A DNA stretch of 64,000 nucleotides from a virus (taxonomy: Duplodnaviria; Caudoviricetes). This document shows, piece after piece, positions 1 to 64,000 of the stretch. Position numbers and translations under genes: made by a program. Each line of letters opens with the position of its first letter. Positions within the stretch are counted from its first letter, which is position 1. The notes beneath the pieces were generated by a model. The model was given only the letters and a program-made list of their open reading frames with translations, made no database searches and was not told the origin of the DNA. The stretch lies in IMG/VR virus record IMGVR_UViG_3300031998_000005; one strand, given 5' to 3'.

Positions 1-228
1 ATCAAGTAATTGTCAATAGGTGTTTTTAAGATTTCTTGGGGCAGGGTGCGTGGTGGCTTGCCCTAGTCCTGGAATGTGTGTCCGCACTTGGGGCAAGTGT
101 GTGTCGTGTGCGGGCTGTCGGGTTCGCCACCGCCTTTAAGGAATTTCCGCATATCCTTGAAGTCATCGGGAGTGAGTTCGTAGAACAACTGTCTGCGGGC
201 ATAGGCGGTTTCCTGTTATGGAGGTGTG

Positions 229-447
229 CTACTCTATCTGTTGGATGGAGAATTGCGGGGGTCTTATGGAGTTTCCGAAGTGGGTGCGAGTGGGTGCGTT
301 TGCGGTAAGGTAGGCGACAATTTCATCCGCACGGGCTTTCGTGTAGGTTTCTGCACAGGAAGGGCTAGTTTTCCAAATGGTGATGCCGTTATAGAAGTCG
401 TGCAGGTATTCGTGACCGTCTCGGCAGATTATGTATTTTTCGGGCAT
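229..447 (-). CDS. hypothetical phage protein
   Basis: 72 aa ORF with AAGGA SD, in a dense minus-strand gene array. Confidence 0.6.
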   Translation of the reverse strand: MPEKYIICRDGHEYLHDFYNGITIWKTSPSCAETYTKARADEIVAYLTANAPTRTHFGNSIRPPQFSIQQIE

Positions 448-478
448 AGGTAATTTGTTTCCTTTGGGGAGGGGGTGT

Positions 479-772
479 TTACTTTCGTTTGGTCGGGTAG
501 GTCTTCCAATACTTTCTCTTGAAATCTTCGGGGAGTAGCCACGCAGCGTTCGTGATTAGCGGGGGCTGTTTCGGTATAAGGTCTTCAAAGTCCAACTTCC
601 TGTGGTGCGGGAGCAGGATGGCTGTTCGGATTTCTCGGACAGGACGGAACAGGGCAAGGAAGCGTTCGCACCAATCTATGAGGGGGCGGTCGTTCTTGAA
701 CTGTGCCAGGTCCATCGTGCGACGGAGCGTGTAGTAGTCCCGCTCGGCTTGCTTTGATATGAACAGGGGCAT
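479..772 (-). CDS. hypothetical phage protein
   Basis: 97 aa ORF closely coupled to the upstream gene, GAGGA SD. Confidence 0.6.
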   Translation of the reverse strand: MPLFISKQAERDYYTLRRTMDLAQFKNDRPLIDWCERFLALFRPVREIRTAILLPHHRKLDFEDLIPKQPPLITNAAWLLPEDFKRKYWKTYPTKRK

Positions 773-776
773 AGGT

Positions 777-1025
777 TTATTCCTCGGACATATAGGCGAT
801 TAAGATGTCCGAAATGGTGGCAGGGGCTAGGGAGGCTTTGCCATCCATTGCAATTTCAACGATATGGAAATCATACAGGTCATCGGAGAACTTGGCGGGA
901 GTCCCGCTCAATTCGCTAAATATCTCCAACCCCTCAATGGGGTGGCTGTGGACGGCTGCGACGTTGGCGAGGTTGATAACTCCGATGTCGGTATGGTCGG
1001 ATTTTTTAGTGATTTTGATTTTCAT
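777..1025 (-). CDS. hypothetical phage protein
   Basis: 82 aa ORF in the minus-strand array. Confidence 0.6.
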   Translation of the reverse strand: MKIKITKKSDHTDIGVINLANVAAVHSHPIEGLEIFSELSGTPAKFSDDLYDFHIVEIAMDGKASLAPATISDILIAYMSEE

Positions 1026-1048
1026 AGGTGTGTGTGTGTTTCCTTCTG

Positions 1049-1357
1049 CTAGGGTGCAGTTATATGTTCTTTTATGTTTTCGGGTAGAAAGTCGTTATAG
1101 AAATGTCGGACTTTGTATTCCCACAAGCGGGCGGTTTCCTTGGCACGTTCCAAGTCATATTTCATTCTGCGGATGACTTCGTTCTGTTCGTGGATGGTTT
1201 TGTCCTTACTTGCGATAAATCCGTTGGCTTCACGGGCAAGGATAAACGCTCCGAGGAACATACCCGCCAGGAAACAGAATGCGACATCGGCTGAAATGAC
1301 CCCAAGGACTGCAAGGATGGCGATGGGGAGCATATAGAGGATAAGTTTACTCGTCAT
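1049..1357 (-). CDS. putative membrane protein with C-terminal coiled coil
   Basis: Two N-terminal hydrophobic stretches; start moved to MTSKLI, which follows an AAGGA SD. Confidence 0.6.
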   Translation of the reverse strand: MTSKLILYMLPIAILAVLGVISADVAFCFLAGMFLGAFILAREANGFIASKDKTIHEQNEVIRRMKYDLERAKETARLWEYKVRHFYNDFLPENIKEHITAP

Positions 1358-1382
1358 AGGGGTGGTTTCCTTTTGGTTATTA

Positions 1383-1538
1383 TTAACCATTTACAAGGTC
1401 TATGAGTTTCTTCCCGATGTCAGCCTGTGTAGGCTTGACAGGGACGAACCCTTTTCCGTTATAGACCGAATAAGTAGGTCCGAGCATACTACGGGTAATT
1501 TTCGTGTATCTGTTCCAATCGGTATTTTTGTCTTTCAT
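1383..1538 (-). CDS. small hypothetical protein (51 aa, MKDKNTDW...)
   Basis: Read manually; fills the gap between neighbouring genes; AAGGA SD; below the ORF-track cutoff. Confidence 0.5.
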   Translation of the reverse strand: MKDKNTDWNRYTKITRSMLGPTYSVYNGKGFVPVKPTQADIGKKLIDLVNG

Positions 1539-1559
1539 AAGGGTGTATTTCCTTTATTG

Positions 1560-1850
1560 TTAGGGTTGCAGGAAATTGAGCGGGGTCGCTTCGGCTAATC
1601 GCAGGCAGTCGGTCACATAGTAGAAGACATCCTTGGCTTGCTTGGTTTCGGTCAAGTGGGCAGGGTCAGTGCCAATGCGGACGATGTGCTTGGCGTTGAT
1701 GTCTAGGCTGCCAAGAATGTCGGAACGGAGGGAGAGAGTGCAGACCTGGAATCGGGAGTCTTCGGGGACGGTTATCTTTATGTGGACATAAGAGCCAACG
1801 ACGGTTGAGCCATCGGCTAGGTCGGCAATAAATCGGAGATTGTTAAGCAT
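1560..1850 (-). CDS. hypothetical phage protein
   Basis: 96 aa ORF, AAGGA SD. Confidence 0.6.
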   Translation of the reverse strand: MLNNLRFIADLADGSTVVGSYVHIKITVPEDSRFQVCTLSLRSDILGSLDINAKHIVRIGTDPAHLTETKQAKDVFYYVTDCLRLAEATPLNFLQP

Positions 1851-1865
1851 AGGGGTGTGTTCCTT

Positions 1866-2063
1866 TTACTGACGGGTAATCTTGTATTCGGGGTGGACAA
1901 AGCCATCTGCGTCCACGTGGTAGAGCGTTAGGGTCTGTCCATCTTCTAGGGTCTTCATCGCCTCGTAGAGTTTAGCCATAGCCCGTTCACGGGAGTCTGC
2001 GAGTTCCCTGCTCTTGAAATAGGGCGGGGTGTCGGTAGTGATTTGCCAATAGGGTTCTGCCAT
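1866..2063 (-). CDS. hypothetical phage protein
   Basis: 65 aa ORF, AAGGA SD. Confidence 0.6.
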   Translation of the reverse strand: MAEPYWQITTDTPPYFKSRELADSRERAMAKLYEAMKTLEDGQTLTLYHVDADGFVHPEYKITRQ

Positions 2064-2080
2064 AGGTTGTTTCCTTTTGA

Positions 2081-2383
2081 TTATTCAATTTCCCTGTTTT
2101 CGGTTTTAATGTAATCCTTGATTTTCTTATCCAGGACAATACGCCTATTCCCCTTTACATTTCTTTGCCTGTCGTGTTTGGGGTTGCATTTTCCGTGATT
2201 GGAATATCCTCGGTATCTGCGATACTTTTGGAACTCCACATAATCCGTTGGATAGGCAATGCCCTCTATCTCCATAATGGCGGTCTGTTTAGCCGAAGTG
2301 TTTTCAGTATGTAGAACTTTTCGGATAAGGCGACGTGCCCTGCCGTATGCGTGTTCCCTGCGGTCTTTGCGAGTATTCTTCAT
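2081..2383 (-). CDS. basic hypothetical protein
   Basis: 100 aa R/K-rich ORF. Confidence 0.55.
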   Translation of the reverse strand: MKNTRKDRREHAYGRARRLIRKVLHTENTSAKQTAIMEIEGIAYPTDYVEFQKYRRYRGYSNHGKCNPKHDRQRNVKGNRRIVLDKKIKDYIKTENREIE

Positions 2384-2388
2384 AGTAG

Positions 2389-2625
2389 TCAGCCCCTTTG
2401 GTTCTCTATACTAAATCCCTTTGGTTCAAACTTATACCCGAAAGCCTTGCCATCGTTAGGACATCCGCATTCACCCCCCATATAGGCAAGGCGTTCCTTT
2501 ATCGTAGAAGGAAGGTCTTTCGCTACGAGGTCCGTAAGTTCTTTTTCGGAAAGACCGAAACTGCTGTATGCACGGATGTCCAAGGTGATGACCAACTTTT
2601 TCTTAAAGTCAATTTCATTTTTCAT
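2389..2625 (-). CDS. hypothetical phage protein
   Basis: Start moved to MKNEIDF, which follows an AAGGAG SD. Confidence 0.6.
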   Translation of the reverse strand: MKNEIDFKKKLVITLDIRAYSSFGLSEKELTDLVAKDLPSTIKERLAYMGGECGCPNDGKAFGYKFEPKGFSIENQRG

Positions 2626-2664
2626 TTTAACTCCTTGGTTATTATTAACCATTGTGGTGGGGGG

Positions 2665-2895
2665 TTAAAGAACCTCGCCTGGGATGTCATCATACAGGTG
2701 TTCCCGCTTTCGCATCGCCCACCAATCCGAAATCTTGCGTTTGTCTGCAAGGGTCTTGTGGACTGCGTGGATAACAGCCTTTGCACATCGGGGGCAAAGG
2801 TCTTGGGTGTTTACCCCGCCTGTGGGGGATTCCATCGTATAGACGTAGGTGGTTTCTTCGTCAATTTCTTTCTTGCAGTTTTCGCAAATGGGCAT
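2665..2895 (-). CDS. small zinc-ribbon protein
   Basis: CENC...CPRC cysteine pairs. Confidence 0.6.
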   Translation of the reverse strand: MPICENCKKEIDEETTYVYTMESPTGGVNTQDLCPRCAKAVIHAVHKTLADKRKISDWWAMRKREHLYDDIPGEVL

Positions 2896-2938
2896 AGGGT
2901 GTGTCCTTTATGGTTATTATGAACCATCAGTGGTGGGT

Positions 2939-3199
2939 TTAACGGGTTCGGGTAATGCAGTGCAATTTCTTATCCCTTCCGATAAAGTAGGCGTGGTTAT
3001 TACGCCAAATAAGCGAAGATGCTTTCTGCGTTATGATTTTGGATATGCCAAGCAGTTCCCCATTTTCCTTGCAGAACTCATACACAAAACGCATACGACC
3101 CTTCTTGTCGGGAGTGTCGTCCAAGTATATCCGCTGAATCACACAGCCTTGGGCTTTTGCTTCTTTGAGCGTGGAGATTTTTTGAAATCTGCGTATCAT
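2939..3199 (-). CDS. hypothetical phage protein
   Basis: Start moved to MIRRFQ, which follows an AGGAG SD; this avoids overlap with 3210..3776. Confidence 0.55.
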   Translation of the reverse strand: MIRRFQKISTLKEAKAQGCVIQRIYLDDTPDKKGRMRFVYEFCKENGELLGISKIITQKASSLIWRNNHAYFIGRDKKLHCITRTR

Positions 3200-3209
3200 C
3201 GGAGTTCTC

Positions 3210-3776
3210 CTAGTAGAAAGTAAGAATGTTCCCATAGACAGGAACGGGGTGTTCGGGGCCATTACATCTGCGGATGACACCCCTGTATTTTTCCTTATGG
3301 GCAGGGTTGTCCTTGTTCGGCATAATGTCAATGATATATCGGTTGCCGTTGTAGAACAGCGTGTGCGGGTGGCAGATGGTCTTGATGTCCGTGAAGACAG
3401 GAACATCAAACGGAATCTTGGTGCCATTCTTCAGCACCACTTCGGCAGTGACTTTCTCGTAGCGTTCTTCGTAGTCAAACAGGTAGCAGGACACAGAAAT
3501 TATCGCAAAGGAGGCGACCTTATCCCTAGTGAGAATGTCGGCTTCGGGCAGGATTCTGCCATCGGACCGCACAGACTTGATTTCATCGGCATACGCCCAT
3601 TCGTCATATTTATTGCACTTCATAAGTGCCTGTGGAACGTCCTCTGCGTGAATAATGTCCTTGGGTGCAAAGAAAGTATTAGCCCCGTAAAGTTTGACCA
3701 CAATATCCTTGTTGGGGCAGGGCTTTTCGTCCGCAAAGATATGCCACGGAATAGAAAGGGTTTCGGTGTATCGCAT
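3210..3776 (-). CDS. hypothetical phage protein
   Basis: 188 aa ORF in the array. Confidence 0.65.
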   Translation of the reverse strand: MRYTETLSIPWHIFADEKPCPNKDIVVKLYGANTFFAPKDIIHAEDVPQALMKCNKYDEWAYADEIKSVRSDGRILPEADILTRDKVASFAIISVSCYLFDYEERYEKVTAEVVLKNGTKIPFDVPVFTDIKTICHPHTLFYNGNRYIIDIMPNKDNPAHKEKYRGVIRRCNGPEHPVPVYGNILTFY

Positions 3777-3792
3777 AAGAGGATTTCCCTAA

Positions 3793-4086
3793 TCAGTTAA
3801 GTATCATCTGCGTTATCCATAAAGACCTGTAATAATTAGCCCAAAAATCGGGGCTGTCTTTTGGAGAGTCCGACACGGGCTGTTCCACTGCGGGAGCATC
3901 CGTAGAAATGCCGTCTTTTCGGCATTCATCGGATTTGATTATGACCATCGTAAGCAAGATTCCAAGTCCAAATGCAAACACTAGCACGATAACGAGTGCG
4001 AGCGTCCGTATCTGTGAATGGTCATCAAGCCCGTAGCGTTTCAGTGTGTTGTCACTTTCTTGGGCTAGAATAATTCCATAGTTCAT
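3793..4086 (-). CDS. putative membrane protein
   Basis: Single TM segment LALVIVLVFAFGLGILLTMVII. Confidence 0.6.
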   Translation of the reverse strand: MNYGIILAQESDNTLKRYGLDDHSQIRTLALVIVLVFAFGLGILLTMVIIKSDECRKDGISTDAPAVEQPVSDSPKDSPDFWANYYRSLWITQMILN

Positions 4087-4107
4087 AATAACCTCTGCCG
4101 TTAATGG

Positions 4108-4443
4108 TTAAAAGTTGCGGAAATACAGATAGAACTTTTCGTCCTTGCCGTCAAAGGTCAAGACGAACTCCTTGTCTTCGTCCCGCAGGAGCATAAGACG
4201 GATGGAGTAGAACAGGTCTGCCACCTTTTCCCAAGTGTCGCAGACAAGGATTTCGTGGGGGTTGGCGTAGTAGCCGTCAATGCAGACCTTGGTCGGTTCA
4301 AGGCTACGGATGGCGGCACGGAGTTCCGAAAGCACGATGTCCTTCCAGGATTTCGTGGGGTCGGCTACGAACTGAAATTGGAGCGGGCTACGGGTGTCGG
4401 TGTTTGCCCAAACGCCTGTAATCATCTTGACTTGAACGTGCAT
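4108..4443 (-). CDS. hypothetical early protein
   Basis: First gene after the promoter at 4485-4513; AACCGAGGA leader. Confidence 0.7.
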   Translation of the reverse strand: MHVQVKMITGVWANTDTRSPLQFQFVADPTKSWKDIVLSELRAAIRSLEPTKVCIDGYYANPHEILVCDTWEKVADLFYSIRLMLLRDEDKEFVLTFDGKDEKFYLYFRNF

Positions 4444-4484
4444 AGTATTATCCTCGGTTAAGGGTTGTGGTTGTCTTTACCCTA

Positions 4485-4513
4485 AATATAATAAAATATC
4501 AAGTATCTGTCAA
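4485..4513 (-). promoter_or_regulatory. sigma70-type early promoter TTGACA-N17-TATATT
   Basis: + strand aatata 4485-4490 and tgtcaa 4508-4513, 17 bp apart; member of the repeated promoter family. Confidence 0.85.
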
Positions 4514-4532
4514 TAGGAATTTTTAACAATTT

Positions 4533-5057
4533 CTATCCAGGTATAGCCAATTCATCGTAGAGGTCTGCGGGAGATACACGGAATATCCAACGGCACGATG
4601 CCAACATCCACGAACGCTGACAATCGTTCGTGCAGGCTTCATAGGCTGCTACCGCTCTATCCAATGCCTGTTCTTCAAACGGATAGTCCCGCACGGCATC
4701 CAAATACACTAATAGTGCCTGCCTTTCGTCCTCGTTTGTAAAAATGGTAGAAAGGTCATTTTTCGGAGTAGACGTAGGCTGCGGTTTGTCTTTGTGATAG
4801 TGGAACACCAATCCCGATGTCCACACGGAAAGGGTATGGGTATTAACCCACTTGATAATAAAGTCGCTCCATTTGGAATTTCTGCGAGAGTCCTCGGAGT
4901 AGTAAACCCTGTATGCGTGGACATACTTGAAATAGTTTAGGTAAGAGTCCCGTCGGAGTTCGTCCGCACGGAAGAAACCCTTGACTGACTGCTTGAATGC
5001 GTCCTTGTAAAGCATCCAAAAGAAGCGTTCGTAAGTCTTTACATCGTAAGTTAGCAT
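4533..5057 (-). CDS. hypothetical phage protein
   Basis: Start moved to MLTYDV, which follows a GGGAG SD. Confidence 0.6.
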   Translation of the reverse strand: MLTYDVKTYERFFWMLYKDAFKQSVKGFFRADELRRDSYLNYFKYVHAYRVYYSEDSRRNSKWSDFIIKWVNTHTLSVWTSGLVFHYHKDKPQPTSTPKNDLSTIFTNEDERQALLVYLDAVRDYPFEEQALDRAVAAYEACTNDCQRSWMLASCRWIFRVSPADLYDELAIPG

Positions 5058-5076
5058 AGTCGCTCTCCCGTTTGAT

Positions 5077-5361
5077 TTATTCCGTGATTGTAATACGCTG
5101 TATCGTTTCGTAGCCTTCAATGACACAGGTTTCAAACTTGACCACGAACCCGATGCTATTCAGCAGTGCAACACGATTATCCATCAGTTTACGGATTTCA
5201 CCACGACGATGGTTGTGCAGTTCCACTTCTGCCTGCGAGTGGGCATTCTTGCAGAACTGCTCACACGCCAATTCGCTCATATAGTCGTGACGGAATTTTT
5301 CAAGTTCATTCACGACATTAAGAATTTCAAGGACGTTCTTGCGGGTAAATGTGCGTTCCAT
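5077..5361 (-). CDS. hypothetical early protein
   Basis: First gene after the promoter at 5403-5431. Confidence 0.65.
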   Translation of the reverse strand: MERTFTRKNVLEILNVVNELEKFRHDYMSELACEQFCKNAHSQAEVELHNHRRGEIRKLMDNRVALLNSIGFVVKFETCVIEGYETIQRITITE

Positions 5362-5402
5362 AACGGTGCCCCCGGTTAAGGATTGTGGTTGTCTTTACCC
5401 TA

Positions 5403-5431
5403 AATATAACAAAATACCTTGCAGTTGTCAA
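5403..5431 (-). promoter_or_regulatory. early promoter TTGACA-N17-TATATT
   Basis: aatata 5403-5408, tgtcaa 5426-5431. Confidence 0.85.
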
Positions 5432-5455
5432 TAGGTATTTTTAATTTTCTACGGG

Positions 5456-5494
5456 AAAATAAAAAGCCCCTGCCGTGTGTTAAGCGACAGGGGC
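5456..5494 (-). terminator. intrinsic terminator
   Basis: GCCCCTG...CAGGGGC hairpin followed by a U-tract on the minus strand. Confidence 0.65.
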
Positions 5495-5655
5495 GAGGTG
5501 ACATAGGTAATGGGTCATACGGAATGCTCTACCAGGACTAGGACACACAGGCTAGGGCGGGTAAAACATAACCGCAGAACCAAATCTATGACTAAATATA
5601 ACAAAAATTGTTGGGAAGCGGTATATAACCAGTGAAAAAGTTTATCGGGTATAAC

Positions 5656-5680
5656 AAAAGCCCCGACGGTGCGGGGGCTT
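5656..5680 (-). terminator. intrinsic terminator ending cassette 1
   Basis: AAGCCCC/GGGGCTT stem plus a U-tract on the minus strand. Confidence 0.65.
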
Positions 5681-5737
5681 ATGATACAGGGTTTATAAAC
5701 TAACTACAATCCCAAGTCTGCCTTGGCGGTATTTTGT

Positions 5738-6787
5738 TTAATACATATCGTTTTCGGAGAACTCGTTTACATCGGCTTCCATAGTATTGTAATTTACATC
5801 TATGTCCACCCAACTGCGGTCGCAATACTCACGGAATTTCTCGTAGGACACTTCCCTACGAGTAGCACCCTTATATGCGAAACCATAACGATAATAGTAT
5901 TTCATACCTGTGCCCTCAGTGCCTTCTACCACTTTGAGCATATCTTCTTTGTCCTTGACATTCTTGTTGTTCTTGGAACTATAGAACGAATAGGAATATA
6001 TCTTGGACTCAAAGTCTTTAATTTTTGCATAAGCCTTTGTAATGTCGGCAATATGCTCGTCCACATACGAGTAGTAAGACTTGTCAGCGGGCCAATCCCA
6101 TCTTATGTGACCATTTTCACTTTGGGTATTCGGAGCATCGGGATTATTTAACGTGACAAATGCAAAGTCACCATCTTTAGATATAGCCAACAGATAATAC
6201 TTTCGCTTTAACGGCTTAACGTATGCCCATTGCCAATCGCTTCCAGATTCCCAAGAAACATTACCAAGGTCAGTTTTATCTACTGCGGAATACAGATAGT
6301 TCAAGGCATCTACACAGACTTCGTAATTTTTCTTGGAAGATGATATAATGTCCTTTATAATTTTAGGAACACGGGAATCAAGTTCCGGGGGTGGCGGTAG
6401 CAGTTTCTCGCCATCGGGGGTCAATGTAAACACATTAGACCTTCCCTGTTTCTCTACGAGCATATAGCCATTTGCTACAAGTTCTTTCAATATCTTTCCC
6501 GTAATTTTAATAGGTGTCCCGATACTATCACTGATTTCTCTTGTATCGGGCTTGCTCCAACTTTTGCCTATACTCAACTTATGACAGGCGGTTATAGCAT
6601 CCATATACTTTTTATCGGAAACATTTAATTTCGGTTCATCTTTAAGCAACTCGTCAGCCTTGTCTGCCTGTTTCTGTGGAGAACCCGCAGCAACAATTTC
6701 ATCCAATTCTGCGTCAAGTGCGTCCATATAAGCGTCAGCCTCGTCCAAACGAGATTCGTGAACTTTGATTTTGAGATTGTTAGACAT
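5738..6787 (-). CDS. putative internal head (cargo) protein with a winged-helix-like segment
   Basis: Leader MSNNLKIKVHE; wHTH-like TREISDSIGTPIKITGKILKELVANGYMLVEKQGRSNVFTLTPDG. Confidence 0.6.
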   Translation of the reverse strand: MSNNLKIKVHESRLDEADAYMDALDAELDEIVAAGSPQKQADKADELLKDEPKLNVSDKKYMDAITACHKLSIGKSWSKPDTREISDSIGTPIKITGKILKELVANGYMLVEKQGRSNVFTLTPDGEKLLPPPPELDSRVPKIIKDIISSSKKNYEVCVDALNYLYSAVDKTDLGNVSWESGSDWQWAYVKPLKRKYYLLAISKDGDFAFVTLNNPDAPNTQSENGHIRWDWPADKSYYSYVDEHIADITKAYAKIKDFESKIYSYSFYSSKNNKNVKDKEDMLKVVEGTEGTGMKYYYRYGFAYKGATRREVSYEKFREYCDRSWVDIDVNYNTMEADVNEFSENDMY

Positions 6788-6807
6788 AGTTTAATCGTTC
6801 CTTTGGT

Positions 6808-7482
6808 TTAGGTGTAAGCCGTAATAACATCTTCGCCTTCCGCAGATTTCACACGTTCAACGGAACGAGTAGAACGGAGAGCGTCCAAGCACATCAGCAA
6901 AAAATCTTCACGAGAGCCTATCATCGTTTCAGCGTCTTCGGCAGTCAAGGGAATTTCATCGGGAGTAGCCCTGTATGTCGGGTTCTTGGGAAAGAATGTG
7001 TCCTTGAACTTTAACTTGGGAAACTCACGTGCAAAGGCATTAAGTTGGGCGTTATTGATGGTGTGACCCTGCAAGAACTTGCGGTCATCCGCATCTAGGA
7101 GGTAGGACTTTTCGTTCTTCTTGGAGCGAGATTCCTGCTTGTCGGATGCAGCAGGCGTGAGATTAAGCGTCTTCATAATCTTGGAGGCAATCACTTTAGG
7201 ATTCCATCCCTTTGACCGCAGGCTATATACGTTGTCCAAGCCGAACTCTAGCATCCGCTGGAAACATTCTTCCACGTCATCGGAAAGATTGCAGTCATAT
7301 GAAAGAGCGAACAGCATTTCACGTATTACGCCATTAGCGATAGCGGGTATAGTCTTCCCTGCAAACACGGGGTTGGTCCGTTCTAGTTTCTGCAAAGCCT
7401 GTTTGCCTACGGATGTGACCCCGATGAACGCCCTACCGCTCTCGGCATCTTCGTGGAGTTTGATTTTGAGATTGTTAGACAT
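6808..7482 (-). CDS. putative internal head (cargo) protein
   Basis: Start moved to MSNNLKIKLHE; internal QESRSKKNE linker. Confidence 0.6.
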   Translation of the reverse strand: MSNNLKIKLHEDAESGRAFIGVTSVGKQALQKLERTNPVFAGKTIPAIANGVIREMLFALSYDCNLSDDVEECFQRMLEFGLDNVYSLRSKGWNPKVIASKIMKTLNLTPAASDKQESRSKKNEKSYLLDADDRKFLQGHTINNAQLNAFAREFPKLKFKDTFFPKNPTYRATPDEIPLTAEDAETMIGSREDFLLMCLDALRSTRSVERVKSAEGEDVITAYT

Positions 7483-7509
7483 AGGTCGGTTGTTCTTTTG
7501 GTTCAAGTT

Positions 7510-7869
7510 TTACATCGGGAACGGAGTGCTTGCCAAGTCAATATAGAACTCGTAATTTCTGTATCGCATATCTTTGGCTCGTTGCAGACCTAGTTCCAAT
7601 GCTTCGGGATAAGTCAAGTTAATCGGGCGGGAATACTTGTCATCCAGGACATTATAGTAGCGGAACGATACACGTTCATCTTTCCTATCCCCGAACGAAA
7701 GGTCATATTCCGATGCAGGGAAAATGTCCTTGGACACGTAAATGGGCAGCGTTGCATTATAAATATCAACGTAGCCCTTCGGAGCAGGACGGGTTTTATG
7801 ATTAAGCGGGTCTTCGGATGGATGTGGTGTTCGTCTTTCGTGAACACGTATTTTGAGATTGTTCGCCAT
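7510..7869 (-). CDS. putative internal head (cargo) protein
   Basis: Leader MANNLKIRVHE. Confidence 0.6.
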   Translation of the reverse strand: MANNLKIRVHERRTPHPSEDPLNHKTRPAPKGYVDIYNATLPIYVSKDIFPASEYDLSFGDRKDERVSFRYYNVLDDKYSRPINLTYPEALELGLQRAKDMRYRNYEFYIDLASTPFPM

Positions 7870-7883
7870 AGCCTTACCTGTTA

Positions 7884-8297
7884 TTAAAGAGTCGGGTTGT
7901 TGAGTATTCTACGGGTGGCATAATAGAGCGACTTACCTACATCAGCGGTATCATCAAATATATCCGTTTGGAAGAAATGGTTGATGTCGCCATACATAAA
8001 GTCCTGGTCGGGAGCATAACGGATGTCATAGCAACCTTCAATATCCCCATCGTAAACAACGACAACCAAGATTGTGTCCTCGTTCTCGTCACAGACATAG
8101 AACCCATACACTTGCTTGCCACCCATAAACTTGCTGAAATCTTCAAGACTGAAACCACGCTTGGTAGCGATAGGTTCAAATTCTTTCATCAGTCTATCAC
8201 GGAACTCCCGCTTGTTGCGGTTCATTTCAATCCGTCTATCTTCGGCAACCTTGGCAAGACTTTCCTTTTTCTTCTGCATAGAGCAAACGAAACTCAT
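7884..8297 (-). CDS. putative internal head (cargo) protein
   Basis: Leader MSFVCSMQKKKESL. Confidence 0.6.
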   Translation of the reverse strand: MSFVCSMQKKKESLAKVAEDRRIEMNRNKREFRDRLMKEFEPIATKRGFSLEDFSKFMGGKQVYGFYVCDENEDTILVVVVYDGDIEGCYDIRYAPDQDFMYGDINHFFQTDIFDDTADVGKSLYYATRRILNNPTL

Positions 8298-8327
8298 AAT
8301 TAAAATTCCTTGGATTATTCTATTGGA

Positions 8328-8340
8328 AATATAAATAATT
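8328..8340 (-). promoter_or_regulatory. putative late-type promoter (TATATT without TTGACA)
   Basis: AATTATTTATATTT upstream of cassette 1; no -35 hexamer at 17 bp. Confidence 0.45.
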
Positions 8341-8559
8341 TTAGACGGCTACGTTGAGTTCTTCATCGGTCATCTTGACCCATTCCTTGTAAGGTCCAAG
8401 GATAGAACACTTCTGCACGGACTTTTCCACCTTGACGAGCGAACTACCAAGGCTCTTGATGGTCTTGAACAGATGTTCCTTGTCGGAGGCATAGCGGTAG
8501 CCCTTGCCCATAACGTAGTCGGTATCGGTGGTAGTGATACGGAAATTTCTTGTTGCCAT
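8341..8559 (-). CDS. hypothetical early protein
   Basis: Start moved to MATRNF after the AACCGAGGA leader. Confidence 0.6.
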   Translation of the reverse strand: MATRNFRITTTDTDYVMGKGYRYASDKEHLFKTIKSLGSSLVKVEKSVQKCSILGPYKEWVKMTDEELNVAV

Positions 8560-8595
8560 AGCGGTAATCCTCGGTTTGTGGTTATCTATAACCAT

Positions 8596-8624
8596 AATAT
8601 AGTAAAATGCTACCCGCCTGTCAA
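8596..8624 (-). promoter_or_regulatory. early promoter TTGACA-N17-TATATT
   Basis: aatata 8596-8601, tgtcaa 8619-8624. Confidence 0.8.
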
Positions 8625-8643
8625 TAGGTATTCTTAATAAAAA

Positions 8644-8874
8644 TCACTTTTTCTGCTTGATGGACAGATTGTTGGCGGGTATGTCCAAAATCCCGTATTG
8701 AAGATACACACGGATGAACCTTGCCCCCGTATAGTCGGTCTTCCACTCCCACGATTTAGCATCGGGCGTAGTTATTAGGAAACAGGACTCGTTGGCGTTG
8801 CAGGCTTCAAAGACGAACGGCTTGGCTAGGGCTATGACAGGGAGCAACAGGACAAACAGAAATTTCATAAGCAA
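8644..8874 (-). CDS. small secreted protein
   Basis: Signal-peptide-like MKFLFVLLLPVIALA. Confidence 0.55.
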   Translation of the reverse strand: MLMKFLFVLLLPVIALAKPFVFEACNANESCFLITTPDAKSWEWKTDYTGARFIRVYLQYGILDIPANNLSIKQKK

Positions 8875-8907
8875 TCCCCCTTGGGTTGTTTACTGACAAT
8901 ATAGGAA

Positions 8908-8932
8908 AAGCACCCGTGGCATTCGGGTGCTT
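8908..8932 (-). terminator. intrinsic terminator
   Basis: AAGCACCCG/CGGGTGCTT stem with a short U-tract. Confidence 0.65.
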
Positions 8933-8943
8933 GGAGATAAGGA

Positions 8944-9240
8944 CTACTTGGACTTTCCTTTCTTGGTGGGCTTTACCGTCGTTTCAGTAATCGTTTGAAG
9001 CCGTGCGGGGGAAGGCGGGCGGGCGATAGCCCTGCGGGTCATCTTGACGTTTTCCTGCGGGGTCTTCTTCACATCGGCTTCCCACTGCTCTGCCGTGGCT
9101 CTCGGCAAAATGATGGCTTCCTGTCCACCAGGACAGATGATTACAAGACGGCTATCGGTGCTGTCATCCATAAGGTGTGCTCGGTAGCCACAGCCCATCC
9201 ACATAGTCGTGGGGGTAATAGTTTCTTTCTTCTTTGCCAT
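8944..9240 (-). CDS. hypothetical phage protein
   Basis: 98 aa ORF, GAGGA SD. Confidence 0.6.
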   Translation of the reverse strand: MAKKKETITPTTMWMGCGYRAHLMDDSTDSRLVIICPGGQEAIILPRATAEQWEADVKKTPQENVKMTRRAIARPPSPARLQTITETTVKPTKKGKSK

Positions 9241-9269
9241 AAGGTTATCCTCTCTGTTTATGGTTTAAT

Positions 9270-9449
9270 TTAGAAAAGCGTAGCGGATATGTCGGGCGGT
9301 TCATACTCTACCGGTCCTTCCTTACGTTGTATTTCCACGCAGTCGGCACACAGGTGCAAGTAGTCGGTGTATTGGAGTTTATCCCCGAACGTGCATTTAT
9401 AGAACAGGCAGGGCTTGTTCTCCCCGCAGATGTCGCAGGAAAAGTCCAT
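9270..9449 (-). CDS. small zinc-ribbon protein (59 aa, MDFSCDICGE...LCADC)
   Basis: Read manually; two CxxC pairs; fills the gap between genes. Confidence 0.5.
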   Translation of the reverse strand: MDFSCDICGENKPCLFYKCTFGDKLQYTDYLHLCADCVEIQRKEGPVEYEPPDISATLF

Positions 9450-9452
9450 AGG

Positions 9453-9749
9453 TCATTTCCCCACGGAGTCGGTGCGGATAAACCGCTGTTGTGAATACTC
9501 AAACCACTGCTTCCCGTCATACATAAAGCACCCTTTGAAAAGCCCGTAGTCGCACTCGTAGCCAAGTTGTTTAGCCTTTTGGCTACACGAATACAAACTT
9601 GAATAGTAATAAGGCACTAGGGCTACGGAAACAGGTCCCAAGACAGCCAAAGCCATTAGGCTGATAAAAAACAGGTTTTCAATCGTATGGATGTAGGCGA
9701 TTATCGTAAGAACTGCAGCCAAGATTGTCAAGACGATTAGTATTACCAT
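9453..9749 (-). CDS. putative membrane protein
   Basis: Two TM helices followed by a Cys-containing domain. Confidence 0.6.
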   Translation of the reverse strand: MVILIVLTILAAVLTIIAYIHTIENLFFISLMALAVLGPVSVALVPYYYSSLYSCSQKAKQLGYECDYGLFKGCFMYDGKQWFEYSQQRFIRTDSVGK

Positions 9750-10498
9750 TAGTCCTCCAAGTTGCTGTTGTAATGTGTAACATCGTGATACACGGGCTTG
9801 TTGCCCTTGTTGCCCCGAACAAGGTATTTCTCGTGGTCGTAGGTAAACTGCTTTGCGTCATCTATACGGCAGAACGCCACCTCGTTATATTTCCCGACCA
9901 AATCGTAGTTGTTGAAATCACGAGCCGTAGAAGTTGCCTGTTGGAACAAGGTAAGGTTCACCGATTTCCAAAACAGGAATCGCCTGTATTGAACGATGTA
10001 GCGGGTTTCTCCAAGTTCCTTATCAAAGTATTCCTTAATTCTCCATTGCATTTTTGGTTTCTCCGTAGATTTTATAGATACGTTTAGAGGGCTTTCATCA
10101 CAGGTAGATGACTTTCTACAATCCTGCTCAAACATTTCAAACGTCGGGATTTTCCAATTACAGAAGCCATCTGTGAACTTGCTAACCACAAGTTCGTGTT
10201 CACTATAGGGGATTTGGTCATCGGATTTACCAGGATAACTTCTATCGTTAATCCGAACAGGCACTAAAGAGAACATCGGAGCAGACGTATATCCGATAGC
10301 CTGCTGACAAATAAACCCGTGCCCCTTGGCGAGCCATTCAAGCAGTTGCATATAGGTCATACGCTTCGGGTGGCACTTCCAACAGAAGTCCTTACCGCCT
10401 GCACTATCCGCGGGATTAAATTCGTCCGTGGTCTTATACGCTTTCCCACAGCCATCGCATATATAGGTCATAGACCCATCTGTAAGTTTCATTCTCAT
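9749..10498 (-). CDS. hypothetical protein with N-terminal zinc ribbon
   Basis: CDGC...CWKC. Confidence 0.6.
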   Translation of the reverse strand: MRMKLTDGSMTYICDGCGKAYKTTDEFNPADSAGGKDFCWKCHPKRMTYMQLLEWLAKGHGFICQQAIGYTSAPMFSLVPVRINDRSYPGKSDDQIPYSEHELVVSKFTDGFCNWKIPTFEMFEQDCRKSSTCDESPLNVSIKSTEKPKMQWRIKEYFDKELGETRYIVQYRRFLFWKSVNLTLFQQATSTARDFNNYDLVGKYNEVAFCRIDDAKQFTYDHEKYLVRGNKGNKPVYHDVTHYNSNLED

Positions 10499-10968
10499 AC
10501 TTTCTCCTTTGTCTTACGGACACGTCGTTCCAGGAAAGTAAACGATGCCATCCACCCCTTGTGGTTAGCCATATAGTATGCGGACGGACAGCCATCCTTA
10601 AAGTCGCCCTTGGTCTTGTATTTAAGGGCTTCTGCCCTGCAAGTTTCTTCTGTCCAAAAGTGCTTTTCGCCCATACCCCTTATAAGCCCGAAACTCTTGA
10701 GCCATCCCTTTTGATTGGCTATCACGTATGCGGACGGGGATTGTGTCCTAAACTCTGGGAGAGTGCGATACTTGGACGCTTCGGCTAGACAGGCTTCGTA
10801 TGTCCAAAAGTTGCGTGGCACTCGTTCACGGACGAGCCACGTGTAATCGTCATACCACCCCATCTTCGCAGCCTTCATCGCCACGGAGCGGTGTTTGTTC
10901 CAAAAGTCCTTGGTGGTCTTGCAGGACATCGCCACGGATTTGCAATAGTCTTCGGTCAGTTTAGCCAT
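10495..10968 (-). CDS. three-repeat putative DNA-binding protein
   Basis: Three copies of ~W-T-x-E-x-C-x2-E-A-x-K-Y...S-A-Y-x2-A-x3-G-W. Confidence 0.65.
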   Translation of the reverse strand: MAKLTEDYCKSVAMSCKTTKDFWNKHRSVAMKAAKMGWYDDYTWLVRERVPRNFWTYEACLAEASKYRTLPEFRTQSPSAYVIANQKGWLKSFGLIRGMGEKHFWTEETCRAEALKYKTKGDFKDGCPSAYYMANHKGWMASFTFLERRVRKTKEKV

Positions 10969-10983
10969 AAGAAATTCTCCCTG

Positions 10984-11478
10984 TTAGATACTGCAAATCG
11001 CATAAATAAAGAACAACGCCCAAAAGAGAGCAAGGTAGGGGCAGATGATGGTGGTCAGCATCATAAAGCACATAAACAGCCAAAAGGCAACCGTATCTCC
11101 GTGGGGAATGTAGATACTACTCAAAATAGCGATAACACCCAGGACAGCCATTGCCACAGGATGCGGGAACACTCCCCACACAATCCGTCCCACGAGCCTA
11201 CGGACACCACTGCTCTTGCTGACGATGGCACTCCCGATATATTTATGAATAGTCCGCTTGAACCTACGGGAGTCCTTCTCGGATGACAGGTCGCTAAATT
11301 CTTCAATGTCCTGGTGTCTAGTATTGGTATAGAACCGCATACCATCTTCGGAAATAATCCCGAAGACATAATCCCCGAACGCTACACTAAATTCGGGAAC
11401 GTCCTGTATGCCCGTAGATACTATGAGGCATCCGTAGGATTCCAAATAATCACAGGCTTCCTTATACGTCATACACAA
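10984..11478 (-). CDS. membrane protein
   Basis: C-terminal TM helices; N-terminal domain resembles the C-terminus of 11469..12122. Confidence 0.6.
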   Translation of the reverse strand: MCMTYKEACDYLESYGCLIVSTGIQDVPEFSVAFGDYVFGIISEDGMRFYTNTRHQDIEEFSDLSSEKDSRRFKRTIHKYIGSAIVSKSSGVRRLVGRIVWGVFPHPVAMAVLGVIAILSSIYIPHGDTVAFWLFMCFMMLTTIICPYLALFWALFFIYAICSI

Positions 11479-12122
11479 GCCTCCTGTCCTTTAGCGATAC
11501 TTGCAATAAAGGATTCCACGATAGTTTTGAACTTGCAGTCATCCAAGAGTGTGGGGCTAAACTTAAAGAACTCCATCGTGGGCGTAGGTTTCAGCAGATA
11601 CAGGTAAACACCTTCCATAGACATACGCCCGAACCTAGTCCCCTTGTAATACACACTGATGTATGTTCCATTCACCCCTGCGTGTTTATCCATAGCGACG
11701 GTGCAACCAAGGCTGTCAAGATACTCACACACCTTTGTAGCGGGTTCTTCACGATGGCTGTAAAGGAACATATCGTTGGCAAGCCGTTCCAGGTTGGCAC
11801 AGGTCAGCGGAGTATAAGTCATATCCTTGGTGGCTTCGTGAAGAAGAATCCCTGCGGATTCCCTTTCAAGTTGCCCGAAATCACGGCAGGCGTGTCCTTC
11901 GCAATCTTCAAGGATTTCCTGCAAGGTCAATCTGCCAAACGCTTGGTAGTCCTTGTAGGTTTGGATATTCAAGTGCCCGATGTTGTGGAAATTTCCCTGC
12001 ACGAACTTGTCCAAGATAGCCTCTTGGTTCTCTGTCATAAAATCCATTTCTTCCTGCGTTTCACAAACGAAACTGAAATGGCAGCCATCACGGGCAATAT
12101 CTTTCGGTTCAACTTTAATCAT
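11469..12122 (-). CDS. hypothetical phage protein
   Basis: 217 aa ORF in the array. Confidence 0.65.
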   Translation of the reverse strand: MIKVEPKDIARDGCHFSFVCETQEEMDFMTENQEAILDKFVQGNFHNIGHLNIQTYKDYQAFGRLTLQEILEDCEGHACRDFGQLERESAGILLHEATKDMTYTPLTCANLERLANDMFLYSHREEPATKVCEYLDSLGCTVAMDKHAGVNGTYISVYYKGTRFGRMSMEGVYLYLLKPTPTMEFFKFSPTLLDDCKFKTIVESFIASIAKGQEACV

Positions 12123-12128
12123 CGCTAT

Positions 12129-12803
12129 CTATTCTCCAAAAATGCGGTTTTCCCATTCTTCCTTGGTTTCGCCTTCCCGCTGTTCCAATTCGCTCGGATA
12201 AGATGTGTCGGGAGTTACCAATCGTCTATTGTTCTGCTCGCACCATTCCCTGTTGGTTACATCTAGCAGGGTCACTTGGATGTCAAGGGCATCGGGGTCA
12301 TCGGCACAGAAATAGATAGTGCCACTACGGTCCTTGATGTAGATGACATCTTCAAGAGTAAAGATGGTGCTTTTGAACAGGCGAGTTTTCCAAGCATCGT
12401 CAAGCAAAAGGGTCTTGTCGGTTTCCTGGACTACCTTATGAAATCCGTGCCACTCGCCTTTCCATTTCGCTCCACGGGTCGCCACCTGTTTCCAACCCAA
12501 GGTCGGATAGTCCGTGCGGGGCTTGAACACAGGTTTCTTCTTCTCATAGTAATCGTGTAGGTTGCCCTTTTCGTTCAATCTACGGACACAGGAATGGTGG
12601 CAATCCCACCGATTCCTGTAAGTGTGAACACAGCCCATAGCCTTGCACTCGTCAAAGGTGTGCTTTGGCACGAGTTCATAGGCTTCGTCTTCAAGTTCCC
12701 TAATCTGGCATTTGAGTTCCGTAATACGGGAACTGATAGCCCGCAACTTGGCATAGGTTTCTTCGGAGATAATCTCCATCGTCATCGGCTTGGGTTTATC
12801 CAT
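12129..12803 (-). CDS. hypothetical phage protein
   Basis: 224 aa ORF in the array. Confidence 0.65.
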   Translation of the reverse strand: MDKPKPMTMEIISEETYAKLRAISSRITELKCQIRELEDEAYELVPKHTFDECKAMGCVHTYRNRWDCHHSCVRRLNEKGNLHDYYEKKKPVFKPRTDYPTLGWKQVATRGAKWKGEWHGFHKVVQETDKTLLLDDAWKTRLFKSTIFTLEDVIYIKDRSGTIYFCADDPDALDIQVTLLDVTNREWCEQNNRRLVTPDTSYPSELEQREGETKEEWENRIFGE

Positions 12804-12818
12804 CGGACTATCCCCTAC

Positions 12819-13364
12819 TTACACAGCCTTGTCATAGGCTTCACGCTTCTTGTCATAGATACGATTGGACAGGTCAAGAACCTTGTCGCACCACACAGCC
12901 TGCGGGTCGTAGCGGTTGCCGTTCTTGTCGGTCGCCAACGGTCCGTTGAGCGGACAGGTGCAAACCTTGTTGTAATCCCCGTGTCCATAAATCGGGGAAC
13001 AGAAATACAGATGGGTATGCCCAAAGTGGGCAATCTTGGTGTAGGCGGTCAGCGGTTCGGTGTAGAGCCTGCGGAGCATTTTGAGAGCCTGTTCACGATA
13101 GTAGTGAATGTCATACTGACGATAAGCACCACGATTGTTCCAAGCAATAGCCATTTTGGTCCTAATGCTGTCCTTACGCAGCGATTCGTATGCCATTCTT
13201 TGACCCTTGGCACGGTCTCGTTGGCAATCTGCCATTCTGTAAATCAAGTCCTGGACTTCTTCACGGACGGGCTGTCTGCGGTAATAGAGCGTAGCCAAAT
13301 ACCAAACCTGGGTTTGGTCGTTGTGTTTAAGAGCGGAGCGGAAAGCGGTCTTTGTGAATTTCAT
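12819..13364 (-). CDS. hypothetical early protein
   Basis: First gene after the promoter at 13401-13429. Confidence 0.7.
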   Translation of the reverse strand: MKFTKTAFRSALKHNDQTQVWYLATLYYRRQPVREEVQDLIYRMADCQRDRAKGQRMAYESLRKDSIRTKMAIAWNNRGAYRQYDIHYYREQALKMLRRLYTEPLTAYTKIAHFGHTHLYFCSPIYGHGDYNKVCTCPLNGPLATDKNGNRYDPQAVWCDKVLDLSNRIYDKKREAYDKAV

Positions 13365-13400
13365 CGGATTTGTCCTCGGCTGTGATGGTTGTCTAGGATA

Positions 13401-13429
13401 AATATAACTAATTACCTAGCCGTTGTCAA
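13401..13429 (-). promoter_or_regulatory. early promoter TTGACA-N17-TATATT
   Basis: aatata 13401-13406, tgtcaa 13424-13429. Confidence 0.85.
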
Positions 13430-13465
13430 TAGGTTTTTGTAAAATAAGTCAATTTTTTTTTGAAT

Positions 13466-13495
13466 AATAAAAACCCCGACTTGCGGTCGGGGTTT
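13466..13495 (-). terminator. intrinsic terminator ending cassette 2
   Basis: Perfect AAACCCCGAC/GTCGGGGTTT stem plus U-tract. Confidence 0.8.
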
Positions 13496-13523
13496 ACAAC
13501 AGGAGTTATGATTCAAGTTCGGG

Positions 13524-13790
13524 CTAGTAAAGCACGTCAATAGTCTTGTTGATGACATCACGAGCAATATAGGCATTTGCCGTTCCACCAACGGGAACAG
13601 ATGCCACAACATTCCCCTTGTAAACTATATCTACAATTTCTCCCGATGGAGATTCACGTAGAACATAGTTGATATTACTGCCCCCACGGAAACATTGGGC
13701 AAGTTCACGCAGTTTCAAAATAGTTTCTTCTGCGTTATCATCCAAGGACTCGGAGCGGTGTTCCATTACTTTGATTTTCAACTTGGACAT
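13524..13790 (-). CDS. putative internal head (cargo) protein
   Basis: Leader MSKLKIKVMEHRSES. Confidence 0.6.
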   Translation of the reverse strand: MSKLKIKVMEHRSESLDDNAEETILKLRELAQCFRGGSNINYVLRESPSGEIVDIVYKGNVVASVPVGGTANAYIARDVINKTIDVLY

Positions 13791-13795
13791 ACAGA

Positions 13796-14038
13796 TTACC
13801 CTTTTTTGCGTTCGGCAGGCTTGTCGTTCGGTTCGCTAGTCACATACATCTTCTTGAACACGTAGTCAAGATACCAGGAAGACCAGCAATTCTCGCAGAA
13901 ATACTCCACGTAGATATGTTCGCCATCCCAATTTTCTTCGGGTTCGGGTGCTTTCGCTCCGCAGTGCGGGCAGAACTCATAACGAGCCATAGACATCCTT
14001 GCGTCTTCTTTCACTTTGATTTTAAGTTTGTTTGCCAT
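13796..14038 (-). CDS. putative cargo zinc-ribbon protein
   Basis: Start moved to MANKLKIKVKE; CPHC...CENC. Confidence 0.6.
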   Translation of the reverse strand: MANKLKIKVKEDARMSMARYEFCPHCGAKAPEPEENWDGEHIYVEYFCENCWSSWYLDYVFKKMYVTSEPNDKPAERKKG

Positions 14039-14056
14039 AGTAATGGTCCTCACGGA

Positions 14057-14836
14057 TTAGAAATTGTTGCGGGAAACGCCACCGAACATATTGACCATAG
14101 TATCGCACATACGGTCGTAGATGACATCTTTCAAGTCTTCCTTGGTCTTTTCAGTATCTTCCAAGCCCTGTTCGGAAATAATATCTTCAGCCATACTCTC
14201 GGCAAGACGCATCATATCGTCCACGATTTCACAGAAGATACCCGATTCGTCAGCGTATTCTTCATCAACCTTTTCATCTGCCCACGTGTAATAATCATCG
14301 GGGTAGTCATCCTTTTCGTTCTTCTTACGCAGGCTTTCCTTTTTCTTCTGCATAGAAGATTTCTTCATCTTGCTCTCTCCCGTTTTGGACTCGCCCTTGT
14401 AGTCCGACAGATATGAAATAAAGTTGTAGAAATCATCAGCCGTATGCTTATCGGACGTGAACTCTTTGTGCGTGGAAGAATGGGGGCGTTCGGGATTGAA
14501 CCCATACAGGTCAAGCGTAGCGGTATGACTATGCGGGTTAAGCCAAACATCAACTGCCCTTTCACCATCAACTTCTTCATAGCACAGGTGCAGGCAGTCG
14601 CCTATCATATCCACGTTGTTTGCCTTGGTCAGTTTGAAACCCTGCTGTGTCAAACCATTCCCAGGAGTGCCGTTGGCGATATGGGCACAATCCAACATAA
14701 AGTTTATCGCCTTTTCGGAATAATTAGGCTTTTGACCCGTATAACAACGCTTGACGAAATCACGATATGCCTCGCCAAAATTAGCGTAGTCCTGTGCTTC
14801 CGTAACAGAACGGCTCTTGATTGTAAGTTTAGACAT
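14057..14836 (-). CDS. putative two-module cargo protein
   Basis: Leader MSKLTIKSRSVTE; internal GESKTGESKMKKSSMQKKKESLRKKNE linker; acidic C-terminal module. Confidence 0.6.
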   Translation of the reverse strand: MSKLTIKSRSVTEAQDYANFGEAYRDFVKRCYTGQKPNYSEKAINFMLDCAHIANGTPGNGLTQQGFKLTKANNVDMIGDCLHLCYEEVDGERAVDVWLNPHSHTATLDLYGFNPERPHSSTHKEFTSDKHTADDFYNFISYLSDYKGESKTGESKMKKSSMQKKKESLRKKNEKDDYPDDYYTWADEKVDEEYADESGIFCEIVDDMMRLAESMAEDIISEQGLEDTEKTKEDLKDVIYDRMCDTMVNMFGGVSRNNF

Positions 14837-14859
14837 CTAGCAACTCCAAGGCTTACAGG

Positions 14860-15291
14860 TTATTCTTCGTCTTCATCGGATTCAACATCGTTTTCGGACA
14901 CGTTGCCTTCACGAATGCACCACTCCACGAAATCGTCCTTGCTACTAATTGCAGATTTAAGATATTCGTCCACATCGCCTTCATCCACGGAAACCATATT
15001 GGCATAGCCGTTAAGGAAGAAATAATCCCTGTTCGGGTTAAAGGCTTCCTTATTGTCGGAGTTATACGGGTTGTAATCATACCCAAAGAAAGCACGTTGA
15101 AGAATGTTGATAGCATCATCGCCACAAGCCATTTTGACGTTTTCTTCGTCAAGTTCCATCAAGGCATCATCGGGCTGTTCTTCATACAGGTATTCCCTGC
15201 CGTATTCGCTGACGAGCGATTCATACACGTCATCGTCATCCAAGACCTTGGCTTTGAGTTCTTCATCGGTCATAATCTTACTCCTGTCCAC
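14860..15291 (-). CDS. highly acidic protein (DNA-mimic candidate)
   Basis: Very D/E-rich; FNPNRDYFFLNGYAN motif; first gene of cassette 2. Confidence 0.55.
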   Translation of the reverse strand: MDRSKIMTDEELKAKVLDDDDVYESLVSEYGREYLYEEQPDDALMELDEENVKMACGDDAINILQRAFFGYDYNPYNSDNKEAFNPNRDYFFLNGYANMVSVDEGDVDEYLKSAISSKDDFVEWCIREGNVSENDVESDEDEE

Positions 15292-15320
15292 TATGGATGG
15301 TTAAAATTGTTTTCAACCTA

Positions 15321-15334
15321 AATATACATTATTT
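15321..15334 (-). promoter_or_regulatory. putative late-type promoter
   Basis: AAATAATGTATATTT; the same 14-15 nt occur at 40540-40553, upstream of tail genes. Confidence 0.5.
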
Positions 15335-15396
15335 CTACGAAAGTATATTGACAAACCACAAATTTACCCATAAACCCTGCCACCCTAGCGTATAAC

Positions 15397-15424
15397 AAAA
15401 CCCCCGTCCTAGTCGGCAGGGGGC
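15397..15424 (-). terminator. intrinsic terminator
   Basis: GC-rich CCCCC/GGGGG stem plus U-tract on the minus strand. Confidence 0.55.
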
Positions 15425-15431
15425 ATTTAGT

Positions 15432-15842
15432 TTAGTCCTTTACACCCAAAATTTGCTTGATTTCCTGTTCGGGGACATCTTCAATGTTCTGCACCCGAAC
15501 CTCAATGGAGTAATATCCGTGGTATAGTTGAGCCTTGCCTTTCTTCCACGCCTTCAAGCGGTCGGGCGACGGTTCACGCTTGTTGTAGTCCACAAGGACA
15601 TCGGTAGTCATCAAGAACCGCCCATCTTCAATGTTGGACACAGCCCAGTGGTCTATGGACAGATACTTGTCGTTCGGGGATATGAACGCAAGCAGGCGGT
15701 CAAGCGAATCATACTTGCCAGGATATACCATTTCTTGACCCCCACGACATTCCCGTTTCGGCATCCACCCATCTTTCGGGTCATCGGGATATGCTTCAAA
15801 CAGGGTCAGCGTAGCCGTGCGGACATAGAACAATCTTTTCAT
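15432..15842 (-). CDS. hypothetical phage protein
   Basis: 136 aa ORF, AGGAG SD. Confidence 0.65.
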   Translation of the reverse strand: MKRLFYVRTATLTLFEAYPDDPKDGWMPKRECRGGQEMVYPGKYDSLDRLLAFISPNDKYLSIDHWAVSNIEDGRFLMTTDVLVDYNKREPSPDRLKAWKKGKAQLYHGYYSIEVRVQNIEDVPEQEIKQILGVKD

Positions 15843-15856
15843 ACAGATACTTTCTC

Positions 15857-16093
15857 CTAATCTTCATCTTCAAGATACATACAATTTGCCCAACTATCTA
15901 TAAAAGATTCCTTGCAAGTAATGATAGGAGCAAAGCCCCCACCAAATTCCTCACGGATAGGATGACCCGACCGCAGGGAATCCCAATCACATTCTTCTTG
16001 GGCAGGACACACCGAGCAGGGGTCTTTCGCCATCAAGAGTTCATACAACTTTTCGGGCGTAAGTTCCTGTTTGAACTTTTCAAAGTTCGTCAT
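15857..16093 (-). CDS. small Cys-rich protein
   Basis: Start moved to MTNFEKF; CSVCPAQEEC...C. Confidence 0.6.
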   Translation of the reverse strand: MTNFEKFKQELTPEKLYELLMAKDPCSVCPAQEECDWDSLRSGHPIREEFGGGFAPIITCKESFIDSWANCMYLEDED

Positions 16094-16422
16094 TCCTTCA
16101 ACTCCCGATTGAGAAACCAAGCGTGGATGTGAGCCTGGATAGGTGCGTCAATCTTGCCCCCGTGTCGCTCGCCCTTTTCGTCAAAGGTATAGAGTTCGGC
16201 AATATCATCGCAGGACACTTCCACGAACGGAAACACGATGTATTGAACCCGCTCGGAAATATGCCTAGCGGAAAAGGCAGGGTCTTTCTCAACTTCGTTT
16301 TGAGCCGACACAGACAGAACCAACTTGGAACGGAAACCGATAGGAACACCACATTCCTCCGTTCCGTCCTTACGGACAATACAGACCATCGGCATATCCA
16401 AGCCTATTCGTTTCTCTTTCAT
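16090..16422 (-). CDS. hypothetical phage protein
   Basis: Start moved to MKEKRIG (ATGA overlap with the upstream stop). Confidence 0.6.
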   Translation of the reverse strand: MKEKRIGLDMPMVCIVRKDGTEECGVPIGFRSKLVLSVSAQNEVEKDPAFSARHISERVQYIVFPFVEVSCDDIAELYTFDEKGERHGGKIDAPIQAHIHAWFLNRELKE

Positions 16423-16997
16423 TTTGCCTTCTCCTGTTTGAATGTAGCGGTCACATCGCCCACCTTGAAATAGACCGAAGCGTTTGCAATCTTCTCCATA
16501 AACTCGTTGAACGGACACGATAACTCAACCGTCGTATTTTTCCAACAAGCGGAAGTCTTGGAGAGATAGTTGATGAATTTTTCAAACGGGATAGTCTTCT
16601 GCTTTCGGGCTTCGTATTCTGCGTCCAGAAACTGCTTGACATTAGCGATAGCCTTACGAACCTTGGATTCGGTAATCCCACGGGGGCTATCCGTCTCTAG
16701 CACGTAAAAGTCAAAGTCCGACAAAGCCAAATTGAGTTTGTTTCTCGGAGCAGTGATGCGGACATACGTGCTATCGTCATCGGTAAAGTCTTCGTAGGCT
16801 GCAACCTCAATCGGCTTATCCGAAAGCGGGTGCGTGATTGTGAAATAACTACCCTCGTCAAGATATTCCTTATTCTTTTCCACATCGGGAGTCAGCCCGC
16901 AGTCAAGGCAAATGCGGTTGAAATCTTCCATAGAGAGCCGATAGGGTTCATTCGTGGGAACATCATCCGACCAAGCAGACGAACCTTTAATACACAT
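16419..16997 (-). CDS. hypothetical phage protein
   Basis: 192 aa ORF in the array. Confidence 0.65.
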   Translation of the reverse strand: MCIKGSSAWSDDVPTNEPYRLSMEDFNRICLDCGLTPDVEKNKEYLDEGSYFTITHPLSDKPIEVAAYEDFTDDDSTYVRITAPRNKLNLALSDFDFYVLETDSPRGITESKVRKAIANVKQFLDAEYEARKQKTIPFEKFINYLSKTSACWKNTTVELSCPFNEFMEKIANASVYFKVGDVTATFKQEKAK

Positions 16998-17009
16998 ATA
17001 AGTTTTTCC

Positions 17010-17357
17010 TTATTGATGATAGGATAATTCGGAAATAGATTTGATAGATGCTTTCTCGGCATCGGTCAGTGGACCGTGTGTAGCGGTAAACTTGCGGAGC
17101 ATACCCGAAAGTTCCGTCTTCATCTGCTTAATGCTAGTTTCACGTTCGTTCGGGATTTCAATTTCCTGCCAATACAGCATATCTTTCACGACAAAGTTGC
17201 ACCCACACGCCACGTCGGGAAATTCCAATTTATTATCGGGGTGGACAATAACCACTAGGGTAATTCTGCGATTATCCCCCGCATCAAAAACCGCAAGCAA
17301 CTTGCGATTAGTCGGACACTGCTTTCTTTGGTCATTCCAAGAATCTTTTGTAATCAT
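17010..17357 (-). CDS. hypothetical phage protein
   Basis: 115 aa ORF, AAGGA SD. Confidence 0.6.
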   Translation of the reverse strand: MITKDSWNDQRKQCPTNRKLLAVFDAGDNRRITLVVIVHPDNKLEFPDVACGCNFVVKDMLYWQEIEIPNERETSIKQMKTELSGMLRKFTATHGPLTDAEKASIKSISELSYHQ

Positions 17358-17368
17358 CGGATAGTTCC

Positions 17369-17527
17369 TTACTTGTAAAAGAGTTCTTCAATTTCGTCAT
17401 ACACTTCCTGCTTGGAATGCTCGGCAATCCAATTAGGGGTGTTGTCTATCAAATCACGAACCAAGCAAGACCGCTCGTAAACGTGGTCATCTATTTCAAG
17501 AGTGCCATCTTTGCAATTAAGCGTCAT
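17369..17527 (-). CDS. small hypothetical protein
   Basis: Start moved to MTLNCK after a GGAGG SD. Confidence 0.55.
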   Translation of the reverse strand: MTLNCKDGTLEIDDHVYERSCLVRDLIDNTPNWIAEHSKQEVYDEIEELFYK

Positions 17528-18185
17528 CGTAATTTCCTCCAAAGTAATCGGCAAGTTCCTGCCATCGGGCAAGCCACTTGTTCCACAAGTCCATCTTATC
17601 GGCAATCATCTTATCGGCTTCTTCTACACGCCTAACAAGAGCCTTACTAGACTGCTCCCAATATGCCAACTTCTTCTTGCAATACTTCACCAAAGAAAGG
17701 CAACGCCTGTAATTGCTGTGGAGCAGGCGGTTTTCGTAAGCCATAGATTTCTTCAAGAAATAATCATACCGCTCCATATAATACTTGCGGTCGGTGTCAA
17801 AGCACAGGCGATGGGCATCCAACTCGCAGATGGCTTCATCCACTTTCTGTCGGGGATAGTATTCATCGTTAGGGTCTAATCCCCCAACGATATTGGAAGC
17901 AAACACGGGCTTCAAGTCTTCAAACTTGTAGTGCCATTCCTCATTGACAGCGGGAGCCTTGTCGTTATACTTGTCCATAAGCCCGTGGATGACATCGGAC
18001 ATCTTGCCCCAGGTGGTATAGTCATCGTTAGGAATGACTACCCAATAATCTCCGCACTCCCGCACATCGCTGTCGCCTTCAGCCATAATAGCCTCTGCGA
18101 TTTCACAGCGTTGGTCGTGGCTGTGATGGGTGACTTTGAGCAGGAACGAGTAGTTCTCTCGGTCTTCTTTGATAATGCTAATCAT
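17517..18185 (-). CDS. hypothetical phage protein
   Basis: 222 aa ORF with a helical C-terminus. Confidence 0.65.
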   Translation of the reverse strand: MISIIKEDRENYSFLLKVTHHSHDQRCEIAEAIMAEGDSDVRECGDYWVVIPNDDYTTWGKMSDVIHGLMDKYNDKAPAVNEEWHYKFEDLKPVFASNIVGGLDPNDEYYPRQKVDEAICELDAHRLCFDTDRKYYMERYDYFLKKSMAYENRLLHSNYRRCLSLVKYCKKKLAYWEQSSKALVRRVEEADKMIADKMDLWNKWLARWQELADYFGGNYDDA

Positions 18186-18208
18186 CGGGATTACTCGGTT
18201 TTCGTAGT

Positions 18209-18466
18209 TTAGTCAATTTGCAGATTTACTTGAAGGTATGCCACCTTATAGTCATCCACATACACCTTATGATTTCTATTAGGACCCTTCGGGGACTCCT
18301 GCACATACAACCCCGTAATAGGGACTACTTCCGTAGTATGGTCATATTGAGAAAATGCCCCGTCTGTTCTGCTAGTCGTATAATTGACCTGGCACTGAAT
18401 AATGTCAGTATCGGACAAGGGTTCAAGCACTTTAAGCAAGTCTGCTTTAGTCATAATGGGTTTCAT
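18209..18466 (-). CDS. hypothetical early protein
   Basis: First gene after the promoter at 18501-18529. Confidence 0.65.
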   Translation of the reverse strand: MKPIMTKADLLKVLEPLSDTDIIQCQVNYTTSRTDGAFSQYDHTTEVVPITGLYVQESPKGPNRNHKVYVDDYKVAYLQVNLQID

Positions 18467-18500
18467 TCAATTATCCTCGGTTTTAAGTGGTTCTGCATTA

Positions 18501-18529
18501 AATATAACAAAATACCTAGCCGTTGTCAA
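18501..18529 (-). promoter_or_regulatory. early promoter TTGACA-N17-TATATT with a perfect AAAATACCTA-N11-TAGGTATTTT dyad
   Basis: aatata 18501-18506, tgtcaa 18524-18529. Confidence 0.85.
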
Positions 18530-18760
18530 TAGGTATTTTAATTTTAACCTTCTCCCGATGCTCCCGATAGACACGGGCTGCGTAGCCCGCACGGAAACCA
18601 AGAGCGAAAAACAGGCAAAACATAATACACCAGGCGAAATTAGGGAGTTCCATCTATATCCGTAAAAATGGGGGGTTTAAGTGGCAAATATGCAGTTTTT
18701 CTGCATATCTTGGGGTTATTTTGGCAAAAATCGGGTGTTTAGCACAAAAATAGGTGGCTT

Positions 18761-19129
18761 TTAACCCGCATTGTCAAACAGCGACAGAAAGTCAATGACC
18801 ACACGCTGTTCGGCTGTTTCTTTAAGAAAGACAGTTTCAAGTTCAAACTCGTGGTAATCCCTTGCAAGGTATTTCGTAAACACAAAGCCGTTCTCCAAGA
18901 GATACACAGCGTCTTCCTTGCTATACCAATGGAGCAAGTCATCTACCTTGGAGCAGGACGAAAACCAATTCTTGCCGTCAATGTGATAGCGGGAGTCATA
19001 TCCCATCGGCAAGTTCTTCGCCTCACCCTTGCACCCGCTACACCCCCAAACATATTCGTTCTTGGTGTTATACCACAAGCCGTTATTCTCGTCCACGGCT
19101 TCAAGACGATATAGCCATTTCGGTTCCAT
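18761..19129 (-). CDS. hypothetical phage protein
   Basis: 122 aa ORF, AGGAG SD. Confidence 0.65.
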   Translation of the reverse strand: MEPKWLYRLEAVDENNGLWYNTKNEYVWGCSGCKGEAKNLPMGYDSRYHIDGKNWFSSCSKVDDLLHWYSKEDAVYLLENGFVFTKYLARDYHEFELETVFLKETAEQRVVIDFLSLFDNAG

Positions 19130-19295
19130 AAGGTATTCTCCTATTTGTTATTTCCAAAAAGAACTCGGTATAAATGTTTCTCGGTTTCCGTAAAGGGTCT
19201 GCCATACTTTGACGGGAACGGGTCGCCCCCATCCACGGGAACAGGTTTTCCCGTAGCCTGCATAGCAAAGACCCTCTTTTCCATTTCGCTGAAAC

Positions 19296-19565
19296 TCACG
19301 ACAGGGACTCCTGGAACTTGCGGATGTCTTCAATCGGTTGCGTGGAGTATTCGGCAAGCACCTTGGCGAACCACTCCGTCTTGCGACCTGTGCCATTAGA
19401 CAGGTAGTCATTCAGCAGGGCAGTGACCTGTTCCCCACGAATATCCCACAGGGCTTCGGGGGCAGTGAAACTAGCGTCCACCATAACCTTGTTCAACGAT
19501 TCCTTCAAGTCCTTGTCTTCGGCAAGGTCAATAAGGTTTTTCAGCACCGTCGGAAATGCTCTCAT
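19296..19565 (-). CDS. hypothetical phage protein
   Basis: 89 aa ORF, AAGGAG SD. Confidence 0.6.
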   Translation of the reverse strand: MRAFPTVLKNLIDLAEDKDLKESLNKVMVDASFTAPEALWDIRGEQVTALLNDYLSNGTGRKTEWFAKVLAEYSTQPIEDIRKFQESLS

Positions 19566-19567
19566 TT

Positions 19568-20008
19568 TTAATTCTCCTTTTCAAAAGATAACGGGGTTTT
19601 ATTCATAGCCTTACACCATACGTTCGCACGGGCGTAATCATCAATAGCCTGCTTCTTAAAATTCGCAGTGATTAAATCCACAAGGTCATCCGATGGCTTG
19701 CAGAACTCCAAGATGTCCATAAACTTGAAGATGTTATACTTGACATTGAAACGGACACGGGTGTTCACAACCTCTGCCTTGGTCGCCTTTTCGGGAGTGA
19801 ACTCGGTCACTTCAATCACAACATCGCTAGTAGCGTCCACGAAATCCCAATCTTCATAGCCATTGGAGTGAACACCCTTTTCCACGGAAAGCACCCGCAG
19901 ATAGACGGAACGGACATACTTACCTTCCACGATGTTCCCGTCTGTTTCTTGATACCGAACGAATTTCTTTCCATCGTTCAAGGCATCTTTAAGCATTTCA
20001 AATTTCAT
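19568..20008 (-). CDS. hypothetical phage protein
   Basis: 146 aa ORF, GGAG SD. Confidence 0.65.
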   Translation of the reverse strand: MKFEMLKDALNDGKKFVRYQETDGNIVEGKYVRSVYLRVLSVEKGVHSNGYEDWDFVDATSDVVIEVTEFTPEKATKAEVVNTRVRFNVKYNIFKFMDILEFCKPSDDLVDLITANFKKQAIDDYARANVWCKAMNKTPLSFEKEN

Positions 20009-20022
20009 AGGTCAATGCTCCA

Positions 20023-20502
20023 TTAAAACTTGTTAAGCATTTCAATTTCTTTCAAGGATTCATCATCATACCCAAAGATTTCGGGATTGTGGGCATCCTT
20101 GTAAAACTGCTCCCACACCTTACGGGTCACATCAAGAACACCATCGTCAAGCATAGTGCCGAACCCAAACCACTCCCAATACTTTGTGCGGGCATAATAG
20201 AGCGGTTCTTCGTTAGGAACTAACTCATTGGTTTCTTCGTCAAAGAGTTCGCAGCAGGCGACATAATCCGTTTCGGGATTGAACACCCAATCTATCTCTT
20301 TCACTGCCTCCTGCCAACTATCAAAGATTTCCTTGTAGTTCGGGTCAGTAGAGAGTTTCTTGAACGGGATTACTTCCTTGCACTTGACCAAGAAGTGACG
20401 CATAAGCGTAATCTTGCCATCGTCAAACACGTGGTAGATTGTTCCCACCACAGGGATATTCTTGGCTTCCATACCTTCGGTTTCTTTTTCAATATCAGTC
20501 AT
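20023..20502 (-). CDS. hypothetical phage protein
   Basis: 159 aa ORF, GAGGA SD. Confidence 0.65.
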   Translation of the reverse strand: MTDIEKETEGMEAKNIPVVGTIYHVFDDGKITLMRHFLVKCKEVIPFKKLSTDPNYKEIFDSWQEAVKEIDWVFNPETDYVACCELFDEETNELVPNEEPLYYARTKYWEWFGFGTMLDDGVLDVTRKVWEQFYKDAHNPEIFGYDDESLKEIEMLNKF

Positions 20503-20510
20503 AAAGTCCT

Positions 20511-20774
20511 CTACTTTGTTCTGTCATAAATAAAATAAGCAATCACGATACACACAACAAGACGCATCGTCCACACTATGCCACGTAAAAGCAAATCCCC
20601 CAATGTATAGTTTTCCTTATCGGTTCTTACAATATAACGAGGATTTCGGGACTTACTTAATTTATCGGAACTAGCCGTCTTAAAAATCTTGCAGTTCCTA
20701 CCCTGCTCACAATCTTTCTGGCGAGGGCAAATCCTACAAGAACCATAGAATCCATATCCATTAGGGAATGCCAT
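20511..20774 (-). CDS. small Cys-rich membrane protein
   Basis: CRICPRQKDC...C plus a C-terminal TM segment. Confidence 0.55.
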   Translation of the reverse strand: MAFPNGYGFYGSCRICPRQKDCEQGRNCKIFKTASSDKLSKSRNPRYIVRTDKENYTLGDLLLRGIVWTMRLVVCIVIAYFIYDRTK

Positions 20775-20777
20775 AAT

Positions 20778-21038
20778 CTATTTCCTTTTAATCGTCACAG
20801 CGAACTTGTAAAGCGGTTCATCAATCGGGGCAATTTCAACCTTTGCCCAAGAATAGGCTTCCAATGCGGACTTGGCATACGCCATCGCAAAGTCAAGCGA
20901 AGCCATCTTCTTGGTAATCGGGCGGGTAGCCTTTTCGCCATCCACCTTAATCGTGGTGTTCTCTTTAACCCGAAACCATAACGGTCCAACCTTATCCAAC
21001 GGCACATCCTTGAACTTATGAAATCCTGCGGAACTCAT
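20778..21038 (-). CDS. hypothetical phage protein
   Basis: 86 aa ORF, AAGGAG SD. Confidence 0.6.
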   Translation of the reverse strand: MSSAGFHKFKDVPLDKVGPLWFRVKENTTIKVDGEKATRPITKKMASLDFAMAYAKSALEAYSWAKVEIAPIDEPLYKFAVTIKRK

Positions 21039-21050
21039 ACGGCACTCTCC

Positions 21051-21296
21051 TTAATGGGCATACCCAAGTTCAAGGGTCGTATCTTCCACGACCTCGTATT
21101 CAGCGACTTCTGCCTGTTCAAGTTTTTCCTTGGCAGTCTTCGGTTCTTCTTCCTGCGGTTCGTCATCGTCAAAGATAGACCACCAATTTCTAAAAGACGG
21201 GGGGTCTTCCTTGAAGTATTCAAAGTGCATATCATCGCCCCAACGGGATTTCCAATCGTATGTTCTTTCGGTTTCTTCCATAATCTTAATCTCCAA
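21051..21296 (-). CDS. acidic hypothetical protein
   Basis: 81 aa ORF in the array. Confidence 0.55.
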   Translation of the reverse strand: MEIKIMEETERTYDWKSRWGDDMHFEYFKEDPPSFRNWWSIFDDDEPQEEEPKTAKEKLEQAEVAEYEVVEDTTLELGYAH

Positions 21297-21474
21297 ACAC
21301 TTCGCCCCACTCGGCTTTTTCCATTTTAGCCTGGACAGACTTGCCGAGAGCCTTATCTTCTACATAGTTAATATGCTTGCACTTGGAATAAAACTCCAAC
21401 TTTTCCATAACTCGGTTCTTGAGCCAACGGAACTCGTCAAGGTTCAATTCAAGAGTAATAATCCTATCAGCCAT
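21286..21474 (-). CDS. small hypothetical protein
   Basis: 62 aa ORF coupled to its neighbours. Confidence 0.55.
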   Translation of the reverse strand: MADRIITLELNLDEFRWLKNRVMEKLEFYSKCKHINYVEDKALGKSVQAKMEKAEWGEVFGD

Positions 21475-22072
21475 TAGACACCCTCTTACCTTCCATTAAA
21501 GGGACAATAATCTTGTTAAGGACATCCATATTGTTCTGGAAAGACTGCATCTGTAAATCCTGCACCTTGGCAATAAACTTATCCCACAGGGCATCCATAT
21601 CCGATTCGTGGGCTGCTTTTAATTTCGCAAGGAACTTACGAACATCGGATGCCATAAACCAACAATCTTCTTCAAGGGAGTATTCATCGGGAAGTTCTTT
21701 CAGTGCCTGTTCAAAGTTGCTATCCTTTTGATATTTCTTCATCGTAGGACTCTCTGTAAATATCAAATCATTTCCATCCATATAAAAGCCCGTAATTTCA
21801 CGGAGCGTAGTCTTTCCGTGTTTGTTGTAGGTCATAATCATTACGGAATACGAGCCACACTGCGGGTCATCCCATTCGTCAAGTTCCAACATAGAACACA
21901 AGTGATGTCGGAGCATTGGGGTTTCATCTTCACGATTTTCGTCAAAACGAAATATGCCATCCCTGCTACAAGCACTACCAAAATTATGGAACTTGCCATT
22001 AGCATCAAGGAACTTGACGTTCCCAGGAATATAGCCCGTCCACGCTACATTACACATTGTTTTTCGGTTCAT
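21467..22072 (-). CDS. hypothetical early protein
   Basis: First gene after the promoter at 22104-22132. Confidence 0.7.
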   Translation of the reverse strand: MNRKTMCNVAWTGYIPGNVKFLDANGKFHNFGSACSRDGIFRFDENREDETPMLRHHLCSMLELDEWDDPQCGSYSVMIMTYNKHGKTTLREITGFYMDGNDLIFTESPTMKKYQKDSNFEQALKELPDEYSLEEDCWFMASDVRKFLAKLKAAHESDMDALWDKFIAKVQDLQMQSFQNNMDVLNKIIVPLMEGKRVSNG

Positions 22073-22103
22073 ATCTGTCCTCGGTTAAATGGTTGTCCAC
22101 TAA

Positions 22104-22132
22104 AATATAACTAAATACCAAGTCAGTGTCAA
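22104..22132 (-). promoter_or_regulatory. early promoter TTGACA-N17-TATATT
   Basis: aatata 22104-22109, tgtcaa 22127-22132. Confidence 0.85.
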
Positions 22133-22171
22133 TAGGTAAAATGAAAATAATTGAACTTTTTTTCGTTATAC

Positions 22172-22201
22172 AAAAAGTCCTGTGGCTTGCACCACAGGAC
22201 T
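22172..22201 (-). terminator. intrinsic terminator ending cassette 3
   Basis: AGTCCTGTGG/CCACAGGACT stem plus U-tract. Confidence 0.8.
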
Positions 22202-22226
22202 ACTCTTGAGGTATCAAATGAAAATC

Positions 22227-23054
22227 CTAGCCAAGCGACTTTTCCAAGTCGGCAAGCACCTTCGCAGCCTTGCCCATATCTATGTAGTCATCGCCAACAA
22301 CAGCCGAACGTTTCTGCACAAGTTTATTAACGATGTTTGAAATAGAAGCGGATGTCTTGCTCGTAGAGTCGTGGTCAATCATAACGCTAAATGCGTCACC
22401 ATTATACATACGAGGACGGAACTCCACCTTTGCAGACATCTTCACGGCATTACGGATGACATCTTCAAGTTCATCTATAAATACTCCAAGGTCATCGTCA
22501 AACTTATGCTGTTTCGGAGAAACCGACCTTTCCCTATCTACGGACTTCTTCAAATTATCCACAGGCTCACGGATGTCATCGCTAATGTAATCGTTAAAGT
22601 CCTTCTGCCATTCGGGACACTTCTCAAATGCCTGTTTAATAAGATACAGAACTCGTCCGCAGAACGGCTCAACCTCACCAACCGAACGACCCAACTTTAC
22701 CTGGTCGGGGTTAATATCGGCATACTTACAAAGAACATCTACGAACTCCTGTGCCTTCTTCTTATCCTTGAACCAAAACTTGTATTGTTCCTTTCCTGTG
22801 CCATCGGACCATTCCACACCATACTTACCAACAATATAAGGCACGATAAATTTCTTGAACTTCCAAGAGTGGTCGTTATTCTTGTTGTAGTTCAAGATGT
22901 CCTGTGCCTTGCCATAACGACCTCTATTGTCATTATACGGGTCACGGGCTGCGACAGCATTGTAGTTCACAACATCGTCAATACCTTCGGCACGGCTACC
23001 ACGCCTGCAAAGACTTTCAATCTTCTTCTGCATTGAACAACGAAACTTGGTCAT
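22227..23054 (-). CDS. putative internal head (cargo) protein
   Basis: Leader MTKFRCSMQKKIESL; has its own -35-less TATATT at 23097-23102 and its own terminator. Confidence 0.6.
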   Translation of the reverse strand: MTKFRCSMQKKIESLCRRGSRAEGIDDVVNYNAVAARDPYNDNRGRYGKAQDILNYNKNNDHSWKFKKFIVPYIVGKYGVEWSDGTGKEQYKFWFKDKKKAQEFVDVLCKYADINPDQVKLGRSVGEVEPFCGRVLYLIKQAFEKCPEWQKDFNDYISDDIREPVDNLKKSVDRERSVSPKQHKFDDDLGVFIDELEDVIRNAVKMSAKVEFRPRMYNGDAFSVMIDHDSTSKTSASISNIVNKLVQKRSAVVGDDYIDMGKAAKVLADLEKSLG

Positions 23055-23116
23055 AACGATTTCCTTTCTAAAAAGTTTGGAACAGGATTTGAACTAAATA
23101 TACTAAAATGTCGGAA

Positions 23117-23449
23117 CTACCAACCTTTCGCCTTCTCGGTAATAGTCGCATAATCCCACTTACGCCACCAAGACGGCTCTCCGCACTTACAAATGGGCTT
23201 ACCATCACACCACCCATAGACATCAATAGTCACCATAAAGGCTCGGTAGGTAGCCTTTGCCCGTTCGTTCGGGGTCATCTGCGACATAACGTCCTTGCAG
23301 GCTCTCATAGGTGTGCCATCCCTAAAAGGATTGACAGCCGTGTATTTCTTCGTAAAGAACAGGAACTTACGCACCGTCGCCTGTATGCCGTAAAAGCGGT
23401 TCGTTCCCGATTCAAGTTCCATTTCGTCTGTGATAATCTTCGGATTCAT
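23117..23449 (-). CDS. hypothetical phage protein
   Basis: Start moved to MNPKII after an AAGGAG SD. Confidence 0.6.
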   Translation of the reverse strand: MNPKIITDEMELESGTNRFYGIQATVRKFLFFTKKYTAVNPFRDGTPMRACKDVMSQMTPNERAKATYRAFMVTIDVYGWCDGKPICKCGEPSWWRKWDYATITEKAKGW

Positions 23450-23465
23450 AATATCTCCTTTCGGT

Positions 23466-23729
23466 TTAGTGGTTGAAAATCTTTTCCAATTCGTCACGGG
23501 TCACACGGATATAGCGTTCCGTGCGGGAATCCCTGTGCGGATAGTAGCCGACCGACAGGGTGTTCCGGGTCGGGTCGTAGTCGTTCACTTCGGGGATAAT
23601 CTGCGAGATAACAGGGCAATCCACGGACATAGAGTCGTGGTCGTAGATGACCTTCTGCAACATCATACAGACTTGATTGTAGCGTTCCACGACAGCGATA
23701 GCGTCATCAGCGGGTGTATTCTTTGCCAT
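23466..23729 (-). CDS. hypothetical phage protein
   Basis: 87 aa ORF in the array. Confidence 0.6.
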   Translation of the reverse strand: MAKNTPADDAIAVVERYNQVCMMLQKVIYDHDSMSVDCPVISQIIPEVNDYDPTRNTLSVGYYPHRDSRTERYIRVTRDELEKIFNH

Positions 23730-24174
23730 CGGCTTCCCCCTGCTTTCTCAAATTTTCAAGCATACTGCGAACATCGTCTTCCTTGAACATAAAGCCAAGA
23801 GAGCCGTCAATCAGTTCGTGCATAAAGTTCAATCGGTTTTCTTCGCTTACCTTATTCAAGTAGCGTTGGACATCCCCACGGGGGTCAGCCATCACGATTA
23901 AACGGTCCAACATCGCACGGGCGTTTTCCGCAACTTGCAGAAACGCACCGCTCCGCTTGATACGTTCGTGAATTTCTCGGTCAGCCTGCATAGCAAGGGC
24001 TGTCTTCATTTTCTCAACTACGTGTGCATTGGCTTTACGCAGTTCCGCAATTTCCTGTTCGTGGGCTTCTTTCAGCGATGCCACGAGAGCGTCCACGTCC
24101 GATACCTTGTTCCATTTCTCACGGGAGAAATTGTAGGCAGTCGGGCGATTGTTCAATGCCTGTTCAAAAGTCAT
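23707..24174 (-). CDS. coiled-coil hypothetical protein
   Basis: Start moved to MTFEQAL after CCGAGGA. Confidence 0.6.
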   Translation of the reverse strand: MTFEQALNNRPTAYNFSREKWNKVSDVDALVASLKEAHEQEIAELRKANAHVVEKMKTALAMQADREIHERIKRSGAFLQVAENARAMLDRLIVMADPRGDVQRYLNKVSEENRLNFMHELIDGSLGFMFKEDDVRSMLENLRKQGEADGKEYTR

Positions 24175-24175
24175 A

Positions 24176-24625
24176 TCAGTTCCTCGGTTCGGGATGTTCA
24201 ACAAGTTTAAGGTATTCAGCAATCTTGGCTTCGTCCACGGGGTCAAGGCTAAACCCTTCCACAAAGCATCCCCCGCAGTTGATGTAAAAGGACCGGCACA
24301 TAGAGTAGCGGGCGTTCTCCACCACGGGTGTCTTGTCAGCGGACACATACAGGGTCTGCGAAGACAACGCCACCACGCTATCCCCGCTACCCTTCTCAAA
24401 CGAGATAACGAAATGGTAAATTTCCTTACTGCTGTAAGGGGCAATCTCCCGCATCCACTTGCGGGTAAAATTCGCAGACAGGTATTCCAAAAGGTTGTCC
24501 TTGAAAGTATCAAGGATAGCGACCTTTTCGTTGGTCGCATCCTCAATCTGTTTCTCGGATTCCTTGATGATAAGGGTCTGCTTGTCGTAGCACTCTTTAA
24601 GGTGCGTCAAGGTTTCGTTAATCAT
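24176..24625 (-). CDS. hypothetical phage protein
   Basis: 149 aa ORF, GGAG SD. Confidence 0.65.
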   Translation of the reverse strand: MINETLTHLKECYDKQTLIIKESEKQIEDATNEKVAILDTFKDNLLEYLSANFTRKWMREIAPYSSKEIYHFVISFEKGSGDSVVALSSQTLYVSADKTPVVENARYSMCRSFYINCGGCFVEGFSLDPVDEAKIAEYLKLVEHPEPRN

Positions 24626-24637
24626 ATTGTTTCTCCA

Positions 24638-24937
24638 TTAGTGGTTAGCCCACTTGTCAAGGAAAGCGTCAATGTCATCTTCGGTTTCAATCTTATCGGC
24701 AATCACACGCCAAATGCACACGCCATCCCACCCGTTCTGCACTCCATATTCCAGGGTGCGGATATGGGCGAGTCCTTCTGCGGAATAAATGTCGGGAGCA
24801 ACTACCACGTCAATGTGGTCTTCTTCCACCCTTTTCCAATCGGGGGTAGAGATTTCCTTCTGCAACTGCGGGTCCCAATAGGAATTACCCCTAGAAAGAA
24901 TGATAGCGGTCTTGAATACATAGGTGTTCCAATTCAT
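24638..24937 (-). CDS. hypothetical phage protein
   Basis: 99 aa ORF in the array. Confidence 0.6.
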   Translation of the reverse strand: MNWNTYVFKTAIILSRGNSYWDPQLQKEISTPDWKRVEEDHIDVVVAPDIYSAEGLAHIRTLEYGVQNGWDGVCIWRVIADKIETEDDIDAFLDKWANH

Positions 24938-24952
24938 TTGACTATCCCCCGA

Positions 24953-25108
24953 TTAGGCTTCCTTAATGACTTCAGCGATGGTGTCGGGAACAGCATTCCA
25001 CTTGTCAGCGTGGGCTTGTGCCTTACGCATAGACGGGAATGTTCTAGGAATGGTGGTGCTTTTGTTCGTGCTTTTGCAACGAATCTTGACGAAGTATTTT
25101 GTAGCCAT
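24953..25108 (-). CDS. small early protein
   Basis: Start MATKYF after the AACCGAGGA leader. Confidence 0.6.
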   Translation of the reverse strand: MATKYFVKIRCKSTNKSTTIPRTFPSMRKAQAHADKWNAVPDTIAEVIKEA

Positions 25109-25149
25109 TGTCATATCCTCGGTTATGGTGGTTGGTTGTCTATACCACA

Positions 25150-25178
25150 AATATAACAAAATACCAACCTGTTGTCAA
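25150..25178 (-). promoter_or_regulatory. early promoter TTGACA-N17-TATATT
   Basis: aatata 25150-25155, tgtcaa 25173-25178. Confidence 0.85.
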
Positions 25179-25216
25179 TAGGTGTTGTTAAAATTTTTAA
25201 CTTTTTTTTGAAGCAC

Positions 25217-26248
25217 CTAGACGATGTAATCCACGGGGGTTGTTCCGTTCACTGCACCCTTACGCCTGTAAGCATAGTGAGCCTTGACTAGAACCGCCTT
25301 GCCGTGCATACGAGCATAATGGGCACGGACGAACCAACTAGCCACGTTAAAGTTCTTCTGCTCACGGACGCACTGCGAGGCACTCTCGTATTTCTTCCAA
25401 TTCTCGTCAGTGATGTGGATATAGCGGTAGGCTACCGAATGCTTTAAGGGTTTCTTTCCCGCCAGGATTACGGGCTTGTCGGATGCGTGGCGGGCGTAGT
25501 CGGGTTCGGAACAAATCTCGCAAGTGTGGAGCGTTTCAGCAATCCACAAGTTCGCCAACAAAGCCTCCACATCAAATAGGTTTCCAGTTTCCCAATTATC
25601 GTAATTCTCGTCATACTCCACAGTAGCCCCTTTCAGTTCCCTATCACGCAGATTGGGATGGATAGGGATATTAAAGTATTCGTTCTCCCCAATCTTGGGC
25701 TTACGCCTGTGCAGGATAAGGCACATTTCCGTGGACGCAATCAAGTAGATATATTCCGTATGTCCGTTGATGGGGAGTTCAAGCAGTTCTTCATAAAAGT
25801 TCCCCGCTATGTCATCCAGGATTATTTCTTCGGGGCTATTCAATGCGGACTGATACAGATGTTCCCTGTAATCCATACGGATGTCCTTGGTCGGCTGTCC
25901 AAGCGAAAGCAGGAAACGGGTCGCCCGTTCGGACAACTTGCGGATTTTACAGGTCGGGCTAGGATAGATGTAGGAATTACACAGATGTTCGTTGATATTC
26001 GTTCCGTAAGGACCGTATAGCGAAACAGGAGGATGACCCAACTTTTCGTGGGCTGCGATAGTCAAGGGCAGGACTTTAAGCCTACGCTTGCGATTAAGGT
26101 CAGCCTTGTCCATACACTGCTCACGCAGGGCGTTCGTCACGCTCTCGGTGCAACACAGGTCAAGCAGTTCCTTTGCCATTTCGTTGCACCCGAAGATGAT
26201 GGGGTTCACGGCATCTTCAACTTTCTTCGGCTTGTTCTTCTTGGACAT
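25217..26248 (-). CDS. hypothetical phage protein with basic C-terminal VRAHY/VKAHY motifs
   Basis: Start moved to MSKKNK; WFVRAHYARMHGKAVLVKAHY. Confidence 0.65.
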   Translation of the reverse strand: MSKKNKPKKVEDAVNPIIFGCNEMAKELLDLCCTESVTNALREQCMDKADLNRKRRLKVLPLTIAAHEKLGHPPVSLYGPYGTNINEHLCNSYIYPSPTCKIRKLSERATRFLLSLGQPTKDIRMDYREHLYQSALNSPEEIILDDIAGNFYEELLELPINGHTEYIYLIASTEMCLILHRRKPKIGENEYFNIPIHPNLRDRELKGATVEYDENYDNWETGNLFDVEALLANLWIAETLHTCEICSEPDYARHASDKPVILAGKKPLKHSVAYRYIHITDENWKKYESASQCVREQKNFNVASWFVRAHYARMHGKAVLVKAHYAYRRKGAVNGTTPVDYIV

Positions 26249-26259
26249 ACGACCCTCGG

Positions 26260-26709
26260 CTAGAAATACAGACGAACAGAACAAGAGGTCTTGGTGGTTT
26301 TCAGTTCCGTCCGAACATTACCCACGGATTCGGCAAAAGCCTTGAAAGCATTACTGCCAACAATCTGCTTATACTTGCAGTCGGCTTCGTTATGCTTGTC
26401 GCCATAAGTTCCCTTACGGGCGATAAGGACATTTACTGCGTGTTCAAGTTTCTTGTATTTCCGTTCAGCAATATCCCTGCGGACAAATTCCTTGTCCCTA
26501 GCAACGATAAGACCCGTCATAACTTGGTCAAGGTTCTTAATCTCACAATCGTAGGGATAATCGGGCAGGCTCACAAGTTTAATCGTGATGGCTCTCTTGG
26601 AGAGTTGGCGAGTAGCAATCGGGAAATTCCTTGTAGATACAAGCCCTTTCTTCACGATGGCTTTCTTGAATTGGACGAGCAGGGGTTTGATTTCGGTCAG
26701 TTCTACCAT
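26260..26709 (-). CDS. hypothetical early protein
   Basis: First gene after the promoter at 26748-26776. Confidence 0.65.
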   Translation of the reverse strand: MVELTEIKPLLVQFKKAIVKKGLVSTRNFPIATRQLSKRAITIKLVSLPDYPYDCEIKNLDQVMTGLIVARDKEFVRRDIAERKYKKLEHAVNVLIARKGTYGDKHNEADCKYKQIVGSNAFKAFAESVGNVRTELKTTKTSCSVRLYF

Positions 26710-26747
26710 TGGGTTATCCTCGGTTGAAAGTGGTTATCCTTAACCCA

Positions 26748-26776
26748 AATATAACAAAATACCGAACACCTGTCAA
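26748..26776 (-). promoter_or_regulatory. early promoter TTGACA-N17-TATATT
   Basis: aatata 26748-26753, tgtcaa 26771-26776. Confidence 0.85.
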
Positions 26777-26807
26777 TACATATTTTTAATTTTTTTTTGA
26801 AAAAGTT

Positions 26808-27098
26808 TTAGACCCCGCAAATATGTTGCAAGGTAGTCAGCACCGATGACACCCGTTTAGGGTCATCCCGCCTATACAGCACCCCGTCATCGGGGAGCAG
26901 GGAAGGGCTAAATATCGCCTCTATATCCGCTACGTCCACCTTGGTAGTGCCGACAATCAAGGTATGCTTGAACGGGCTACCTGGGGGGTTCATACCATAC
27001 TTGTTAGAGTGGTATTCGCTTTTCAGTTCCACGAACTCGCCCGTAACATCCACGTTATAGCCGTCATCGCTCACAAAGGTAATCACACGCAGTATCAT
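26808..27098 (-). CDS. hypothetical phage protein
   Basis: Start moved to MILRVIT (ATGA overlap). Confidence 0.6.
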   Translation of the reverse strand: MILRVITFVSDDGYNVDVTGEFVELKSEYHSNKYGMNPPGSPFKHTLIVGTTKVDVADIEAIFSPSLLPDDGVLYRRDDPKRVSSVLTTLQHICGV

Positions 27099-27640
27099 TC
27101 CAATATCCCCTGTTTCGTATCTCGCAGATAGTTGGACGCAGCCTGCACAAGTTCGCAGATTTGCAGATAGCACCAATCCACCGCCTTGCAATCCGTGACC
27201 GTCAGCCACAGGTCTTCGTGTTCAATCCCCCACCCCTTTTCGTCATTCATATCTATAACGGCATCACCCCAAGACTCAATCGTATCTCGGTCGGAACACA
27301 GGTTCTCCAAATCTTCTGCGGTCACTCCGTAATCAGCATAATCTTCAAGCAGGGTCTTTTTCAGCAAGTCTTCGTCCACGCTCCTATCCCAATAGTGGCG
27401 AGGAGCGGACTCCAACTTTTCTGCCCAATATCCTGGATTGGTATGGTTGCCACAGAAAAAGCGGTAGGGGTTCACGATGTTCCCCTTGAACACCCAACAG
27501 CCGTAATCCCCGATAACGGACACGTCCTTGTCGGTAAAACGGATATGGATAGGATAGCCCCCTCGGTTAGAGAAATTAACTTCTATATACTGCTTGCTAG
27601 GGTTGCACTCCATCGTAGATTTGATGTCAAAGTCGCTCAT
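27095..27640 (-). CDS. hypothetical phage protein
   Basis: 181 aa; IGDYGCWVF...YWAEKL motif. Confidence 0.65.
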   Translation of the reverse strand: MSDFDIKSTMECNPSKQYIEVNFSNRGGYPIHIRFTDKDVSVIGDYGCWVFKGNIVNPYRFFCGNHTNPGYWAEKLESAPRHYWDRSVDEDLLKKTLLEDYADYGVTAEDLENLCSDRDTIESWGDAVIDMNDEKGWGIEHEDLWLTVTDCKAVDWCYLQICELVQAASNYLRDTKQGILE

Positions 27641-28368
27641 TGTAATTTCCTCGCTCTATCGGGTGGAAGCATAAAGGGTTCGCCTGGAACTGACACAAAC
27701 TCGTTCAAGGCTCTGTCGCCCCGAATATCCCGCAGATTTTGATAGGCTAGTTCCGAACGCAGAAAGTTCGCCACAGCCCCCAACTTTGCCCCGTGTTCAA
27801 AGTGCTTATAGATTCCCGCATACTTGTAGAGTTCCATCAGCGGTTCAATGTCCGTTTGGAATATAATCGTGTCCTTGCCTTTGCAGGGATTAAGGTTGTA
27901 GTAAGGGTCGGTATTGATAAACAGGAAGCCGTGGTCGCCCGAAAACTGCCAACCATCTTCACTGCTGTAATCCTTACACCCATAAGGAGCATACGCAATA
28001 AGATGCTCGTCGTGGTTGAACCATCTTGAATAAGGCACGGCAAGAATAAACAGGTGGTCTTTGTTCTTCAAGCCAAAGTTCGGGATATACGGTCCAAACT
28101 CCCTCGCAAACCCACTGCACCATCCCAGGATTTCCCCAAGAATTACGGGTTGCAAGGCATAAAACCCTAGATACTTCAAGGCAGCGTCCAACCTAATCGG
28201 GAAATCCCCCCGTTCCATAGAAGTAATGTAGCCCGCCTTCTTCGGCTCGGCATAGGCACTAGGGTCTAAATTACCCGCAATCCTAATAAGACAGGCTGCG
28301 GTCTGTTCGGACATCCCCAAACCTTTAAGGATTTCAAAGTCGTGTTTCTGTTGCTTGTTCATCATCAC
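27637..28368 (-). CDS. hypothetical phage protein
   Basis: 243 aa ORF with ATGA couplings. Confidence 0.65.
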   Translation of the reverse strand: MMMNKQQKHDFEILKGLGMSEQTAACLIRIAGNLDPSAYAEPKKAGYITSMERGDFPIRLDAALKYLGFYALQPVILGEILGWCSGFAREFGPYIPNFGLKNKDHLFILAVPYSRWFNHDEHLIAYAPYGCKDYSSEDGWQFSGDHGFLFINTDPYYNLNPCKGKDTIIFQTDIEPLMELYKYAGIYKHFEHGAKLGAVANFLRSELAYQNLRDIRGDRALNEFVSVPGEPFMLPPDRARKLQ

Positions 28369-28550
28369 TCCACAATTTCACATTCAACGGGTTCGGCTTT
28401 CGCAAGTTTATCCTTGCGGTCAAGACACCCGTGGTCATCGGATTTCCAAAAGTTATACATCGGGCAGTCCTTAACCAAATCCCCGATAATGCGTATAGTT
28501 GTAACACCGCTAGGGGGCTGATACCATTTTGTCGGTTCGTCTTTTGTCAT
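28365..28550 (-). CDS. small hypothetical protein
   Basis: 61 aa ORF, AGGAG SD. Confidence 0.55.
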   Translation of the reverse strand: MTKDEPTKWYQPPSGVTTIRIIGDLVKDCPMYNFWKSDDHGCLDRKDKLAKAEPVECEIVE

Positions 28551-28563
28551 AGTTCAATATCTC

Positions 28564-29025
28564 CTATACGATTTCAGCCATATTCCAATTTAGTCGGGAG
28601 TTCCTACGGATAAGGGCATACTGCTTCTTGCCAACCAGGGCAAGCAGTGATTCGGCAGAATGAACAGGCTGTGTCCATATCCCCTTTTTCTTGGAACAGA
28701 ACACCAACAAGGGGTAAACAGGTATATTACCGAAATCCCTATGGTCATCGTAGAACATAAGGGCGAACAGCAGATTGTTTATGCCCAAGCCACCCACGGC
28801 AATCACGCTCATACTCTTGGCTCTCATATTAGTTATCGGGCGACCGAAAGCATAGGGCATTCCCTTGATAAACGGAATCCACTGATGGTATGCCCCTTCG
28901 TCATCCCAATAGGCAAGCGTGTCGCCAATGACCTTGACATCCTTACGCCAATAGGTCTTACAGGTCGCCAAGTTCTCCCTGTGTTCAATCTTGTCGGCAA
29001 GCCACTTACGGATTTTTCTTAACAT
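28564..29025 (-). CDS. hypothetical phage protein
   Basis: 153 aa ORF in the array. Confidence 0.6.
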   Translation of the reverse strand: MLRKIRKWLADKIEHRENLATCKTYWRKDVKVIGDTLAYWDDEGAYHQWIPFIKGMPYAFGRPITNMRAKSMSVIAVGGLGINNLLFALMFYDDHRDFGNIPVYPLLVFCSKKKGIWTQPVHSAESLLALVGKKQYALIRRNSRLNWNMAEIV

Positions 29026-29308
29026 CTTTCTTCTCCATCAACGGTCCTAACGAGTCTATCATAAAGACCGAAGCCATAGCGTCATCGCAGTCCTTGGAAG
29101 GTTCGTGAACCAAATCCCCCAAGGCTTTGTTATATTCTTCCAATGTCTTTACATCACAAGTCCGTATATCCATATTTAGAAACAGCCTGCGGATTTCTTC
29201 AAGTTCTTCGGGTGTCGGTCCAATCTTGGCATAGAAAGCCAAGTTGGTCTTATGGCGAAGGTCAAGAACATCCGCAAGGGGTAATCCTACAACATCTTCA
29301 TCAGCCAT
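29006..29308 (-). CDS. hypothetical phage protein
   Basis: 100 aa ORF in the array. Confidence 0.6.
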   Translation of the reverse strand: MADEDVVGLPLADVLDLRHKTNLAFYAKIGPTPEELEEIRRLFLNMDIRTCDVKTLEEYNKALGDLVHEPSKDCDDAMASVFMIDSLGPLMEKKDVKKNP

Positions 29309-29309
29309 A

Positions 29310-30140
29310 CTACACCCTCTGCTTTCTAGGAAGTTTCAGCAGTTCCACCGCTTCATCGTTAGGCAACCATCTGCGAGAGCCGTCAGCCATACGCACGAGT
29401 TTGTTGGCATTGTTCTGCTTGATGTGCCACTGATAGGTCTTGATGACTGCATCATACATCGCAATAAGTTTGCTAGAATCACGGGTCTTTGCCGAGTAGG
29501 GGTTCTCGGCATCTTCACGCAGGACACGTTCCTTTTCAGCCTGCAAGAGTTCCAGGATTTCCTTGCGAGAGATACCGACCCGCTTGGCTCGTTTCCTTAC
29601 AGGTTTCTCCACGGGAGTTTCCGCAGGAGTTTCTTCGTGAGCCTGTGGTTTCTTCGGAAAGCACTCGGACATAGAGAACTGCTCAATCCGCTTCATAATG
29701 AGATTTTCGGACATATACTTGTCAAAGACAATCTGCACACCCGCAAATTTCATCAAGGATTCCAACATACGGGTCGTATCTTCTTTCAAATACATCGCCT
29801 CAAAGATTTGGCGACCCCGATTAGTCTTGCCCGTATATGCACCATCGCCATAGATGGCAATAAATGACATCGGCATAATGGAGTCATACGGAAAACTAAT
29901 TTCGTAATTGTCAATCGGTTGGAGTTTATCCTTGAGCGTTTCATTGGTCTCATATTTCTTGAACACCCTATTCGCAGCGAAACCGACAATATACAGGGGA
30001 GCGTCATCATCGGGAGCAATCCCTTTGAAGAACTTGCAATCCTTGATAACCTGGTTGTCTATCAGCACCTTGGGGCTGACGGGCTTGAACACGTAGCCCC
30101 CGAACTTATGGAGCGAAATAATCAAATGGTCGGGAATCAT
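29310..30140 (-). CDS. hypothetical early protein
   Basis: 276 aa; first gene after the promoter at 30171-30199. Confidence 0.7.
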   Translation of the reverse strand: MIPDHLIISLHKFGGYVFKPVSPKVLIDNQVIKDCKFFKGIAPDDDAPLYIVGFAANRVFKKYETNETLKDKLQPIDNYEISFPYDSIMPMSFIAIYGDGAYTGKTNRGRQIFEAMYLKEDTTRMLESLMKFAGVQIVFDKYMSENLIMKRIEQFSMSECFPKKPQAHEETPAETPVEKPVRKRAKRVGISRKEILELLQAEKERVLREDAENPYSAKTRDSSKLIAMYDAVIKTYQWHIKQNNANKLVRMADGSRRWLPNDEAVELLKLPRKQRV

Positions 30141-30170
30141 AATATCCTCGGTTTGGTTGTCCTGCCCTAG

Positions 30171-30199
30171 AATATAACAAAATACCTAGTCGGTGTCAA
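30171..30199 (-). promoter_or_regulatory. early promoter TTGACA-N17-TATATT
   Basis: aatata 30171-30176, tgtcaa 30194-30199. Confidence 0.85.
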
Positions 30200-30202
30200 T
30201 AC

Positions 30203-31033
30203 TTAATGCAAATTATCCCAAAAATTATCTGCGGTTTCCCTGTCCTGTTTACGCTTTCGCCAAAACTTTCCGTAGAGCCATTCATTAGGCATTACCACAA
30301 AGATGACGATAGCCGTGATAATAATGATGGCGAAGATGACCCAAAAGATTGGAACGCCCCACTTGTGAACCAATTTATCCACGGCAGTGTCCAAACCTAC
30401 GCCATCAAGGAACTTGGCATCGTTGAACTGATGGTTGTCAATGTTCGCATACACGGTGCCCGTGTAGGACAGGCTACGCCCGTAATAGACATACCTCTGC
30501 TTGTTAGAAAAGAAACTACTAGAACGCACGGGAACTGTTCCGACATAGTTTTCCCACGGCAGTTCGGGGAACGCAGAATAGTAAAAGTTCCTACCCAGGA
30601 AATTGACTTGACTTACGGAGAACACATCCCTGTCAATCGCATCCCACGTCCAATACGTTTCCGTATGGCAGTGGCGGTTCTTACCCTCACCCGTGCAAAC
30701 GGTCCTATGGTGCTTTCGGTATTCTTCAAGAACACGGGTAAGCGTCATATAGTTCCCAATACCTTCATCGGTCACGAAACCGATAGCACTCACAGTTCCG
30801 TAAGCAAGCGTGTGTCCTGCGTTCGTCTTGAACGCATAGTTGAATTGGGTGCTGTCCGCAATCTTGACCGCCTGGTAATACTTTACATTAGCGTCATCTT
30901 CGCAACTGCGGATAGAGCCTGCAATACACAAACCCCCGACAAAGGCAAGCAGGAAGAACAAAACGGAAACGAACATTTCACGCTTGGTCACTTCCACTTC
31001 GGGTTCGTTGTTATAAGAGTAAGGGTAAGACAT
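30203..31033 (-). CDS. LemA-associated membrane protein
   Basis: N- and C-terminal TM helices flanking a soluble domain; directly downstream of lemA. Confidence 0.7.
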   Translation of the reverse strand: MSYPYSYNNEPEVEVTKREMFVSVLFFLLAFVGGLCIAGSIRSCEDDANVKYYQAVKIADSTQFNYAFKTNAGHTLAYGTVSAIGFVTDEGIGNYMTLTRVLEEYRKHHRTVCTGEGKNRHCHTETYWTWDAIDRDVFSVSQVNFLGRNFYYSAFPELPWENYVGTVPVRSSSFFSNKQRYVYYGRSLSYTGTVYANIDNHQFNDAKFLDGVGLDTAVDKLVHKWGVPIFWVIFAIIIITAIVIFVVMPNEWLYGKFWRKRKQDRETADNFWDNLH

Positions 31034-31036
31034 AGA

Positions 31037-31591
31037 TTAGTCCTTCAACAAGCCCGTAGGAGCGTCCACGGGAGCATTTTCAAATTTCAAGTAGCCATAG
31101 TCCTTTTCTTCATAACCGAGCCACGACAGGAAGATACGGGTCGGGAAACTCTTGACATATCGCTTGTAATCCTTAACCGTCGCATTGTAGTAAGTGCGGT
31201 GGCTATCAATGCGATTCTCGGTCATCGCAAGTTCGCTCATATATCTGTCATAGTTTTCAATGCTACGCAACTGCGGGTATCTCTCCACGACACCCTTCAA
31301 GTAAAGGGAAGCATTTACGTTGCCATCGCCTTCCTTTGGGGTTCGGGCTGCGGACAACTGCACAAGCACCTCGGCTTCGTGCTTGTCATAGGACTTTACC
31401 GCTTCGGCAAGGTTCACGAGAAGACCCGCCCTGCGGTTGTATTCGGAGTTAAGGTCGCTCTCGGCACTCTCCACAAGTTGTTCCTTTGCGATAGCGGAGT
31501 TCTGCGAACTCTGCACACCGAACACACAGGCGAGAGCCATCACGCCACAGGCGATAAGAATGGCGACTACGATAAACAGTGCTTTTTTCAT
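31037..31591 (-). CDS. lemA: LemA family protein
   Basis: N-terminal TM; RRAGLLVNLAEAVKSYDKHE, VERYPQLRS, ELAMTENRI...YNATVKDY...FPT. Confidence 0.9.
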   Translation of the reverse strand: MKKALFIVVAILIACGVMALACVFGVQSSQNSAIAKEQLVESAESDLNSEYNRRAGLLVNLAEAVKSYDKHEAEVLVQLSAARTPKEGDGNVNASLYLKGVVERYPQLRSIENYDRYMSELAMTENRIDSHRTYYNATVKDYKRYVKSFPTRIFLSWLGYEEKDYGYLKFENAPVDAPTGLLKD

Positions 31592-31616
31592 TGTTTGTTT
31601 TCCTTTTGGTTAGTGG

Positions 31617-32363
31617 TTATTTGATTTTTTGTTTAGGTTCTTTGCAGGGAATCGGGCAATACAGGCATCCCTTATTCTTGCGGTAAAAACAACACAAGGT
31701 CGGGAACATCACGGACGGAGGGGCACCCTTAAAGCAAGTATGGAATAGGTCAATGTGTTCATCAAGCGTGAGCCTAATCTTGTCATTGAGCATATCCCGA
31801 ACAGCCACATCCAAGTTATCCACCGAACCCTCGTTAGTAATGATGATGTCCTTGTCAGTAATCGGGCTGTCATATTGCAGGGCATCCCTTTCCTTGATTT
31901 GTTCTTCGGTCAGCCCGCTACGCTTCTTGACACGGGCGATACGCACATCTTCATCGCACTGCACGACAATCTTTCCCACGTAGTCATCCAACTGCGAGAA
32001 CGCCTTGACACAGAACGGAGTTTCGGCAGCCTCCACGAATACAGGACCGACCATCGGACACACATAGTCAAACAGGTAGTTATGGAATTTTCGCCACACG
32101 AACACCTCAAAGTCCTGTCGCTTCAAATTATTCTGTGGTTTGAAAAAGTTATTCCGCAAGTATTCCAAGTTCACGGACAGGTCATCGTTCAAGGCATCCT
32201 TACCGAACAACTTGAGATACATCACCTTTGCCTCATCCGTGGTCATCAGCCCCTTGGCGAACTCGTCCAAGCGGATTACAAAGAACCCACGCTGTTGCAA
32301 GAGAACTGACAGGGTGGACTTGCCACTACCGATACGCCCCGTAATAAGATAAATCCTAGCCAT
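31617..32363 (-). CDS. coaE: dephospho-CoA kinase-like P-loop kinase
   Basis: ITGRIGSGKST Walker A; RIARVKKRSGLTEEQIKERDALQ; DIIITNEGS. Confidence 0.8.
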   Translation of the reverse strand: MARIYLITGRIGSGKSTLSVLLQQRGFFVIRLDEFAKGLMTTDEAKVMYLKLFGKDALNDDLSVNLEYLRNNFFKPQNNLKRQDFEVFVWRKFHNYLFDYVCPMVGPVFVEAAETPFCVKAFSQLDDYVGKIVVQCDEDVRIARVKKRSGLTEEQIKERDALQYDSPITDKDIIITNEGSVDNLDVAVRDMLNDKIRLTLDEHIDLFHTCFKGAPPSVMFPTLCCFYRKNKGCLYCPIPCKEPKQKIK

Positions 32364-32364
32364 A

Positions 32365-32712
32365 TCACTTGTCCTTATACTTATTGTAAAATTCTCTCAA
32401 ATCAATCGTCCCGCCCAACCGCTTGAACAGGCTGTCCATCCTAGCAAACGCTTCGTCATCGTAGGAGAACTTACGCCCCTCACGTTGTTCCAAGCGTAGC
32501 AGTTTATCATCAATGAACTTTTTGCAGGAATACAGGTCAAAGCAGTGGGCAAAGGCACACATACCATCTTCGTCAATGGCTTCCCACACCACGCAATGTT
32601 CGCCTTGAAAATACCCGCAACACTCAATGAATACGCCACGATACAGGTAGCGAATGCCGACCTCGGAACGTCCCCTTTTGTTATGGGGTAATCTATGTGC
32701 CCGATACGTCAT
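32365..32712 (-). CDS. hypothetical phage protein
   Basis: 115 aa ORF coupled to coaE. Confidence 0.6.
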   Translation of the reverse strand: MTYRAHRLPHNKRGRSEVGIRYLYRGVFIECCGYFQGEHCVVWEAIDEDGMCAFAHCFDLYSCKKFIDDKLLRLEQREGRKFSYDDEAFARMDSLFKRLGGTIDLREFYNKYKDK

Positions 32713-32715
32713 ACG

Positions 32716-33279
32716 CTACCCGTCAATCTTCTTGTCAAGGAAATTGGCAAGGTCTTTGAGTTTATCGGTTTCCCCGTTGATGGCACAGGTGCGAATCTGC
32801 ATAGAGAGCCGACGCATAAACGGAGTGTATTTCGGGGACGGGAAATTCAACTGCTCCAAGGGAATCCTGGAAAGTTCCGCTTCCTTCTTCAAGCGGATTT
32901 CTTCTGCCTTTGCGTTGGCAAGCATCTGCTTGAGTTGTTCTGCGTGTTTATGTGCGTCTTCGGCACTGCTGTATTGGGGAACATCGGCACAACCCGTAGA
33001 GCAATTTCCACAGGTCTTCGGGAAACCCCTGTTCTTATGGCTGTAATGCAGTTCCTTGCCACAAGAACAGCGAACGGGATAAGACAGCCCGAACAGGGTG
33101 GCGTAGGCTTCATCATAGCGTCTGCCGTGTTCCTGTTGCACGTGAGCATCAAACTCCCGCTTGCTATAAGGAACTTTGCAAAGCGGGCAAGTGTAATCCG
33201 TGCGGGTGTATTTCATCGCACCCGTCTTGGTGCGGGTCACGTATTGTTCACGGGGTTCGGTAATATATTGAATTTTCAT
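32716..33279 (-). CDS. zinc-finger protein
   Basis: C2H2-like CPLC...HVQQEH plus CSCG...CGNC; first gene after the promoter. Confidence 0.7.
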   Translation of the reverse strand: MKIQYITEPREQYVTRTKTGAMKYTRTDYTCPLCKVPYSKREFDAHVQQEHGRRYDEAYATLFGLSYPVRCSCGKELHYSHKNRGFPKTCGNCSTGCADVPQYSSAEDAHKHAEQLKQMLANAKAEEIRLKKEAELSRIPLEQLNFPSPKYTPFMRRLSMQIRTCAINGETDKLKDLANFLDKKIDG

Positions 33280-33325
33280 CGGGGCTATCCTCGGTTAAAA
33301 GGTGTGGTTGTCATTGTATAACCCA

Positions 33326-33354
33326 AATATAACAAAATACCTAGTCAGCGTCAA
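33326..33354 (-). promoter_or_regulatory. early promoter TTGACG-N17-TATATT
   Basis: aatata 33326-33331, cgtcaa 33349-33354. Confidence 0.8.
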
Positions 33355-33552
33355 TAGGTAATCGCAAAAATTTTCAAATTTTTTTAGACCGCCTTTTTAA
33401 TACCCTTAAAAGACTTATGGACATCGGGCAGTTTCTTTTCAACTAGCCCAAGCAGTTGCTCGTGAAGCCGTGCAATCTCCCGCAGGGAGTCATACTCCCA
33501 TCTAGGGATAGTAATGGTTTCGGGATGATGGTGCGAGTCTAGCGGGTATTTC

Positions 33553-33945
33553 TTATGCCTGTTCACTCGCCCCTCCATTGTCTGCGGGGAATCCTGCGAA
33601 TTTCCAGGTATTAGCGTTCTGCAACGAGAACACAAGGTTCTTTTCATCAGTCGGCACGAACACACCGCAGTCAATGAGCAAGACCATCAAGGCAAGCAGT
33701 TGGTCGGGATGTGCCGACAGGGGGCTGTGCAGACAGAAATAATCAGCGGTCACGTTCCCGTTCAAGGCTTCATAGGACGTAGCAAGAAAACGGGTAGAGT
33801 TATCCACGGCAATCAGCAGGGCGGTTTCGGTCGGGAAAGCGTCCTTGAACATCGGGGCATACTGCTTCGCCTTGCGGGTAATCTCGGCTTCATATTTCAT
33901 ATCCGCAGACGCAGGGGTGACTTTCGGGGTAGAGTTTCTTGACAT
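33553..33945 (-). CDS. hypothetical phage protein
   Basis: 130 aa ORF, AACCGAGGA leader. Confidence 0.65.
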   Translation of the reverse strand: MSRNSTPKVTPASADMKYEAEITRKAKQYAPMFKDAFPTETALLIAVDNSTRFLATSYEALNGNVTADYFCLHSPLSAHPDQLLALMVLLIDCGVFVPTDEKNLVFSLQNANTWKFAGFPADNGGASEQA

Positions 33946-33966
33946 AAGGGTTTCCTCGGTTAAGTT

Positions 33967-34040
33967 AAAAAGGGGCGGTTCTCGGCATAGGACAGTTGTT
34001 ATGAACCCAAGGGTTCCGCAAAAAGAGTGAGAACCGCCCC
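33967..34040 (-). ncRNA. candidate small structured RNA or attenuator
   Basis: Perfect 12-bp closing stem 33972-33983/34029-34040, inner GAACC/GGTTC hairpin, U5 tail, TATATT at 34046-34051. Confidence 0.4.
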
Positions 34041-34089
34041 AAGTAAATATAGCATATCTACATTGTGGATAAGTTGTGCAGATTGTGGA

Positions 34090-34371
34090 TTACCACTCCA
34101 CAAGGACACGAATTTCATTATTCCTAGCGTCAAAGTCTTCCTTTGACGGCTTCCACCCCAAATCCACAAGGATGGGGTGGACAATGCTGACACAATCAGC
34201 AGGCGTGATGTCCACCAACAGCGGGATAGTGACCTCACCCGAACGCAAGCCCCGCCAACAATACTGCGGAATGCACTTGTCCAAGCGTTCCTGGACGTAT
34301 TCTTTCCACTTGAAATACTTTTTCGTCAGTTCGGACGCAGTGAACGGGGAGATATTCTTGACCTGTTCCAT
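34090..34371 (-). CDS. hypothetical phage protein
   Basis: 93 aa ORF, GAGGA SD. Confidence 0.6.
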   Translation of the reverse strand: MEQVKNISPFTASELTKKYFKWKEYVQERLDKCIPQYCWRGLRSGEVTIPLLVDITPADCVSIVHPILVDLGWKPSKEDFDARNNEIRVLVEW

Positions 34372-34374
34372 AGC

Positions 34375-34686
34375 CTAGTCCTCTTCGGATTCGGCAGCGT
34401 CATACGCTTCCTGTGTGCTAGGCAACGGACGTTCCCTAAATTCCTTACGAGAAAGGGAAACATACTGACCCCCATCGGGCAGGCTGTCATCCCAAACCCC
34501 CACATACACGCTGTATCGCACACCCTTGCCCGTAGGGAACACCTTGGGGACAAGTTCCGTGATACGCTTGTAGGCTTCCTCGTAAGAAGTGCCGTTAGAG
34601 TGAATTTCCGTATTGTGCCACAATCCCCCGTCCTTGTCATCAAAGAGATTGTCTGCGTGAATGCCATAGATGGTTGTTTTTGCCAT
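34375..34686 (-). CDS. hypothetical phage protein
   Basis: 103 aa ORF, AACCGAGGA leader. Confidence 0.65.
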   Translation of the reverse strand: MAKTTIYGIHADNLFDDKDGGLWHNTEIHSNGTSYEEAYKRITELVPKVFPTGKGVRYSVYVGVWDDSLPDGGQYVSLSRKEFRERPLPSTQEAYDAAESEED

Positions 34687-34701
34687 AGTTGTATTCCTCG
34701 G

Positions 34702-35019
34702 TTAAAGGTCAGTGTAGTCAAACATCTTGTTCCAACGGGGAGTCGGTTCAAATACAGCGTCGTGCTGTTTCTTCGTAAGATTGTCTATCCTGCTCCAATA
34801 GACAATCGGGCAATAAGGCATCCTGCCCCATTTACCTTTCAAGTCAATGTCGTTTTTGAGCCATTCAATCTTATCGTGCGTAGGGGCTTTAACATCAAGG
34901 TATCTGCCGTTCTTGCGATTACGCCAAGCGATAAGAACTTCACCCAAGTCGGTAAGGACTAGGATTTCAGTTTTCGGGGGGATTTCATTTACGTTCCTGT
35001 TCCATTTCATAGCAGACAT
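34702..35019 (-). CDS. hypothetical phage protein
   Basis: 105 aa ORF in the array. Confidence 0.6.
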   Translation of the reverse strand: MSAMKWNRNVNEIPPKTEILVLTDLGEVLIAWRNRKNGRYLDVKAPTHDKIEWLKNDIDLKGKWGRMPYCPIVYWSRIDNLTKKQHDAVFEPTPRWNKMFDYTDL

Positions 35020-35020
35020 C

Positions 35021-35251
35021 CTAGTTTCCCTTGAGAATGCGGGTCACGCCTTCCTTTGCCCTGTAAAGGCGACAATACGAATCAAGACGCTTGCTCCTGT
35101 AAGAGCCATCGGGTTTCTTGAAGGCATAGGGTTCCAGGATTTCCCATTCATCTAGTGCGTAGTTGTGATGAATCCACAACGTCCTGTCCTTGTAGGTGGC
35201 GATGTAGAGACCCGTCTTGTTTTCACGCTTGATTTGAACTTCGTCTGCCAT
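35021..35251 (-). CDS. small early protein
   Basis: Start moved to MADEVQ after AACCGAGGA. Confidence 0.6.
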   Translation of the reverse strand: MADEVQIKRENKTGLYIATYKDRTLWIHHNYALDEWEILEPYAFKKPDGSYRSKRLDSYCRLYRAKEGVTRILKGN

Positions 35252-35286
35252 TACTGCATCCTCGGTTAAAGTGGTTGTCTGCACAG

Positions 35287-35315
35287 AATATAACAAAATA
35301 CCTATATCTCGTCAA
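35287..35315 (-). promoter_or_regulatory. early promoter TTGACG-N17-TATATT
   Basis: aatata 35287-35292, cgtcaa 35310-35315. Confidence 0.8.
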
Positions 35316-35348
35316 TAGGTATTGTAAAAATAATATGTTATATTTTTC

Positions 35349-36152
35349 TTACACGCAGTAATAGACTGCGTGGAGGTTGCTATTCTTGTCGTAGTGCATT
35401 TCCGCAGCGACCACCACCTTCTTGTCATAGGAAAGTTGGCTCATTACAGTAGAACCGAGTTCCAATTCCTGCGTGTAGGTGAACACCTGTATATCGGTAA
35501 GCAATCTGGAAATCTCGTTGCAGTTGTTTACCACGTTCTCCATCGTAGATTGGTCTATGTTCGTAAACTGACCGAACGGCAGAATAACCTGTGCGTCATC
35601 GGGATAAGAACCCGTCACAAGGTTTTCCCAACCGATATACCCCGCAATCGGAGAGCGACCATATATCCTACGGAACGGAACATTTATGACAGTCGGCTTC
35701 TGCTTATAGAGTTCGGAAAAGTAGAGAACCTTATTATTTTCAAAATCTATAAAGGCGGTCTTGGGCGACATATTGGAAAGCAAGATAGCCAACTGCCCGT
35801 TATTCAAAAACAGGTTCAAGAGAGTAATCGGAATTTTCGGACCGTTATCCAATCCTAGACCTTTTAGGATTTCTGCGACCTCTGCGGACTCTACCGATGA
35901 CGGCTGTGAGTTAAGCCACTTGACCTGGGAATCAAGCATAGCGGAAATCTTCACTTGGGTCTTCTCGCCCACGTTCATATAGACTTCGCTACCGACCATC
36001 TTGTATTCTTTCTTTACATTGTCAATGGTTATATTGAACTTCGGAGCATCCGAATAGGATGCCATAGGAACAAGCATTTCTACGAAAGTATAAGCCGAGA
36101 GAGCCTTGCGGACGATAACCTCGTCAATGTTTCCAAGAGAGCATTCAAGCAT
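35349..36152 (-). CDS. putative baseplate hub protein
   Basis: Position downstream of the tape measure in the tail operon; function inferred from context only. Confidence 0.4.
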   Translation of the reverse strand: MLECSLGNIDEVIVRKALSAYTFVEMLVPMASYSDAPKFNITIDNVKKEYKMVGSEVYMNVGEKTQVKISAMLDSQVKWLNSQPSSVESAEVAEILKGLGLDNGPKIPITLLNLFLNNGQLAILLSNMSPKTAFIDFENNKVLYFSELYKQKPTVINVPFRRIYGRSPIAGYIGWENLVTGSYPDDAQVILPFGQFTNIDQSTMENVVNNCNEISRLLTDIQVFTYTQELELGSTVMSQLSYDKKVVVAAEMHYDKNSNLHAVYYCV

Positions 36153-36424
36153 TAGATTTTGAAATCCTTTACTTCATTAAGTTCCGTAGCAATCCAAGTC
36201 CTATCCACCACTGCAACGGCAGCACGATTAGCCAACCGATGTGGGGTATCTACTCCGTTATAAATCATATCCCACTTCATAAAAGAATCACGGGGAAACA
36301 CCTTGTCGGGGCGATTCTTGGATTTGAGTGTGATGACATTCACAGAACCCATCACCGAGCGGGGGTTCACACTGCTATTATTGTTAAGGAACCGTTCAAT
36401 ACTTTTCAGTTCAATCATTCCCAA
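36152..36424 (-). CDS. putative small baseplate protein
   Basis: 90 aa, coupled within the tail operon; context only. Confidence 0.4.
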   Translation of the reverse strand: MGMIELKSIERFLNNNSSVNPRSVMGSVNVITLKSKNRPDKVFPRDSFMKWDMIYNGVDTPHRLANRAAVAVVDRTWIATELNEVKDFKI

Positions 36425-37347
36425 CCACTCCTTACGGAACTTGCCGTAAACAAAGAACCATACATATTGGATATAGTCATCGCCACTTTCATCTGCGTAG
36501 GATAAACTACCCCGCCCGATGTATCATCAACGGCATACCCCGTTTCCGTAAACTTTGCACTTGTCATAACACCCGTGATACTTTGTGCGACCTTCTGCCC
36601 GTCTATAAGTAGTTCTATCGGATGTCCCGCACAAGCCCACTTACCGACAATACCCGAATTAAAGTTCGCACCCATAGCATCAACACCCGCAGCGACGTTC
36701 GCTCCGATACCCGTCAAGGTCCCGACCACGGGAATGCCTGCTGACTGCCCCGCCATAGAAGATTCCGAACGAGCCTTGCCTTCAGCATACATTTGAGCAT
36801 CCCCGTTAATGTAGCCCGCAAGCATTTTCGCCTGGTCTGTATTATGTTGCATAGCCGAAGCCATCATAGCCATACCCGCAGCGTCCACGGGGTCATCGTT
36901 ATACAAAGCGTCATCCCCGTGTCTAGTCGGGCGATAGGAAGATATACTCATACCAAGAGTTTCATTCTTGGAAACAACCTGTTCCCATCCCTGGGCTACA
37001 ATTTCCGAGCGGAGTTGTTTCTTGCAAGTGATATAATCACGATAGTCCGTAAAATACATCACCCCATCAAGGGACACATCTAGGTTCAAGCGACTATCGC
37101 TCCATTGAACACCCGGCATAGGTTTAGACAACTTATCCGAGGGGTCATTACCTGTTCCCAATGCACTCAAACCTTGCACTAGGGTAAGGAACTTTTCTAC
37201 CGAACCCGTCCCTTCTCTAACACTATAAGACGGAAAGCCGTGGTCATCCAAAGAGATATAATCCTTGGAATAAACATACAAGCACCCATACCGATAGCAA
37301 TTAAGCCTAGCAAGCCTACGAAAATCTCTGCACTCTATATCTTCCAT
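36415..37347 (-). CDS. putative baseplate or tail-tube initiator (gp48-like) protein
   Basis: Start moved to MEDIEC after AGGAG; follows the tape measure; C-terminal YPTQMKVAMTIS tube-fold-like strand. Confidence 0.45.
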   Translation of the reverse strand: MEDIECRDFRRLARLNCYRYGCLYVYSKDYISLDDHGFPSYSVREGTGSVEKFLTLVQGLSALGTGNDPSDKLSKPMPGVQWSDSRLNLDVSLDGVMYFTDYRDYITCKKQLRSEIVAQGWEQVVSKNETLGMSISSYRPTRHGDDALYNDDPVDAAGMAMMASAMQHNTDQAKMLAGYINGDAQMYAEGKARSESSMAGQSAGIPVVGTLTGIGANVAAGVDAMGANFNSGIVGKWACAGHPIELLIDGQKVAQSITGVMTSAKFTETGYAVDDTSGGVVYPTQMKVAMTISNMYGSLFTASSVRSGWE

Positions 37348-37357
37348 ACACCTTCTC

Positions 37358-39226
37358 CTACACTGCCCAAGGTGACACGTAAGGACTGATACCCATAATC
37401 GGAGTAGTTCCAGGATTCTTGGAAGCAGCCAAGACTGCGTCACGCATCGCCTCGGTTTGTTCCTTTTGTGCTTGCCAATCTTCCAACCTATACACGGGTG
37501 CTTCACCCGCAACAGACGCACGGGCTTGAGCCAAGGTAGCCTCGGCATCCGCAGGGGATGTTAGAGCAGTTTCTTTACGAGATACAACCACTCCCCCTTG
37601 TGCCGAAGTAGTGTCTATGGCGACACCGCCCTGCGTTCTTTGCCGTTTAGATTCAGCCTTTTTAGCCAAGCGTTCGGCTTCCGTAGCCCTAGTCTGCTCA
37701 AGAGCGGATGTGACAGGTTTCTTCTCCGTCCAATGCGGACCGATAAGCGGAGCGTGGTCAAACAGGTTTATCAACCCGTTAAAGCCCGCCATCGCCTGTG
37801 CGGACAGTTCCATAATAGATGACACGATAAACGGCATTATCAACTTGGTCATATCCATTATGGCTCCCGCCAAACTACTGAATATCGGCACAAGTCTATC
37901 AAAGGACATAATGGCACTTGCGACCATACCCCAAGGTCCAAGGAATTTCAATGCCGAGCCTGCAAGAGAACCCAACTTACCAACAATTCCACCAAGAGCC
38001 TTGGTGATACCGCCCATATTGACAGCACCCGCCTTACTACCAAATTTTCCCACAGATGCAACAGGTTTATTGACAGTAGCCTGTGGACTTGTCCTCTGCC
38101 TAGTAGGACCGTTAGGACGAGTAGTTTGCGTATTCGCCTTTTCAAACTTCGCATTCTTCGGAGCGGGTCTTGCTTCCACGGGCTGTGGAGTAGCCTGCGG
38201 AGCAGTCGGCTCGGCTTTGGGCGTAATAGGTTCGGCAGACTTTGAAACCTCGGCAACGGCATTCGTGGCTTCGTTTACAGCAGTTTCAACATCTGCCTTT
38301 GTAATAGTGGGAGTTTCTGCGGGGGTCTTGGAAACTTCGGCTTCCTGTTTCTTTTCAATATCCGCAGAACTCTCAACACCTTCCCGTGTAAGAACAGGGG
38401 TTTCATTAGACTTATTGGAACGTATTGCATTAGCGACATCCTTAATAGCCTGTTCCATCTTCGGAACACTGAATTTAGCCCTGCCCGAAAGCAACTGCTT
38501 TTCAAAAGTTTCGCCTTCGCCTGCCAAAGCCTTAACTTGCTGTGCCCTATCCGAATACAACTTGGCTGCGGAGCCTGGGTCGGAGATATTTTCCCGTGCC
38601 GCTACGGTAGCAGACGCTTCTTTCATCCACCACGCTTCATCGTCATATTTTTCCTTAACCGCTTCGGCAGCAGGGGTTTCCTTCTTCTCCTTAACGAAGC
38701 GACTCAATCCGTTCACAAGGAACTTTCCGAGAGAGTCACCCCCAGAATTAGCGATACCCCCAAGAGCAGACTCTATCGTTCCGTATTTATCTTGAATGGC
38801 AAAGTTGGCTTCGGCACGTTTCTGTTCTATTTCTTTTAGGTTAGCATTCAAAGCCTTATTAAAAGTCCTAAAAGTCTGCTGTTGTTCACGAATAGCCTTT
38901 ATCTGTTCTTCCGTGACTTGGGGCACAAGCCTTTCAGCCATATCCATCATACGCAGATGGCGTTCACGCTCAATCTTATCTTCGGCAACTTTTGTTTGAA
39001 GCAGATTACGGATAGTCTGTTGGACATCCTCGGCTTCACCTGTCTTTCTCGCAACAAGGTTGGCAGCAGTTTGGTCACGAACCGCCTGCTGTAATTTATC
39101 TACGGCAGTCGCTACTACGTCCATACCCGCAGTAGCACCTTTCAAGACATCAGCAATAGGGGATTTTTCCGAAGCCCGCTCACGCTGTTGCTTCAAGCCA
39201 TCCATAAGTTCTTGAAAAGTTGCCAT
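37358..39226 (-). CDS. putative tape measure protein
   Basis: 622 aa, helical and Ala-rich with a GGIVGKLGSLAG...hydrophobic segment; follows the chaperone genes. Confidence 0.6.
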   Translation of the reverse strand: MATFQELMDGLKQQRERASEKSPIADVLKGATAGMDVVATAVDKLQQAVRDQTAANLVARKTGEAEDVQQTIRNLLQTKVAEDKIERERHLRMMDMAERLVPQVTEEQIKAIREQQQTFRTFNKALNANLKEIEQKRAEANFAIQDKYGTIESALGGIANSGGDSLGKFLVNGLSRFVKEKKETPAAEAVKEKYDDEAWWMKEASATVAARENISDPGSAAKLYSDRAQQVKALAGEGETFEKQLLSGRAKFSVPKMEQAIKDVANAIRSNKSNETPVLTREGVESSADIEKKQEAEVSKTPAETPTITKADVETAVNEATNAVAEVSKSAEPITPKAEPTAPQATPQPVEARPAPKNAKFEKANTQTTRPNGPTRQRTSPQATVNKPVASVGKFGSKAGAVNMGGITKALGGIVGKLGSLAGSALKFLGPWGMVASAIMSFDRLVPIFSSLAGAIMDMTKLIMPFIVSSIMELSAQAMAGFNGLINLFDHAPLIGPHWTEKKPVTSALEQTRATEAERLAKKAESKRQRTQGGVAIDTTSAQGGVVVSRKETALTSPADAEATLAQARASVAGEAPVYRLEDWQAQKEQTEAMRDAVLAASKNPGTTPIMGISPYVSPWAV

Positions 39227-39233
39227 AGTTAAT

Positions 39234-39431
39234 TTACCTCGTCATAGTTCGTCTAGCCTGTGACTGTGCCTGCTTTCGTTCCTTTTCAAGCATTTCTTCA
39301 CGGGCACGTAAATAATCTTCAACCTCTGCCACCGATTTGGTCATATCCAAATCAAAGCCTAAAATTAGTCTTATATCTGCTAGTCGCTTCCTTGTCAAGA
39401 AAGGGTGTATATTGAGTGACCTCCACGGCAC
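39234..39431 (-). CDS. tail or hub assembly chaperone C-terminal part (gp51/GT-like), possibly frameshift-fused
   Basis: Short helical ORF overlapping the 3' end of 39352..40092 and lying directly before the tape measure. Confidence 0.45.
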   Translation of the reverse strand: MPWRSLNIHPFLTRKRLADIRLILGFDLDMTKSVAEVEDYLRAREEMLEKERKQAQSQARRTMTR

Positions 39432-40092
39432 TCAAAGCCACGCTGTATTTCTTCTTGCACTTGGGGCATTCAAACTCTGCCTGCGTGTCATCCAGGAAAT
39501 ACCGCTTGATTGCTTCAAGCATAAGGTTCAACAAGCAGAAATCATCAATAGCCAAAATCTTTTCACGAACCCCCTCGGAACTGCCGTCCACACGGAGAAC
39601 ATACGGAGCAATAATATCCACGAACTTGGCAGGGTCAAAATCATCAAGGGTTGTATTCTGCGTAAGGTTCAACTTGCTAACCATATCGTCCCAGGCTTCC
39701 AAGGTCGGATAGCCCAATTCCCACTTACCATTGTCAATAGTAAGCGGATAGGGGTCTTCATCAGTAAGACTAGGCACAGGGGGAAAATCCTTCATCGTGA
39801 TAGTCCGCTTATGCTTGTCATCACAATACGGACAAGTCAAGTCCAATGTCCAAGACTGCTTGGGGTATGCGTGGAATGCGAGCATCGCAAGCAAGTATTT
39901 CACGTCCACGGGAACGAGTTTGCTTGCGTCAATTTGGTCATCCACAAGCACTTGGATAAGTTTTGCGACCTCCACCAAGGGCGGGTTCTTTCCAAGGTCA
40001 ATAGCCTGTTGCAAGTTCATAGCCTTCATCTTGAACGACTTGAACTGATACGGCTTGAAATTGGACGGAAGGGAGTTTACAGGTATAATCAT
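39352..40092 (-). CDS. baseplate hub or tail assembly chaperone (T4 gp26-like)
   Basis: LPS...DVKYLLAML...CPYC...YPTL...CPKC pattern; lies between tube and tape measure genes. Confidence 0.65.
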   Translation of the reverse strand: MIIPVNSLPSNFKPYQFKSFKMKAMNLQQAIDLGKNPPLVEVAKLIQVLVDDQIDASKLVPVDVKYLLAMLAFHAYPKQSWTLDLTCPYCDDKHKRTITMKDFPPVPSLTDEDPYPLTIDNGKWELGYPTLEAWDDMVSKLNLTQNTTLDDFDPAKFVDIIAPYVLRVDGSSEGVREKILAIDDFCLLNLMLEAIKRYFLDDTQAEFECPKCKKKYSVALSAVEVTQYTPFLDKEATSRYKTNFRL

Positions 40093-40110
40093 CGGTTTAC
40101 CTCGGTTGTT

Positions 40111-40533
40111 TTAGATGGCTCTCAAAGTGAGTTTCACATTGAGAATTTCTGCGTCCTTGTAGTTCACAGAATCGGGTGGTTCGTAATCGGCAAGATAGCA
40201 TTTAACCTGTGTAGGATTATCTGCGTGACCCCACATAAGGGTAATCGGCAACCGCTCGTCAATGTAGCCAGGATGAACAGTAGCCGTATAAAGGTCACGC
40301 AACAGCATTTCCTGTCGGTTTGTCACGTAGGCTTCAACAGTAAATTCGGGGGTTTTCAACTCCCCGTCCGATAGAATGAACGGGCGTAGTCCTCCAACGT
40401 CGGAAATAGCCAACTTGTTCAACTCGTCAAAGCCACGGGGGAACTTGCACTCCGCATCAAAATGAGCAGTGTCAAGAAACGTAGTGTCAATCGCCTGTTG
40501 AACAGAAAGTCCATTTTCTCTTGTAAAAGCCAT
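40111..40533 (-). CDS. putative tail-tube-like protein
   Basis: 140 aa; C-terminal DSVNYKDAEILNVKLTL parallels the tube protein's NYQSDSAEIGSVQLDI. Confidence 0.45.
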   Translation of the reverse strand: MAFTRENGLSVQQAIDTTFLDTAHFDAECKFPRGFDELNKLAISDVGGLRPFILSDGELKTPEFTVEAYVTNRQEMLLRDLYTATVHPGYIDERLPITLMWGHADNPTQVKCYLADYEPPDSVNYKDAEILNVKLTLRAI

Positions 40534-40539
40534 ACTCTA

Positions 40540-40553
40540 AATATACATTATTT
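40540..40553 (-). promoter_or_regulatory. putative late-type promoter
   Basis: AAATAATGTATATTT between the terminator and 40533; matches 15321-15334. Confidence 0.45.
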
Positions 40554-40581
40554 GGATTGTTTGCGGAAATACTTATACACT

Positions 40582-40612
40582 AAAAACCCGCCCATACGGA
40601 TATGAGCGGGTT
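40582..40612 (-). terminator. intrinsic terminator after the tube gene
   Basis: AACCCGCTCATA-TCCG-TATGGGCGGGTT plus U-tract. Confidence 0.75.
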
Positions 40613-40633
40613 AGTTCTACTAGCACTTGGGAG

Positions 40634-41218
40634 TTAGGTATTACCGTCGCCCGTAGTCCATCCGTGGCAACGAATATCAAGTTGGACAGAACCGATTTCG
40701 GCACTATCGGACTGATAGTTCGGAGACTGCACCTTATTGAACTGCACACCCTTGAGATAATAGGTAATAGCAACGCCAGGGTCGCCATCCTTGTTGGAAT
40801 TACCAAGAGAGGTCAAGGTAATGCCGTCAAAGGTGTATTCCTTTTTCTCGTTGATGTTGCGGTGTTCAAAGTAGCCCGCAGTGTTATTGGCTACGTTCAC
40901 GAGAGCCTTGAAAATACGATGGTCCATATTTTCATAAATGTCAATCGGGAGAGAGTCAATAAAGCGGTCTTGCCACGCAGCCTGCGAAATATGGATGCCC
41001 TTGATTTCCGCTTCGGCATACGTGATTTCAGTTTCAAACTGAAAATCCGAATGACAAGCGAACGACATCTGCAAGCGGGGGTCGTTGTCCACATCGCCCA
41101 TAAGTTCTTTCAACTTATTACACTTGCTAAAGTCAATTCGCCAGTTAGACGTGACCGCATAGTTGTATTCGTTGAAGTTGCTACCAAGCAATTCACCAAT
41201 TTTAATGTTCTGCGGCAT
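40634..41218 (-). CDS. tail tube protein (gp19-like)
   Basis: 194 aa directly after the sheath gene, with a tube-like strand pattern. Confidence 0.7.
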   Translation of the reverse strand: MPQNIKIGELLGSNFNEYNYAVTSNWRIDFSKCNKLKELMGDVDNDPRLQMSFACHSDFQFETEITYAEAEIKGIHISQAAWQDRFIDSLPIDIYENMDHRIFKALVNVANNTAGYFEHRNINEKKEYTFDGITLTSLGNSNKDGDPGVAITYYLKGVQFNKVQSPNYQSDSAEIGSVQLDIRCHGWTTGDGNT

Positions 41219-41221
41219 AAG

Positions 41222-43486
41222 TTAAGCCTCCTGTGCAAGCGACACAGCCAAAGTCTGCGTCTGGCTGTATGCAGTGATATAGACATCCACGAACCTTGCA
41301 ACACCCTTGAAACGGATAGCGTAGTCAAAGCGGAGAACTTCGTCACCGATTACGTTCTTGTCCGCATTGACAATACCCTCTTCAATGTAGTTCTTGTCAA
41401 TAAAGTTCTGGTTCAACTGATTAAGCACGGCAAGACCACGATTCACAGTGGATTGGTCGTTGTATTCAGCCACAAACGCCTTCATAGCGTCATAGATGGC
41501 GAACTTCATCCAAAGGAACGAAATAATGCAGTGAATATCGGAAAGCGATGTGTCCGTAAGTTGGCTCGTGCGTTCTTCCCAAAGATAGTAGCCACCATCT
41601 TCAATGACGGGGTTAATCTTCAACTGACGAGCAAGCATATTACGTTCGGGACCGCTAAACTGCTGCGAGAGTTCCAAACAGGAAATCTGTCCGTAGGTGT
41701 AGCCAAACGGAGGACGTGCTTCAATGCCATCGTTGTAATGGCTGTTGAGCAAGTCTGCAACCAAGCAAGCCATCGTGACCGCAGTTCTCTTACCCGCAAG
41801 GGTGCGGTAAGCATACTGACAATAGTCAGCGATAAAGCGGTTGCCGTGGCGACCCGTAAGGTTAGCGAACACATCAAACGCAGCGGAACGACCGATGTTA
41901 GACAAACCAAGGGTTGCTTCGTTGGAAGACGTAATAGCCGAAATGTAATCGGCAGGGTTCATCACGTCGCCAAGGTTCGGAGTAGCAAGACAACGCCAAC
42001 GGGTAAGGTTGTCGCCAAGCAAGACTTGGAGAGCCTGCGAGTAGGCGTAGGACTTGTTCTGCCCAAGGATTTGGTTCGGGGTAATCATACCCTCAAAGTA
42101 TTTCAGTTCGTTGGTCAGCGAATCGTTGTCGTAGTCAATGGTATAGTCGCCAAAGGTTTCGCTAGACTTCGGAACGAGATACTTGGAACTACCCATCACG
42201 GCATCAGCCTGCATAGAGATATAGTTAGCGTCAAAGTCATCGTAGGACATAGACACCACATAATCGTTCTTGCAGTAAGTTCCGTAGTAGGAAGCCCAAA
42301 ATTCGTTCTGCTCACCCATAAACATATAGGCGTTGCGGTTCTTGAGATAGAGTTGAGTGCTGATGTTGAACTTTGCAACATAGTTGCCGTCAGCCCCCTT
42401 GGAAACAGTCACGTTGCCACACGGGAACGCATAGAAACCAGGGGAAACCTTGCGACCAACTTCGGGGTCTTCGGCAATCGGCAAAGTCACCTGTGCAGAC
42501 AGGGAAACAGACAGACCAAAGCAGTTGAGTTCCTGCCTACCGCCATCCTTGCCCGAATACAACAGATACACGCCATACTTGTCATCTTCGCCCGAATCCG
42601 AACCTTCAACACCCTCACCAGGCGTGTATTGGAGCGGAATATCCCAAGACGGGTCAATCACAGGGGTCTTGCCATCGGCATACTTGGCACCCTTGATAGC
42701 GTCTGCGAACTTGTCAAACATACCCCAATCGCTACCATTGAACAGGTCGGAGTAGTCAAATTCAGCCATACGGCTCACACGACCATTCACGAACGCAGTA
42801 ATCTTGACAGGGTGTTCGCCTTCAGCACCACCGTCGCTACCCGCAGCCGAACCGACAAGGAAGCCGTCCAACTTGAAATCGCCCGTGGCGGTAATCAAAC
42901 TAGACACATCGGGGTTAAATGCGAGTTCTGCGGTCACGTCTTCGTCAATGTGGTTAGCACCATCAAAGTCAAACAACTGCACACGGACGGAACGACCTTC
43001 CTTGGCATAGGCAGACTGCGTGATGGGTTCGCTGAAACGAACAACCACGTTCTTGTTATCCTTGGCACAATAGTCGCCTTCGCCCTTAAAGTAGAGCAGA
43101 ACTTCATCGCTCTCAACAGGGGAAGCAATAGCAGACGCAGGCATCTGCGTATTGGCAACCAACTTACCATCTTCAATAGACAACTTAATCAAACCGAACG
43201 GCTTATCAGCGGGGAGCAGTTCGGGGTCTTTTGCACGGCAAAGGACCTGCGGAACTTTACGTTGTGCGAGAAGATAGGCTTCCATCGCAGCAAGTCCGTG
43301 GCGTTCCATATTCGGAGTGCCGAACGTCTTAACGTAATCGTCTTCGCTAGAAATCAAGATGGGTGTATTACAAAGTCCCCTGTCCGCTTCAATAGCACCC
43401 GCAGAACGGAAGCCGATAGCAACAGCAGAACGCTGCGACTTGTCAATCAAGTAAACGCCAACACCGGCAGAGTCGTTAATAGGCAT
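41222..43486 (-). CDS. tail sheath protein (gp18-like)
   Basis: N-terminal SAGVGVYLIDKS...PILISSEDDYVKTFGTP; C-terminal RPPFGYTYG...ERNMLARQLKINPV...WEERT...FVAEYND. Confidence 0.9.
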   Translation of the reverse strand: MPINDSAGVGVYLIDKSQRSAVAIGFRSAGAIEADRGLCNTPILISSEDDYVKTFGTPNMERHGLAAMEAYLLAQRKVPQVLCRAKDPELLPADKPFGLIKLSIEDGKLVANTQMPASAIASPVESDEVLLYFKGEGDYCAKDNKNVVVRFSEPITQSAYAKEGRSVRVQLFDFDGANHIDEDVTAELAFNPDVSSLITATGDFKLDGFLVGSAAGSDGGAEGEHPVKITAFVNGRVSRMAEFDYSDLFNGSDWGMFDKFADAIKGAKYADGKTPVIDPSWDIPLQYTPGEGVEGSDSGEDDKYGVYLLYSGKDGGRQELNCFGLSVSLSAQVTLPIAEDPEVGRKVSPGFYAFPCGNVTVSKGADGNYVAKFNISTQLYLKNRNAYMFMGEQNEFWASYYGTYCKNDYVVSMSYDDFDANYISMQADAVMGSSKYLVPKSSETFGDYTIDYDNDSLTNELKYFEGMITPNQILGQNKSYAYSQALQVLLGDNLTRWRCLATPNLGDVMNPADYISAITSSNEATLGLSNIGRSAAFDVFANLTGRHGNRFIADYCQYAYRTLAGKRTAVTMACLVADLLNSHYNDGIEARPPFGYTYGQISCLELSQQFSGPERNMLARQLKINPVIEDGGYYLWEERTSQLTDTSLSDIHCIISFLWMKFAIYDAMKAFVAEYNDQSTVNRGLAVLNQLNQNFIDKNYIEEGIVNADKNVIGDEVLRFDYAIRFKGVARFVDVYITAYSQTQTLAVSLAQEA

Positions 43487-43488
43487 TT

Positions 43489-44655
43489 TTACTTCTCCTT
43501 GTTATACATATTTTTGGCAACGATGGAATCCATTTCCACCGTCTTTTCGGGTGCTCGGCTCATAGCGGACTCGTGCATTCTGTCAAGCAAAGCCATTTCG
43601 TCAGTGATGACTGCCTGGTGCTTTTCAGCCACTTTTTCGGGAGCATACTTGCGGGTAAAACCTTCTGCCATTTCAGCACCCATATACTTGGTTGCAACTT
43701 TCCTGGCTTCGTTCACATCTTCCTGCAAGAGCGACTTTACAAGGGTGGCGACTTTCTTCTTATCATTACCAACAAAGGATTCTCCCTTGAAACGATACTG
43801 CGAGGCGACACTTTCGCACGGCTCGGCTTCTTCCATCGCAGCACACCATTCGTCATCTTCGCAAGTATCTGCCTTTTGGCAAAGGGCATTGTCAATAATG
43901 CAGTTCACGGCAGACACAAGGAAAGAACGGAGTTCTTCAAGTTCGTAATCGGTCGGGTATTCGGGGATATTAAGGGCAAGGTCGCCCGTTTCGTCATTAT
44001 AACCACCATCAATGGTGTCCGCTCCGTAATACGGGGCAGGCACAAATTCCTGGGTAGGCTTGACGAGTTCTGCCGAACCACGGACGAGCAACTGACCGCC
44101 TTCATTGGCGATAGTCACGCCTGTGCCTTCCAAAGCGTCATTAGCAAGAGCGATGACGGCATCAAGTTCAATCGGGAAACCATCGGTGTCCACAGCGTTT
44201 TCAAGTTCTTCTTTCTTCTTGAAACTAGAACCCGTGGTCTTGTTTAGGGCATCCATAAACTTGTCGGGGTCATCAACCTCAATAGCAGAACCGTCGCCAT
44301 CTACGACATATTTCTTGCCGTCCTTTTCAAAGGACTTCACGGAGTTCTTGCCATCGCTGTAAACGGATTCAGCCTTAACAGGGTCAAACTCTACGGACAC
44401 GTTATAAGTAGCGTTGTAGCCGTTGGAAATCGGTGTCATACGAACGGACTCAATGACAGGCGAGGATGCCTTAATCTTGTCCATAAGTTGCGTGACGGCA
44501 CCTGCACCGCCCGTTACGGATTCGGTAAACGAGAAGCGACCACTCTTGTATTGGTCAATGTGGAACGCTTCACCGATGCCGTGACCAAAAGTAGCCTTAA
44601 TCCCGTTAGACAGGTCAGCCCAAAATTTAGTCTTTGCGTTTTCAGTGAAATTCAT
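43489..44655 (-). CDS. putative virion or prohead core protein
   Basis: 388 aa acidic, many x-E-S sites; precedes the sheath gene; own TATATT near 44690. Confidence 0.5.
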   Translation of the reverse strand: MNFTENAKTKFWADLSNGIKATFGHGIGEAFHIDQYKSGRFSFTESVTGGAGAVTQLMDKIKASSPVIESVRMTPISNGYNATYNVSVEFDPVKAESVYSDGKNSVKSFEKDGKKYVVDGDGSAIEVDDPDKFMDALNKTTGSSFKKKEELENAVDTDGFPIELDAVIALANDALEGTGVTIANEGGQLLVRGSAELVKPTQEFVPAPYYGADTIDGGYNDETGDLALNIPEYPTDYELEELRSFLVSAVNCIIDNALCQKADTCEDDEWCAAMEEAEPCESVASQYRFKGESFVGNDKKKVATLVKSLLQEDVNEARKVATKYMGAEMAEGFTRKYAPEKVAEKHQAVITDEMALLDRMHESAMSRAPEKTVEMDSIVAKNMYNKEK

Positions 44656-44774
44656 TGTTAGGAACTCCTAGTTTAGTATATACTTCCCAAAATATAAATA
44701 AAAAATCCCGTTGGAAAACCAACGGAATAATGTTTATTTGAAAATGTTGAACCGATTTTATTTTATACAAAATA

Positions 44775-44833
44775 AATATAACAAATTACCTAGTAATATA
44801 ACAAGATACCTAATAAATATAACAAAATACCTA
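44775..44833. repeat. three direct copies of AATATAACAA(N)2TACCTA
   Basis: Copies start at 44775, 44795 and 44816 (20-21 bp period). Confidence 0.85.
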
Positions 44834-44854
44834 CAAAGTATCTGTCAAATTATT

Positions 44855-45019
44855 TCAGCACTGCACGGCTTCACGACCCCATTGTTCGTCAAGGTCGGGG
44901 TGTTCTTTGCGGAACTTTACCAAAGCCTTATGGATTTCCCAATCTATGTTCAATCCTTCCTTTTCGCACTTGGGCTTTAATTCGTTATAGAGTTCCTTTA
45001 CCTTTTCTTCCATTGTCAT
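44855..45019 (-). CDS. small hypothetical protein (54 aa, MTMEEKVKELY...)
   Basis: Read manually; GAGG SD and ACAACCAC leader. Confidence 0.5.
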   Translation of the reverse strand: MTMEEKVKELYNELKPKCEKEGLNIDWEIHKALVKFRKEHPDLDEQWGREAVQC

Positions 45020-45140
45020 TGTATAACCTCATTTGAGTATTAAATGTGGTTGTCCATATACTATATAGCAACATACTATCAAAAACGAAAAGTTGCCGAT
45101 TTCTCGGCAACCATTCGCAACCAATCCCCTAGCACGAACA

Positions 45141-46820
45141 TTAGAGTTCGGGTTCGGGCATACCCGCAGGGTTCGGGGCTTCACCAGGCTCGCCATCGGA
45201 TGTCAGTTCTTCACCACCACCCTCTTCACCACCTTCGGGAGAGTATTCCTGTTCCACTTGGTCAATCACGGAGTCTTCGTCTTCTTCGGAGTCGGCTTCA
45301 CCACCGTCGGCAGAACCGCCTTCGTCATCAGCGACAATCTGCGTGATAGCGTCAGCCAAGATACCGATGACGTTCATATTGTCTTCGTTCTTGTGGTAAG
45401 ACAAAGCGTTCTTCAAGGTCACGCAGGCTTCGCCAAGTTGCTTGAACGATTCCACTGCGTTCTTCACTGCGTCTTCGGCATAGATAACCTCGTCATCAAA
45501 CTCGCCTGCAAGGGCAGCGTCCTTGACGAGATTATCACAGCAAGTCAGCACGGACTTGGTAAGAACCTCAAATTTCTTGCCAAGGGAAACACGCTTTCTT
45601 GCGGTGTAGGATTCCACCACGATACCGACAACAGCAAAGGTTTCTTCCACATCCCCGAAAGTATCGGAAGCGTCAAGGGCTTCGTCTTCCAAGCCAAAGA
45701 ACAAGGACGTGAACGAATCCCAAAGAGAAGAAATCTTGTCTTTGAGCGTGGACACCAATTCTTTGAGTTTGTCAAGCAGACCCTCGGACACAAGCGATTC
45801 GCCCGCTTTCGGGAGTGAAGCGATGTCGCTCTTGGAAAGCGTAGAAAGGTTGGTCTTGATAATCTGTGTCGGAGTGGACGCTTCTTTCACAATCTGTTCA
45901 ATAAGGTCACGGAGTTCCTTGAACTGCTTGGGGTCTATGATGGCTTCTTCAAGTTTCGGAGCAGTTTCCAACATAGCGTTCATACGTTCAAGGACAGGGG
46001 TAAGGCTGTTCTTTGCGAACTTGTCCTTAACACCATAGGTAGCCCTAGTCACGGTCACAAGTTGAACCACATCGTCAGCGTCCATAAGACCATCAGCGAT
46101 ACTATCCTTGATAGTCTGTGCGTCCACTTCAATGGCTCGTTTGGCATTGTCCATCCAAGCGGTAACAACCTTGTCGCCACGGGTAGCATAACGGCTGTCA
46201 AGAACTGTCAGCAACTGCATAACATCGGGGATGTTAGCATAGTCGGCATACACGACTTTAAGGGCTTCTTTGAGAGCGTCTTCAATGTCGGCTGCCGCCT
46301 TGACTTCGGGCGACTTGTTGAACGAGATAGCGTCCTTGATACCCTTGACAGACTGCTGTTTGAGCAAGTCCACTTTCTCGGAGAACTCGTTGAGTTTCTT
46401 GATGGACGCTTCCAAATCTTCCTTGGACTGCTTGAGGTCTTCGGACTTGGCTTTCAAGTGCTTGCGATGTTCTTCAAGCACGTCCAGGATTTCGCCAAAG
46501 TTGCGGAGTTTGGACTTGTCCTTGATAGTGACCATACCCGCACCGAACTTGGACGCTTCGGACTTCTTGGATTCGTTATACATCTGCGAAAGTTTCTTTG
46601 CAAAGGCTTTCGGACTACCCGAACGAGCGTCCAAACCCACAATTCCGTGGTCGTTAGCATACATACCGATAATGCTTTGGGGATTACACCCTAATTTCCG
46701 CAATTCAGCATTAAGTTTATCCATCCAAATTTCGTCTTCACGATTTTCGGACTGCTTCCCGAACTTACGGGTCGGCTGCACCGATTCAGTAGTATGGTTC
46801 TTAATTGTCATCTTGGACAT
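45141..46820 (-). CDS. putative prohead core or internal protein (coiled coil)
   Basis: Leader MSKMTIKNHTTE, NESKKSE linker, long coiled coil, acidic tail. Confidence 0.55.
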   Translation of the reverse strand: MSKMTIKNHTTESVQPTRKFGKQSENREDEIWMDKLNAELRKLGCNPQSIIGMYANDHGIVGLDARSGSPKAFAKKLSQMYNESKKSEASKFGAGMVTIKDKSKLRNFGEILDVLEEHRKHLKAKSEDLKQSKEDLEASIKKLNEFSEKVDLLKQQSVKGIKDAISFNKSPEVKAAADIEDALKEALKVVYADYANIPDVMQLLTVLDSRYATRGDKVVTAWMDNAKRAIEVDAQTIKDSIADGLMDADDVVQLVTVTRATYGVKDKFAKNSLTPVLERMNAMLETAPKLEEAIIDPKQFKELRDLIEQIVKEASTPTQIIKTNLSTLSKSDIASLPKAGESLVSEGLLDKLKELVSTLKDKISSLWDSFTSLFFGLEDEALDASDTFGDVEETFAVVGIVVESYTARKRVSLGKKFEVLTKSVLTCCDNLVKDAALAGEFDDEVIYAEDAVKNAVESFKQLGEACVTLKNALSYHKNEDNMNVIGILADAITQIVADDEGGSADGGEADSEEDEDSVIDQVEQEYSPEGGEEGGGEELTSDGEPGEAPNPAGMPEPEL

Positions 46821-46831
46821 AACCCTGCTCC

Positions 46832-47548
46832 TTACTTAATTTTCAAATTCTTGTTCGGACGAACACCAAGGTTCTCGGCATACACATAATACGGCTGCGA
46901 AGCACCTTCCATAGTTGCGTCCACATAAACATAGGTTTCTTCAAAGACGGCATCGCCCTCGTTCGTTTCCAAATCGTAGTGTCCGTCATCTGCCATAGCC
47001 TGTTCGGTCTCCGAAACGTCTAACAAGATGTTCGTCCACCCACGTTTATCGGCAATAGCCACGGCTTCTTCCAAAGCACCTTCGGCATTATCGTCATCCA
47101 CGTCCACGTAGATGCCCGTGGTCGTATAACCACTACCCGACCAAATACTAACCTCGGTAGGCAGGAACATTTCTTCGGACGGATAATATGACACAACGCC
47201 ATAGGACTGCCCATCTGCGATGTTCACAGAATAGGGATAATCTTCATCGGGCATATATCCGTTCTCGCCCTCAATCTCACGGGTCGTGAACAATTCATTG
47301 TCCACGAACAACTGCATAAGTTGGCGGGCTTTATCTACAATCTCGGACGATGCTTCGGAGTCTTCAATAATGATGACATCCTTTTCAGCGTCATAACCCA
47401 AAGGCAGTTCCTTGCCGTCCACCACAATAAAGGACTGCTCCCCTTCAAGCACATCAAGGGCAGCGTCCTGCGGGTCTTCGGCTTCGGGGTATAGTTCCGA
47501 CAAGTCTTCGGACGTAAAGTAAAACTTTTGGTTATCGGGTTCAAGCAT
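46832..47548 (-). CDS. acidic putative cargo protein
   Basis: Ends in ...KNLKIK; N-terminal domain resembles a module of 50305..54102. Confidence 0.55.
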   Translation of the reverse strand: MLEPDNQKFYFTSEDLSELYPEAEDPQDAALDVLEGEQSFIVVDGKELPLGYDAEKDVIIIEDSEASSEIVDKARQLMQLFVDNELFTTREIEGENGYMPDEDYPYSVNIADGQSYGVVSYYPSEEMFLPTEVSIWSGSGYTTTGIYVDVDDDNAEGALEEAVAIADKRGWTNILLDVSETEQAMADDGHYDLETNEGDAVFEETYVYVDATMEGASQPYYVYAENLGVRPNKNLKIK

Positions 47549-47625
47549 AAATTACTTACCTGTAAATAACTATTCGTTAGAAATATAACTAAAAATCAGT
47601 ATAAGCGAAAAGCCTTGCATACGGA

Positions 47626-47651
47626 AAAGCACCCCATTTCTAGGGTGCTTT
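47626..47651 (-). terminator. intrinsic terminator
   Basis: AAAGCACCC/GGGTGCTTT stem. Confidence 0.7.
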
Positions 47652-47667
47652 CGCATTTCACAGGCAA

Positions 47668-49137
47668 TTAAAAGATTACGAGATAGTTCCCCTTTTCGTG
47701 CTTGTAGGCTTGTAGGTCGCCATCGTCAATAGCAGCCTCAATACATTCTTCCTTGCTCTTGGACTCGTCCTTGAACTTATCGTCAAGGTATTCGTCATAC
47801 ACCTCGTCAGCATCGCACCAAGCGGTGTATTGGAACAGGTTGTCAAAGAACCCGCAAGCGTCTTCAATTTCGCCCATTTCGGAGTAGTATTCCCACAGGG
47901 CATCCCAATAATCTTCGTTGTCATCAAGGTAGGCTGCGGACGCACACAGACGCATAAACATATTATAGTCTATGCCCATCATAATCTTGCCACCGACACC
48001 CTCGGATTTCTTACGGGATTCGTTCTGTCCGTGTTCTTCACGCCAATCATCCACAAGCGTAAAGCCCAAACGCAAAAGTTCATCATCTTCGGAAAGCGTA
48101 TCACGAATATCCGTGCCATACACCCCCATAAGATAATCTATCAAATCACCGCAATCTTCATCAGCAACGCACCTGTCCATCAGTTCTGCGAACTTGGGTT
48201 TCTTCCAATGGTTCTTATGAACATCTGCGTAAATCTTTTTTGCTTCGGGCAAAGTAAGATTATTGATAACTTCCTCGGATTTCTTATTTTCAGCAGTGTT
48301 TTTCATAGCACCTTTCTCCCTACAATACTTGCAAAGACCACCATAGCGGTCATAATCATACTCGGTCATAACCGCACCACAAGAGTCGCAGCGTTCCATA
48401 CTCTCTTTCTTGCCGTCCTTGCAGGATTCGGGTTTCTTGGATTCGCTCAACTCGCCACCCAAGACCTTTGCCAATTCTTCGGCGGCTTCCTTGTTAGGCA
48501 GATGAACGTAGAATATGTTTTCGTAATAGTAGTCGGCTCGTTCGTCACCGCCTTCTATCTTGATAGTAAATTCGGGGTCATCCTTTGCCTGGTCTTCATC
48601 AAAGACAATATCATCGCCCTCACCCTCATAGGTATAATACTTGGAGAGAACATCCACCACATCTTCAAGCACATACTCGGCATCGGCATACCCTATAAGT
48701 TCTTCAAAACCATCATAGGTTTCAATTTGAGTAGAACCCCTTTCGTTCTTCTTGGATTCGGACTTACCCGCCTGTTTCAAGCACTTGTCAATAAGCGGGA
48801 AGGGGTCAAAGTCACCAACGTGTCCGTCAGCCTCCCCTAGAACATCGCAATCAGCCGTGTCATATTGACACGTAAGCCAAGAGTGTCCGTTTTCCAAATC
48901 AGTGACAAGAGTCAGCATAAATTCAGTGTCGGGGGCCATTCCCTCGACATTCTTAATGCTGCAATGCCACTCGGCATATCCCTCGGAACCACCATCATTC
49001 CAAGCGTCAATCACATCGCCCTTGTCGCCAATCACAGACTGCACACAAGAACGAAATTCGGATTCAAGGTTCTGCCCATAGGCATTTCCGTATTCTTCCT
49101 GCCCATAGTCTCGTGCAAAATTTTTAATAGCGTTCAT
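47668..49137 (-). CDS. putative cargo polyprotein (about 5 modules)
   Basis: Linkers KSESKKNE, SESKKPES...KKES, ENKKSE, NESRKKSE; one CDSC...CKYC module. Confidence 0.6.
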   Translation of the reverse strand: MNAIKNFARDYGQEEYGNAYGQNLESEFRSCVQSVIGDKGDVIDAWNDGGSEGYAEWHCSIKNVEGMAPDTEFMLTLVTDLENGHSWLTCQYDTADCDVLGEADGHVGDFDPFPLIDKCLKQAGKSESKKNERGSTQIETYDGFEELIGYADAEYVLEDVVDVLSKYYTYEGEGDDIVFDEDQAKDDPEFTIKIEGGDERADYYYENIFYVHLPNKEAAEELAKVLGGELSESKKPESCKDGKKESMERCDSCGAVMTEYDYDRYGGLCKYCREKGAMKNTAENKKSEEVINNLTLPEAKKIYADVHKNHWKKPKFAELMDRCVADEDCGDLIDYLMGVYGTDIRDTLSEDDELLRLGFTLVDDWREEHGQNESRKKSEGVGGKIMMGIDYNMFMRLCASAAYLDDNEDYWDALWEYYSEMGEIEDACGFFDNLFQYTAWCDADEVYDEYLDDKFKDESKSKEECIEAAIDDGDLQAYKHEKGNYLVIF

Positions 49138-49149
49138 CGTTATCTCTCC

Positions 49150-49842
49150 TTATGCGATATTGCCATCTTCAGTGAACTCGTATTCACGCCATTCAATTTC
49201 GTCCTTGATGTCATCATCGGACACTTCGTAGAACCAATCATAGCCGTCATCTCCAAACTGACTATCTATGTGACCCATAACATCACGAGCATAGGTTTCA
49301 AGTTCGTTCAACAAACCTATTTCGTCATCAGTCAGTTCCACGTCATAGTCGGGAACGACCTCAAGGCGGTCAGCCAACGAGTAGCCGTAACGATTGTTAT
49401 ACGCAAGGTCAATATCATAAATATCTGCCTTGTCGCACACAGCCTTGATAGCGTCCTTGTCCGAAAGGGGCTTGATGTTAGAACCCGTAAGCGGGTATTT
49501 AGACACGTCCGCATTCAGCAAATCATCTACACGCAATTTGCCGTAAGTATTAAACCCATCGCCCTGGGAATAGGACAGGGAATACTGCACTTTCAAATCG
49601 GAGTTCGGGAACAATTCATCAAGACACGTTACACACGAATCCGAGAACGTGGAGTAATCATCGCTACGAATACGCAGGATTTCTTCTTTCACTGCGTCCT
49701 TTGCCGTTTTCTTGGCTTCATCGGAAAGTTCATCGTAGGAATAAACGTCATAACTAGGCGGTTGAATCGTCCGCTTTTCGGAACGCTTATTCTTGGCGAG
49801 GCTTTCAATCTTCTTGTTCATAGAACACTTAAACTTTTTCAT
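49150..49842 (-). CDS. putative cargo protein
   Basis: Leader MKKFKCSMNKKIESL...KRSE; YDELSDEAK...SQGDG...EYEFTEDG motifs. Confidence 0.6.
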   Translation of the reverse strand: MKKFKCSMNKKIESLAKNKRSEKRTIQPPSYDVYSYDELSDEAKKTAKDAVKEEILRIRSDDYSTFSDSCVTCLDELFPNSDLKVQYSLSYSQGDGFNTYGKLRVDDLLNADVSKYPLTGSNIKPLSDKDAIKAVCDKADIYDIDLAYNNRYGYSLADRLEVVPDYDVELTDDEIGLLNELETYARDVMGHIDSQFGDDGYDWFYEVSDDDIKDEIEWREYEFTEDGNIA

Positions 49843-49857
49843 AGTTCCGTCCTTTTA

Positions 49858-50292
49858 TTAAAGTTTAGACGCTGCCAAAGATACAGCCCCCGCAAGAGAA
49901 ACCATATCTTCCTTTCGTTCGTCCATAGCCTTCAGCAACTGACGGAGCGATGGAACACCCGCCAAACCGCTGTTACGATACATTTCCGCTTCGTCTTCGG
50001 GGTCAAAACCATCGGCATATTCTACAAGTTCGTCTGCCATCGCAGAAATGGTTTCAGCAAAATCTTCCCCTGCGTTCCACACCACAGAAAACGTAGCGTC
50101 ACCACCTGTAGAATAATCATAACCCGAAATCTCGGCACAGATTTCACCAGGACGATTTTCGGAAACATAAGCGGATTCAAACATCGTCCCCGCCTTTCCC
50201 ATCACACCTTCAAGCCAATCTCGGATAGCGTCATAATCGCTATAGGCTTCGTTCTTCTTGGATTCACGAACCTTAATCTTCATCTTGGACAT
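49858..50292 (-). CDS. putative cargo protein
   Basis: Leader MSKMKIKVRESKKNE. Confidence 0.6.
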   Translation of the reverse strand: MSKMKIKVRESKKNEAYSDYDAIRDWLEGVMGKAGTMFESAYVSENRPGEICAEISGYDYSTGGDATFSVVWNAGEDFAETISAMADELVEYADGFDPEDEAEMYRNSGLAGVPSLRQLLKAMDERKEDMVSLAGAVSLAASKL

Positions 50293-50304
50293 AATATATT
50301 CTCC

Positions 50305-53300
50305 TTACACAAAGTAGAACAGGTTGGAACTACGGGCAGTAATCACATACTTTTTGCCCTCGTTATCACGGAGCAGGGCACCGTTCATTCCGTAAGTTCC
50401 ACGGCTCACACCGATGGTTTCAATGCCCTTCTTGCGGAGTGCCTTGGCTTCTTCATCGGAAATGGTCGTGATGTCTTCGGCTTGACCAAAACGAGCCATA
50501 TCTTTCAGTTCCTTCTGCTTCAAGGTAAGGCTCTCGGACTTCTTGGATTCATTTCTAGGGTCATACAAAATACTTGCACGATTAAGACTAGAAATAGGCA
50601 AACTAAATTCCTTACCTGTATCTACGGACTGACCCACAAATGTGCGAGGTTTTAGTTCACGAATATACTGCTTTACCCCATCAAGACTAATCATCATACC
50701 TACAACGAATTTAGTCTTGCCGTGCTTAAAATAGTCACCATCGCTATAACAATCCTTACAGAAAGCCCGATTACCCTCTCCCCAAATAGGGTCATCTGTG
50801 GGATTGCCACAGATAGAACAGATTACAGTTGCTTTCTCGGACTTCTTGGCTTCTTCCTTGCATTCGGGCAGATAGTCGCCTTGGAAAGTCTTGGTAGTAG
50901 CATAATACCACTTGCCGTCCTTATCGCCAAAGTAAGTCTGTCCAACAAGATTGCCGTTAATATCCATAGCATAGCCCGCAGTGTGGAGCCACTGCTTATT
51001 ACGAATATCGTTGAATTGTGCAGGCGTAGTAATCTCAACTGCGTCCAACGTCTTCATCTTGTTAATAAGGTCGGCACGGCTACGATACATACGATTACCC
51101 AACTTCTTCGGGGGCAAACCTTCGGTCTGCTTGCTTTCGTCATTAGCCTTGATGTCCTTGATTACAGACGGTCCATACTTTTGCAAGTAGGCGTGATAAT
51201 CGTCCATCGTCACGATTTCTTCGTAGGCACGACTATCCTTGTCAATAACATTAGTCACGGCTGTAGAAGCCCAACGCTTTAACTTTTCGGGCAGTCTGTC
51301 TTCAAACCAATCGTAGGCGACTTGCCACATAAAGTCAGTGTCTTCCTTGTCAATAGCGTCATCCTTGCCGTAGCCATAATACTTTTTCTTGGCTTCGGTC
51401 TGCTTGCTTTCGTTAGCAGGGTGTTCCGCAATCAACTTTTTAAGGTCGGCAGTAAGGTCATCCCACAGGTCTGTCAGTTTGTCTGCGGTGTAAGCCTTAT
51501 CCCACTCACGGATAACGCCAGGACCGATACCATCTTCATCAAAATCAAGAATATACGAAGCATTATCCGTAGTGCCATCATCGCAAATACCAAGAGCCAC
51601 AAGGACACCTGTGCCATCGGGCAACCACGTATAACATTCAACGTAATCGCTACTACCATTATCGCTATCCAAAGCCTCCGTATCATCAAGACCCAAATCA
51701 GCAAGAGTATTGCACAGGTCGCTGTATGCTTCGGAACCTTCTATTTCGGGGTCGCAATAGAAATAGTTTTTAAGTGTGTCGTGTCCGTATTGGTTCTTGG
51801 CTTCGGACGGCTTACCATCTGCGAAAACCTTGCGGTCAAGATAGAAACCCGCATCGCTAGGGTCATCTGCAAAAGAAGCGGAGTCGTTAGCCATTATCCA
51901 ATCGTTCAAAAGCCCCGCAGCCTTACTCACGCTACGTTCTTCATCGTAGTAAGTCGCCAACATATTGACGAAATGATTACCTTCTTTATCAGTAACAACC
52001 TTGCCACGCTTGGCAAGCCACTTGCTAAAATTCTTGATGTAGCGTTTACGCAATAACGCCATCACGTCCTTTTCAAACTTATCCGCTTCGGGGTCGGCAT
52101 CGTAGTTCACGAAATCGCCAACCTTGAACGTAGCGTCCGCTTCGTTCTTCTTGGTCTTATCGTCCTTACAATCCTTGCCCTTACAGCCCTTGTCATCGTC
52201 ATTACCCTCGGACTTACCGCCTTCGGAGTAAATGTCAAAATGCGGACTGCCGTTCACGCCATCCATAATAGCAACGTAGTCACCATCATCACTAGAACCT
52301 GTCAGTTCGCCATTGGCGAGTTTCTTGACAAGTTTTACGGCTTTATCGCCACCCTTATGGTCAGTAGTCAGCACTATAAGCATTTTAGGTTCACGACAAA
52401 GACCAAGCGGGATTTCTTCGCCATCAATAGACACATAGTCCTGGTCAAAGCAAGAGTCTACAAAGTCATTCAGCCTTTGCAAGTATTCGTCCATAGCATC
52501 GGGGTCTTCATCCCAATTCTCGCCATACTCGTCAATAATATCCTGCAACCTGTCTGCGGGGAGGTCAAGTTGCTCACAGGCTTCATCGTGGGTCATAACC
52601 TCGGCACCACGCCAAATATCTTCGTAGGCTTCGGACTTATCGCCCTTGGCGTAGTAGTCCATCTTGTTATCAAAGGCTGCGTATCGTGCTTTCTTGCGAT
52701 AGTCGGCAGTTGTCTGCTTGTCGCTAGACGAAGCCCAATAGATGTCAAACGAGTCGCCCACAATGTCGCCATTCGGCTTTTCCTGTTCGCCTGCCATAAC
52801 AATCACTTGCACAACGCCATCATCATCCTTGTAGGAATCAGCAAGTTCTTTCGCAGCATTGATAGCGTCATCTTCGTCATAGAAAGTTTTAGCCGCCTGC
52901 ATATCGTCCAAGCCTTCCTCATCGCCATCGGCATCAATGCGAGTAAGGTCCAGGGTGAAGATGTCCTTGTTGCCCTCGGCTTCGGACTTCTTGCTTTCAT
53001 CCTTTGCGTTAAGACCAAATGTTGAAGATATGCCCAAATCGTCATCAACGCAAAGGTCAAACCACTTCTTGCCAAAGGCTTTAAGGGCATCACGGTCATT
53101 GCCGTAAACATATACGGCTTTACCACCTGGAGGCAGTCGGGGGTCTTCACCCAAGTTGCGGGCGTATTCTGCACCCTTCGCAGCGTCTTCGTTAGACGTG
53201 AACACGATGACGAAGTAATCGGAGCCTTCGGCTTTATTAGACTCGGATTTACCACCAAGGACAGCATAAATCTTACTAACAAGTTCATCATCAAAATCAG

Positions 53301-54102
53301 CCCAATTAGTGCTTTCTCCCGTTTCGTCTTGAAACTCCACGGTGCCATCGCCCCAAACATTGACTTGTCCATAAGTGTGTCCGTCGTATTCAATCGGGTC
53401 AATCATAACTGCATCGGACGAGTCCCATTCAACTTCAATGCCGTCCTTATCACGATAGCAAGAGTTTTCGTCATCCCAAGTCCAACCCGCAGCCTTGGCA
53501 GCGTAGTGGTCCATATTATACTTGGCATAATCGTCAATAGACAGACCCTCGGACTTTTTGGATTCGTTAATAATAATACCCATAGCCTTAATATCGGGGT
53601 CATTCGCCATTTCTCTATGCAAATCAAACAAAGGCTTATACTTGTCTAACAGTTCTTTAGTAAACACGGAACCCATCGTAGAATACCCTGTATCGCCAAG
53701 CATAATCTCACCAAACTTGCCAAGAGAGTTTGAGCGTATTCGCAACTTACCACCAAGTTCTTTTGCTCTCTTACGATAAGCGTCCAACGTGGCTTCGGAC
53801 TTTTTGGATTCGTTAGACATAGACCAGAACCCGAAGTCCGCTCCATCGCCTTCGCTTGCACCAAAGTAGCAACCGTCGGGAGCGATTTCATTGAGCAAGT
53901 CAGTGAGTTCATCCACGACCCATCCCATAGTTTCATCGTCAAGGTTCTTCCAATCTTCAACTTCGGGATTTTCCTTGATATATTTGTCATACTTATCCTT
54001 GCCGTAGGTCTTCAAGACACCAAGGAATTTCGGGATAAGGTCATCGGATTTGAGAGTTCCACTAGACACGGAACGGTCACGCAAGTCTTCAATGTTTGCC
54101 AT
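50305..54102 (-). CDS. 1265-aa putative cargo polyprotein with about 12 ESKKSE-type linkers
   Basis: Unrelated domains of roughly 70-140 aa separated by NESKKSE, DESKKSE, ESKQTE, KSE or KKNE. Confidence 0.65.
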   Translation of the reverse strand: MANIEDLRDRSVSSGTLKSDDLIPKFLGVLKTYGKDKYDKYIKENPEVEDWKNLDDETMGWVVDELTDLLNEIAPDGCYFGASEGDGADFGFWSMSNESKKSEATLDAYRKRAKELGGKLRIRSNSLGKFGEIMLGDTGYSTMGSVFTKELLDKYKPLFDLHREMANDPDIKAMGIIINESKKSEGLSIDDYAKYNMDHYAAKAAGWTWDDENSCYRDKDGIEVEWDSSDAVMIDPIEYDGHTYGQVNVWGDGTVEFQDETGESTNWADFDDELVSKIYAVLGGKSESNKAEGSDYFVIVFTSNEDAAKGAEYARNLGEDPRLPPGGKAVYVYGNDRDALKAFGKKWFDLCVDDDLGISSTFGLNAKDESKKSEAEGNKDIFTLDLTRIDADGDEEGLDDMQAAKTFYDEDDAINAAKELADSYKDDDGVVQVIVMAGEQEKPNGDIVGDSFDIYWASSSDKQTTADYRKKARYAAFDNKMDYYAKGDKSEAYEDIWRGAEVMTHDEACEQLDLPADRLQDIIDEYGENWDEDPDAMDEYLQRLNDFVDSCFDQDYVSIDGEEIPLGLCREPKMLIVLTTDHKGGDKAVKLVKKLANGELTGSSDDGDYVAIMDGVNGSPHFDIYSEGGKSEGNDDDKGCKGKDCKDDKTKKNEADATFKVGDFVNYDADPEADKFEKDVMALLRKRYIKNFSKWLAKRGKVVTDKEGNHFVNMLATYYDEERSVSKAAGLLNDWIMANDSASFADDPSDAGFYLDRKVFADGKPSEAKNQYGHDTLKNYFYCDPEIEGSEAYSDLCNTLADLGLDDTEALDSDNGSSDYVECYTWLPDGTGVLVALGICDDGTTDNASYILDFDEDGIGPGVIREWDKAYTADKLTDLWDDLTADLKKLIAEHPANESKQTEAKKKYYGYGKDDAIDKEDTDFMWQVAYDWFEDRLPEKLKRWASTAVTNVIDKDSRAYEEIVTMDDYHAYLQKYGPSVIKDIKANDESKQTEGLPPKKLGNRMYRSRADLINKMKTLDAVEITTPAQFNDIRNKQWLHTAGYAMDINGNLVGQTYFGDKDGKWYYATTKTFQGDYLPECKEEAKKSEKATVICSICGNPTDDPIWGEGNRAFCKDCYSDGDYFKHGKTKFVVGMMISLDGVKQYIRELKPRTFVGQSVDTGKEFSLPISSLNRASILYDPRNESKKSESLTLKQKELKDMARFGQAEDITTISDEEAKALRKKGIETIGVSRGTYGMNGALLRDNEGKKYVITARSSNLFYFV

Positions 54103-54117
54103 AATGCTAACCTGTCG

Positions 54118-54264
54118 TTAAAAATTGGGAATAAAGTCGGGGAGAACATCGCCCTTGAAGTTCCCCTCCCACAATGCGTCATCACGCTCGTCTTTCGGTG
54201 CATACATCGCAAGGACGTATGACAAGTAGTTATACGAAGACGGCTTTTCAGTTTCTTCTGCCAT
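54118..54264 (-). CDS. small hypothetical protein (48 aa, MAEETEK...)
   Basis: Read manually; GGAG SD; fills the gap. Confidence 0.45.
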   Translation of the reverse strand: MAEETEKPSSYNYLSYVLAMYAPKDERDDALWEGNFKGDVLPDFIPNF

Positions 54265-54270
54265 AGGACA

Positions 54271-54495
54271 TTACTCCATTTCCGAAGTGTCCACATTGAA
54301 CACAATCTTGCCGTGGCAATCGGGAGTGTCCCAGATGTTGTCAATGGACATAATTTCAAGTTCTTGGTATTCATACGACATATCGTCATATTCGCCATCA
54401 AAGATTTCTTCAGCGTTGCCGTCCTTCAAGTCCACCAACACTACTCGTTGCATCCCTGCGTCTGCAAACAAATCCATAACGTCACTGACTGTCAT
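54271..54495 (-). CDS. small acidic protein
   Basis: 74 aa, GGGAG SD. Confidence 0.6.
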   Translation of the reverse strand: MTVSDVMDLFADAGMQRVVLVDLKDGNAEEIFDGEYDDMSYEYQELEIMSIDNIWDTPDCHGKIVFNVDTSEME

Positions 54496-54569
54496 AGGAA
54501 AACTCCCTTGTTAAAGATATTTGTCAATAAAAATAATAAAATTTTTTGCCTTGCGAACAAATACATAAT

Positions 54570-54605
54570 AAAAAAGCACCCCCGCCATAAGGCAGGGGCA
54601 CTTTT
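54570..54605 (-). terminator. intrinsic terminator after the major capsid gene
   Basis: GTGCCCCTGCC-TTAT-GGCGGGGGTGC plus U6. Confidence 0.75.
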
Positions 54606-54628
54606 CAAAGGTTCACACCTTTTACGGA

Positions 54629-56275
54629 TTAGCCGTTGCTTCCGCTACCGCTACCACCATTCGGGGTGGAGGTAAGGAACACATTGACATCCGCAGCGGG
54701 GTCGGCATCCTTGGTGATGACGATACGCTGAACGAACTCGGCAACCACAGGTTCAATCGCCTTCCAAGAAGCGATAGCACGCTGCTGTTGGAACGGGTTT
54801 TCGGCAACCTGCATAGTGTCGGTGAGGAACACCGGCATATAGGTAGCACAGACCACAGGTGCTTCAAACGGAGAGTTATCACTGCTGTAAGCACAGATAA
54901 CTTCGTTCGGAGCAACGATGGCGTTGGAACGGATAACCGTGATGCCTTCGTTTTCAAGAGTGCCATACACGTGCGGGCCAACGAGGTTGGTCTGCGGTGC
55001 AAGACGGAAACCAGGCAGAGAAGCGATATACTGACAAGCGACATAGCCCGCCACAATCTTGTTGGCGTGACCCTTACCCGCACGGCTACCGATGGCGGCA
55101 GATGCAGCCTGGATAGTGTAAAGGAAGGACTGACGATGTTCAAATTCGCTGATACCAGGAGTCTTGTTGAGATTCCAAGTAATCGGCTTCCACTTGTTAG
55201 CACACTTGACGTATGCGGCAAGAATCTTCTCGCTTTCAGCCATCGCCATATGACCCGTAAGGTCAGCGAGAACTTCATCACTTGCAGCCTTGCCGAAACG
55301 CTTGTTGAACTGGAAGGACTTGAACGTGCCCATCATTTCCTTAAGACCGATGATTTCAGCAGAAACCACCTTGGAGTCAAGGGAGTATTCAATAGCAGGA
55401 ACGTCCGGTGCCTTTTCAAAGTCCACATCATAAGTCACGCCACCCTGGTAGCCACTCGGAATAGTGAGAACGAGGTCACCACCATCCTGTGCAGCAGTCA
55501 CAGCAACCTTGCCGTAGAAAGTCGGCAACTGACCAGGACCGCCACAGACACCAACGATGTCTTCAACCTTGCCATCCTTGTCCACAAGACGCACGTTAAT
55601 CGGCATATTCCAACGGAGATTGCCGACACCATACTTGATGGTAGCCTTGCCGTCTGCAGCGATGACAAACTGACGTTCGGACATATAGCCCGTCGGAGAA
55701 GCCTGCCAACCCTTGAGAGCGTTGAACGTGATAGCGTCAAAGTTCTTGGCTGCGAGAGTGGCAGCGTCCAAATCGCCTTCGCCACTATCAGCAGGGCGAC
55801 CACGAGTGTCCAACCACTTCTTCCAAGCACCCGCAAAGGTCTTGTCGCCTTCAAACTTGCCGTCAGCGTCCATCCAGCGGTCTTCGGGGAGAGTCGGCAG
55901 ACCATTCTGTGCGGTCAGCGGATAGCCGTGGGTAAAGGTCTTCTTAAAGTAAATCAGACCCTGGGATTCATCAAGCGTCTGCACACTAGCCAACTGCGGA
56001 GCGATGGAGAGTGCGTAAGTGGCACTGATAAGGTCAAGAGCCACACGGGGGAGAACGCCAAGGCTAGAAGCCGAGGAGTTTTCGTTCACGTAGGATTCGT
56101 AACGCTTATAGTTGTCCATCTGCTGACCCAAGTTGTAGCGGGCGGTAGCAGAAAGAGTGCCCTTAAAGGACGGGGATTTAGCAAGTGCTTCAAACTGCTT
56201 GCTATAACGAGCATCGTAGGATTCTACGAGGCGGTTGAATTTCTGGTTAGACATTTCTTCAACGGAAGTCTTCAT
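54629..56275 (-). CDS. major capsid protein (T4 gp23-like)
   Basis: 548 aa; IAPQLASVQTLDESQGLIYF, GKGHANKIVAG, VYGTL, VCATYMPV...ENPFQQQRAIASW motifs of the gp23 family; follows the scaffold gene. Confidence 0.88.
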   Translation of the reverse strand: MKTSVEEMSNQKFNRLVESYDARYSKQFEALAKSPSFKGTLSATARYNLGQQMDNYKRYESYVNENSSASSLGVLPRVALDLISATYALSIAPQLASVQTLDESQGLIYFKKTFTHGYPLTAQNGLPTLPEDRWMDADGKFEGDKTFAGAWKKWLDTRGRPADSGEGDLDAATLAAKNFDAITFNALKGWQASPTGYMSERQFVIAADGKATIKYGVGNLRWNMPINVRLVDKDGKVEDIVGVCGGPGQLPTFYGKVAVTAAQDGGDLVLTIPSGYQGGVTYDVDFEKAPDVPAIEYSLDSKVVSAEIIGLKEMMGTFKSFQFNKRFGKAASDEVLADLTGHMAMAESEKILAAYVKCANKWKPITWNLNKTPGISEFEHRQSFLYTIQAASAAIGSRAGKGHANKIVAGYVACQYIASLPGFRLAPQTNLVGPHVYGTLENEGITVIRSNAIVAPNEVICAYSSDNSPFEAPVVCATYMPVFLTDTMQVAENPFQQQRAIASWKAIEPVVAEFVQRIVITKDADPAADVNVFLTSTPNGGSGSGSNG

Positions 56276-56293
56276 AATGTCTTCTCCTTATGG

Positions 56294-56860
56294 TTAGGCT
56301 TTCTTGCCAATTTTGGAACGGAATTTCGCACGGGCTTCGTTGCAAGCCTTTTTACGGGCTTCGGCAGAACCCTGCTTGGATTCAGCCTTCTTCGCAGCAC
56401 GGCGGGCTTCAAGACGCTTGCGGAACGCTTCTGCACGAGCCTCATTACGGGCGGGAGCAGTAGCCTTGTTAGCAGAACGTCTGGCTTCAAGACGCTTGCG
56501 GAATGCTTCGCGGCGGGCAGCCTTGCGGGATTCTTCTGCGTCCTTGGGTTCTTCGCTACCTTCAACAGACGCAGAACCGAGAACTTCCTCTTCTTCCACA
56601 TCTTCCTTGGAGTTAGTGAGAACAGCGACAGTCACCGAGTTTTCGTTTTCCGGGTCGGGAGAAACGACAACCTGGATGTCCTTGTCTTCATCAGCGAAAA
56701 CGACTTCCGTTTCAGCAGCGTCCAACTTAACGTCGCCAACTTCAACGATGTTGTCATCTTCACGGAGTTTCTTTTCGGCTCTACGGGCTTCAAGACGCTT
56801 GCGGAAAGCAAGAGTGCGAGCCTCGTTGCGAGCAGAGATAGAGCGTTTGTGAGTAACCAT
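56294..56860 (-). CDS. putative prohead scaffold or core protein
   Basis: Start moved to MVTHKR after AAGGAG; three AFRKRLEARR repeats; immediately upstream of the MCP gene. Confidence 0.6.
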   Translation of the reverse strand: MVTHKRSISARNEARTLAFRKRLEARRAEKKLREDDNIVEVGDVKLDAAETEVVFADEDKDIQVVVSPDPENENSVTVAVLTNSKEDVEEEEVLGSASVEGSEEPKDAEESRKAARREAFRKRLEARRSANKATAPARNEARAEAFRKRLEARRAAKKAESKQGSAEARKKACNEARAKFRSKIGKKA

Positions 56861-57046
56861 AATAATGGTCTCCTTGTTAGGGTTCTTGTTTTTTCTAGTG
56901 AAGCGGGAAACCCGCTCTCCTACAAGGGTTAATTTGTGCGTAATGCACGAATTGGCAGGGAAATTGCCTACCCTTTGACAACAGAATATAATAAAAAAAT
57001 TATGCGATTTCGCAAAAATCGCAAAGAAAATGTCAAAAAATGTCAA

Positions 57047-57091
57047 ATATAACAAGATACCTAATTCTACGTTGTAGGTAATTTGTTATAT
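57047..57091. repeat. inverted repeat ATATAACAAGATACCTA-N11-TAGGTAATTTGTTATAT
   Basis: Arms match at 15/17; same motif and 11-bp spacing as the early-promoter dyad. Confidence 0.8.
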
Positions 57092-57141
57092 AAGGTAGAT
57101 ATAGTATTATATTTATTTTGTATGTAATCCTGTGTGCATAC

Positions 57142-57169
57142 AAAAAGAGTTCCGATTGCTCGGAACTCT
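57142..57169 (-). terminator. intrinsic terminator
   Basis: AGAGTTCCGA/TCGGAACTCT stem plus U-tract. Confidence 0.8.
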
Positions 57170-57200
57170 CTTGATGATTTTGTCGTAATTGGAATACGGG

Positions 57201-58607
57201 TTAATCCTCTTCGGACCAAATTTTACGAGCGTATTCAGTTGCTTCCGCAGAACCAAAAGGAGAGCCATCCAAAGGACTACCACTCAACACGCCATCCACC
57301 CATTCTGCAAATTCATCGGCAGTTCCAGAATAACCACCAAAGCCATCCAATTCTCGCATAATGGCATACTTACCAACGATTTCGGCGGCATCAGCATCGT
57401 TAATCACAAAGTCATCGTTAGTATGCGACAAGATTTCATCACATACTGTATCTAATGCGGTTTCTGCGTTAGATACAACAAAGTGCGAAAGGCTACTCTC
57501 GTTCTTCTTGGAAACACTCTCTTTCTTCTTCTGCATAGAACAGATGTTGGACTTGCTTTCAAAACTACCCCAACCCGTTGCAGGAGTCAGTCCACTAGGA
57601 ACATCAAAGCCCTTTTCCTTAACAATCTTAATAAGTTCGGGCATATCTTGGGGGCATTCTGCCATCGCCAACCGCAGGGTATTATTAACCTGGGCTTGAT
57701 TACGAGGATTCCAATTTTTGAACATCGGGTGCATTTCTTGTAGTTTGGCAAGGCTTTCCTTCTTCTTCTGCATAGAACAGGTGTGCTTCTTGGCTTCCTT
57801 CTTCTTGGATTCATCCACATAAACAGCATTATACGGACCCATTTCCTTACCCGTAGCACCACGATAAATCATAGACAAGTCATCACGGAAACCAAATCCA
57901 GGATGCTTAAAGCCACTACCGTCTTCAGCCGTTGCACGATGACGACCGTTCTTCCAAGAATAGTTCATAATGAACTTACCGTTAGAAGTCACATCCACGG
58001 AGTCATTATCCTTCATCGTAATCTTTATCCCCATTGTGGGATATGCCTTACTGTAATAGTCCTCGTAGTCCTTCCAAAACTGCGGATTACGCCAACAAGA
58101 CATCTTACCAAAATCGGGATAGTTCTGGTGAATGTCATACAACATAAACATCTTTTCGTTTTTCTTGGCTTCCTTCTTCTTGGACTCCATCAAATCCAAA
58201 GCAGTAGTCCCTTCCTCGTTCGGCTCGCCATACTTCTTCCAAATGGCTTGGGCTTCATCGTTATACCACTTGACATCAAAATTGTCATCGGTATAAACAA
58301 CCTTGCCAACCGCCATATCGGTGTCCCAAACTTCGCCCGACTTTTCATCATAGGGCATATAGAAGTCGGAGTAGTCCATCACCATCAGATTGCGATGCTT
58401 ATAGCCAATCTTGGAACAAAGGGTGTAGCCGTCCTGCTGATACAGGTCTTCTTCTTCATCGTAGCCCTCGCCCCAACCCATAACGAAACACAACTCGGTC
58501 CCGTCATCAGTTGTTTCAAGAGTCTTCCACCACACCACCGAACCCGATGTAGTAAGGGTCTTGATAGCGGTGTTAAAGTCCTTTCCTGTAATCTTCTTCA
58601 GTGCCAT
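57201..58607 (-). CDS. putative cargo polyprotein (about 4 modules)
   Basis: Linkers MESKKKEAKKNE, DESKKKEAKKHTCSMQKKKES, FESKSNICSMQKKKESVSKKNE. Confidence 0.6.
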   Translation of the reverse strand: MALKKITGKDFNTAIKTLTTSGSVVWWKTLETTDDGTELCFVMGWGEGYDEEEDLYQQDGYTLCSKIGYKHRNLMVMDYSDFYMPYDEKSGEVWDTDMAVGKVVYTDDNFDVKWYNDEAQAIWKKYGEPNEEGTTALDLMESKKKEAKKNEKMFMLYDIHQNYPDFGKMSCWRNPQFWKDYEDYYSKAYPTMGIKITMKDNDSVDVTSNGKFIMNYSWKNGRHRATAEDGSGFKHPGFGFRDDLSMIYRGATGKEMGPYNAVYVDESKKKEAKKHTCSMQKKKESLAKLQEMHPMFKNWNPRNQAQVNNTLRLAMAECPQDMPELIKIVKEKGFDVPSGLTPATGWGSFESKSNICSMQKKKESVSKKNESSLSHFVVSNAETALDTVCDEILSHTNDDFVINDADAAEIVGKYAIMRELDGFGGYSGTADEFAEWVDGVLSGSPLDGSPFGSAEATEYARKIWSEED

Positions 58608-58626
58608 AATACACCTTTCCTTTGCC

Positions 58627-59298
58627 TTATTCGGCTTCTACGTTAATTTCCTTATATCCGTCCTTGAACGAATAAGTTTCAAACTGCTTTTTGACTTCTG
58701 CCAAGAACTTATCCGCATTCGCCTGCGTCATCTGTTCTTCGGTCAATTTCATAACCACATCCAGGTCATCTTCGGGATGGCGACCATAGGTATAGTCAAA
58801 ACTGCGACTAATACGCCCGTGAAGTGTATGTTCACGCCCAAAGTTGTAAAGCCAAATCTCGGCATAAGCGAAAATCTCGCAACCTTCGCTCCACCACTGA
58901 TTTTCAAAGTCGTAGAAGTCATCGGAACGGAGGTCGCATTCCACGCCTTCCTTCTCGCATTGTTCCTTGTAGGCATCTTCGCACTGCTCCTGCAAGTAAT
59001 CGTAGTCCTTGTCAATCTTGTCATCTGCGTAGCCTTGACCGACAATGTTGTAGGAAGTGGTCATCCAAGTCTTTTTAACACCGCCATCGTTGTGGGAGAT
59101 ATATCCGCTGTAATCATCACGCTCAATATCTTCCACACCATCACCTAGTTCATACCAGGCATCACACATACCGCCACAAGACTGATTCACGTCATAGTTT
59201 TCAAGGATTTCGGTAGCCCCGTCCTTGATAAAACTATCGTAGAACTTCGCCCCTGCGGAACCGCTAGACTCGTGAACTCGGATTTTCATTTTAGACAT
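58627..59298 (-). CDS. acidic putative cargo protein
   Basis: Leader MSKMKIRVHESS. Confidence 0.6.
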   Translation of the reverse strand: MSKMKIRVHESSGSAGAKFYDSFIKDGATEILENYDVNQSCGGMCDAWYELGDGVEDIERDDYSGYISHNDGGVKKTWMTTSYNIVGQGYADDKIDKDYDYLQEQCEDAYKEQCEKEGVECDLRSDDFYDFENQWWSEGCEIFAYAEIWLYNFGREHTLHGRISRSFDYTYGRHPEDDLDVVMKLTEEQMTQANADKFLAEVKKQFETYSFKDGYKEINVEAE

Positions 59299-59342
59299 AG
59301 GACTACTCTCCTTAAATCTTTCTCAATGCTGAAATATACATT

Positions 59343-60323
59343 TTATTTTTCAGTGAACTTGGACAGGTCGGCAGAACAAATCTCGTAAGTGCCCAAGTTG
59401 TAGTGGACTTTATCGCCCGAAGGCTTGACAATGCCCAACTCGGCAAGTTTCTGCAACAGCCTGCCGTCCATACTAGAACTTGCAAAAAATTCATTAGTGT
59501 CTAACGAATACCCAGGCAAGCACACAGAAACATCCGTATAAATCTCGCCATCGTCACACTCGGCAATCAAGGCAATACCATTCGTCATAGCGTATTGTTC
59601 CAAGCGGACCGTGAGATTATTTTCTTCCCCATAGGCTTTATACGTGAAATACTCCGTCCGCTTGCCGATAGGCAACTTACTCTTGCGAGCCTCGGCTACG
59701 CCTTCTTCAACCTTGTATTTGTTATACATTTCAATGGTCCACTGCTCGGCTTCTTCAACCGATGTGGTTTCCTTGATTTCACTACCATTAAAGTTTTCTG
59801 CAACATTGAACGTGAAAACACTTGCACTCAAACACACTTCCGCATCGGGAGAATACCAAGCGTCTACGACACCTGGAATGTCCGCAAGGTCGTTAATGTC
59901 GGACAACGAGCCAAACAATTCCCAATCCTTGCCGTTGCTATCCGCAGCAATCTGCTGCAAGGCATCACGGATAGATTCAACATCCACAAAAGCCACAAGT
60001 GCAGGAGCGGACGGCAAAACCGCCTTCTTGTATTCCTCCTGCATAACCTTTTCAACTTCTTCCCTGCTCGGACGGTCCTTAAAGGCAACCATAAGGTAAT
60101 TATCCTTTACGGTAGCCCTATCCACGTCAAGGGATATGTTTTCAATATCCCAAGCCACATCGGGGTCAAAATCCTCGGTGCCCTTGAATACCGCAAGTGC
60201 GTGTGCGGTATAACAAGACGGCAAGAAATCCCCAATTTCGTTCTTCAAGGACTGGGGAAGAAACAGGCTTTCGGCTTCCTGTTTCTTGCTCTCGTGCAAA
60301 CGGATAGACAATTTCTTGGACAT
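59343..60323 (-). CDS. putative cargo protein; C-terminal module resembles DUF4313
   Basis: Start moved to MSKKLSIRLHESKKQE; YAMTNGIALIAECDDGEIYTDVSVCLP...GIVKPSG (DUF match recalled from memory, unverified). Confidence 0.55.
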   Translation of the reverse strand: MSKKLSIRLHESKKQEAESLFLPQSLKNEIGDFLPSCYTAHALAVFKGTEDFDPDVAWDIENISLDVDRATVKDNYLMVAFKDRPSREEVEKVMQEEYKKAVLPSAPALVAFVDVESIRDALQQIAADSNGKDWELFGSLSDINDLADIPGVVDAWYSPDAEVCLSASVFTFNVAENFNGSEIKETTSVEEAEQWTIEMYNKYKVEEGVAEARKSKLPIGKRTEYFTYKAYGEENNLTVRLEQYAMTNGIALIAECDDGEIYTDVSVCLPGYSLDTNEFFASSSMDGRLLQKLAELGIVKPSGDKVHYNLGTYEICSADLSKFTEK

Positions 60324-60338
60324 TGTGATACACTCCAA

Positions 60339-60614
60339 TTACTTATATTTTTCCAACTGCTGAAAGACATAACTAAACGCATCGTTAATGCGTTCCTGCT
60401 TTCGGGCGAGATTTTCCGCAATTTCAGTAGCAGTGCCATACGCAGAATCGGCAGCACCATCTTGAATGTCTATAATACTCCCCCAAAGGGATTCTATGGG
60501 AGAGCGACTACCGATGATAGCAGAAATGTCTTTAAGTTCATCCTGCAAATTTTCAAACTCGCCCTGCAAGGACTCGTTGCTTTCGTGCAAACGGATAGAC
60601 AACTTTCTAGGCAT
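60339..60614 (-). CDS. putative cargo or core protein
   Basis: Leader MPRKLSIRLHESNES; directly after the protease gene. Confidence 0.6.
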   Translation of the reverse strand: MPRKLSIRLHESNESLQGEFENLQDELKDISAIIGSRSPIESLWGSIIDIQDGAADSAYGTATEIAENLARKQERINDAFSYVFQQLEKYK

Positions 60615-60617
60615 ACC

Positions 60618-61655
60618 TTAACCTCCAAGGATGTAAGAAATCAGGCTGCCATCATTGGCTTCGTCCTTCTTGATAGCCTTGGCTTCCAAGACCTTGAACG
60701 TCTGCGGTGCAGGCTGTTCACGCTCAATGCTTTCGTAAGTAGCACCCGCCTTGCGACGCTCCTTAACGTAATCTTCATTAAGCCCGTTCTTGTTGGCGAA
60801 TTTCAACTCACGGATAGTTTCTTCGGACATCTTGATTTCTTCCTGCAAGTCTTCCACGAACTTGACGATAGACTGCTTGATGTCCTCGGTCACCTCGGTA
60901 AAGTCTTCAAACTTATACGTGTCGTTAGAGCCGTCATCGCAGTTGGACATTTCACAGCCGTTCTTGTCAAGGCTTTCAACGATGTAGGTGCTTCCGTCAA
61001 GTTCAACGGGTGCCCCAAGTTCGTTAGCCAAGGAAAGCAGGCTTTCAGCAACACGTTCGTTCACGGATTCTTCAAGGGCTTCCTTCTTCTTGGATTCCGA
61101 AATAACCTTGGGCTGTGCGTCAAGGAAACCAGGGTCTTGAACAAAGTCAAAGCGTTCAAGTTTGTAAGTCTTGGGGTCAAGAATGTCGTTGCCATCTTCG
61201 TCCTTGCCTTCGTAGTCGCCATCGGCACGGGAACTGACATACATCGTAGTTCCTGCACGGAGAATGGTGTAAAGGGTCTTACCCATATCCGTATTGTAGA
61301 TGACCGATTCAGCAATGCCCGTCTTCCAATCAATGTTGCGGGTAATATGGGAGAACTTGCCCTCGGCAATATCTTCGTCAGTGATTTCGGCTTCGTGTCC
61401 GATACGACCGAACATCTGTCCGTTCTTGAGTTTGCGTTGCACATCTTCGTCTTGACCCGCAACTTCCCAAAGTTCTTCGGTGTAAAGACGATGATTACGG
61501 CTTACCTTGCCAGGGCAGAAATGCTGACCCTTGACAATGGCGAGAATAGTGCCGCCGCTCTTGGCAACCTCGGATTGAGCGGACTCGTCCACACGGGCAA
61601 TATCGTCCACGAACTCGCACTTAAACGGGATATAATCTTCTGCAATTTTCTGCAT
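60618..61655 (-). CDS. prohead core protease (T4 gp21-like)
   Basis: SRNHRLY, GRIGH, FSH, TDMGKTL, YVSSRADG, FDFVQDPGF motifs of the gp21 family. Confidence 0.88.
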   Translation of the reverse strand: MQKIAEDYIPFKCEFVDDIARVDESAQSEVAKSGGTILAIVKGQHFCPGKVSRNHRLYTEELWEVAGQDEDVQRKLKNGQMFGRIGHEAEITDEDIAEGKFSHITRNIDWKTGIAESVIYNTDMGKTLYTILRAGTTMYVSSRADGDYEGKDEDGNDILDPKTYKLERFDFVQDPGFLDAQPKVISESKKKEALEESVNERVAESLLSLANELGAPVELDGSTYIVESLDKNGCEMSNCDDGSNDTYKFEDFTEVTEDIKQSIVKFVEDLQEEIKMSEETIRELKFANKNGLNEDYVKERRKAGATYESIEREQPAPQTFKVLEAKAIKKDEANDGSLISYILGG

Positions 61656-61704
61656 AGTAAACTAACCTTCCTTATCTACAATAGGTGTAAATGCTACCAC
61701 AAGT

Positions 61705-62001
61705 TTATTCCTTGTAATCCATAATCTGCCTAATAAGGGCATCTGCCCATTCATCCATCGGGATTTCATCAAAAGACGAACCCCATACATCGGAGTAGAA
61801 CTCATTACTAGGTAAATCATTCATCACGTTGTTAATAAGTTTACCAAACGGACCGCTATTAAAAGAACCTAGACCTAGCATCAGTGTCCACCATCCCTCA
61901 CGTATTTTTTCAACGGCACGGATAAGGTCTTCTTTAGATTTTGGTTTTTCAAAATCTTCGTTCTGCTTGGTTTCGTGAACCTTGATAGTCATTCTACCCA
62001 T
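61705..62001 (-). CDS. putative cargo protein
   Basis: Leader MGRMTIKVHETKQNE. Confidence 0.6.
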   Translation of the reverse strand: MGRMTIKVHETKQNEDFEKPKSKEDLIRAVEKIREGWWTLMLGLGSFNSGPFGKLINNVMNDLPSNEFYSDVWGSSFDEIPMDEWADALIRQIMDYKE

Positions 62002-62005
62002 AAGG

Positions 62006-63625
62006 TTATTCTCCTAAAAATTCAATGAGATTTTCATACGGGGTTTCACCGAAATCTTCGTAGTTCAAGTAACTATCGTTAATATCATCCTTATCCCATA
62101 CAGCACGGATATTGTCTAACAACTTGCGGAGCAGTTTCTTATCATATCCTGCAAGGAACGCATTATAGAAATCAATCGCTGTAGGAATAAAGTCGGGGTC
62201 GTGTTCAAGCAACAGGTTAAGTGCTTCTTCATTATTCGTTTCGCCCACGACTCGTTTCCAATCTTCCACAAAATTCAAATCCCGTTCACTATCCCAACTA
62301 TAACGATAGGGATAACTACCATCCTTATCTGCGGGAGCATCTGTGTATTCGTCCCAACCCGCATAAAGCCACGGTTTGTCGGGTGTCGGAGCAGTTCCCG
62401 CAAAAAGTTCCTTCATAGTATCTACATCATTATTGAGAATAGCCCAACCCATAGGGTCGTGGTCATCCACGTAGAACCCATCAGCGGAACTTTCGTGTGT
62501 AACAATATCACCGCTACCATAGACAGAAGCAAGGTCAGCACCGTCGCCACGGGCTTCGGAGTGTTTAGCACGGGGCTTACGAGTAGCCCGCTTTACATTT
62601 CTTACAAAGTCATCCCACGAATCCCCTGGGTGCTTACGAACGCCTGCTGAAATACCTTTAAGAACAATATCCAAATCGTCCAAAGTATCACAAGTCATAT
62701 GCTGATGACCATACATAATGAAAGACACTTCATAATGCGTTTGAATATCACTAGAACCACCAAGACCCGTGAAAGTTTCAGTGTAGATAATGACTTCGCC
62801 ATAGGGAGAATTATAAACTATCTTCTGCTTTTTCGGGTCAATCTTGGCATCGGGGCTGTATTTCTGTGCGACTTTAAGAGCGTCCTGCAACGCCTTACGG
62901 TCCTTGGCATACATACTGCGATAAGGTGCTTGGTCGCCTGTGCGTTCAAGTTCATCGTCATCAAAGACGGATTCGGTAGGCTTTTCGTTCTTACGTCCGA
63001 CCACGCCTGTCGGTGCGACCCCAAGCGATGATGCAGATGCACCATCTTCGTTCTTAAAACCCTTGGACTTCTTCCAAACCGCATATTCGGACGGGTCATC
63101 AATCTTTGCAATAACCCCGTGGAAACCATCAGTTACCATATTGAACCAATCCTTCACAATCAGTTCAATCGCATCGTAAGCCATATCAAACGGCTCGTCC
63201 TGCAAGCCTTGATTTACAACCGCCACAATGGGTTCTGCACCAACTACGTGAATATCAAGAAGATGGGAGTCCGTGCCCTTACTATAAACGGAGTGGCAAG
63301 CGTCTTCATCCTTACGATAATCCGACTTGACATAGAAATACTTACCGCTCGGATTGTCAAACCCACGGATAAACAATCCCTTAATCACAGCGTTCAAGTC
63401 ATCCCATTGGTTAGACAAATCCACATCGTCCAAGACAGATTCCGAAATCTTCGTAGCAGAACGGATAGGAGCGGTCACACTTGCAAGGTCGCCAAAGTCG
63501 CCATAAGTGCGGGGGAGCAAGGATTCATAACGAGCCTGGGCTTCGTCCTTGTCCTTAAAGGCTTCAACTTTCTTCTTGCCGAAGAAATCCGTATAGGAAA
63601 TAGTCCAATTAAGTCCTTTTGTCAT
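62006..63625 (-). CDS. putative cargo polyprotein
   Basis: 539 aa; candidate linkers KISES, KNED, RKNEKPTES, KHSEA. Confidence 0.5.
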   Translation of the reverse strand: MTKGLNWTISYTDFFGKKKVEAFKDKDEAQARYESLLPRTYGDFGDLASVTAPIRSATKISESVLDDVDLSNQWDDLNAVIKGLFIRGFDNPSGKYFYVKSDYRKDEDACHSVYSKGTDSHLLDIHVVGAEPIVAVVNQGLQDEPFDMAYDAIELIVKDWFNMVTDGFHGVIAKIDDPSEYAVWKKSKGFKNEDGASASSLGVAPTGVVGRKNEKPTESVFDDDELERTGDQAPYRSMYAKDRKALQDALKVAQKYSPDAKIDPKKQKIVYNSPYGEVIIYTETFTGLGGSSDIQTHYEVSFIMYGHQHMTCDTLDDLDIVLKGISAGVRKHPGDSWDDFVRNVKRATRKPRAKHSEARGDGADLASVYGSGDIVTHESSADGFYVDDHDPMGWAILNNDVDTMKELFAGTAPTPDKPWLYAGWDEYTDAPADKDGSYPYRYSWDSERDLNFVEDWKRVVGETNNEEALNLLLEHDPDFIPTAIDFYNAFLAGYDKKLLRKLLDNIRAVWDKDDINDSYLNYEDFGETPYENLIEFLGE

Positions 63626-63636
63626 ACAAGCGACCC

Positions 63637-63942
63637 CTAGCGGTTATGAACCTTGATTTTAAGATGACTTTCAGTCTTGCCATTACCCAGGCTTTCAAGA
63701 TACTCAATCATAGCATCGCAAAATTCTGCAATCCGCAGTTCATCATAGGAACGTGGAGCGAACGAATCGCCATACAACGCATCTATAGCAGGGACATCTT
63801 CGCAGGCTTGGTTGAACCAACCACCATACTCGTTCTCACGCCCAGGAATTACAACGGCATCGGAGTTTATAAGGGTTTCGTTGAACCCATCACGCATTTT
63901 CTTAAAGCCGTCTATAAGTTCTTGTTTCGTAATGTTAGACAT
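63637..63942 (-). CDS. putative cargo protein with a C-terminal tag
   Basis: Ends in KTESHLKIKVHNR. Confidence 0.55.
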   Translation of the reverse strand: MSNITKQELIDGFKKMRDGFNETLINSDAVVIPGRENEYGGWFNQACEDVPAIDALYGDSFAPRSYDELRIAEFCDAMIEYLESLGNGKTESHLKIKVHNR

Positions 63943-64000
63943 CGGTTGTCTCCGTAAGTAATAAGTTCATCAGTAAAAATAATAACAAAACCAACCAAGC

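Follow-up and report, generated by a model that had tools for sequence, protein, structure and literature searches.

A Glu-terminated leader shared by unrelated proteins of an uncultured phage: a lineage-specific tag and candidate capsid-targeting propeptide

Phage T4 carries the capsid-targeting sequence (CTS) MKTYQEFIAE on its internal proteins IPI, IPII and IPIII, from which gp21 removes it (Mullaney and Black, 1996, via PMC9026906 and PMC3012670). Within the CTS, residues 8 and 10 control processing and residues 4 and 7 control targeting (PMC9026906). In the giant phiKZ-like phage SPN3US, the protease gp245 cuts after Glu (PMC10052503). For the polyvalent proteins found in phages and in conjugative elements (Iyer, Burroughs, Anand, de Souza and Aravind, 2017; PMC5512222), packaging and injection are predicted.

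Here we consider an uncultured phage from gut or rumen with a genome of 215,686 bp (99% complete), of which a stretch of 64,000 nt (the window) is the reverse complement of genome positions 146370-210369. An earlier note on the window had described twelve otherwise dissimilar proteins beginning with a short leader that ends in Glu, and had proposed a targeting peptide of the phage's own. The tag is real, lineage-specific and swappable with polyprotein linkers at a fixed Glu junction. It matches the T4 CTS in its length (10-11 aa) and in its ending, with a hydrophobic P3 and Glu at P1.

The leader and the proteins that carry it

The twelve minus-strand leaders were all found where the earlier note had placed them, with the same peptides and each on an ATG, and the set turned out to be larger. 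The note's pattern matches 18 ORFs genome-wide, and a looser scan of the genome added MSNMKITLHE and MDMPFTIKVHE, giving 20 N-terminal leaders, all with an ATG start and on the same strand as the head genes. The set also includes a single C-terminal copy, leaders of a second type and polyproteins with ESKKxE linkers. The leader consensus is M-x-x-(M/L)-(K/T/S)-I-(K/R)-(V/L)-H-E; 17 of the 20 leaders are 10-11 aa long, all 20 have Glu at P1 and 19 have V, L or I at P3, matching the V/L/I-x-Glu rule of T4 gp21. Conservation is as strong in the upstream core (M/L)KIK as at the V-H-E cut site. With its alternating KIKVH pattern, the leader is charged and basic rather than hydrophobic, and the mature bodies left after its removal are all acidic (pI 4.1-6.9).

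In the six-frame translation of the whole genome, the strict core [LMKT][KST]I[KR][VL][HRKM]E occurs 15 times, always beginning 4-6 residues past an ATG, with no copy internal to a protein. When the genome was shuffled 30 times in codon blocks, the loose pattern matched 0-3 times per shuffle, against 18 observed, and about one leader would be expected by chance, against 20 in the genome. The tagged bodies are indeed unrelated to each other, as an all-against-all BLASTP of the leader-stripped proteins returned no match better than E = 0.01; Pfam and PHROGs gave no above-threshold match for any tagged protein. The peptide withstood scrutiny as a real tag under selection, confined to the phage lineage and unlike the T4 CTS in sequence.

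Three tagged ORFs on the minus strand form a cluster (7869-5738) outside the head module: 7510..7869 (119 aa, leader MANNLKIRVHE), 6808..7482 (224 aa, MSNNLKIKLHE) and 5738..6787 (349 aa, MSNNLKIKVHE), the body of the last giving only weak winged-helix leads. A near-consensus sigma-70-type promoter (8624-8596) stands in front of at least this one tagged cluster, which ends at a terminator; the promoter suggests transcription by the host RNA polymerase, perhaps early in infection. Also on the minus strand are 13524..13790 (88 aa, MSKLKIKVME), 13796..14038 (80 aa, MANKLKIKVKE), whose body has a zinc-ribbon-like CxxC motif, and 14057..14836 (259 aa), with a divergent leader, MSKLTIKSRSVTE, and an internal second-type junction (SSMQKKKESLRKKNE) near residue 162.

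The remaining tagged ORFs of the window are again on the minus strand. The largest, 45141..46820 (559 aa), has a divergent leader, MSKMTIKNHTTE, and an internal ESKKSE at residue 83; its homologues in close relatives begin MSKMTIKNHMNE (L002) and MSLKIKTHKFE (G001, ~70% identical). In 49858..50292 (144 aa, MSKMKIKVRE), SKKNE directly follows the leader Glu, and reading across this boundary gives an ESKKNE linker. The protease gene (60618-61655) has tagged genes on both sides, four in all, as had been reported, with starts at 62001, 60614, 60323 and 59298: 61705..62001 (98 aa, MGRMTIKVHE) directly upstream, 60339..60614 (91 aa, MPRKLSIRLHE) directly downstream, 59343..60323 (326 aa, MSKKLSIRLHE and then SKKQE) and 58627..59298 (223 aa, MSKMKIRVHE; hereafter p223). 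AF2 modelled two tagged proteins with confidence (pLDDT 87 and 88.5), and their low-confidence or disordered parts are residues 1-26 and 1-10, leader included; in p223, residues 1-10 are disordered.

Protease, substrates and the junction at the glutamate

The prohead protease (60618..61655, minus strand, 345 aa) belongs to the gp21/S77 family, in agreement with the earlier note: it matches PHROG 207 at 1.6e-21, and its family profile matches T4 gp21 (PDB 5jbl, E = 3.8e-4), the invariant His87 and the VSSRA serine falling in register. Both H87 and S142 are invariant. An ESKKKE at residue 187 lies between the catalytic domain and a C-terminal extension of ~150 aa. The gp23-like major capsid protein (54629..56275, minus strand, 548 aa) is at most 34% identical to that of any cultured phage, and its propeptide is probably cut at Y-V-N-E65/N (slashes mark predicted cuts), a V-x-E being kept at this position in relatives. 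A scaffold-like minus-strand ORF (56294..56860, 188 aa) starts MVTHKRSISARNE and contains three ARNEA..AFRKRLEARR repeats; the ORF at the scaffold position in distant relatives begins MSIKIIKQFSGKKNE or MGIKVLKEFSGRKSE.

Three polyproteins are encoded on the minus strand: 50305..54102 (1265 aa), which has four ESKKSE linkers of the strict form besides several looser ones and lacks an N-terminal leader, 57201..58607 (468 aa), containing ESKKKE twice as a linker and CSMQKKKES twice as a junction, and 47668..49137 (489 aa), with ESKKNE and ESKKPE linkers. An ORF of the second leader type, 49150..49842 (minus strand, 230 aa), carries MKKFKCSMNKKIESLAKNKRSE. The strict motif ES[KR]K.E occurs 15 times genome-wide, solely in tagged proteins, the protease and polyproteins. 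Since P3 of the ESKKxE linkers is Lys rather than V, L or I, either the protease would follow a looser rule than that of T4 or there would be two classes of site, and the polyproteins, which have no leader, would need a different entry route. The region 62006-63625 is not recognisable as a portal gene; it has no Pfam or PHROG match and has the look of a polyprotein.

In related phages, one and the same mature domain can be preceded by the first leader, by the second (CSMQKK..KKxE) or by the ESKKxE linker of a polyprotein. The p223 domain follows MSKMKIRVHE/S here, MSKMTIKVHE/S, ..KMKKLHE/S, CSMQKK..KKNE/S, ..GKKSE/T or ..ESKKNE/A in other phages and, inside a polyprotein of the relative G001, ..NESKKSE/S; the junction Glu is aligned in most homologues of the family with an N-terminal extension. 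The elements at the Glu junction are likewise interchangeable in the ParB/Srx-like family, where the start of untagged orthologues coincides exactly with the predicted mature N-terminus and the leader is missing from homologues outside the clade. These data, which place a processing junction exactly at the leader Glu in a phage with a gp21-family protease, are strong comparative evidence for the predicted cut. The leader itself tracks the phage lineage rather than the cargo, reading, for example, MIIKVHE or MIIRVHE at 62% protease identity, MAMKIRVRE, MTMKIKVNE or MALIKVRE at 54% and MLRIKLIE at 47%.

We favour, as the probable explanation, a removable N-terminal propeptide that works like the T4 CTS. 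The basic, strand-prone core (L/M)-K-I-K-V-H would dock a freshly synthesised protein onto the prohead core during assembly; the scaffold-like protein or the C-terminal extension of the protease is the likely partner. From homology and from what is known of T4, we infer that the protease, once activated in the prohead, cuts after the leader Glu (P3 = V/L/I, P1 = E, P1' mostly Ser) and would release the acidic mature protein within the head, where it would remain with the DNA or leave with it at infection. Further substrates of this protease would be the second leader type (CSMQKK..KKxE) and the ESKKxE linkers within polyproteins, besides the capsid protein at VNE65, the scaffold-like protein and the ESKKKE site in the protease itself. 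By analogy with T4, the tagged proteins would be targeted to the capsid and injected.

The leader and linkers could instead be cut sites of a polyprotein-style expression system, at which the protease trims the proteins, perhaps in the cytoplasm, with no addressing role. Such a reading is suggested by the interchangeability of both leaders and the ESKKxE linker before the same domains, by the leader-like internal linkers KMKKLHE/S and GRMLHE/S in P0075 and P0079, and by polyproteins that do without a leader. However, a single-domain protein gains nothing from losing a mere 10-aa piece, the core is conserved no less than the cut site, and gp21-type proteases, as known from T4, act in the prohead (PMC9026906). 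Moreover, the ORF 63637..63942 (minus strand, 101 aa) ends in GKTE/SHLKIKVHNR-stop, with the leader core at the C-terminus after a Glu and the tail kept in a 69%-identical orthologue. This copy retains the core with the cut site in front and fits a docking peptide that could be clipped from either end; it is this single copy, together with the analogy, that points to targeting as distinct from cutting. We consider a junction without an address unlikely.

Cargo, prohead core and translation start

A tagged protein of 328 aa is predicted to have a ParB/Srx fold, with an invariant DGHHRW and top Foldseek matches mostly to ParB, Noc and Srx. The ParB-like DdrB of phage P1, a processed form of which is incorporated into the P1 head (PMC5512222), is a precedent for cargo of this type.

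Under a second scenario, which we judge about as improbable as the first, the tag directs proteins to the prohead as parts of the core or inner body that are degraded or retained in the head rather than injected. Four tagged genes surround the protease, where T4 has core genes 67, 68 and 22, the scaffold-position protein of distant relatives begins with a similar peptide (MSIKIIKQ.. or MGIKVLKE..), and the 559-aa tagged protein has homologues of ~70% identity in close relatives. Yet 14 of the 20 tagged genes are distant from the head module, within ORFan-rich regions, and a relative with a 91%-identical capsid protein has homologues of only 8 of 19. The ParB/Srx-like protein and the weak winged-helix leads are effector-like, not structural. 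Against the favoured explanation, tagged genes turn over only modestly faster than other ORFs between two relatives (homologue present for 42% versus 68%, p = 0.04, with a crude gene set). Some of the protease-adjacent tagged proteins may nevertheless be prohead-core parts and not injected effectors.

The DNA encoding the tags varies at synonymous sites, and no conserved DNA was found upstream of them. Compared with a set of genes from the head module, leader codons are skewed (AAA 66% versus 20%, ATC 81% versus 39%, GTT 85% versus 36%), so that part of the conservation may stem from common DNA ancestry, gene conversion or selection on the mRNA. It is very improbable that the tag is a translation-start enhancer, either a relative of the nascent peptide MSKIK, which boosts the production of proteins in E. 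coli (PMC10192921), or a 5' coding region rich in A and low in structure that raises the yield of many small genes: MSK(M/L)KIK resembles MSKIK and AAA is enriched, but the invariant Glu with its preceding V/L-H, the swapping with internal linkers at a fixed junction and the confinement of ESKKxE to tagged proteins, protease and polyproteins would be left unexplained, and a C-terminal copy cannot affect initiation. Equally remote is recognition by another machine, such as a RiPP-like modifying enzyme, a secretion route or a degradation system, given that no radical-SAM gene was found in the 99% complete genome, that the charged leader is no Sec or lipoprotein signal, and that it ends in the head protease motif, with four tagged genes flanking the protease.

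Comparison with known systems

Like the T4 CTS, the leader is an N-terminal peptide of ~10 residues on otherwise unrelated proteins, hydrophobic in position 8 (P3) and with Glu in position 10 (P1), and both phages encode a protease of the gp21 family and a gp23-like capsid protein that has a Glu65-type site. As in T4, some tagged genes lie within the head module and others elsewhere, and relatives differ in their tagged set. The two peptides share no sequence similarity, the leader here being basic with its alternating KIKVH, and host and phage clade differ. T4 has three internal proteins against 20 tagged proteins here, whose loading is predicted. T4 IPII and IPIII are basic and DNA-binding, whereas the bodies here are all acidic. 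Unlike in T4, the tag can be replaced by either of two further junction elements or by polyprotein linkers, and a C-terminal copy exists.

SPN3US similarly has a T4-like prohead protease that cuts after Glu; its substrates include many proteins of the head and of the ejected set, and it also trims off its own C-terminal part. Its propeptides are mostly long (111-254 aa), with two short ones (20 and 24 aa), and each is protein-specific, so that a short leader common to proteins, as found here, is absent. Herpesvirus assemblin, whose protease fold class is related to gp21, has maturation sites of the form (V/L)-x-Ala/Ser. The sites here share V or L at P3 and Ser at P1' but have Glu instead of Ala at P1.

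The polyvalent proteins are also strings of unrelated effector-type domains, ParB-like ones included, near virion genes. None of the Pfam families of their domains was detected here. In contrast to them, the modules of this phage are joined by a short, repeated ESKKxE linker that fits the Glu rule of the head protease, and the same modules also occur singly, behind a leader.

Occurrence and anatomy of the leader

The window corresponds to the reverse complement of positions 146370-210369 in one virus record, 215,686 bp long and 99% complete; coordinates marked "genome" refer to that record, all others to the window, and a slash in a sequence marks a predicted cut. The earlier note had singled out twelve minus-strand proteins sharing a short Glu-ended N-terminal peptide, here called the leader or tag, and all 12 ORFs were recovered with their peptides in place, every one starting with ATG. 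Run over the whole genome, the same pattern returned 18 ORFs, to which a looser scan together with a position-weight matrix added MSNMKITLHE and MDMPFTIKVHE. The resulting 20 tagged ORFs all lie on the head-gene strand, within a block at 99-213 kb of the genome that is mostly transcribed in that direction. Loose-pattern matches numbered 18 in the genome against 0-3 in its codon-block shuffles. The proposed absence of any other similarity also held, as the 18 proteins found by the first pattern, stripped of their leaders, gave no mutual BLASTP match better than E = 0.01. None of the 20 tagged proteins had an above-threshold match in Pfam or PHROGs, and the same searches on these and 10 neighbouring proteins produced nothing beyond hints below threshold (DUF6293_C winged helix, DUF4313 and ParBc_2).

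Counted up to the Glu, the leader is 10 residues long in nine proteins, 11 in eight, and 9, 12 and 13 in one each. The Glu at P1 is invariant (20/20), P3 is V/L/I in 19/20 (13 V, 5 L and 1 I) and T in the remaining protein, P2 is His in 14/20 and P1' is Ser in 11/20. The six-frame translation contains 15 copies of the strict core [LMKT][KST]I[KR][VL][HRKM]E, all of them starting 4-6 residues after an ATG and none internal. The leader is basic, and the mature bodies are all acidic, with pI values of 4.1-6.9 (the median over all ORFs is 6.3). Two tagged proteins modelled with AlphaFold gave confident structures (pLDDT 87 and 88.5), except for residues 1-26 in the first and exactly residues 1-10 in the second, which places the leader outside the fold.

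The prohead protease and its likely substrates

The minus strand of the window encodes a gp21-like protease (60618-61655; PHROG 207 at 1.6e-21; Pfam S77 at 21 bits, below the 27-bit cut-off), a gp23-like capsid protein (54629-56275; Pfam Gp23, 38.8 bits), a tail sheath (41222-43486) and, just upstream of the capsid gene, a scaffold-like 188-aa ORF (56294-56860), in place of which a plain ATG ORF list gives a 109-aa ORF in another frame. The scaffold-like protein contains three ARNEA..AFRKRLEARR repeats, each with a possible Glu/Ala cut site. The 539-aa ORF at 62006-63625 on the minus strand has a portal-like position, yet it found no Pfam or PHROG match and was dropped as a portal candidate; because it contains several Glu/Ser or Glu/Ala sites, including IVTHE/S and KISE/S, it looks like another polyprotein, and the true portal is outside the window. 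On the plus strand, very long open frames of up to 1094 aa (40664-43948, 54788-56932, 59595-61724 and 48865-50655) run antisense to structural genes; they are shadow ORFs. In the structural genes opposite them, TTA, CTA and TCA, the codons that read as stops on the complementary strand, are each used only about once per 1000 codons.

Searches of PDB sequences by phmmer with the single capsid protein or protease sequence gave no match, so a family profile was needed to find T4 gp21 for the protease. At least 73 protease homologues, from 93% to 31% identical, were present in metagenomes, and a profile built from 23 of them had T4 gp21 (5jbl) as its sole PDB match (E = 3.8e-4). The alignment placed an invariant His87 in the gp21 "GELN.P" segment and an invariant VSSRA serine on gp21 VASRG; H87 and S142 are invariant in the 23 sequences. 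With PHROG 207, precomputed PF03420 matches on its homologues and the conserved catalytic His and Ser, ORF 60618-61655 is, judged by sequence, a member of the Peptidase S77 (T4 gp21) family. One protease homologue from the database searches (P0072, 31% identical) is fused to a scaffold domain. Distant relatives have a gene for GTP cyclohydrolase I directly upstream of that for the protease (L012:9007-9696, L036:9230-9919 and L037:9231-9920), and its product as called begins (L)ERKYEITE or (L)KRKYEITE, which may resemble a leader or reflect a miscalled start codon.

T4 gp23 is cut after Glu65. Residues 62-65 of the capsid protein of this phage read Y-V-N-E, and the aligned Glu65 is kept in three of four capsid relatives (two cultured phages included), in two of them within V-x-E. 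The linker motif ES[KR]K.E occurs 15 times in the genome against about 0.1 expected from composition by our own estimate. It is limited to five leader-tagged proteins, three polyproteins of 1265, 468 and 489 aa that have no leader, and the protease itself, where, at residue 187, it divides the catalytic domain from a C-terminal extension of some 150 aa. Leader and linker overlap in four tagged proteins, which have SKKxE or something close to it after the leader Glu. Since ESKKxE has Lys at P3, the protease rule would have to be broader than V/L-x-E, or there would be two classes of site.

Junctions across relatives and a C-terminal copy

The tagged 223-aa protein at 58627-59298 on the minus strand (p223) was searched against 1.8 billion representative proteins and gave 11 relatives, the family domain being F(Y/W)D.FI...A.E(I/L)L..Y(D/E).N. 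The domain is preceded by MSKMKIRVHE/S in this phage, by MSKMTIKVHE/S in P0077 and by ..YKMKKLHE/S in P0075. In P0074 and P0080 a different element, leader 2, takes this place (..CSMQKKIESFKKNE/S or ..KKKESLSKKSE/S). The domain lies after ..RGKKSE/T inside the 514-aa P0076, and after ..ESKKNE/A inside both P0082 and P0078, the latter having an N-terminus of its own, MSHMRIKVRE. In G001, a 213-kb metagenomic contig of a close relative, the homologue is internal to a polyprotein and follows ..NESKKSE/S. The G001 homologue of the tagged ORF at genome 100505 is likewise polyprotein-internal, after ..ESRKKRSE/A, and that of the ORF at genome 107318 has a shortened leader, MAKITE/R, in front.

A second family, that of a tagged 328-aa ParB/sulfiredoxin (Srx)-like protein (genome 104222-105208), has at least 164 homologues in metagenomic phages. 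In the clade itself, family members have leaders such as MSFKIKVKE, MGFKIKVKE, MSSLKIKVRE and MKIHVNE, or else an internal ..E/SYYS.GNRDG junction, and untagged orthologues begin exactly at the predicted mature N-terminus (MNAYSLG.. or MASFYSKG..). The leader is missing from homologues outside the clade, which are at most 40% identical. The aligned Glu in both families thus marks a fixed domain boundary, before which the preceding element is exchangeable. Such a boundary is to be expected of a protease site with a disposable propeptide, and we consider it likely that the leader Glu is a protease cut site.

Leader 2, (K/R)x(C/S)SMQKK(I/K)ES(L/V)..KK.E, has seven occurrences in the genome. Three minus-strand ORFs (49150-49842, 22227-23054 and 7884-8297) begin with it, as MKKFKCSMNKKIESLAKNKRSE, MTKFRCSMQKKIESL.. 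and MSFVCSMQKKKESLAKVAE, and it joins modules inside four proteins, including 57201-58607 and 14057-14836, both on the minus strand, and one on the opposite strand at genome 5288-6238. One and the same domain stands behind leader 2 in other phages and behind the KIKVHE leader here. Domain shuffling between relatives was also seen: a tagged G001 protein (64282-65289 of G001) combines a module that lies inside a 591-aa tagged protein of this phage (genome 108281-108790) with one that makes up the C-terminus of its 1265-aa polyprotein (genome 159787-160062).

The main rival to an addressing signal is that the leader is a junction and nothing else. This accounts for the interchange with linkers, but it leaves unexplained the conserved core upstream of the Glu and a C-terminal copy of that core. 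The copy ends the ORF at 63637-63942, whose C-terminus reads ..GNGKTE/SHLKIKVHNR-stop; two chance-like matches aside, this is the only place in the genome where the core is not N-terminal. A 69%-identical orthologue retains ..GKSE/SHLKIKVHNR-stop. A docking peptide that is clipped off would be expected to have its cut site after an N-terminal tag and before a C-terminal one, and this single case agrees with that arrangement. We regard it as more likely than not that the leader addresses proteins to the prohead.

Lineage, cargo and comparison with known systems

Close relatives of this phage (capsid protein 90-94% identical), G001 among them, are metagenomic contigs only. No GenBank phage was matched by megablast with 10 kb of the head region, and the closest cultured phages, a few myoviruses (Acinetobacter phage Ab1-TPeters, Ralstonia phage RP13 and the Rhizobium RHph_TM30 group), have capsid proteins only 25-34% identical. 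No shared leader was seen in the head modules of Acinetobacter phage Ab1-TPeters and Rhizobium phage RHph_TM30. The exact-leader DNA pattern was found in 3 IMG/VR and 5 JGI metagenome contigs, all of one small clade, so the exact MSKMKIKVHE tag is not widespread in these collections. Unrelated small ORFs near a 62%-identical protease begin with MIIKVHE or MIIRVHE, those near a 54%-identical protease with MAMKIRVRE, MTMKIKVNE, MALIKVRE or MAVIKVNGMKNE, and those near 47-50%-identical proteases with MLRIKLIE or MKINLVSKTNE; in the last group, the protein at the scaffold position begins MGIKVLKEFSGRKSE or MSIKIIKQFSGKKNE. G001 has about 18 leaders of its own. Across these phages the leader follows the phage lineage rather than the cargo. 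A homologue in G001 was found for 8/19 tagged genes against 68% of other ORFs (p = 0.04, the ORF set being crude and including antisense shadow ORFs as contaminants); conservation between the two phages is only modestly lower for tagged genes than for other ORFs, and hypervariability of the tagged set is no more than a weak signal.

The tagged 328-aa protein has an invariant DGHHRW motif, its family matched Pfam ParBc_2 weakly in 25/41 members, and the top Foldseek matches of its model were mostly ParB, Noc or sulfiredoxin (best E = 2e-3, probability 0.99), pointing to a ParB/sulfiredoxin-like fold. The head of phage P1 takes up its ParB-like protein DdrB in a processed form (PMC5512222). A 349-aa tagged protein gave weak winged-helix matches (ESM Atlas score at most 0.80), which serve as a lead only. 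The p223 model (pLDDT 88.5) had no convincing fold match, the best Foldseek E being 0.05 and the best VIA Z-score, 6.7, being within noise.

The tagged cluster at 7869-5738 lies behind a sigma-70-type promoter with 11 of 12 consensus positions (8624-8596) and ends at a terminator (5676-5661); the promoter drives an operon of an 84-aa ORF, one leader-2 ORF and three ORFs with the KIKVHE-type leader. A similar promoter stands just upstream of an eight-gene tagged cluster at genome 100-108 kb. Tagged genes behind such promoters may be made early by the host polymerase. The near-consensus family (TTGACA, 17 nt, TATATT) has members on the minus strand at 8624-8596, 13429-13401 and 5431-5403 and about nine more on the same genome strand, often with conserved flanks, CCTATTGACA..GGTATTTTGTTATATT. 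That most tagged proteins are delivered to the host is possible, if somewhat doubtful, and some of those encoded near the protease may belong to the core instead of being injected as effectors.

A further alternative is that the leader enhances translation. It resembles MSKIK (PMC10192921), and its codon use is skewed relative to a set of head-module genes, with AAA at 66% vs 20%, ATC at 81% vs 39%, GTT at 85% vs 36% and CAC at 93% vs 62%. Upstream of the leader start codons, the only common element is a Shine-Dalgarno-like GGAG, and synonymous codons in the leader vary between tagged genes. The peptide is clearly under selection, and its conservation probably also owes something to common DNA ancestry, to gene conversion or to selection for A-rich gene starts. 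An enhancer leaves the Glu, the linkers and the C-terminal copy unexplained, and the copy, a single case, speaks against a purely translation-initiating role of the core. The leader as a RiPP-like tag for a co-encoded radical-SAM enzyme is not supported, since PF04055 had no match in this 99%-complete genome and matched 14/14 control genomes.

Returning to a signal that is loaded and clipped, a more speculative extension is that the KIKVHE tag, the E/SHLKIKVHNR tag, leader 2 (CSMQKK..KKxE) and ESKKxE form a junction grammar by which any domain, singly or in a polyprotein, would be loaded and then freed by one protease. The virion might then carry 40 or more different acidic modules, including a ParB/Srx-like enzyme and possibly winged-helix proteins, which would accompany the DNA into the host as a first-strike counter-defence set, with the tag core docking by strand pairing on the C-terminal extension of the protease or on the scaffold. 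If the leader does load proteins and is then clipped off, the load-then-clip signal of T4 would be no peculiarity of T-even phages. It would be a general device, re-invented or diverged beyond recognition; in the large gut or rumen phages of this distant clade it would mark about 20 proteins per genome and have its junction in common with polyprotein linkers. A simple sequence rule would then flag candidate virion-delivered proteins, likely early counter-defence, among the ORFans of uncultured phages; because tag and linker replace one another at a fixed Glu, protease sites could be mapped by comparison, without proteomics; and a second, unrelated 10-residue address would become a candidate for packaging foreign proteins into phage heads.

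In T4, the capsid-targeting sequence (CTS) has 10 residues, of which positions 8 and 10 govern gp21 processing and positions 4 and 7 govern targeting (PMC9026906). Like it, the leader is an N-terminal peptide of about 10 aa (10-11 aa in 17/20) common to unrelated bodies, and it ends in a hydrophobic P3, any P2 and Glu at P1, as in V-N-E65 of the capsid protein; like T4, this phage encodes a gp21-family (S77) prohead protease. Unlike the T4 CTS, MKTYQEFIAE, the leader shows by inspection no sequence similarity to it, the agreement being only in length and in the P3 and P1 positions. The leader thus appears to be an analogue or a very diverged version of the T4 CTS, not a sequence homologue. Polyvalent proteins (Iyer et al. 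2017), which string together several domains from known conflict-domain families and have their genes next to those of the virion, offer another comparison: beads-on-a-string ORFs lie beside the head genes here, in which Pfam found no domain, and one singly tagged protein has the ParB/Srx fold. For SKIK-type nascent peptides, the effect is tied to the position right after the start Met and requires no cut site; the leader has a conserved C-terminal copy, internal use as a linker and an invariant Glu, which such a tag on its own would not be expected to show. The load-and-clip concept is already published for T-even phages. What is new is an unrelated tag sequence in a distant uncultured clade, with 20 tagged proteins per genome, the demonstration that tag, second tag and polyprotein linker are equivalent at a single Glu, and a C-terminal copy of the tag.

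Follow-up and report, generated by a model that had tools for sequence, protein, structure and literature searches.

A joint-divided head-module protein as the probable capsid-cargo polyprotein of a T4-type rumen/gut phage

The head-morphogenesis block of an uncultured T4-type rumen/gut phage (genome 215,686 bp, ~216 kb) encodes a protein of 1265 amino acid residues, P0001, whose probable fate is packaging into the capsid and cleavage into numerous fragments. Its gene lies in the window analysed here, a stretch of 64,000 nucleotides, with the capsid gene on one side and other head genes on the other, and the open reading frame proposed in the initial annotation was recovered exactly (50305..54102, minus strand, 1265 aa). 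The explanation that we favour, with moderate confidence, is a capsid-cargo polyprotein that enters the prohead and is cut at its joints by the S77 protease of the phage. Four steps of this picture are inferred: proteolysis at the joints, uptake into the head, co-delivery with the genome and a part in counter-defence or host takeover.

Seven E[SA]K[KQ]xE linkers, one SESNKAE and four short K-x-E joints divide P0001 into 13 modules of 22-136 aa (Table 1). Nine of the 13 have an acidic pI (4.1-5.1), three a basic one; the net charge of most is strongly negative (-12 to -25). The strict form of the linker, [ND]ESK[KQ][ST]E, occurs at aa 98, 180, 369, 898, 989 and 1185, EAKKSE at aa 1084 and SESNKAE at aa 286. 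In window coordinates, these eight lie, in this order, at 53794-53811, 53548-53565, 52981-52998, 51394-51411, 51121-51138, 50533-50550, 50836-50853 and 53227-53247. The initial annotation had placed the strict linkers and SESNKAE within ~10 nt of the positions found here, and the weaker joints on its list are likewise real.

Table 1 Features of the polyprotein gene and of its neighbours in the window
Feature	Position	Strand	Remarks
Modular polyprotein P0001, 1265 aa	50305..54102	-	12 variable modules and 1 constant C-terminal module
Linker 1, NESKKSE, aa 97-103	53794..53814	-	L008 DNA homology stops here
Linker 2, NESKKSE, aa 179-185	53548..53568	-	motif scan
Linker 3, GGKSESNKAE, aa 283-292	53227..53256	-	pLDDT ~46; L008 homology block begins at aa 291
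Linker 4, KDESKKSE, aa 367-374	52981..53004	-	closes low-confidence stretch begun at aa 340
Linker 5, GDKSE, aa 487-491	52630..52644	-	low pLDDT; L008 block stops at aa 493
Linker 6, GGKSE, aa 628-632	52207..52221	-	L008 block begins at aa 630
Cys/Lys/Asp-rich short spacer, aa 633-654, ending KKNE (651-654)	52141..52206	-	alignment ends cluster at aa 643-656
Linker 8, GKPSE, aa 763-767	51802..51816	-	end of L008 block aa 670-770
Linker 9, ANESKQTE, aa 896-903	51394..51417	-	L008 block begins at aa 900
Linker 10, NDESKQTE, aa 987-994	51121..51144	-	motif scan
Linker 11, KEEAKKSE, aa 1082-1089	50836..50859	-	motif scan; alignment ends
Module 12, aa 1090-1182	50557..50835	-	Cys4 zinc ribbon and small SH3/Tudor-like beta-barrel (AF2 model)
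Linker 12, RNESKKSE, aa 1183-1190	50533..50556	-	pLDDT <50 at model residues 93-102 (aa 1182-1191)
Constant C-terminal module, aa 1191-1265, ...ITARSSNLFYFV	50308..50532	-	basic, pI 9.3; pLDDT 86-90
Coiled-coil head-module gene, 559 aa	45141..46820	-	leader MSKMTIKNH...; NESKKSE, then A, at ~aa 83-88
Third polyprotein-like gene, 489 aa	47668..49137	-	ESKKNE, ESKKPE, KKSE (twice), zinc ribbon
144-aa gene	49858..50292	-	leader MSKMKIKVRESKKNE, then A; directly downstream of polyprotein
Terminator-like hairpin, 16-pair stem and T run	54571..54606	-	directly after capsid gene, upstream of polyprotein unit
Major capsid protein, T4 gp23 family	54629..56275	-	Pfam Gp23, 38.8 bits (cut-off 24.4); phrog_138
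Scaffold-like gene, 188 aa	56294..56860	-	three A[RC]NEAR..FRKRLEARR repeats
Second polyprotein-like gene, 468 aa	57201..58607	-	ESKKKE followed by AKK (twice), CSMQKKKES (twice)
223-aa gene	58627..59298	-	leader MSKMKIRVHES (leader sequence)
326-aa gene	59343..60323	-	leader MSKKLSIRLHESKKQE, then A; weak DUF4313 match
91-aa gene	60339..60614	-	leader MPRKLSIRLHES (leader sequence)
T4-type prohead (head maturation) protease P0002, 345 aa	60618..61655	-	phrog_207, E 1.6e-21
ESKKKE, protease aa 187-192, candidate self-cleavage site	61080..61097	-	directly behind catalytic domain
98-aa gene	61705..62001	-	leader MGRMTIKVHETKQNE, then D; in L008 a cargo module lies between leader and body

A chance origin of the linker repeats is excluded. 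E[SA]K[KQ].E was observed seven times in P0001, against a mean of 0.01 and a maximum of 2 in 20,000 shuffles, and 19 times across a crude set of 384 ORFs of the genome, where 0.32 occurrences are expected. When the whole genome of 215,686 bp was searched in all six frames, the motif turned up 22 times; 21 of these matches lie in forward-strand ORFs of at least 102 codons that form two clusters only, one at genome 101-109 kb and the other within the head module (148-164 kb). Over 495 distinct contexts the consensus reads E, S (82%), K, K (86%), S (72%), E, and the residue after the second Glu is S, A or G in 72% of them. Since this consensus is kept with linker codons that differ synonymously (TCC/AGC for Ser, AAA/AAG for Lys, GAA/GAG for Glu), selection acts on the linker peptide and not on the DNA.

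The relative L008 has a capsid protein 99.1% and a protease 98.6% identical to those of this phage, and a different module set. DNA homology between the two breaks at aa 291, 493, 630, 670, 770 and 900 of P0001, and the L008 counterpart of the block aa 670-770 sits in a different, leader-bearing gene. The linker also marks points of cassette exchange between phages and between cargo genes, so that turnover of the cargo set is very fast. These breaks, the displaced module and the fact that relatives carry modules of the 489-aa gene in other polyproteins could be read to mean that the linker serves chiefly for recombination at the DNA level, as a short conserved joint for cassette swapping, its resemblance to a protease site being secondary. 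Such a reading, which is compatible with the cargo-polyprotein explanation and not exclusive of it, is very unlikely to be the main one: the linker DNA is not fixed here, the weak joints GDKSE, GGKSE and GKPSE offer just 12-15 nt, and the motif in the protease and in the leaders is left unexplained.

The modules of P0001 are independent units, arranged like beads on a string, as follows from reshuffled homologs, stand-alone proteins, low AlphaFold confidence at the joints and the module swap in L008. The 240 metagenomic homologs are arrays divided by the same linker motif, and 120 long ones resolve into 174 piece families (~170) whose order is shuffled; the N-terminus of P0001 (MANIEDLRDRSV...) is the start of a module present in 114 homologs. 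Stand-alone homologs, which the initial annotation had proposed to seek for each module, were found for modules 1, 2, 3, 5, 6 and 8. They are proteins of 74-130 aa that match single modules and end at joints; modules 4, 7 and 9-12 have matches inside arrays only. The module preceding linker 2 is matched by P0322 and P0324 (74-78 aa), P0251 terminates just ahead of the linker 3 sequence GGKSESNKAE, P0296 ends in ...DYYAK just ahead of linker 5 (GDKSE), and P0186 (125 aa) ends in ...FDIYSE just ahead of linker 6 (GGKSE). The matches of the homologs P0139 and P0246 start at aa 766 of P0001, at linker 8, and in P0169 and P0170 the module after linker 10 is placed directly behind an N-terminal leader and ESKKSE. 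The weak joints GDKSE, GGKSE, KKNE and GKPSE are true module boundaries and not chance occurrences of K-x-E: the ends of BLAST alignments cluster at them, L008 homology breaks at joints, and stand-alone proteins stop just ahead of GDKSE and GGKSE.

Two AF2 models together span four joints of P0001; each of the four falls within, or borders on, a stretch of low confidence that separates folded domains, in keeping with the disordered linkers anticipated in the initial annotation. Mean pLDDT is 46 over aa 286-296, 42-61 over aa 486-500 and 41 over aa 1182-1191, and the domains flanking the modelled joints reach 86-98. Around linker 4, pLDDT is below 50 up to ~aa 370 (block mean 52 over aa 366-375) and a high-confidence domain resumes at ~aa 375. 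At linker 12, the alignment positions K98, K99 and E101 are at least 90% conserved. Low-confidence hydrophilic segments are as expected of any spacer, and P0001 might be an uncut multidomain 'polyvalent' protein that acts as a single long chain, whether packaged or not, and in which E-S-K-K-x-E is a flexible, charged and conserved spacer that plays no part in proteolysis. Proteins of the polyvalent kind, with 2-15 unrelated domains, are documented in phage virion gene contexts, and some, e.g. N4 vRNAP, are packaged unprocessed (PMC5512222). We consider this unlikely for P0001, given that a spacer needs no almost invariant hexapeptide kept despite synonymous codon changes, is unexpected behind a protease domain or as the last part of the leaders of single-domain neighbours, and does not account for modules that also exist as stand-alone small proteins.

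The enzyme predicted to cut the capsid-cargo polyprotein is P0002, encoded in the same window. Its match to Pfam Peptidase_S77 (PF03420; E 2.5e-4, 21 bits) lies below the 27-bit cut-off; in tblastn it matches annotated head maturation proteases at 39-42% identity, and H87, H103, S141 and S142 are invariant across 36 homologs. The stretch ISESKKKEALEES, which the initial annotation had located after the catalytic domain, stands directly behind FDFVQDPGF, the end of that domain. The motif is found behind the catalytic domain in P0002 and in ~25 of its first 30 closest homologs; across the 36 homologs E187 is invariant and S188 at least 90% conserved. Its second Glu is altered or lost in L001, whose protease carries ISESKKKADDEE, and in several others, with VSESLNKGG in distant clades. 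As this residue is not kept in all proteases, the clean match between protease and linker motif is limited to the ~215-kb clade, and in distant relatives that share the protease family a polyprotein is altogether missing. Clues to the scissile bond diverge: the first Glu (E187, followed by Ser) is invariant in the proteases, whereas it is the second Glu that precedes small residues in the linkers.

The motif extends to the neighbouring head genes. In three of them, of 144, 326 and 98 aa, ESKKxE with the leader's last Glu forms the end of the shared N-terminal leader. The leader MSKMKIKVHE occurs in at least 14 other genes of the genome and also in shorter arrays such as P0169. An N-terminal leader of this kind (~10 aa, ending in Glu) was looked for on P0001 itself and is absent, and its route of entry into the prohead is therefore a guess. 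At the place of the scaffold-like gene, a 188-aa gene is called in L008 as well.

Whereas the initial annotation had regarded the whole of P0001 as cargo, this fits the variable upstream modules and not the last 75 aa, a highly conserved constant module. It is present in 192 collected proteins, is single-copy here and in four related loci, and always forms the C-terminus of the polyprotein encoded after the major capsid protein; no fold match was obtained for it. Where short proteins match module 13, these may be partial sequences from short contigs.

Pfam, PADLOC, PDB sequence and fold searches gave no convincing match to a known effector or anti-defence family for any module; the strongest hint from structure, T4 Dmd at Z 5.4, is a weak one. 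Pfam searches of P0001 and 52 diverse arrays returned zinc ribbons only, including Lar_restr_allev in one array, and no family match to an embedded peptidase (MPTase or similar). The zinc ribbon CSIC...CKDC that had been recognized in module 12 (aa 1094-1127) agrees with a weak Pfam match (Zn_ribbon_2, E 0.033, below cut-off) and with beta hairpins in the model; the fold search for this module yielded generic beta-barrel matches (Z 5-6). The proposal of an effector polyprotein is supported as far as the independent modules and the linker motif behind the S77 domain are concerned; no known effector family was matched.

Cut pieces need not be effectors. P0001 could be a sacrificial filler of the prohead core or scaffold, whose acidic pieces leave the head or are broken down as the DNA is packaged, as with T4 gp22, gp67 and gp68, and would do nothing after injection. 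The gene lies in the head module beside scaffold-like and capsid genes, most modules are very acidic, like scaffold or core proteins that exit on DNA entry, and head propeptides of giant phages are cut at several sites and then cleared (PMC10052503). We nevertheless regard a filler as distinctly unlikely, since it would not need ~170 folded module families that vary between phages with 99% identical capsid proteins, and since the wide spread of stand-alone homologs in other genomes would be unexpected. Compact domains of 8-15 kDa are, moreover, hard to expel from a T4-type shell.

If P0001 is a capsid-cargo polyprotein, it would be made late and reach the prohead core either by means of the constant C-terminal module or along the route taken by its leader-bearing neighbours. 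At E-S-K-K-x-E and the short K-x-E joints the S77 prohead protease would cut, most probably behind the second Glu, and release ~12 free proteins of 8-15 kDa to be retained in the head alongside the DNA. More tentatively, the system may represent plug-and-play cargo, in which every small E-S-K-K-x-E-bracketed protein would be carried into the prohead by the constant C-terminal anchor or an N-terminal leader, released by the protease and injected together with the DNA as an immediate counter-defence or takeover factor, with the linker as both protease site and exchange joint. Phages with nearly identical capsids would then carry different injected arsenals.

Cutting at the joints would mean that one gene supplies ~12 separate head-packaged proteins, and the principle of the T4 internal proteins, with one gene for each cargo, would be extended to a polyprotein. 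The 174 piece families of the 120 arrays, nearly all without known fold or function, would then become a candidate catalogue for screening; injected proteins are a likely source of new anti-defence factors because they are able to act ahead of all phage gene expression. The combination of leader, E-S-K-K-x-E joint and constant C-terminal module would, if the reading is true, provide a metagenome search rule for pre-made injected phage proteins. The linker rule could further guide the loading of foreign proteins into capsids, which has already been done with the T4 targeting sequence.

No published description of such a head-cargo polyprotein was found in the literature, but several known systems share some of its traits. 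The internal proteins of T4 are diverse injected defence (anti-restriction) proteins with only a capsid-targeting sequence in common, which is removed by gp21 (PMC3012670). Similar to IPI, IPII, IPIII and Alt, the system described here comprises a T4-type S77 protease and a gp23-family capsid protein, unrelated small proteins with a common ~10-aa N-terminal leader ending in Glu, and a diverse, fast-changing cargo repertoire. In T4 each cargo has one gene and one leader, whereas here up to 13 modules per ORF are joined by internal repeats of the site, and P0001 carries a constant C-terminal module and no N-terminal leader. The motif also differs, E-S-K-K-x-E (K-x-E) here and (L/I)-x-E in the cut rule of gp21, and most modules are acidic, unlike the basic, DNA-binding internal proteins of T4.

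For polyvalent proteins, which belong to phages and conjugative elements, co-delivery with DNA and proteolytic release of domains have been proposed, and they were likened explicitly to RNA-virus polyproteins (Iyer, Burroughs, Anand, de Souza and Aravind 2017; PMC5512222). P0001 resembles them in its many unrelated domains (13 modules), its virion-gene context and its mosaic relations among relatives. In contrast, the domains of polyvalent proteins can be recognised as enzymatic, DNA-binding or LPD, and a peptidase such as an MPTase is usually embedded among them; neither was found in P0001, where tiny modules are separated by a uniform junction motif that recurs behind the catalytic domain of the separate prohead protease predicted to act in trans.

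In the giant phages phiKZ, 201phi2-1 and SPN3US, many internal proteins are packaged with the DNA, head and ejection proteins are cut after Glu at X-x-Glu sites, some of them at several such sites, and the protease (gp175/gp245) cleaves itself C-terminal to its catalytic domain (PMC10052503), a position shared by the candidate site in P0002. Repeated cuts destroy long N-terminal propeptides in these phages and leave one mature protein per gene, whereas the intervals in P0001 are independent folded modules. The P3 preference of the phiKZ protease is S/A/G. That of SPN3US is A-x-E (PMC10052503), in contrast to K at the sites predicted here.

Lastly, P0001 is comparable to the polyproteins of picornaviruses and potyviruses in that one ORF would give several independently folding products, with the same short motif at its junctions as the predicted target of a protease that the virus itself encodes. 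[quoted passage not shown]

The polyprotein P0001 is encoded within the window, which corresponds to bases 146370-210369, reverse strand, of one contig of 215,686 bp (46.8% G+C). It is a protein of 1265 amino acid residues. The hexapeptide E[SA]K[KQ]xE occurs seven times, with motif ends at aa 103, 185, 374, 903, 994, 1089 and 1190, compared with a mean of 0.01 and a maximum of two in 20,000 shuffled versions of the protein. Together with a single SESNKAE (aa 286-292) and four short joints (see table), these linkers split P0001 into 13 modules of 22-136 aa. Nine modules are acidic (pI 4.1-5.1), six of these with a net charge of -12 to -25, and three are basic; one module consists of a Cys4 zinc ribbon and a small beta-barrel. 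The recomputed motif positions agreed to about 10 nt with the linker coordinates of the initial annotation. A spurious ORF was rejected as an explanation, given that the ORF is conserved at this position after the capsid gene in the related loci L001, L002, L003 and L008, which are represented by DNA, and in one further contig represented by gene calls only.

Genes of the head module, signals, short joints of P0001 and stand-alone homologs of its modules
Feature	Position	Strand	Remarks
539-aa gene	62006-63625	-	first in gene order, 5' of protease; no family match
98-aa leader gene		-	between 539-aa gene and protease
Prohead protease P0002	60618..61655	-	phrog_207, E 1.6e-21; Pfam S77 under cut-off
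Three leader-bearing genes		-	between protease and 468-aa array
468-aa array		-	between leader-bearing genes and scaffold-like gene
Scaffold-like gene	56294-56860	-	188 aa; ARNEAR..FRKRLEARR repeats
gp23-family capsid gene	54629..56275	-	Pfam 38.8 bits vs 24.4-bit cut-off
Strong terminator-like hairpin	54571-54606	-	between capsid gene and 48-aa gene
48-aa gene		-	after hairpin, before polyprotein gene
Polyprotein gene (P0001)	50305..54102	-	1265 aa
144-aa leader gene, 230-aa gene, 489-aa array		-	in this order after polyprotein gene
Conserved 238-aa gene		-	between 489-aa array and coiled-coil gene
559-aa coiled-coil gene		-	last listed
Second strong terminator-like hairpin	45091-45112	-	after coiled-coil gene
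Short joint GDKSE	P0001 aa 487-491
Short joint GGKSE	P0001 aa 628-632
Short joint KKNE	P0001 aa 651-654
Short joint GKPSE	P0001 aa 763-767
Stand-alone P0322, P0324	P0001 aa 106-181		74-78 aa
Stand-alone P0251, P0284	P0001 aa 197-285		94-105 aa; P0251 stops just before GGKSESNKAE
Stand-alone P0296, P0269	P0001 aa 378-487		105-118 aa; P0296 terminus ...DYYAK, before GDKSE
Stand-alone P0186	P0001 aa 503-627		125 aa; terminus ...FDIYSE, before GGKSE
Stand-alone P0303	P0001 aa 670-749		110 aa

Four independent lines of evidence show that the beads of P0001 are independent units. Firstly, nearly all of its 240 homologs (64 to 1518 aa) are arrays with this motif at their divisions; when the 120 long homologs were split there and the fragments clustered, 174 families resulted, shuffled in order and number. 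Secondly, an exhaustive profile-free search with P0001 aa 104-903 as query retrieved stand-alone homologs, a search for which had been proposed in the initial annotation. These proteins have 74-130 aa and each corresponds to one module over its full length, several of them ending at joints. In P0169 and P0170, an N-terminal leader and ESKKSE are directly followed by the module found after linker 10 in P0001. Thirdly, AlphaFold2 models of aa 186-500 and 1090-1265, calculated with checked alignments, both comprised folded domains and low-confidence joints, as had been expected. The former has domains at aa 196-285 and 375-485 (pLDDT 93-98) and low confidence at aa 286-296 and 486-500, as well as from aa 340 to ESKKSE (369-374) at the border with the next domain. 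The latter contains the zinc ribbon, the beta-barrel and the C-terminal module (pLDDT 86-90), with linker 12 (aa 1182-1191) at pLDDT <50. The multi-module MAFFT alignments A1 and A2, with 76 of 114 and 51 of 95 fragment rows misplaced, were left out of the modelling.

The fourth line is exchange at the joints. In the close relative L008 the capsid protein and the protease are 99.1% and 98.6% identical to those of the window, and the polyprotein has 1049 aa and a different set of modules. The DNA homology blocks shared with P0001 (90-98% identity) have their edges at P0001 aa 104, 291, 493, 630, 670, 770 and 900, at joints or within a few residues of them, with the exception of aa 670. Since the blocks break there, the weak joints are genuine boundaries too. 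The block of aa 670-770 lies in L008 inside another gene; this gene is located upstream of the protease, and its product has 202 aa and carries a leader. The 98-aa gene follows the same grammar: in L008 it holds a cargo module between its leader and an EAKQNE joint, before the conserved body.

The P0001 gene sits in a T4-type head module with all genes on the minus strand. Two strong terminator-like hairpins lie on either side of a stretch that begins with the 48-aa gene, includes the polyprotein gene and ends with the 559-aa gene, which suggests a transcription unit separate from that of the capsid gene, and probably weaker. Within this module, the 188-aa scaffold-like protein contains A[RC]NEAR three times, in the first two cases with AFRKRLEARR after it, and each copy contains a basic-x-Glu/Ala site resembling the linkers (slashes mark candidate scissile bonds). 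The similarity of the 539-aa protein to a 197-aa gene found in L001 and L003 is limited to one block of 178 aa (45% identity); the protein contains several K-x-E/small sites and may be another array rather than a portal. A leader-bearing protein of 326 aa (59343-60323, minus strand) matches DUF4313 just under the Pfam cut-off (25.6 vs 27 bits), and its counterpart in L002 also matches this family weakly.

The initial annotation had proposed a string of beads cut by the head protease. Modularity and joint positions are well supported by computation; processing of P0001 by the prohead protease at the linkers is likely, a reading on which several observations converge. A six-frame scan of the entire genome yielded 22 occurrences of the motif, 21 of them in forward-strand ORFs of at least 102 codons, and these 21 are confined to two clusters, one being the head module and the other a block of leader genes at genome 101-109 kb. 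A crude set of 384 ORFs held 19 motifs against 0.32 expected. The motif is also located immediately C-terminal of the catalytic domain of P0002 (FDFVQDPGFLDAQPKVISESKKKE/A), a position already noticed in the initial annotation, and giant-phage proteases are known for self-cleavage on this side of the catalytic domain (PMC10052503). In most of the closest protease homologs the motif occupies this position as well. Furthermore, the leaders common to three neighbours (MSKMKIKVRESKKNE/A, MSKKLSIRLHESKKQE/A and MGRMTIKVHETKQNE/D) end with the motif together with their own last Glu. A DNA repeat artefact as the origin of the motif was rejected: linker codons differ synonymously, e.g. Ser TCC vs AGC, which speaks against it, and selection on the linker appears to act at the peptide level.

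In 495 distinct contexts the motif reads E, S (82%), K, K (86%), S (72%), E, the next residue being S, A or G in 72%, and the positions upstream are variable. Among 36 protease homologs the sole invariant motif residue is E187, the first Glu of the post-domain ESKKKE in P0002, and conservation of S188 reaches 90% or more. L001 (ISESKKKADDEE) and several others no longer have the second Glu, and the sequence in distant clades is VSESLNKGG. Hence, protease and leaders fit a site hydrophobic-x-Glu/Ser, which the T4 cleavage rule resembles. The internal joints of P0001 fit K-x-Glu followed by a small residue, and both bonds may be cut. The distant relatives L004-L006 have the same protease family in a compact head module with no polyprotein; leaders of distant relatives terminate in other K-x-E variants (...KTNE/A, ...KKNE/A and ...KKYE/A), consistent with a K-x-E preference. 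A predicted complex in which a linker segment of 38 aa was paired with the protease domain scored 0.00 and was counted neither for nor against cleavage.

The leader MSKMKIKVHE, exact or slightly varied, stands at the start of at least 14 genes of the genome, and the presence of such genes far from the head module indicates genome-wide use. Those at 5738-7869 and 13524-14836 (minus strand) carry MSNNLKIKVHE, MSNNLKIKLHE, MANNLKIRVHE and MSKLTIKSRS. A second block of about ten genes with MSKMKIKVHE-type leaders lies outside the window at genome positions 100179-109093, ahead of the window start by about 37-46 kb when read in gene direction, and contains five ESK[KQ]xE motifs over three ORFs, including a 591-aa array with three. 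Another recurring peptide, CSM[QN]KK[KI]ES, is encoded at 49801-49827, 57753-57779, 57516-57542, 23013-23039 and 8259-8285, all on the minus strand: near the N-terminus of the products of 49150..49842, 22227..23054 and 7884..8297, and twice within the 468-aa array. Peptides of this type also begin genes in relatives (L001, MKKCSMQKKIESLGKK; P0223, MGKCSMAKKIESLGKKNE), and they may represent a second class of leader or linker.

Searches of P0001, its neighbours and the stand-alone homologs against Pfam, PHROGs, PADLOC and PDB sequences gave no informative family, apart from zinc ribbons and, in one related array, Lar_restr_allev. Foldseek against the PDB returned no match at E <= 0.001 for either model, and a wide VIA-align search gave generic or weak matches only. 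The best structural lead, a weak one, is the similarity of modelled module 5 to the T4 anti-toxin Dmd (Z 5.4, rmsd 2.2 Å, 57/57 residues; under the trust level); module 12 matched SH3/Tudor/KOW-like barrels (Z 5-6). Modules that are small, acidic and very quickly replaced among nearly identical phages would fit counter-defence or takeover factors, which is a conjecture; the T4 internal proteins have been described as such (PMC3012670).

The last 75 aa of P0001 (SLTLKQKELKDM...ITARSSNLFYFV) form a basic module (pI 9.3) present in 192 collected proteins, with about 50 positions nearly invariant. This genome and the four related loci scanned contain a single copy each, in all five as the C-terminus of the array 3' of the capsid gene. 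Foldseek against the PDB, the ESM Atlas and VIA-align provided no usable fold match. P0001 has no N-terminal leader, so it is proposed, as a guess, that this module would bind or enter the prohead and carry the variable modules along.

Relatives of this phage come from metagenomes of rumen or gut, as contigs of 205-230 kb. Its capsid protein and protease are only 26-42% identical to those of the closest isolated phages (Escherichia phage IME392, Ralstonia RP13, Acinetobacter Ab1-TPeters and Rhizobium RHph_TM30); among the isolated phages searched, none matched the polyprotein at the DNA level, and tblastn matches were obtained for module 1 alone. In L001, a related phage contig of 212 kb, an IS605 OrfB/TnpB (Cas12f-like) gene (178-1308) is located just upstream of the head module. 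In L007, a 191-kb relative found via its protease, a reverse-transcriptase gene (17292-18647; RVT_1, weak) adjoins Phage_fiber_2 genes and could be part of a diversity-generating retroelement near the tail fibres.

The system described here would resemble the T4 internal proteins in its targeting leader, in processing of the gp21 type and in a diverse cargo that is injected. In contrast, many cargos are here fused in one ORF with internal sites, and P0001 itself lacks the leader. Polyvalent proteins (PMC5512222) are similar in architecture, mosaicism and virion context, whereas P0001 has neither their signature domains nor an embedded peptidase; its peptidase would be a separate enzyme of capsid maturation. 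In giant phages, multiple cuts destroy propeptides rather than release folded products (PMC10052503). A literature search, mostly outside subscription journals, found no description of a phage polyprotein processed by the prohead protease. The closest known counterparts of P0001 are the T4 internal proteins and the polyvalent proteins; its array of fused cargos would be cut in trans.

What the first reader, a model, noticed from the sequence alone, without database searches (positions are those of the whole stretch)
51120..53815. Linkers and tags are exact DNA repeats that could shuffle cargo modules
Seen: exact 21-nt pairs cttcggtctgcttgctttcgt (51120-51140, 51393-51413) and tcggactttttggattcgtta (53549-53569, 53795-53815) each bracket exactly one module. 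A 26-nt repeat covers the leaders at 6764-6789 and 7459-7484, and a 20-nt repeat covers those at 60292-60311 and 60583-60602. Identity extends to synonymous positions. Inference: short-homology recombination at the linkers adds, deletes or swaps modules in frame, giving an array of effectors that can evolve quickly.
Basis: partly seen in the sequence, partly recalled or inferred. Interest (0 to 1): 0.7.

Follow-up and report, generated by a model that had tools for sequence, protein, structure and literature searches.

The report
Phage cargo chains reshuffled at repeated joints
A 216-kb uncultured phage strings small protein modules together with a short repeated joint, and more than 120 relatives carry the same modules in different orders with every break at that joint, so the joints act as in-frame swap points for what is probably capsid-delivered cargo.

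Summary
The two 21-nt pairs encode the joint (N/D)ESK(K/Q)(S/T)E inside a 1265-aa minus-strand ORF (50305-54102) of 13 unrelated modules. Each pair brackets exactly one module (M02, M10).

The recombination reading holds in its outcome:
- 129 related polyproteins show 124 different module orders drawn from 172 module families.
- Homology starts and stops exactly at the joints, in protein and in DNA.
- I counted 65 distinct in-frame insertions or deletions between near-identical flanks; 50 carry a direct repeat of 5 or more residues at their ends.
- M10 itself is present or absent: X-ESKQTE-M10-ESKQTE-M11 in some proteins, X-ESKQTE-M11 in others.

Two cautions:
- Strong codon-context bias explains most of the synonymous identity. 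The excess of exact pairs of 20 nt or more is about 15-fold under a genome-wide model but only 3.5-fold (P 0.04) under a conservative one.
- Whether the DNA identity drives the exchange, or selection merely keeps junctions at joints, is not settled. No DNA could be fetched for the closest variants.

This scan had already described the cargo chains in this genome. The test of DNA repeats and recombination is new here.

The parts
50305..54102 (-). 1265-aa polyprotein of 13 modules (M01-M13) separated by joints. It has no N-terminal leader.
   Evidence: ORF; module bounds; no Pfam family; no paralogous modules in its own genome.
53795..53815 (-). 21-nt exact repeat, copy 1: the NESKKSE joint between M01 and M02.
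53549..53569 (-). 21-nt exact repeat, copy 2: the NESKKSE joint between M02 and M03. This pair alone uses AAA for the first Lys.
53548..53793 (-). Module M02 (82 aa) with its trailing joint. It is absent from both complete relatives and present in only 1 of 120 related proteins, at 98% identity between 74-87% flanks.
51393..51413 (-). 21-nt exact repeat, copy 1: the ESKQTE joint between M09 and M10.
51120..51140 (-). 21-nt exact repeat, copy 2: the ESKQTE joint between M10 and M11.
51121..51393 (-). Module M10 (91 aa with its joint). It is a presence/absence polymorphism among close relatives, and the empty site keeps one ESKQTE.
52981..52998 (-). ESKKSE joint between M04 and M05. Relative to L052, the stretch M02-M04 is an insertion bounded by this joint and the M01/M02 joint.
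50836..50853 (-). EAKKSE joint between M11 and M12. Relatives carry at least 3 alternative modules after this same joint.
50533..50550 (-). ESKKSE joint between M12 and M13.
50308..50532 (-). M13, the C-terminal module shared by every related polyprotein (blastp map). After segmentation its family has 49 different left neighbours.
47668..49137 (-). Second polyprotein (489 aa) with ESKKNE, ESKKPE and ESRKKSE joints. In relatives its counterpart carries homologues of M01 and M12.
6764..6789 (-). 26-nt leader repeat (MSNNLKIK) at the start of the 349-aa gene 5738-6787.
7459..7484 (-). 26-nt leader repeat at the start of the 224-aa gene 6808-7482. The two gene bodies are unrelated.
60292..60311 (-). 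20-nt leader repeat (LSIRLHE) in the 326-aa gene 59343-60323.
60583..60602 (-). 20-nt leader repeat in the 91-aa gene 60339-60614.
60618..61655 (-). Head maturation protease (345 aa). An ESKKKE joint at residues 187-192 sits at the end of the catalytic domain.
   Evidence: PHROG 207 E 1.6e-21; Pfam S77 E 2.5e-4, below cut-off, residues 41-189; joint position.
54629..56275 (-). T4 gp23-type major capsid protein, immediately upstream of the polyprotein.
   Evidence: PF07068 E 9.8e-10, PHROG 138
57201..58607 (-). 468-aa protein with two ESKKKEAKK joints that form a 23-nt exact repeat (57787/58162). One also matches the protease joint over 21 nt (57792/61077).

Best explanation
The window belongs to a 216-kb uncultured phage with a T4-type capsid protein and head protease. 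Its late region encodes chains of small unrelated modules joined by one short peptide, (E/D)-S-K-(K/Q)-x-E. That peptide also ends many N-terminal leaders (M-S-K-M-K-I-K-V-H-E-S...) and follows the protease's own catalytic domain. It is therefore most likely the head protease's cutting site, and the chains are probably loaded into the capsid and cut apart there (inferred).

Because the peptide is fixed and codon choice in that context is narrow, every joint is also a 12-23-nt stretch of near-identical DNA in the same reading frame. Exchange between two joints in register, within one genome or between co-infecting relatives, removes, inserts or replaces whole modules without breaking the frame or the cutting site.

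Shown here: modules are gained, lost, replaced and moved between genes, and the junctions lie on the joints. Inferred: the phage's own RecA/UvsX-type recombination uses the joint identity as the crossover point. Recombination between the two exact 21-nt copies would excise M02 or M10 with one joint copy.
For: - Joint motif: 19 copies in the genome against 0.3 in shuffled proteins, all in genes beside the capsid gene or in one other cluster.
- Virion context: protease and capsid protein identified.
- No tandem duplication: the modules have no paralogues in their own genome.
- Complete relatives: G001 and G002 lack M02-M04 and M06-M09, and carry M01 or M12 in a different gene.
- DNA breakpoints: similarity begins and ends at the joint on both sides of M10 (vs L002), and for M11 and M13 (vs L004, L005, L002).
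- Module map of 120 related proteins: modules 95-100% identical to the window occur in different combinations, and alignments run from the first to the last residue of a module.
- M10 indel: P0002 has X-ESKQTE-M10-ESKQTE-M11; P0005, P0007 and P0009 have X-ESKQTE-M11. M11 follows ESKQTE with M10 upstream in 6 proteins and without it in 8.
- Breakpoint enrichment: 39% of internal alignment starts lie within 3 residues of a strict joint, against 3.3% of random positions.
- Indel census: 65 distinct indels of 66-482 aa between flanks at least 88% identical. 50 have a direct repeat of 5 or more residues at their ends. 51 have a joint at the empty site, against 6% of random windows.
- Recent exchange in DNA: M11 in L052 is 93.6% identical in nucleotides while its flanks are 73-79%, and the patch ends at joints.
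- Scale: 124 module orders in 129 proteins, from 172 module families.
- Leader and joint are interchangeable: the same module follows a leader in one genome and an internal joint in another, in three cases.
- Exact joint pairs exceed codon-model expectation.
- Recombinase: a RecA-family gene is present in the genome.
Against: - No cut has been measured, and no recombination event has been observed directly.
The clean M10 indel is therefore seen only in protein.
- Codon-context bias alone yields about 1.4 exact pairs of 20 nt or more per genome under the conservative model. The excess is weak in this genome (P 0.04) and absent in G002 (P 0.33).
- Adjacent joints are more alike than random pairs only in this genome (P 0.008). 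The effect is not significant in G001 or G002.
- 21 nt is short for RecA-type exchange.
- Selection for intact domains and cutting sites would place surviving junctions at joints whatever the mechanism.
- Joint variants stay with their neighbouring module (ESKQTE with M11), so joints are not freely homogenised.
Confidence: 0.6

Rival explanations
1. Selection filter only. Breaks and joins occur at random, by illegitimate recombination or replication slippage. Only products whose junction falls at a joint survive, because they keep the domains whole and the cutting site intact. The DNA identity is a passive by-product of a fixed peptide and narrow codon choice.
For: Context bias is strong: TCC makes up 68-74% of Ser codons before Glu, and TCT/TCA about 0%. 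The conservative model already predicts 1.4 exact pairs of 20 nt or more. There are composite joints that look like imprecise scars, such as DESKRKDSKKSEA, GKSESKKSE and ECKESEAKKSES. Fifteen of 65 indels have an overlap of less than 5 residues.
Against: 50 of 65 indels carry the joint as a direct repeat, with one copy at the empty site. That is the pattern expected from exchange between repeats. Joints keep a canonical length across 129 proteins. Exact pairs exceed both codon models in two of three genomes. The phage has a RecA-family recombinase, and T4-type phages recombine on short homology (PMC2839356, citing Singer 1982).
Confidence: 0.3
2. A dedicated enzyme, such as a site-specific recombinase or nuclease, recognises the joint DNA and moves module cassettes, in the manner of an integron or shufflon.
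For: The diversity is very high: 124 orders in 129 proteins. The joint DNA is highly uniform in G001, with 24 pairs of 18 nt or more.
Against: The joint DNA has no inverted repeat or other site-like structure on inspection. Joint variants differ by several bases yet still mark junctions. I did not search for a recombinase gene next to the locus.
Confidence: 0.05
3. Assembly artefact. Metagenome assemblers joined co-occurring strains at the shared 21-nt words, creating false module orders.
For: All sequences are metagenome assemblies, and the repeats are as long as the smallest k-mers some assemblers use.
Against: The repeats are far shorter than reads and shorter than the final k-mers. Identical orders were recovered from different samples: L006 equals L008 over 2.5 kb, L052 equals L053, and several protein clusters were seen on 2-8 contigs. 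Every junction is in frame with a canonical joint.
Confidence: 0.03
4. The paired joints are leftovers of tandem duplication of a module plus its joint, followed by divergence of the module bodies.
For: Adjacent joints are more alike than random pairs in this genome (P 0.008). One relative (P0006) does carry M03 twice.
Against: No module of the window's polyprotein matches any other module in its own genome at E 1e-3. The bodies of adjacent leader genes are likewise unrelated.
Confidence: 0.02

Closest known systems
PeSL cassettes of T4-type phages (Arbiol et al. 2010, PMC2839356; Comeau et al. 2014, PMC4122927)
   Same: Short conserved repeats flank variable cassettes. Closely related phages differ by a filled site (repeat-cassette-repeat) against an empty site (one repeat). 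The proposed mechanism is excision and reinsertion by the phage's own homologous recombination on short homology.
   Different: PeSLs are about 100-bp intergenic promoter-plus-stem-loop elements that move whole genes. Here the repeats are 12-23 nt, lie inside coding sequence, encode a peptide with its own presumed function, and move protein domains in frame. Mini-circles were shown for PeSLs and not here.
Conserved in-frame motifs of T-even tail-fibre adhesins: gp38 glycine-rich motifs and gp37 His boxes (Trojet et al. 2011, PMC3157838, citing Tetart 1996 and 1998)
   Same: Short conserved coding motifs separate variable segments, and genetic exchanges that make chimeras occur in or near those motifs.
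   Different: The adhesin motifs form the structural core of a single domain with fixed synteny. Here the joints separate independent, unrelated modules whose number and order vary freely.
T4 internal proteins (IPI, IPII, IPIII, Alt) with a capsid targeting sequence cut by gp21 (PMC3012670, PMC9026906)
   Same: A T4-type capsid protein and protease. A short conserved N-terminal leader ending in hydrophobic-x-Glu sits on otherwise unrelated, fast-changing proteins. T-even internal proteins are described as a highly diverse set sharing only the targeting sequence.
   Different: T4 cargo proteins are single genes. Here many modules are chained in one ORF, with the presumed cutting site reused as an internal joint. 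The 1265-aa chain lacks the leader and instead keeps a universal C-terminal module.
Polyvalent proteins of phages and conjugative elements (Iyer et al. 2017, PMC5512222)
   Same: Up to about 15 unrelated domains in one polypeptide, encoded beside virion genes, thought to be delivered with the DNA and processed into separate units.
   Different: Those proteins contain catalogued domains and usually their own metallopeptidase for processing. None of those domains was detected here. Processing would be by the head protease at a repeated joint. That paper does not discuss linkers or shuffling.
Polymorphic toxin loci (CdiA-CT and Rhs tips with orphan cassettes); cited from general knowledge, not checked here
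   Same: A conserved short coding motif before a variable module provides the homology for in-frame replacement by stored or foreign cassettes.
   Different: In those loci only the C-terminal tip is replaced, in bacterial toxins. Here every internal position of a phage chain is exchangeable.

Membership tests
T4-type capsid-targeted cargo (CTS plus gp21 processing) | gp23-family major capsid protein | tested here: met
   PF07068 E 9.8e-10, 38.8 bits against a cut-off of 24.4
T4-type capsid-targeted cargo (CTS plus gp21 processing) | gp21-family (Peptidase S77) prohead protease | tested here: inconclusive
   PHROG 207 head maturation protease, E 1.6e-21. Pfam S77 scores 21 bits, below the cut-off of 27, and the whole-genome S77 search found nothing.
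T4-type capsid-targeted cargo (CTS plus gp21 processing) | Short shared N-terminal leader ending in hydrophobic-x-Glu on unrelated proteins | tested here: met
   15 genes begin with M-x-x-(L/M)-K-I-(K/R)-(V/L)-x-E. Their bodies show no mutual similarity.
T4-type capsid-targeted cargo (CTS plus gp21 processing) | Proteins found inside capsids and cut at the motif | not testable with these tools
   Needs virion mass spectrometry.
PeSL-type modular shuffling | Conserved repeats flanking variable cassettes, with filled and empty alleles in close relatives | tested here: met
   65 indels with flanks at least 88% identical; joint at the empty site in 51; M10 case.
PeSL-type modular shuffling | The repeat is an intergenic early promoter plus stem-loop | tested here: not met
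   The repeats are in-frame coding joints and leaders. Sequence upstream of the leaders is not conserved beyond a ribosome-binding site.
PeSL-type modular shuffling | Excised mini-circles | not testable with these tools
   Needs inverse PCR or read data.
Polyvalent proteins (Iyer et al. 2017) | Many unrelated domains in one polypeptide beside virion genes | tested here: met
   13 modules with no mutual similarity, directly downstream of the capsid gene.
Polyvalent proteins (Iyer et al. 2017) | Catalogued conflict domains, typically with a zincin-like peptidase | tested here: not met
   0 Pfam families at E 0.01 in the 1265-aa protein, and one short PHROG hit of unknown function.
In-frame recombination motifs of T-even adhesins | Conserved coding motif between variable segments, with chimera junctions in or near it | tested here: met
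In-frame recombination motifs of T-even adhesins | The protein is a tail-fibre adhesin with fixed motif synteny | tested here: not met
   The locus lies in the head gene cluster, and the number of modules varies from 2 to 12.

The most novel reading that the evidence does not exclude
The joint has two roles: it is a protease site in the protein and an in-frame recombination site in the DNA. That would make this phage lineage a natural domain-shuffling system. Single modules would be excised with one joint copy, perhaps as mini-circles, and reinserted at any other joint or leader in any cargo gene. Each phage would thereby carry a different mix of injected proteins drawn from a shared pool of more than 170 module families.
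Probability: 0.3. Interest if true: 0.8.

Novelty: new variant of a known kind. Interest (0 to 1): 0.62.

Why it matters
Phage cargo delivered with the DNA, such as the T4 internal proteins, is a front line against host defences, and it changes quickly by routes that are poorly understood. This lineage shows that change at the level of protein domains. Hundreds of unrelated modules are recombined in frame at one short joint, giving almost one module order per phage sampled. If the joint DNA itself drives the exchange, this would be a simple rule for building and evolving multi-effector chains. It would also be a ready-made design for packaging and releasing chosen proteins from capsids. The 172 module families are a catalogue of candidate host-directed proteins with no known function.

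Tried and rejected
- A degenerate 45-nt pattern for the ESKQTE-M11 junction found nothing in metagenome contigs. The second metagenome scan gave only more distant relatives.
- The M13 module gave no usable hit in the protein atlas and only weak, short matches in the PDB, best E 2e-4 over 18 residues. Its role as a possible targeting or anchoring module stays unknown.
- Pfam found nothing in the polyprotein.
- The tandem-duplication origin of the paired joints is rejected, because there are no paralogous modules.
- The naive argument that 21-nt identity cannot come from codon usage is rejected. Context-specific usage makes it fairly likely.
- The adjacency effect (neighbouring joints more alike) holds only in this genome, so I do not lean on it.
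- RecT and ERF family recombinases were not found.
- No structures were predicted.
Full report
**Observation.** All four repeats exist exactly as described. The window is the reverse strand of positions 146370-210369 of a single 215,686-bp virus contig estimated to be 99% complete. Exact direct repeats of 18 nt or more number 36 pairs in the window and none in 20 shuffles.

Both 21-nt pairs lie in one minus-strand ORF, 50305-54102, of 1265 aa. Read on the coding strand, they are the peptide NESKKSE at residues 97-103 and 179-185, and ESKQTE at residues 898-903 and 989-994. The copies are 246 and 273 nt apart, so they are in frame. Each pair brackets one module, M02 or M10.

**What the ORF is.** Cutting at the strict motif and at degenerate forms (GKSE-A, KKNE-A and similar) gives 13 modules of 22-141 aa. 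No module resembles any other module in the same genome, so the paired joints are not relics of tandem duplication. Pfam finds nothing in the protein.

The motif E-S-K-(K/Q)-x-E occurs 19 times in the genome against 0.3 in shuffled proteins. It is confined to genes around the capsid gene and to one other cluster.

The surrounding genes fit a T4-type head module:
- The gene directly upstream of the polyprotein (at higher window coordinates) is a gp23-family major capsid protein.
- The 345-aa gene at 60618-61655 is a head maturation protease: PHROG 207 at E 1.6e-21, and Pfam S77 below its cut-off.
- The same ESKKKE joint sits at residues 187-192 of that protease, where the S77 match ends.

Fifteen genes begin with the leader M-S-K-M-K-I-K-V-H-E-S, and some run on into ESKKxEA. 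This fits T4-type capsid targeting with cutting after Glu (PMC3012670, PMC10052503). Neither packaging nor cutting has been measured. An earlier follow-up in this scan reached the same reading for this genome. I re-derived the protease identification and the joint position myself.

**Is the synonymous identity more than codon usage?** Only partly.
- Genome-wide, TCC is 28% of Ser codons. Before Glu it is 50%, in K-S-E contexts 68%, and in joint-bearing genes 74%.
- TCT and TCA are almost never used before Glu, and TCG almost never before Lys.
- Redrawing the codons of every joint from non-joint sites, conditioned on the next residue, gives 0.32, 0.22 and 0.08 exact pairs of 20 nt or more in the three complete genomes. 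The observed numbers are 5, 7 and 1.
- A deliberately generous model, trained only on joint-bearing genes and conditioned on both neighbours, gives 1.41, 1.54 and 0.40, with P 0.04, 0.005 and 0.33. This model is partly circular, because those genes contain degenerate joints.
- Adjacent joints are closer to each other than random pairs in this genome (P 0.008) but not in the other two.

So the exact repeats are real and available as recombination substrates. Most of their identity follows from a fixed peptide and narrow codon choice. A modest excess remains.

**Do relatives vary at the joints?** Yes, massively.

Loci from IMG/VR whose capsid proteins are 90-94% identical carry, in the same position and ending in the same 75-aa module M13, polyproteins of 651, 650 and 335 aa; a more diverged 215-kb relative (L002), which that capsid search did not return, has 669 aa. 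I fetched two complete relatives of 215 and 213 kb in full. Both lack M02-M04 and M06-M09 altogether. M01 and M12 sit in a different polyprotein gene in them.

In DNA, similarity to the window begins at the joint before M10 and ends at the joint after it, with unrelated sequence on both sides. The same holds for M11 and M13 against three loci.

A search of 5.8 billion proteins returned 125 relatives of 695-2214 aa, and none is collinear with the window. Mapping the 13 modules onto the 120 listed shows:
- M13 in all of them and M01 in 89.
- Internal modules in many combinations, with alignments running from the first to the last residue of a module.
- Identities within a single protein ranging from 55% to 100%.

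After removing two duplicates, 129 polyproteins give 796 segments, 172 module families and 124 different orders. M13 has 49 different left neighbours.

**Breakpoint statistics.**
- Among all high-identity alignments between these proteins, 39% of internal starts lie within three residues of a strict joint, against 3.3% of random positions.
- I found 65 distinct in-frame insertions or deletions of 66-482 aa between proteins whose flanks are at least 88% identical.
- In 50 of them the two flanking alignments overlap by 5-14 residues at the empty site. This means the insert is bounded by a direct peptide repeat.
- The repeat is the joint in 51 of 65, against 6% for random windows.

- M10: P0001 and P0002 read X-ESKQTE-M10-ESKQTE-M11, with M10 98% identical to the window. 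P0005, P0007 and P0009 read X-ESKQTE-M11 with the same X. M11 follows ESKQTE with M10 upstream in 6 proteins and without it in 8.
- M02: it occurs in only one other protein, at 98% identity between flanks of 74-87%. Most relatives join M01 through a single NESKKSE to another module.
- After the joint that follows M11, at least three alternative modules occur.

**Evidence for exchange between diverged lineages.** In locus L052 the M11 segment is 93.6% identical to the window in nucleotides, while M01, M05 and M13 in the same gene are 73-79% identical. The patch ends at joints. Relative to L052, the window has M02-M04 inserted between two ESKKSEA joints, and all three sequences share 12-18 identical nucleotides at the junction.

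**Leaders.** The 26-nt and 20-nt repeats are the coding leaders of adjacent genes whose bodies are unrelated. Sequence upstream of them is not conserved beyond a ribosome-binding site. The leader genes at 195-204 kb of the genome have no counterpart in either complete relative. Three modules follow a leader in one genome and an internal joint in another. Leader and joint are therefore equivalent module boundaries, and genes fuse and split there. In L006/L008 a module boundary is also a gene boundary, with a stop codon, a ribosome-binding site and a mini-leader.

**Mechanism.**
- Shown: whole modules are gained, lost, replaced and moved in frame, with junctions on the joints.
- Inferred: in-register exchange within the joint DNA by the phage's recombination system. 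A RecA-family gene is present, while RecT and ERF were not found.
- Precedent: T4-type phages are reported to recombine on patches shorter than 50 bp, and to excise cassettes between short repeats as mini-circles (PMC2839356).
- Main rival: random breakage filtered by selection for intact domains and cutting sites. Composite joints such as DESKRKDSKKSEA may be scars of imprecise events, and 15 of 65 indels have little overlap at the junction.
- Assembly chimeras are unlikely, because identical orders recur in independent samples.

**Comparison and verdict.** The closest known systems are listed below. Shuffling at conserved short sequences is known from all of them.
- PeSL cassettes of T4-type phages, which are intergenic and move whole genes.
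- The conserved in-frame motifs of T-even adhesins.
- T4 internal proteins with their shared targeting sequence.
- Polyvalent proteins.

What differs here is that the shared sequence is an in-frame joint, probably a protease site, inside chains of unrelated modules, and that the scale is nearly one order per phage. I rate it a new variant of a known kind. The causal role of the DNA identity remains open.

Noticed in passing
window 4465/5383, 5401, 18499, 25148, 26741, 30169, 33319, 35285, 44795/44814, 57046: An intergenic motif of about 20-27 nt (plus strand AAATATAACAAAATACCTAG and variants) recurs at least ten times between minus-strand genes. It is probably a phage promoter-type element and could act as a gene-level cassette boundary, like PeSLs.
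   Followed up: no
L006 15325-15327 and 15658-15700 (identical in L008): An in-frame TAA directly follows the joint ESKKSEA, and the M05 homologue continues in the same frame with no start codon nearby. A second TAA after M05 is followed by AGGAG, an ATG and a mini-leader MSDKKFNNKKSE-G. The first may be a silenced module or a read-through site; the second is a true gene boundary at a module boundary.
   Followed up: partly
G000 151072 vs G002 59638 and L006 6618; G001 47467 vs G002 68862; G000 104222 vs G002 210915: The same module follows an N-terminal IKVHE leader in one genome and an internal ESKKSE-type joint in another. Cargo genes therefore fuse and split at these boundaries.
   Followed up: yes
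window 56403, 56483, 56784: A 21-23-nt exact triple repeat (CGGGCTTCAAGACGCTTGCGGAA) lies just upstream of the capsid gene, apparently in coding sequence. It would encode a repeated peptide.
   Followed up: no
whole genomes G000, G001, G002: Ser codon choice depends strongly on context. TCT and TCA are about 0% before Glu, and TCG is 0-2% before Lys. The TCG case fits the TCGA avoidance reported earlier for this genome; the TCT/TCA avoidance before GAA is unexplained.
   Followed up: partly
P0006 (residues 376-475 and 578-677): One relative carries module M03 twice, at 92% identity to the window, separated by about 100 residues. This is an example of module duplication within a chain.
   Followed up: no
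window 50308-50532: The C-terminal module M13 is present in all 120 listed relatives at 70-100% identity, although the chain lacks the N-terminal leader. It may be the targeting or anchoring part of the chain. It has no informative match in the PDB or the protein atlas.
   Followed up: partly
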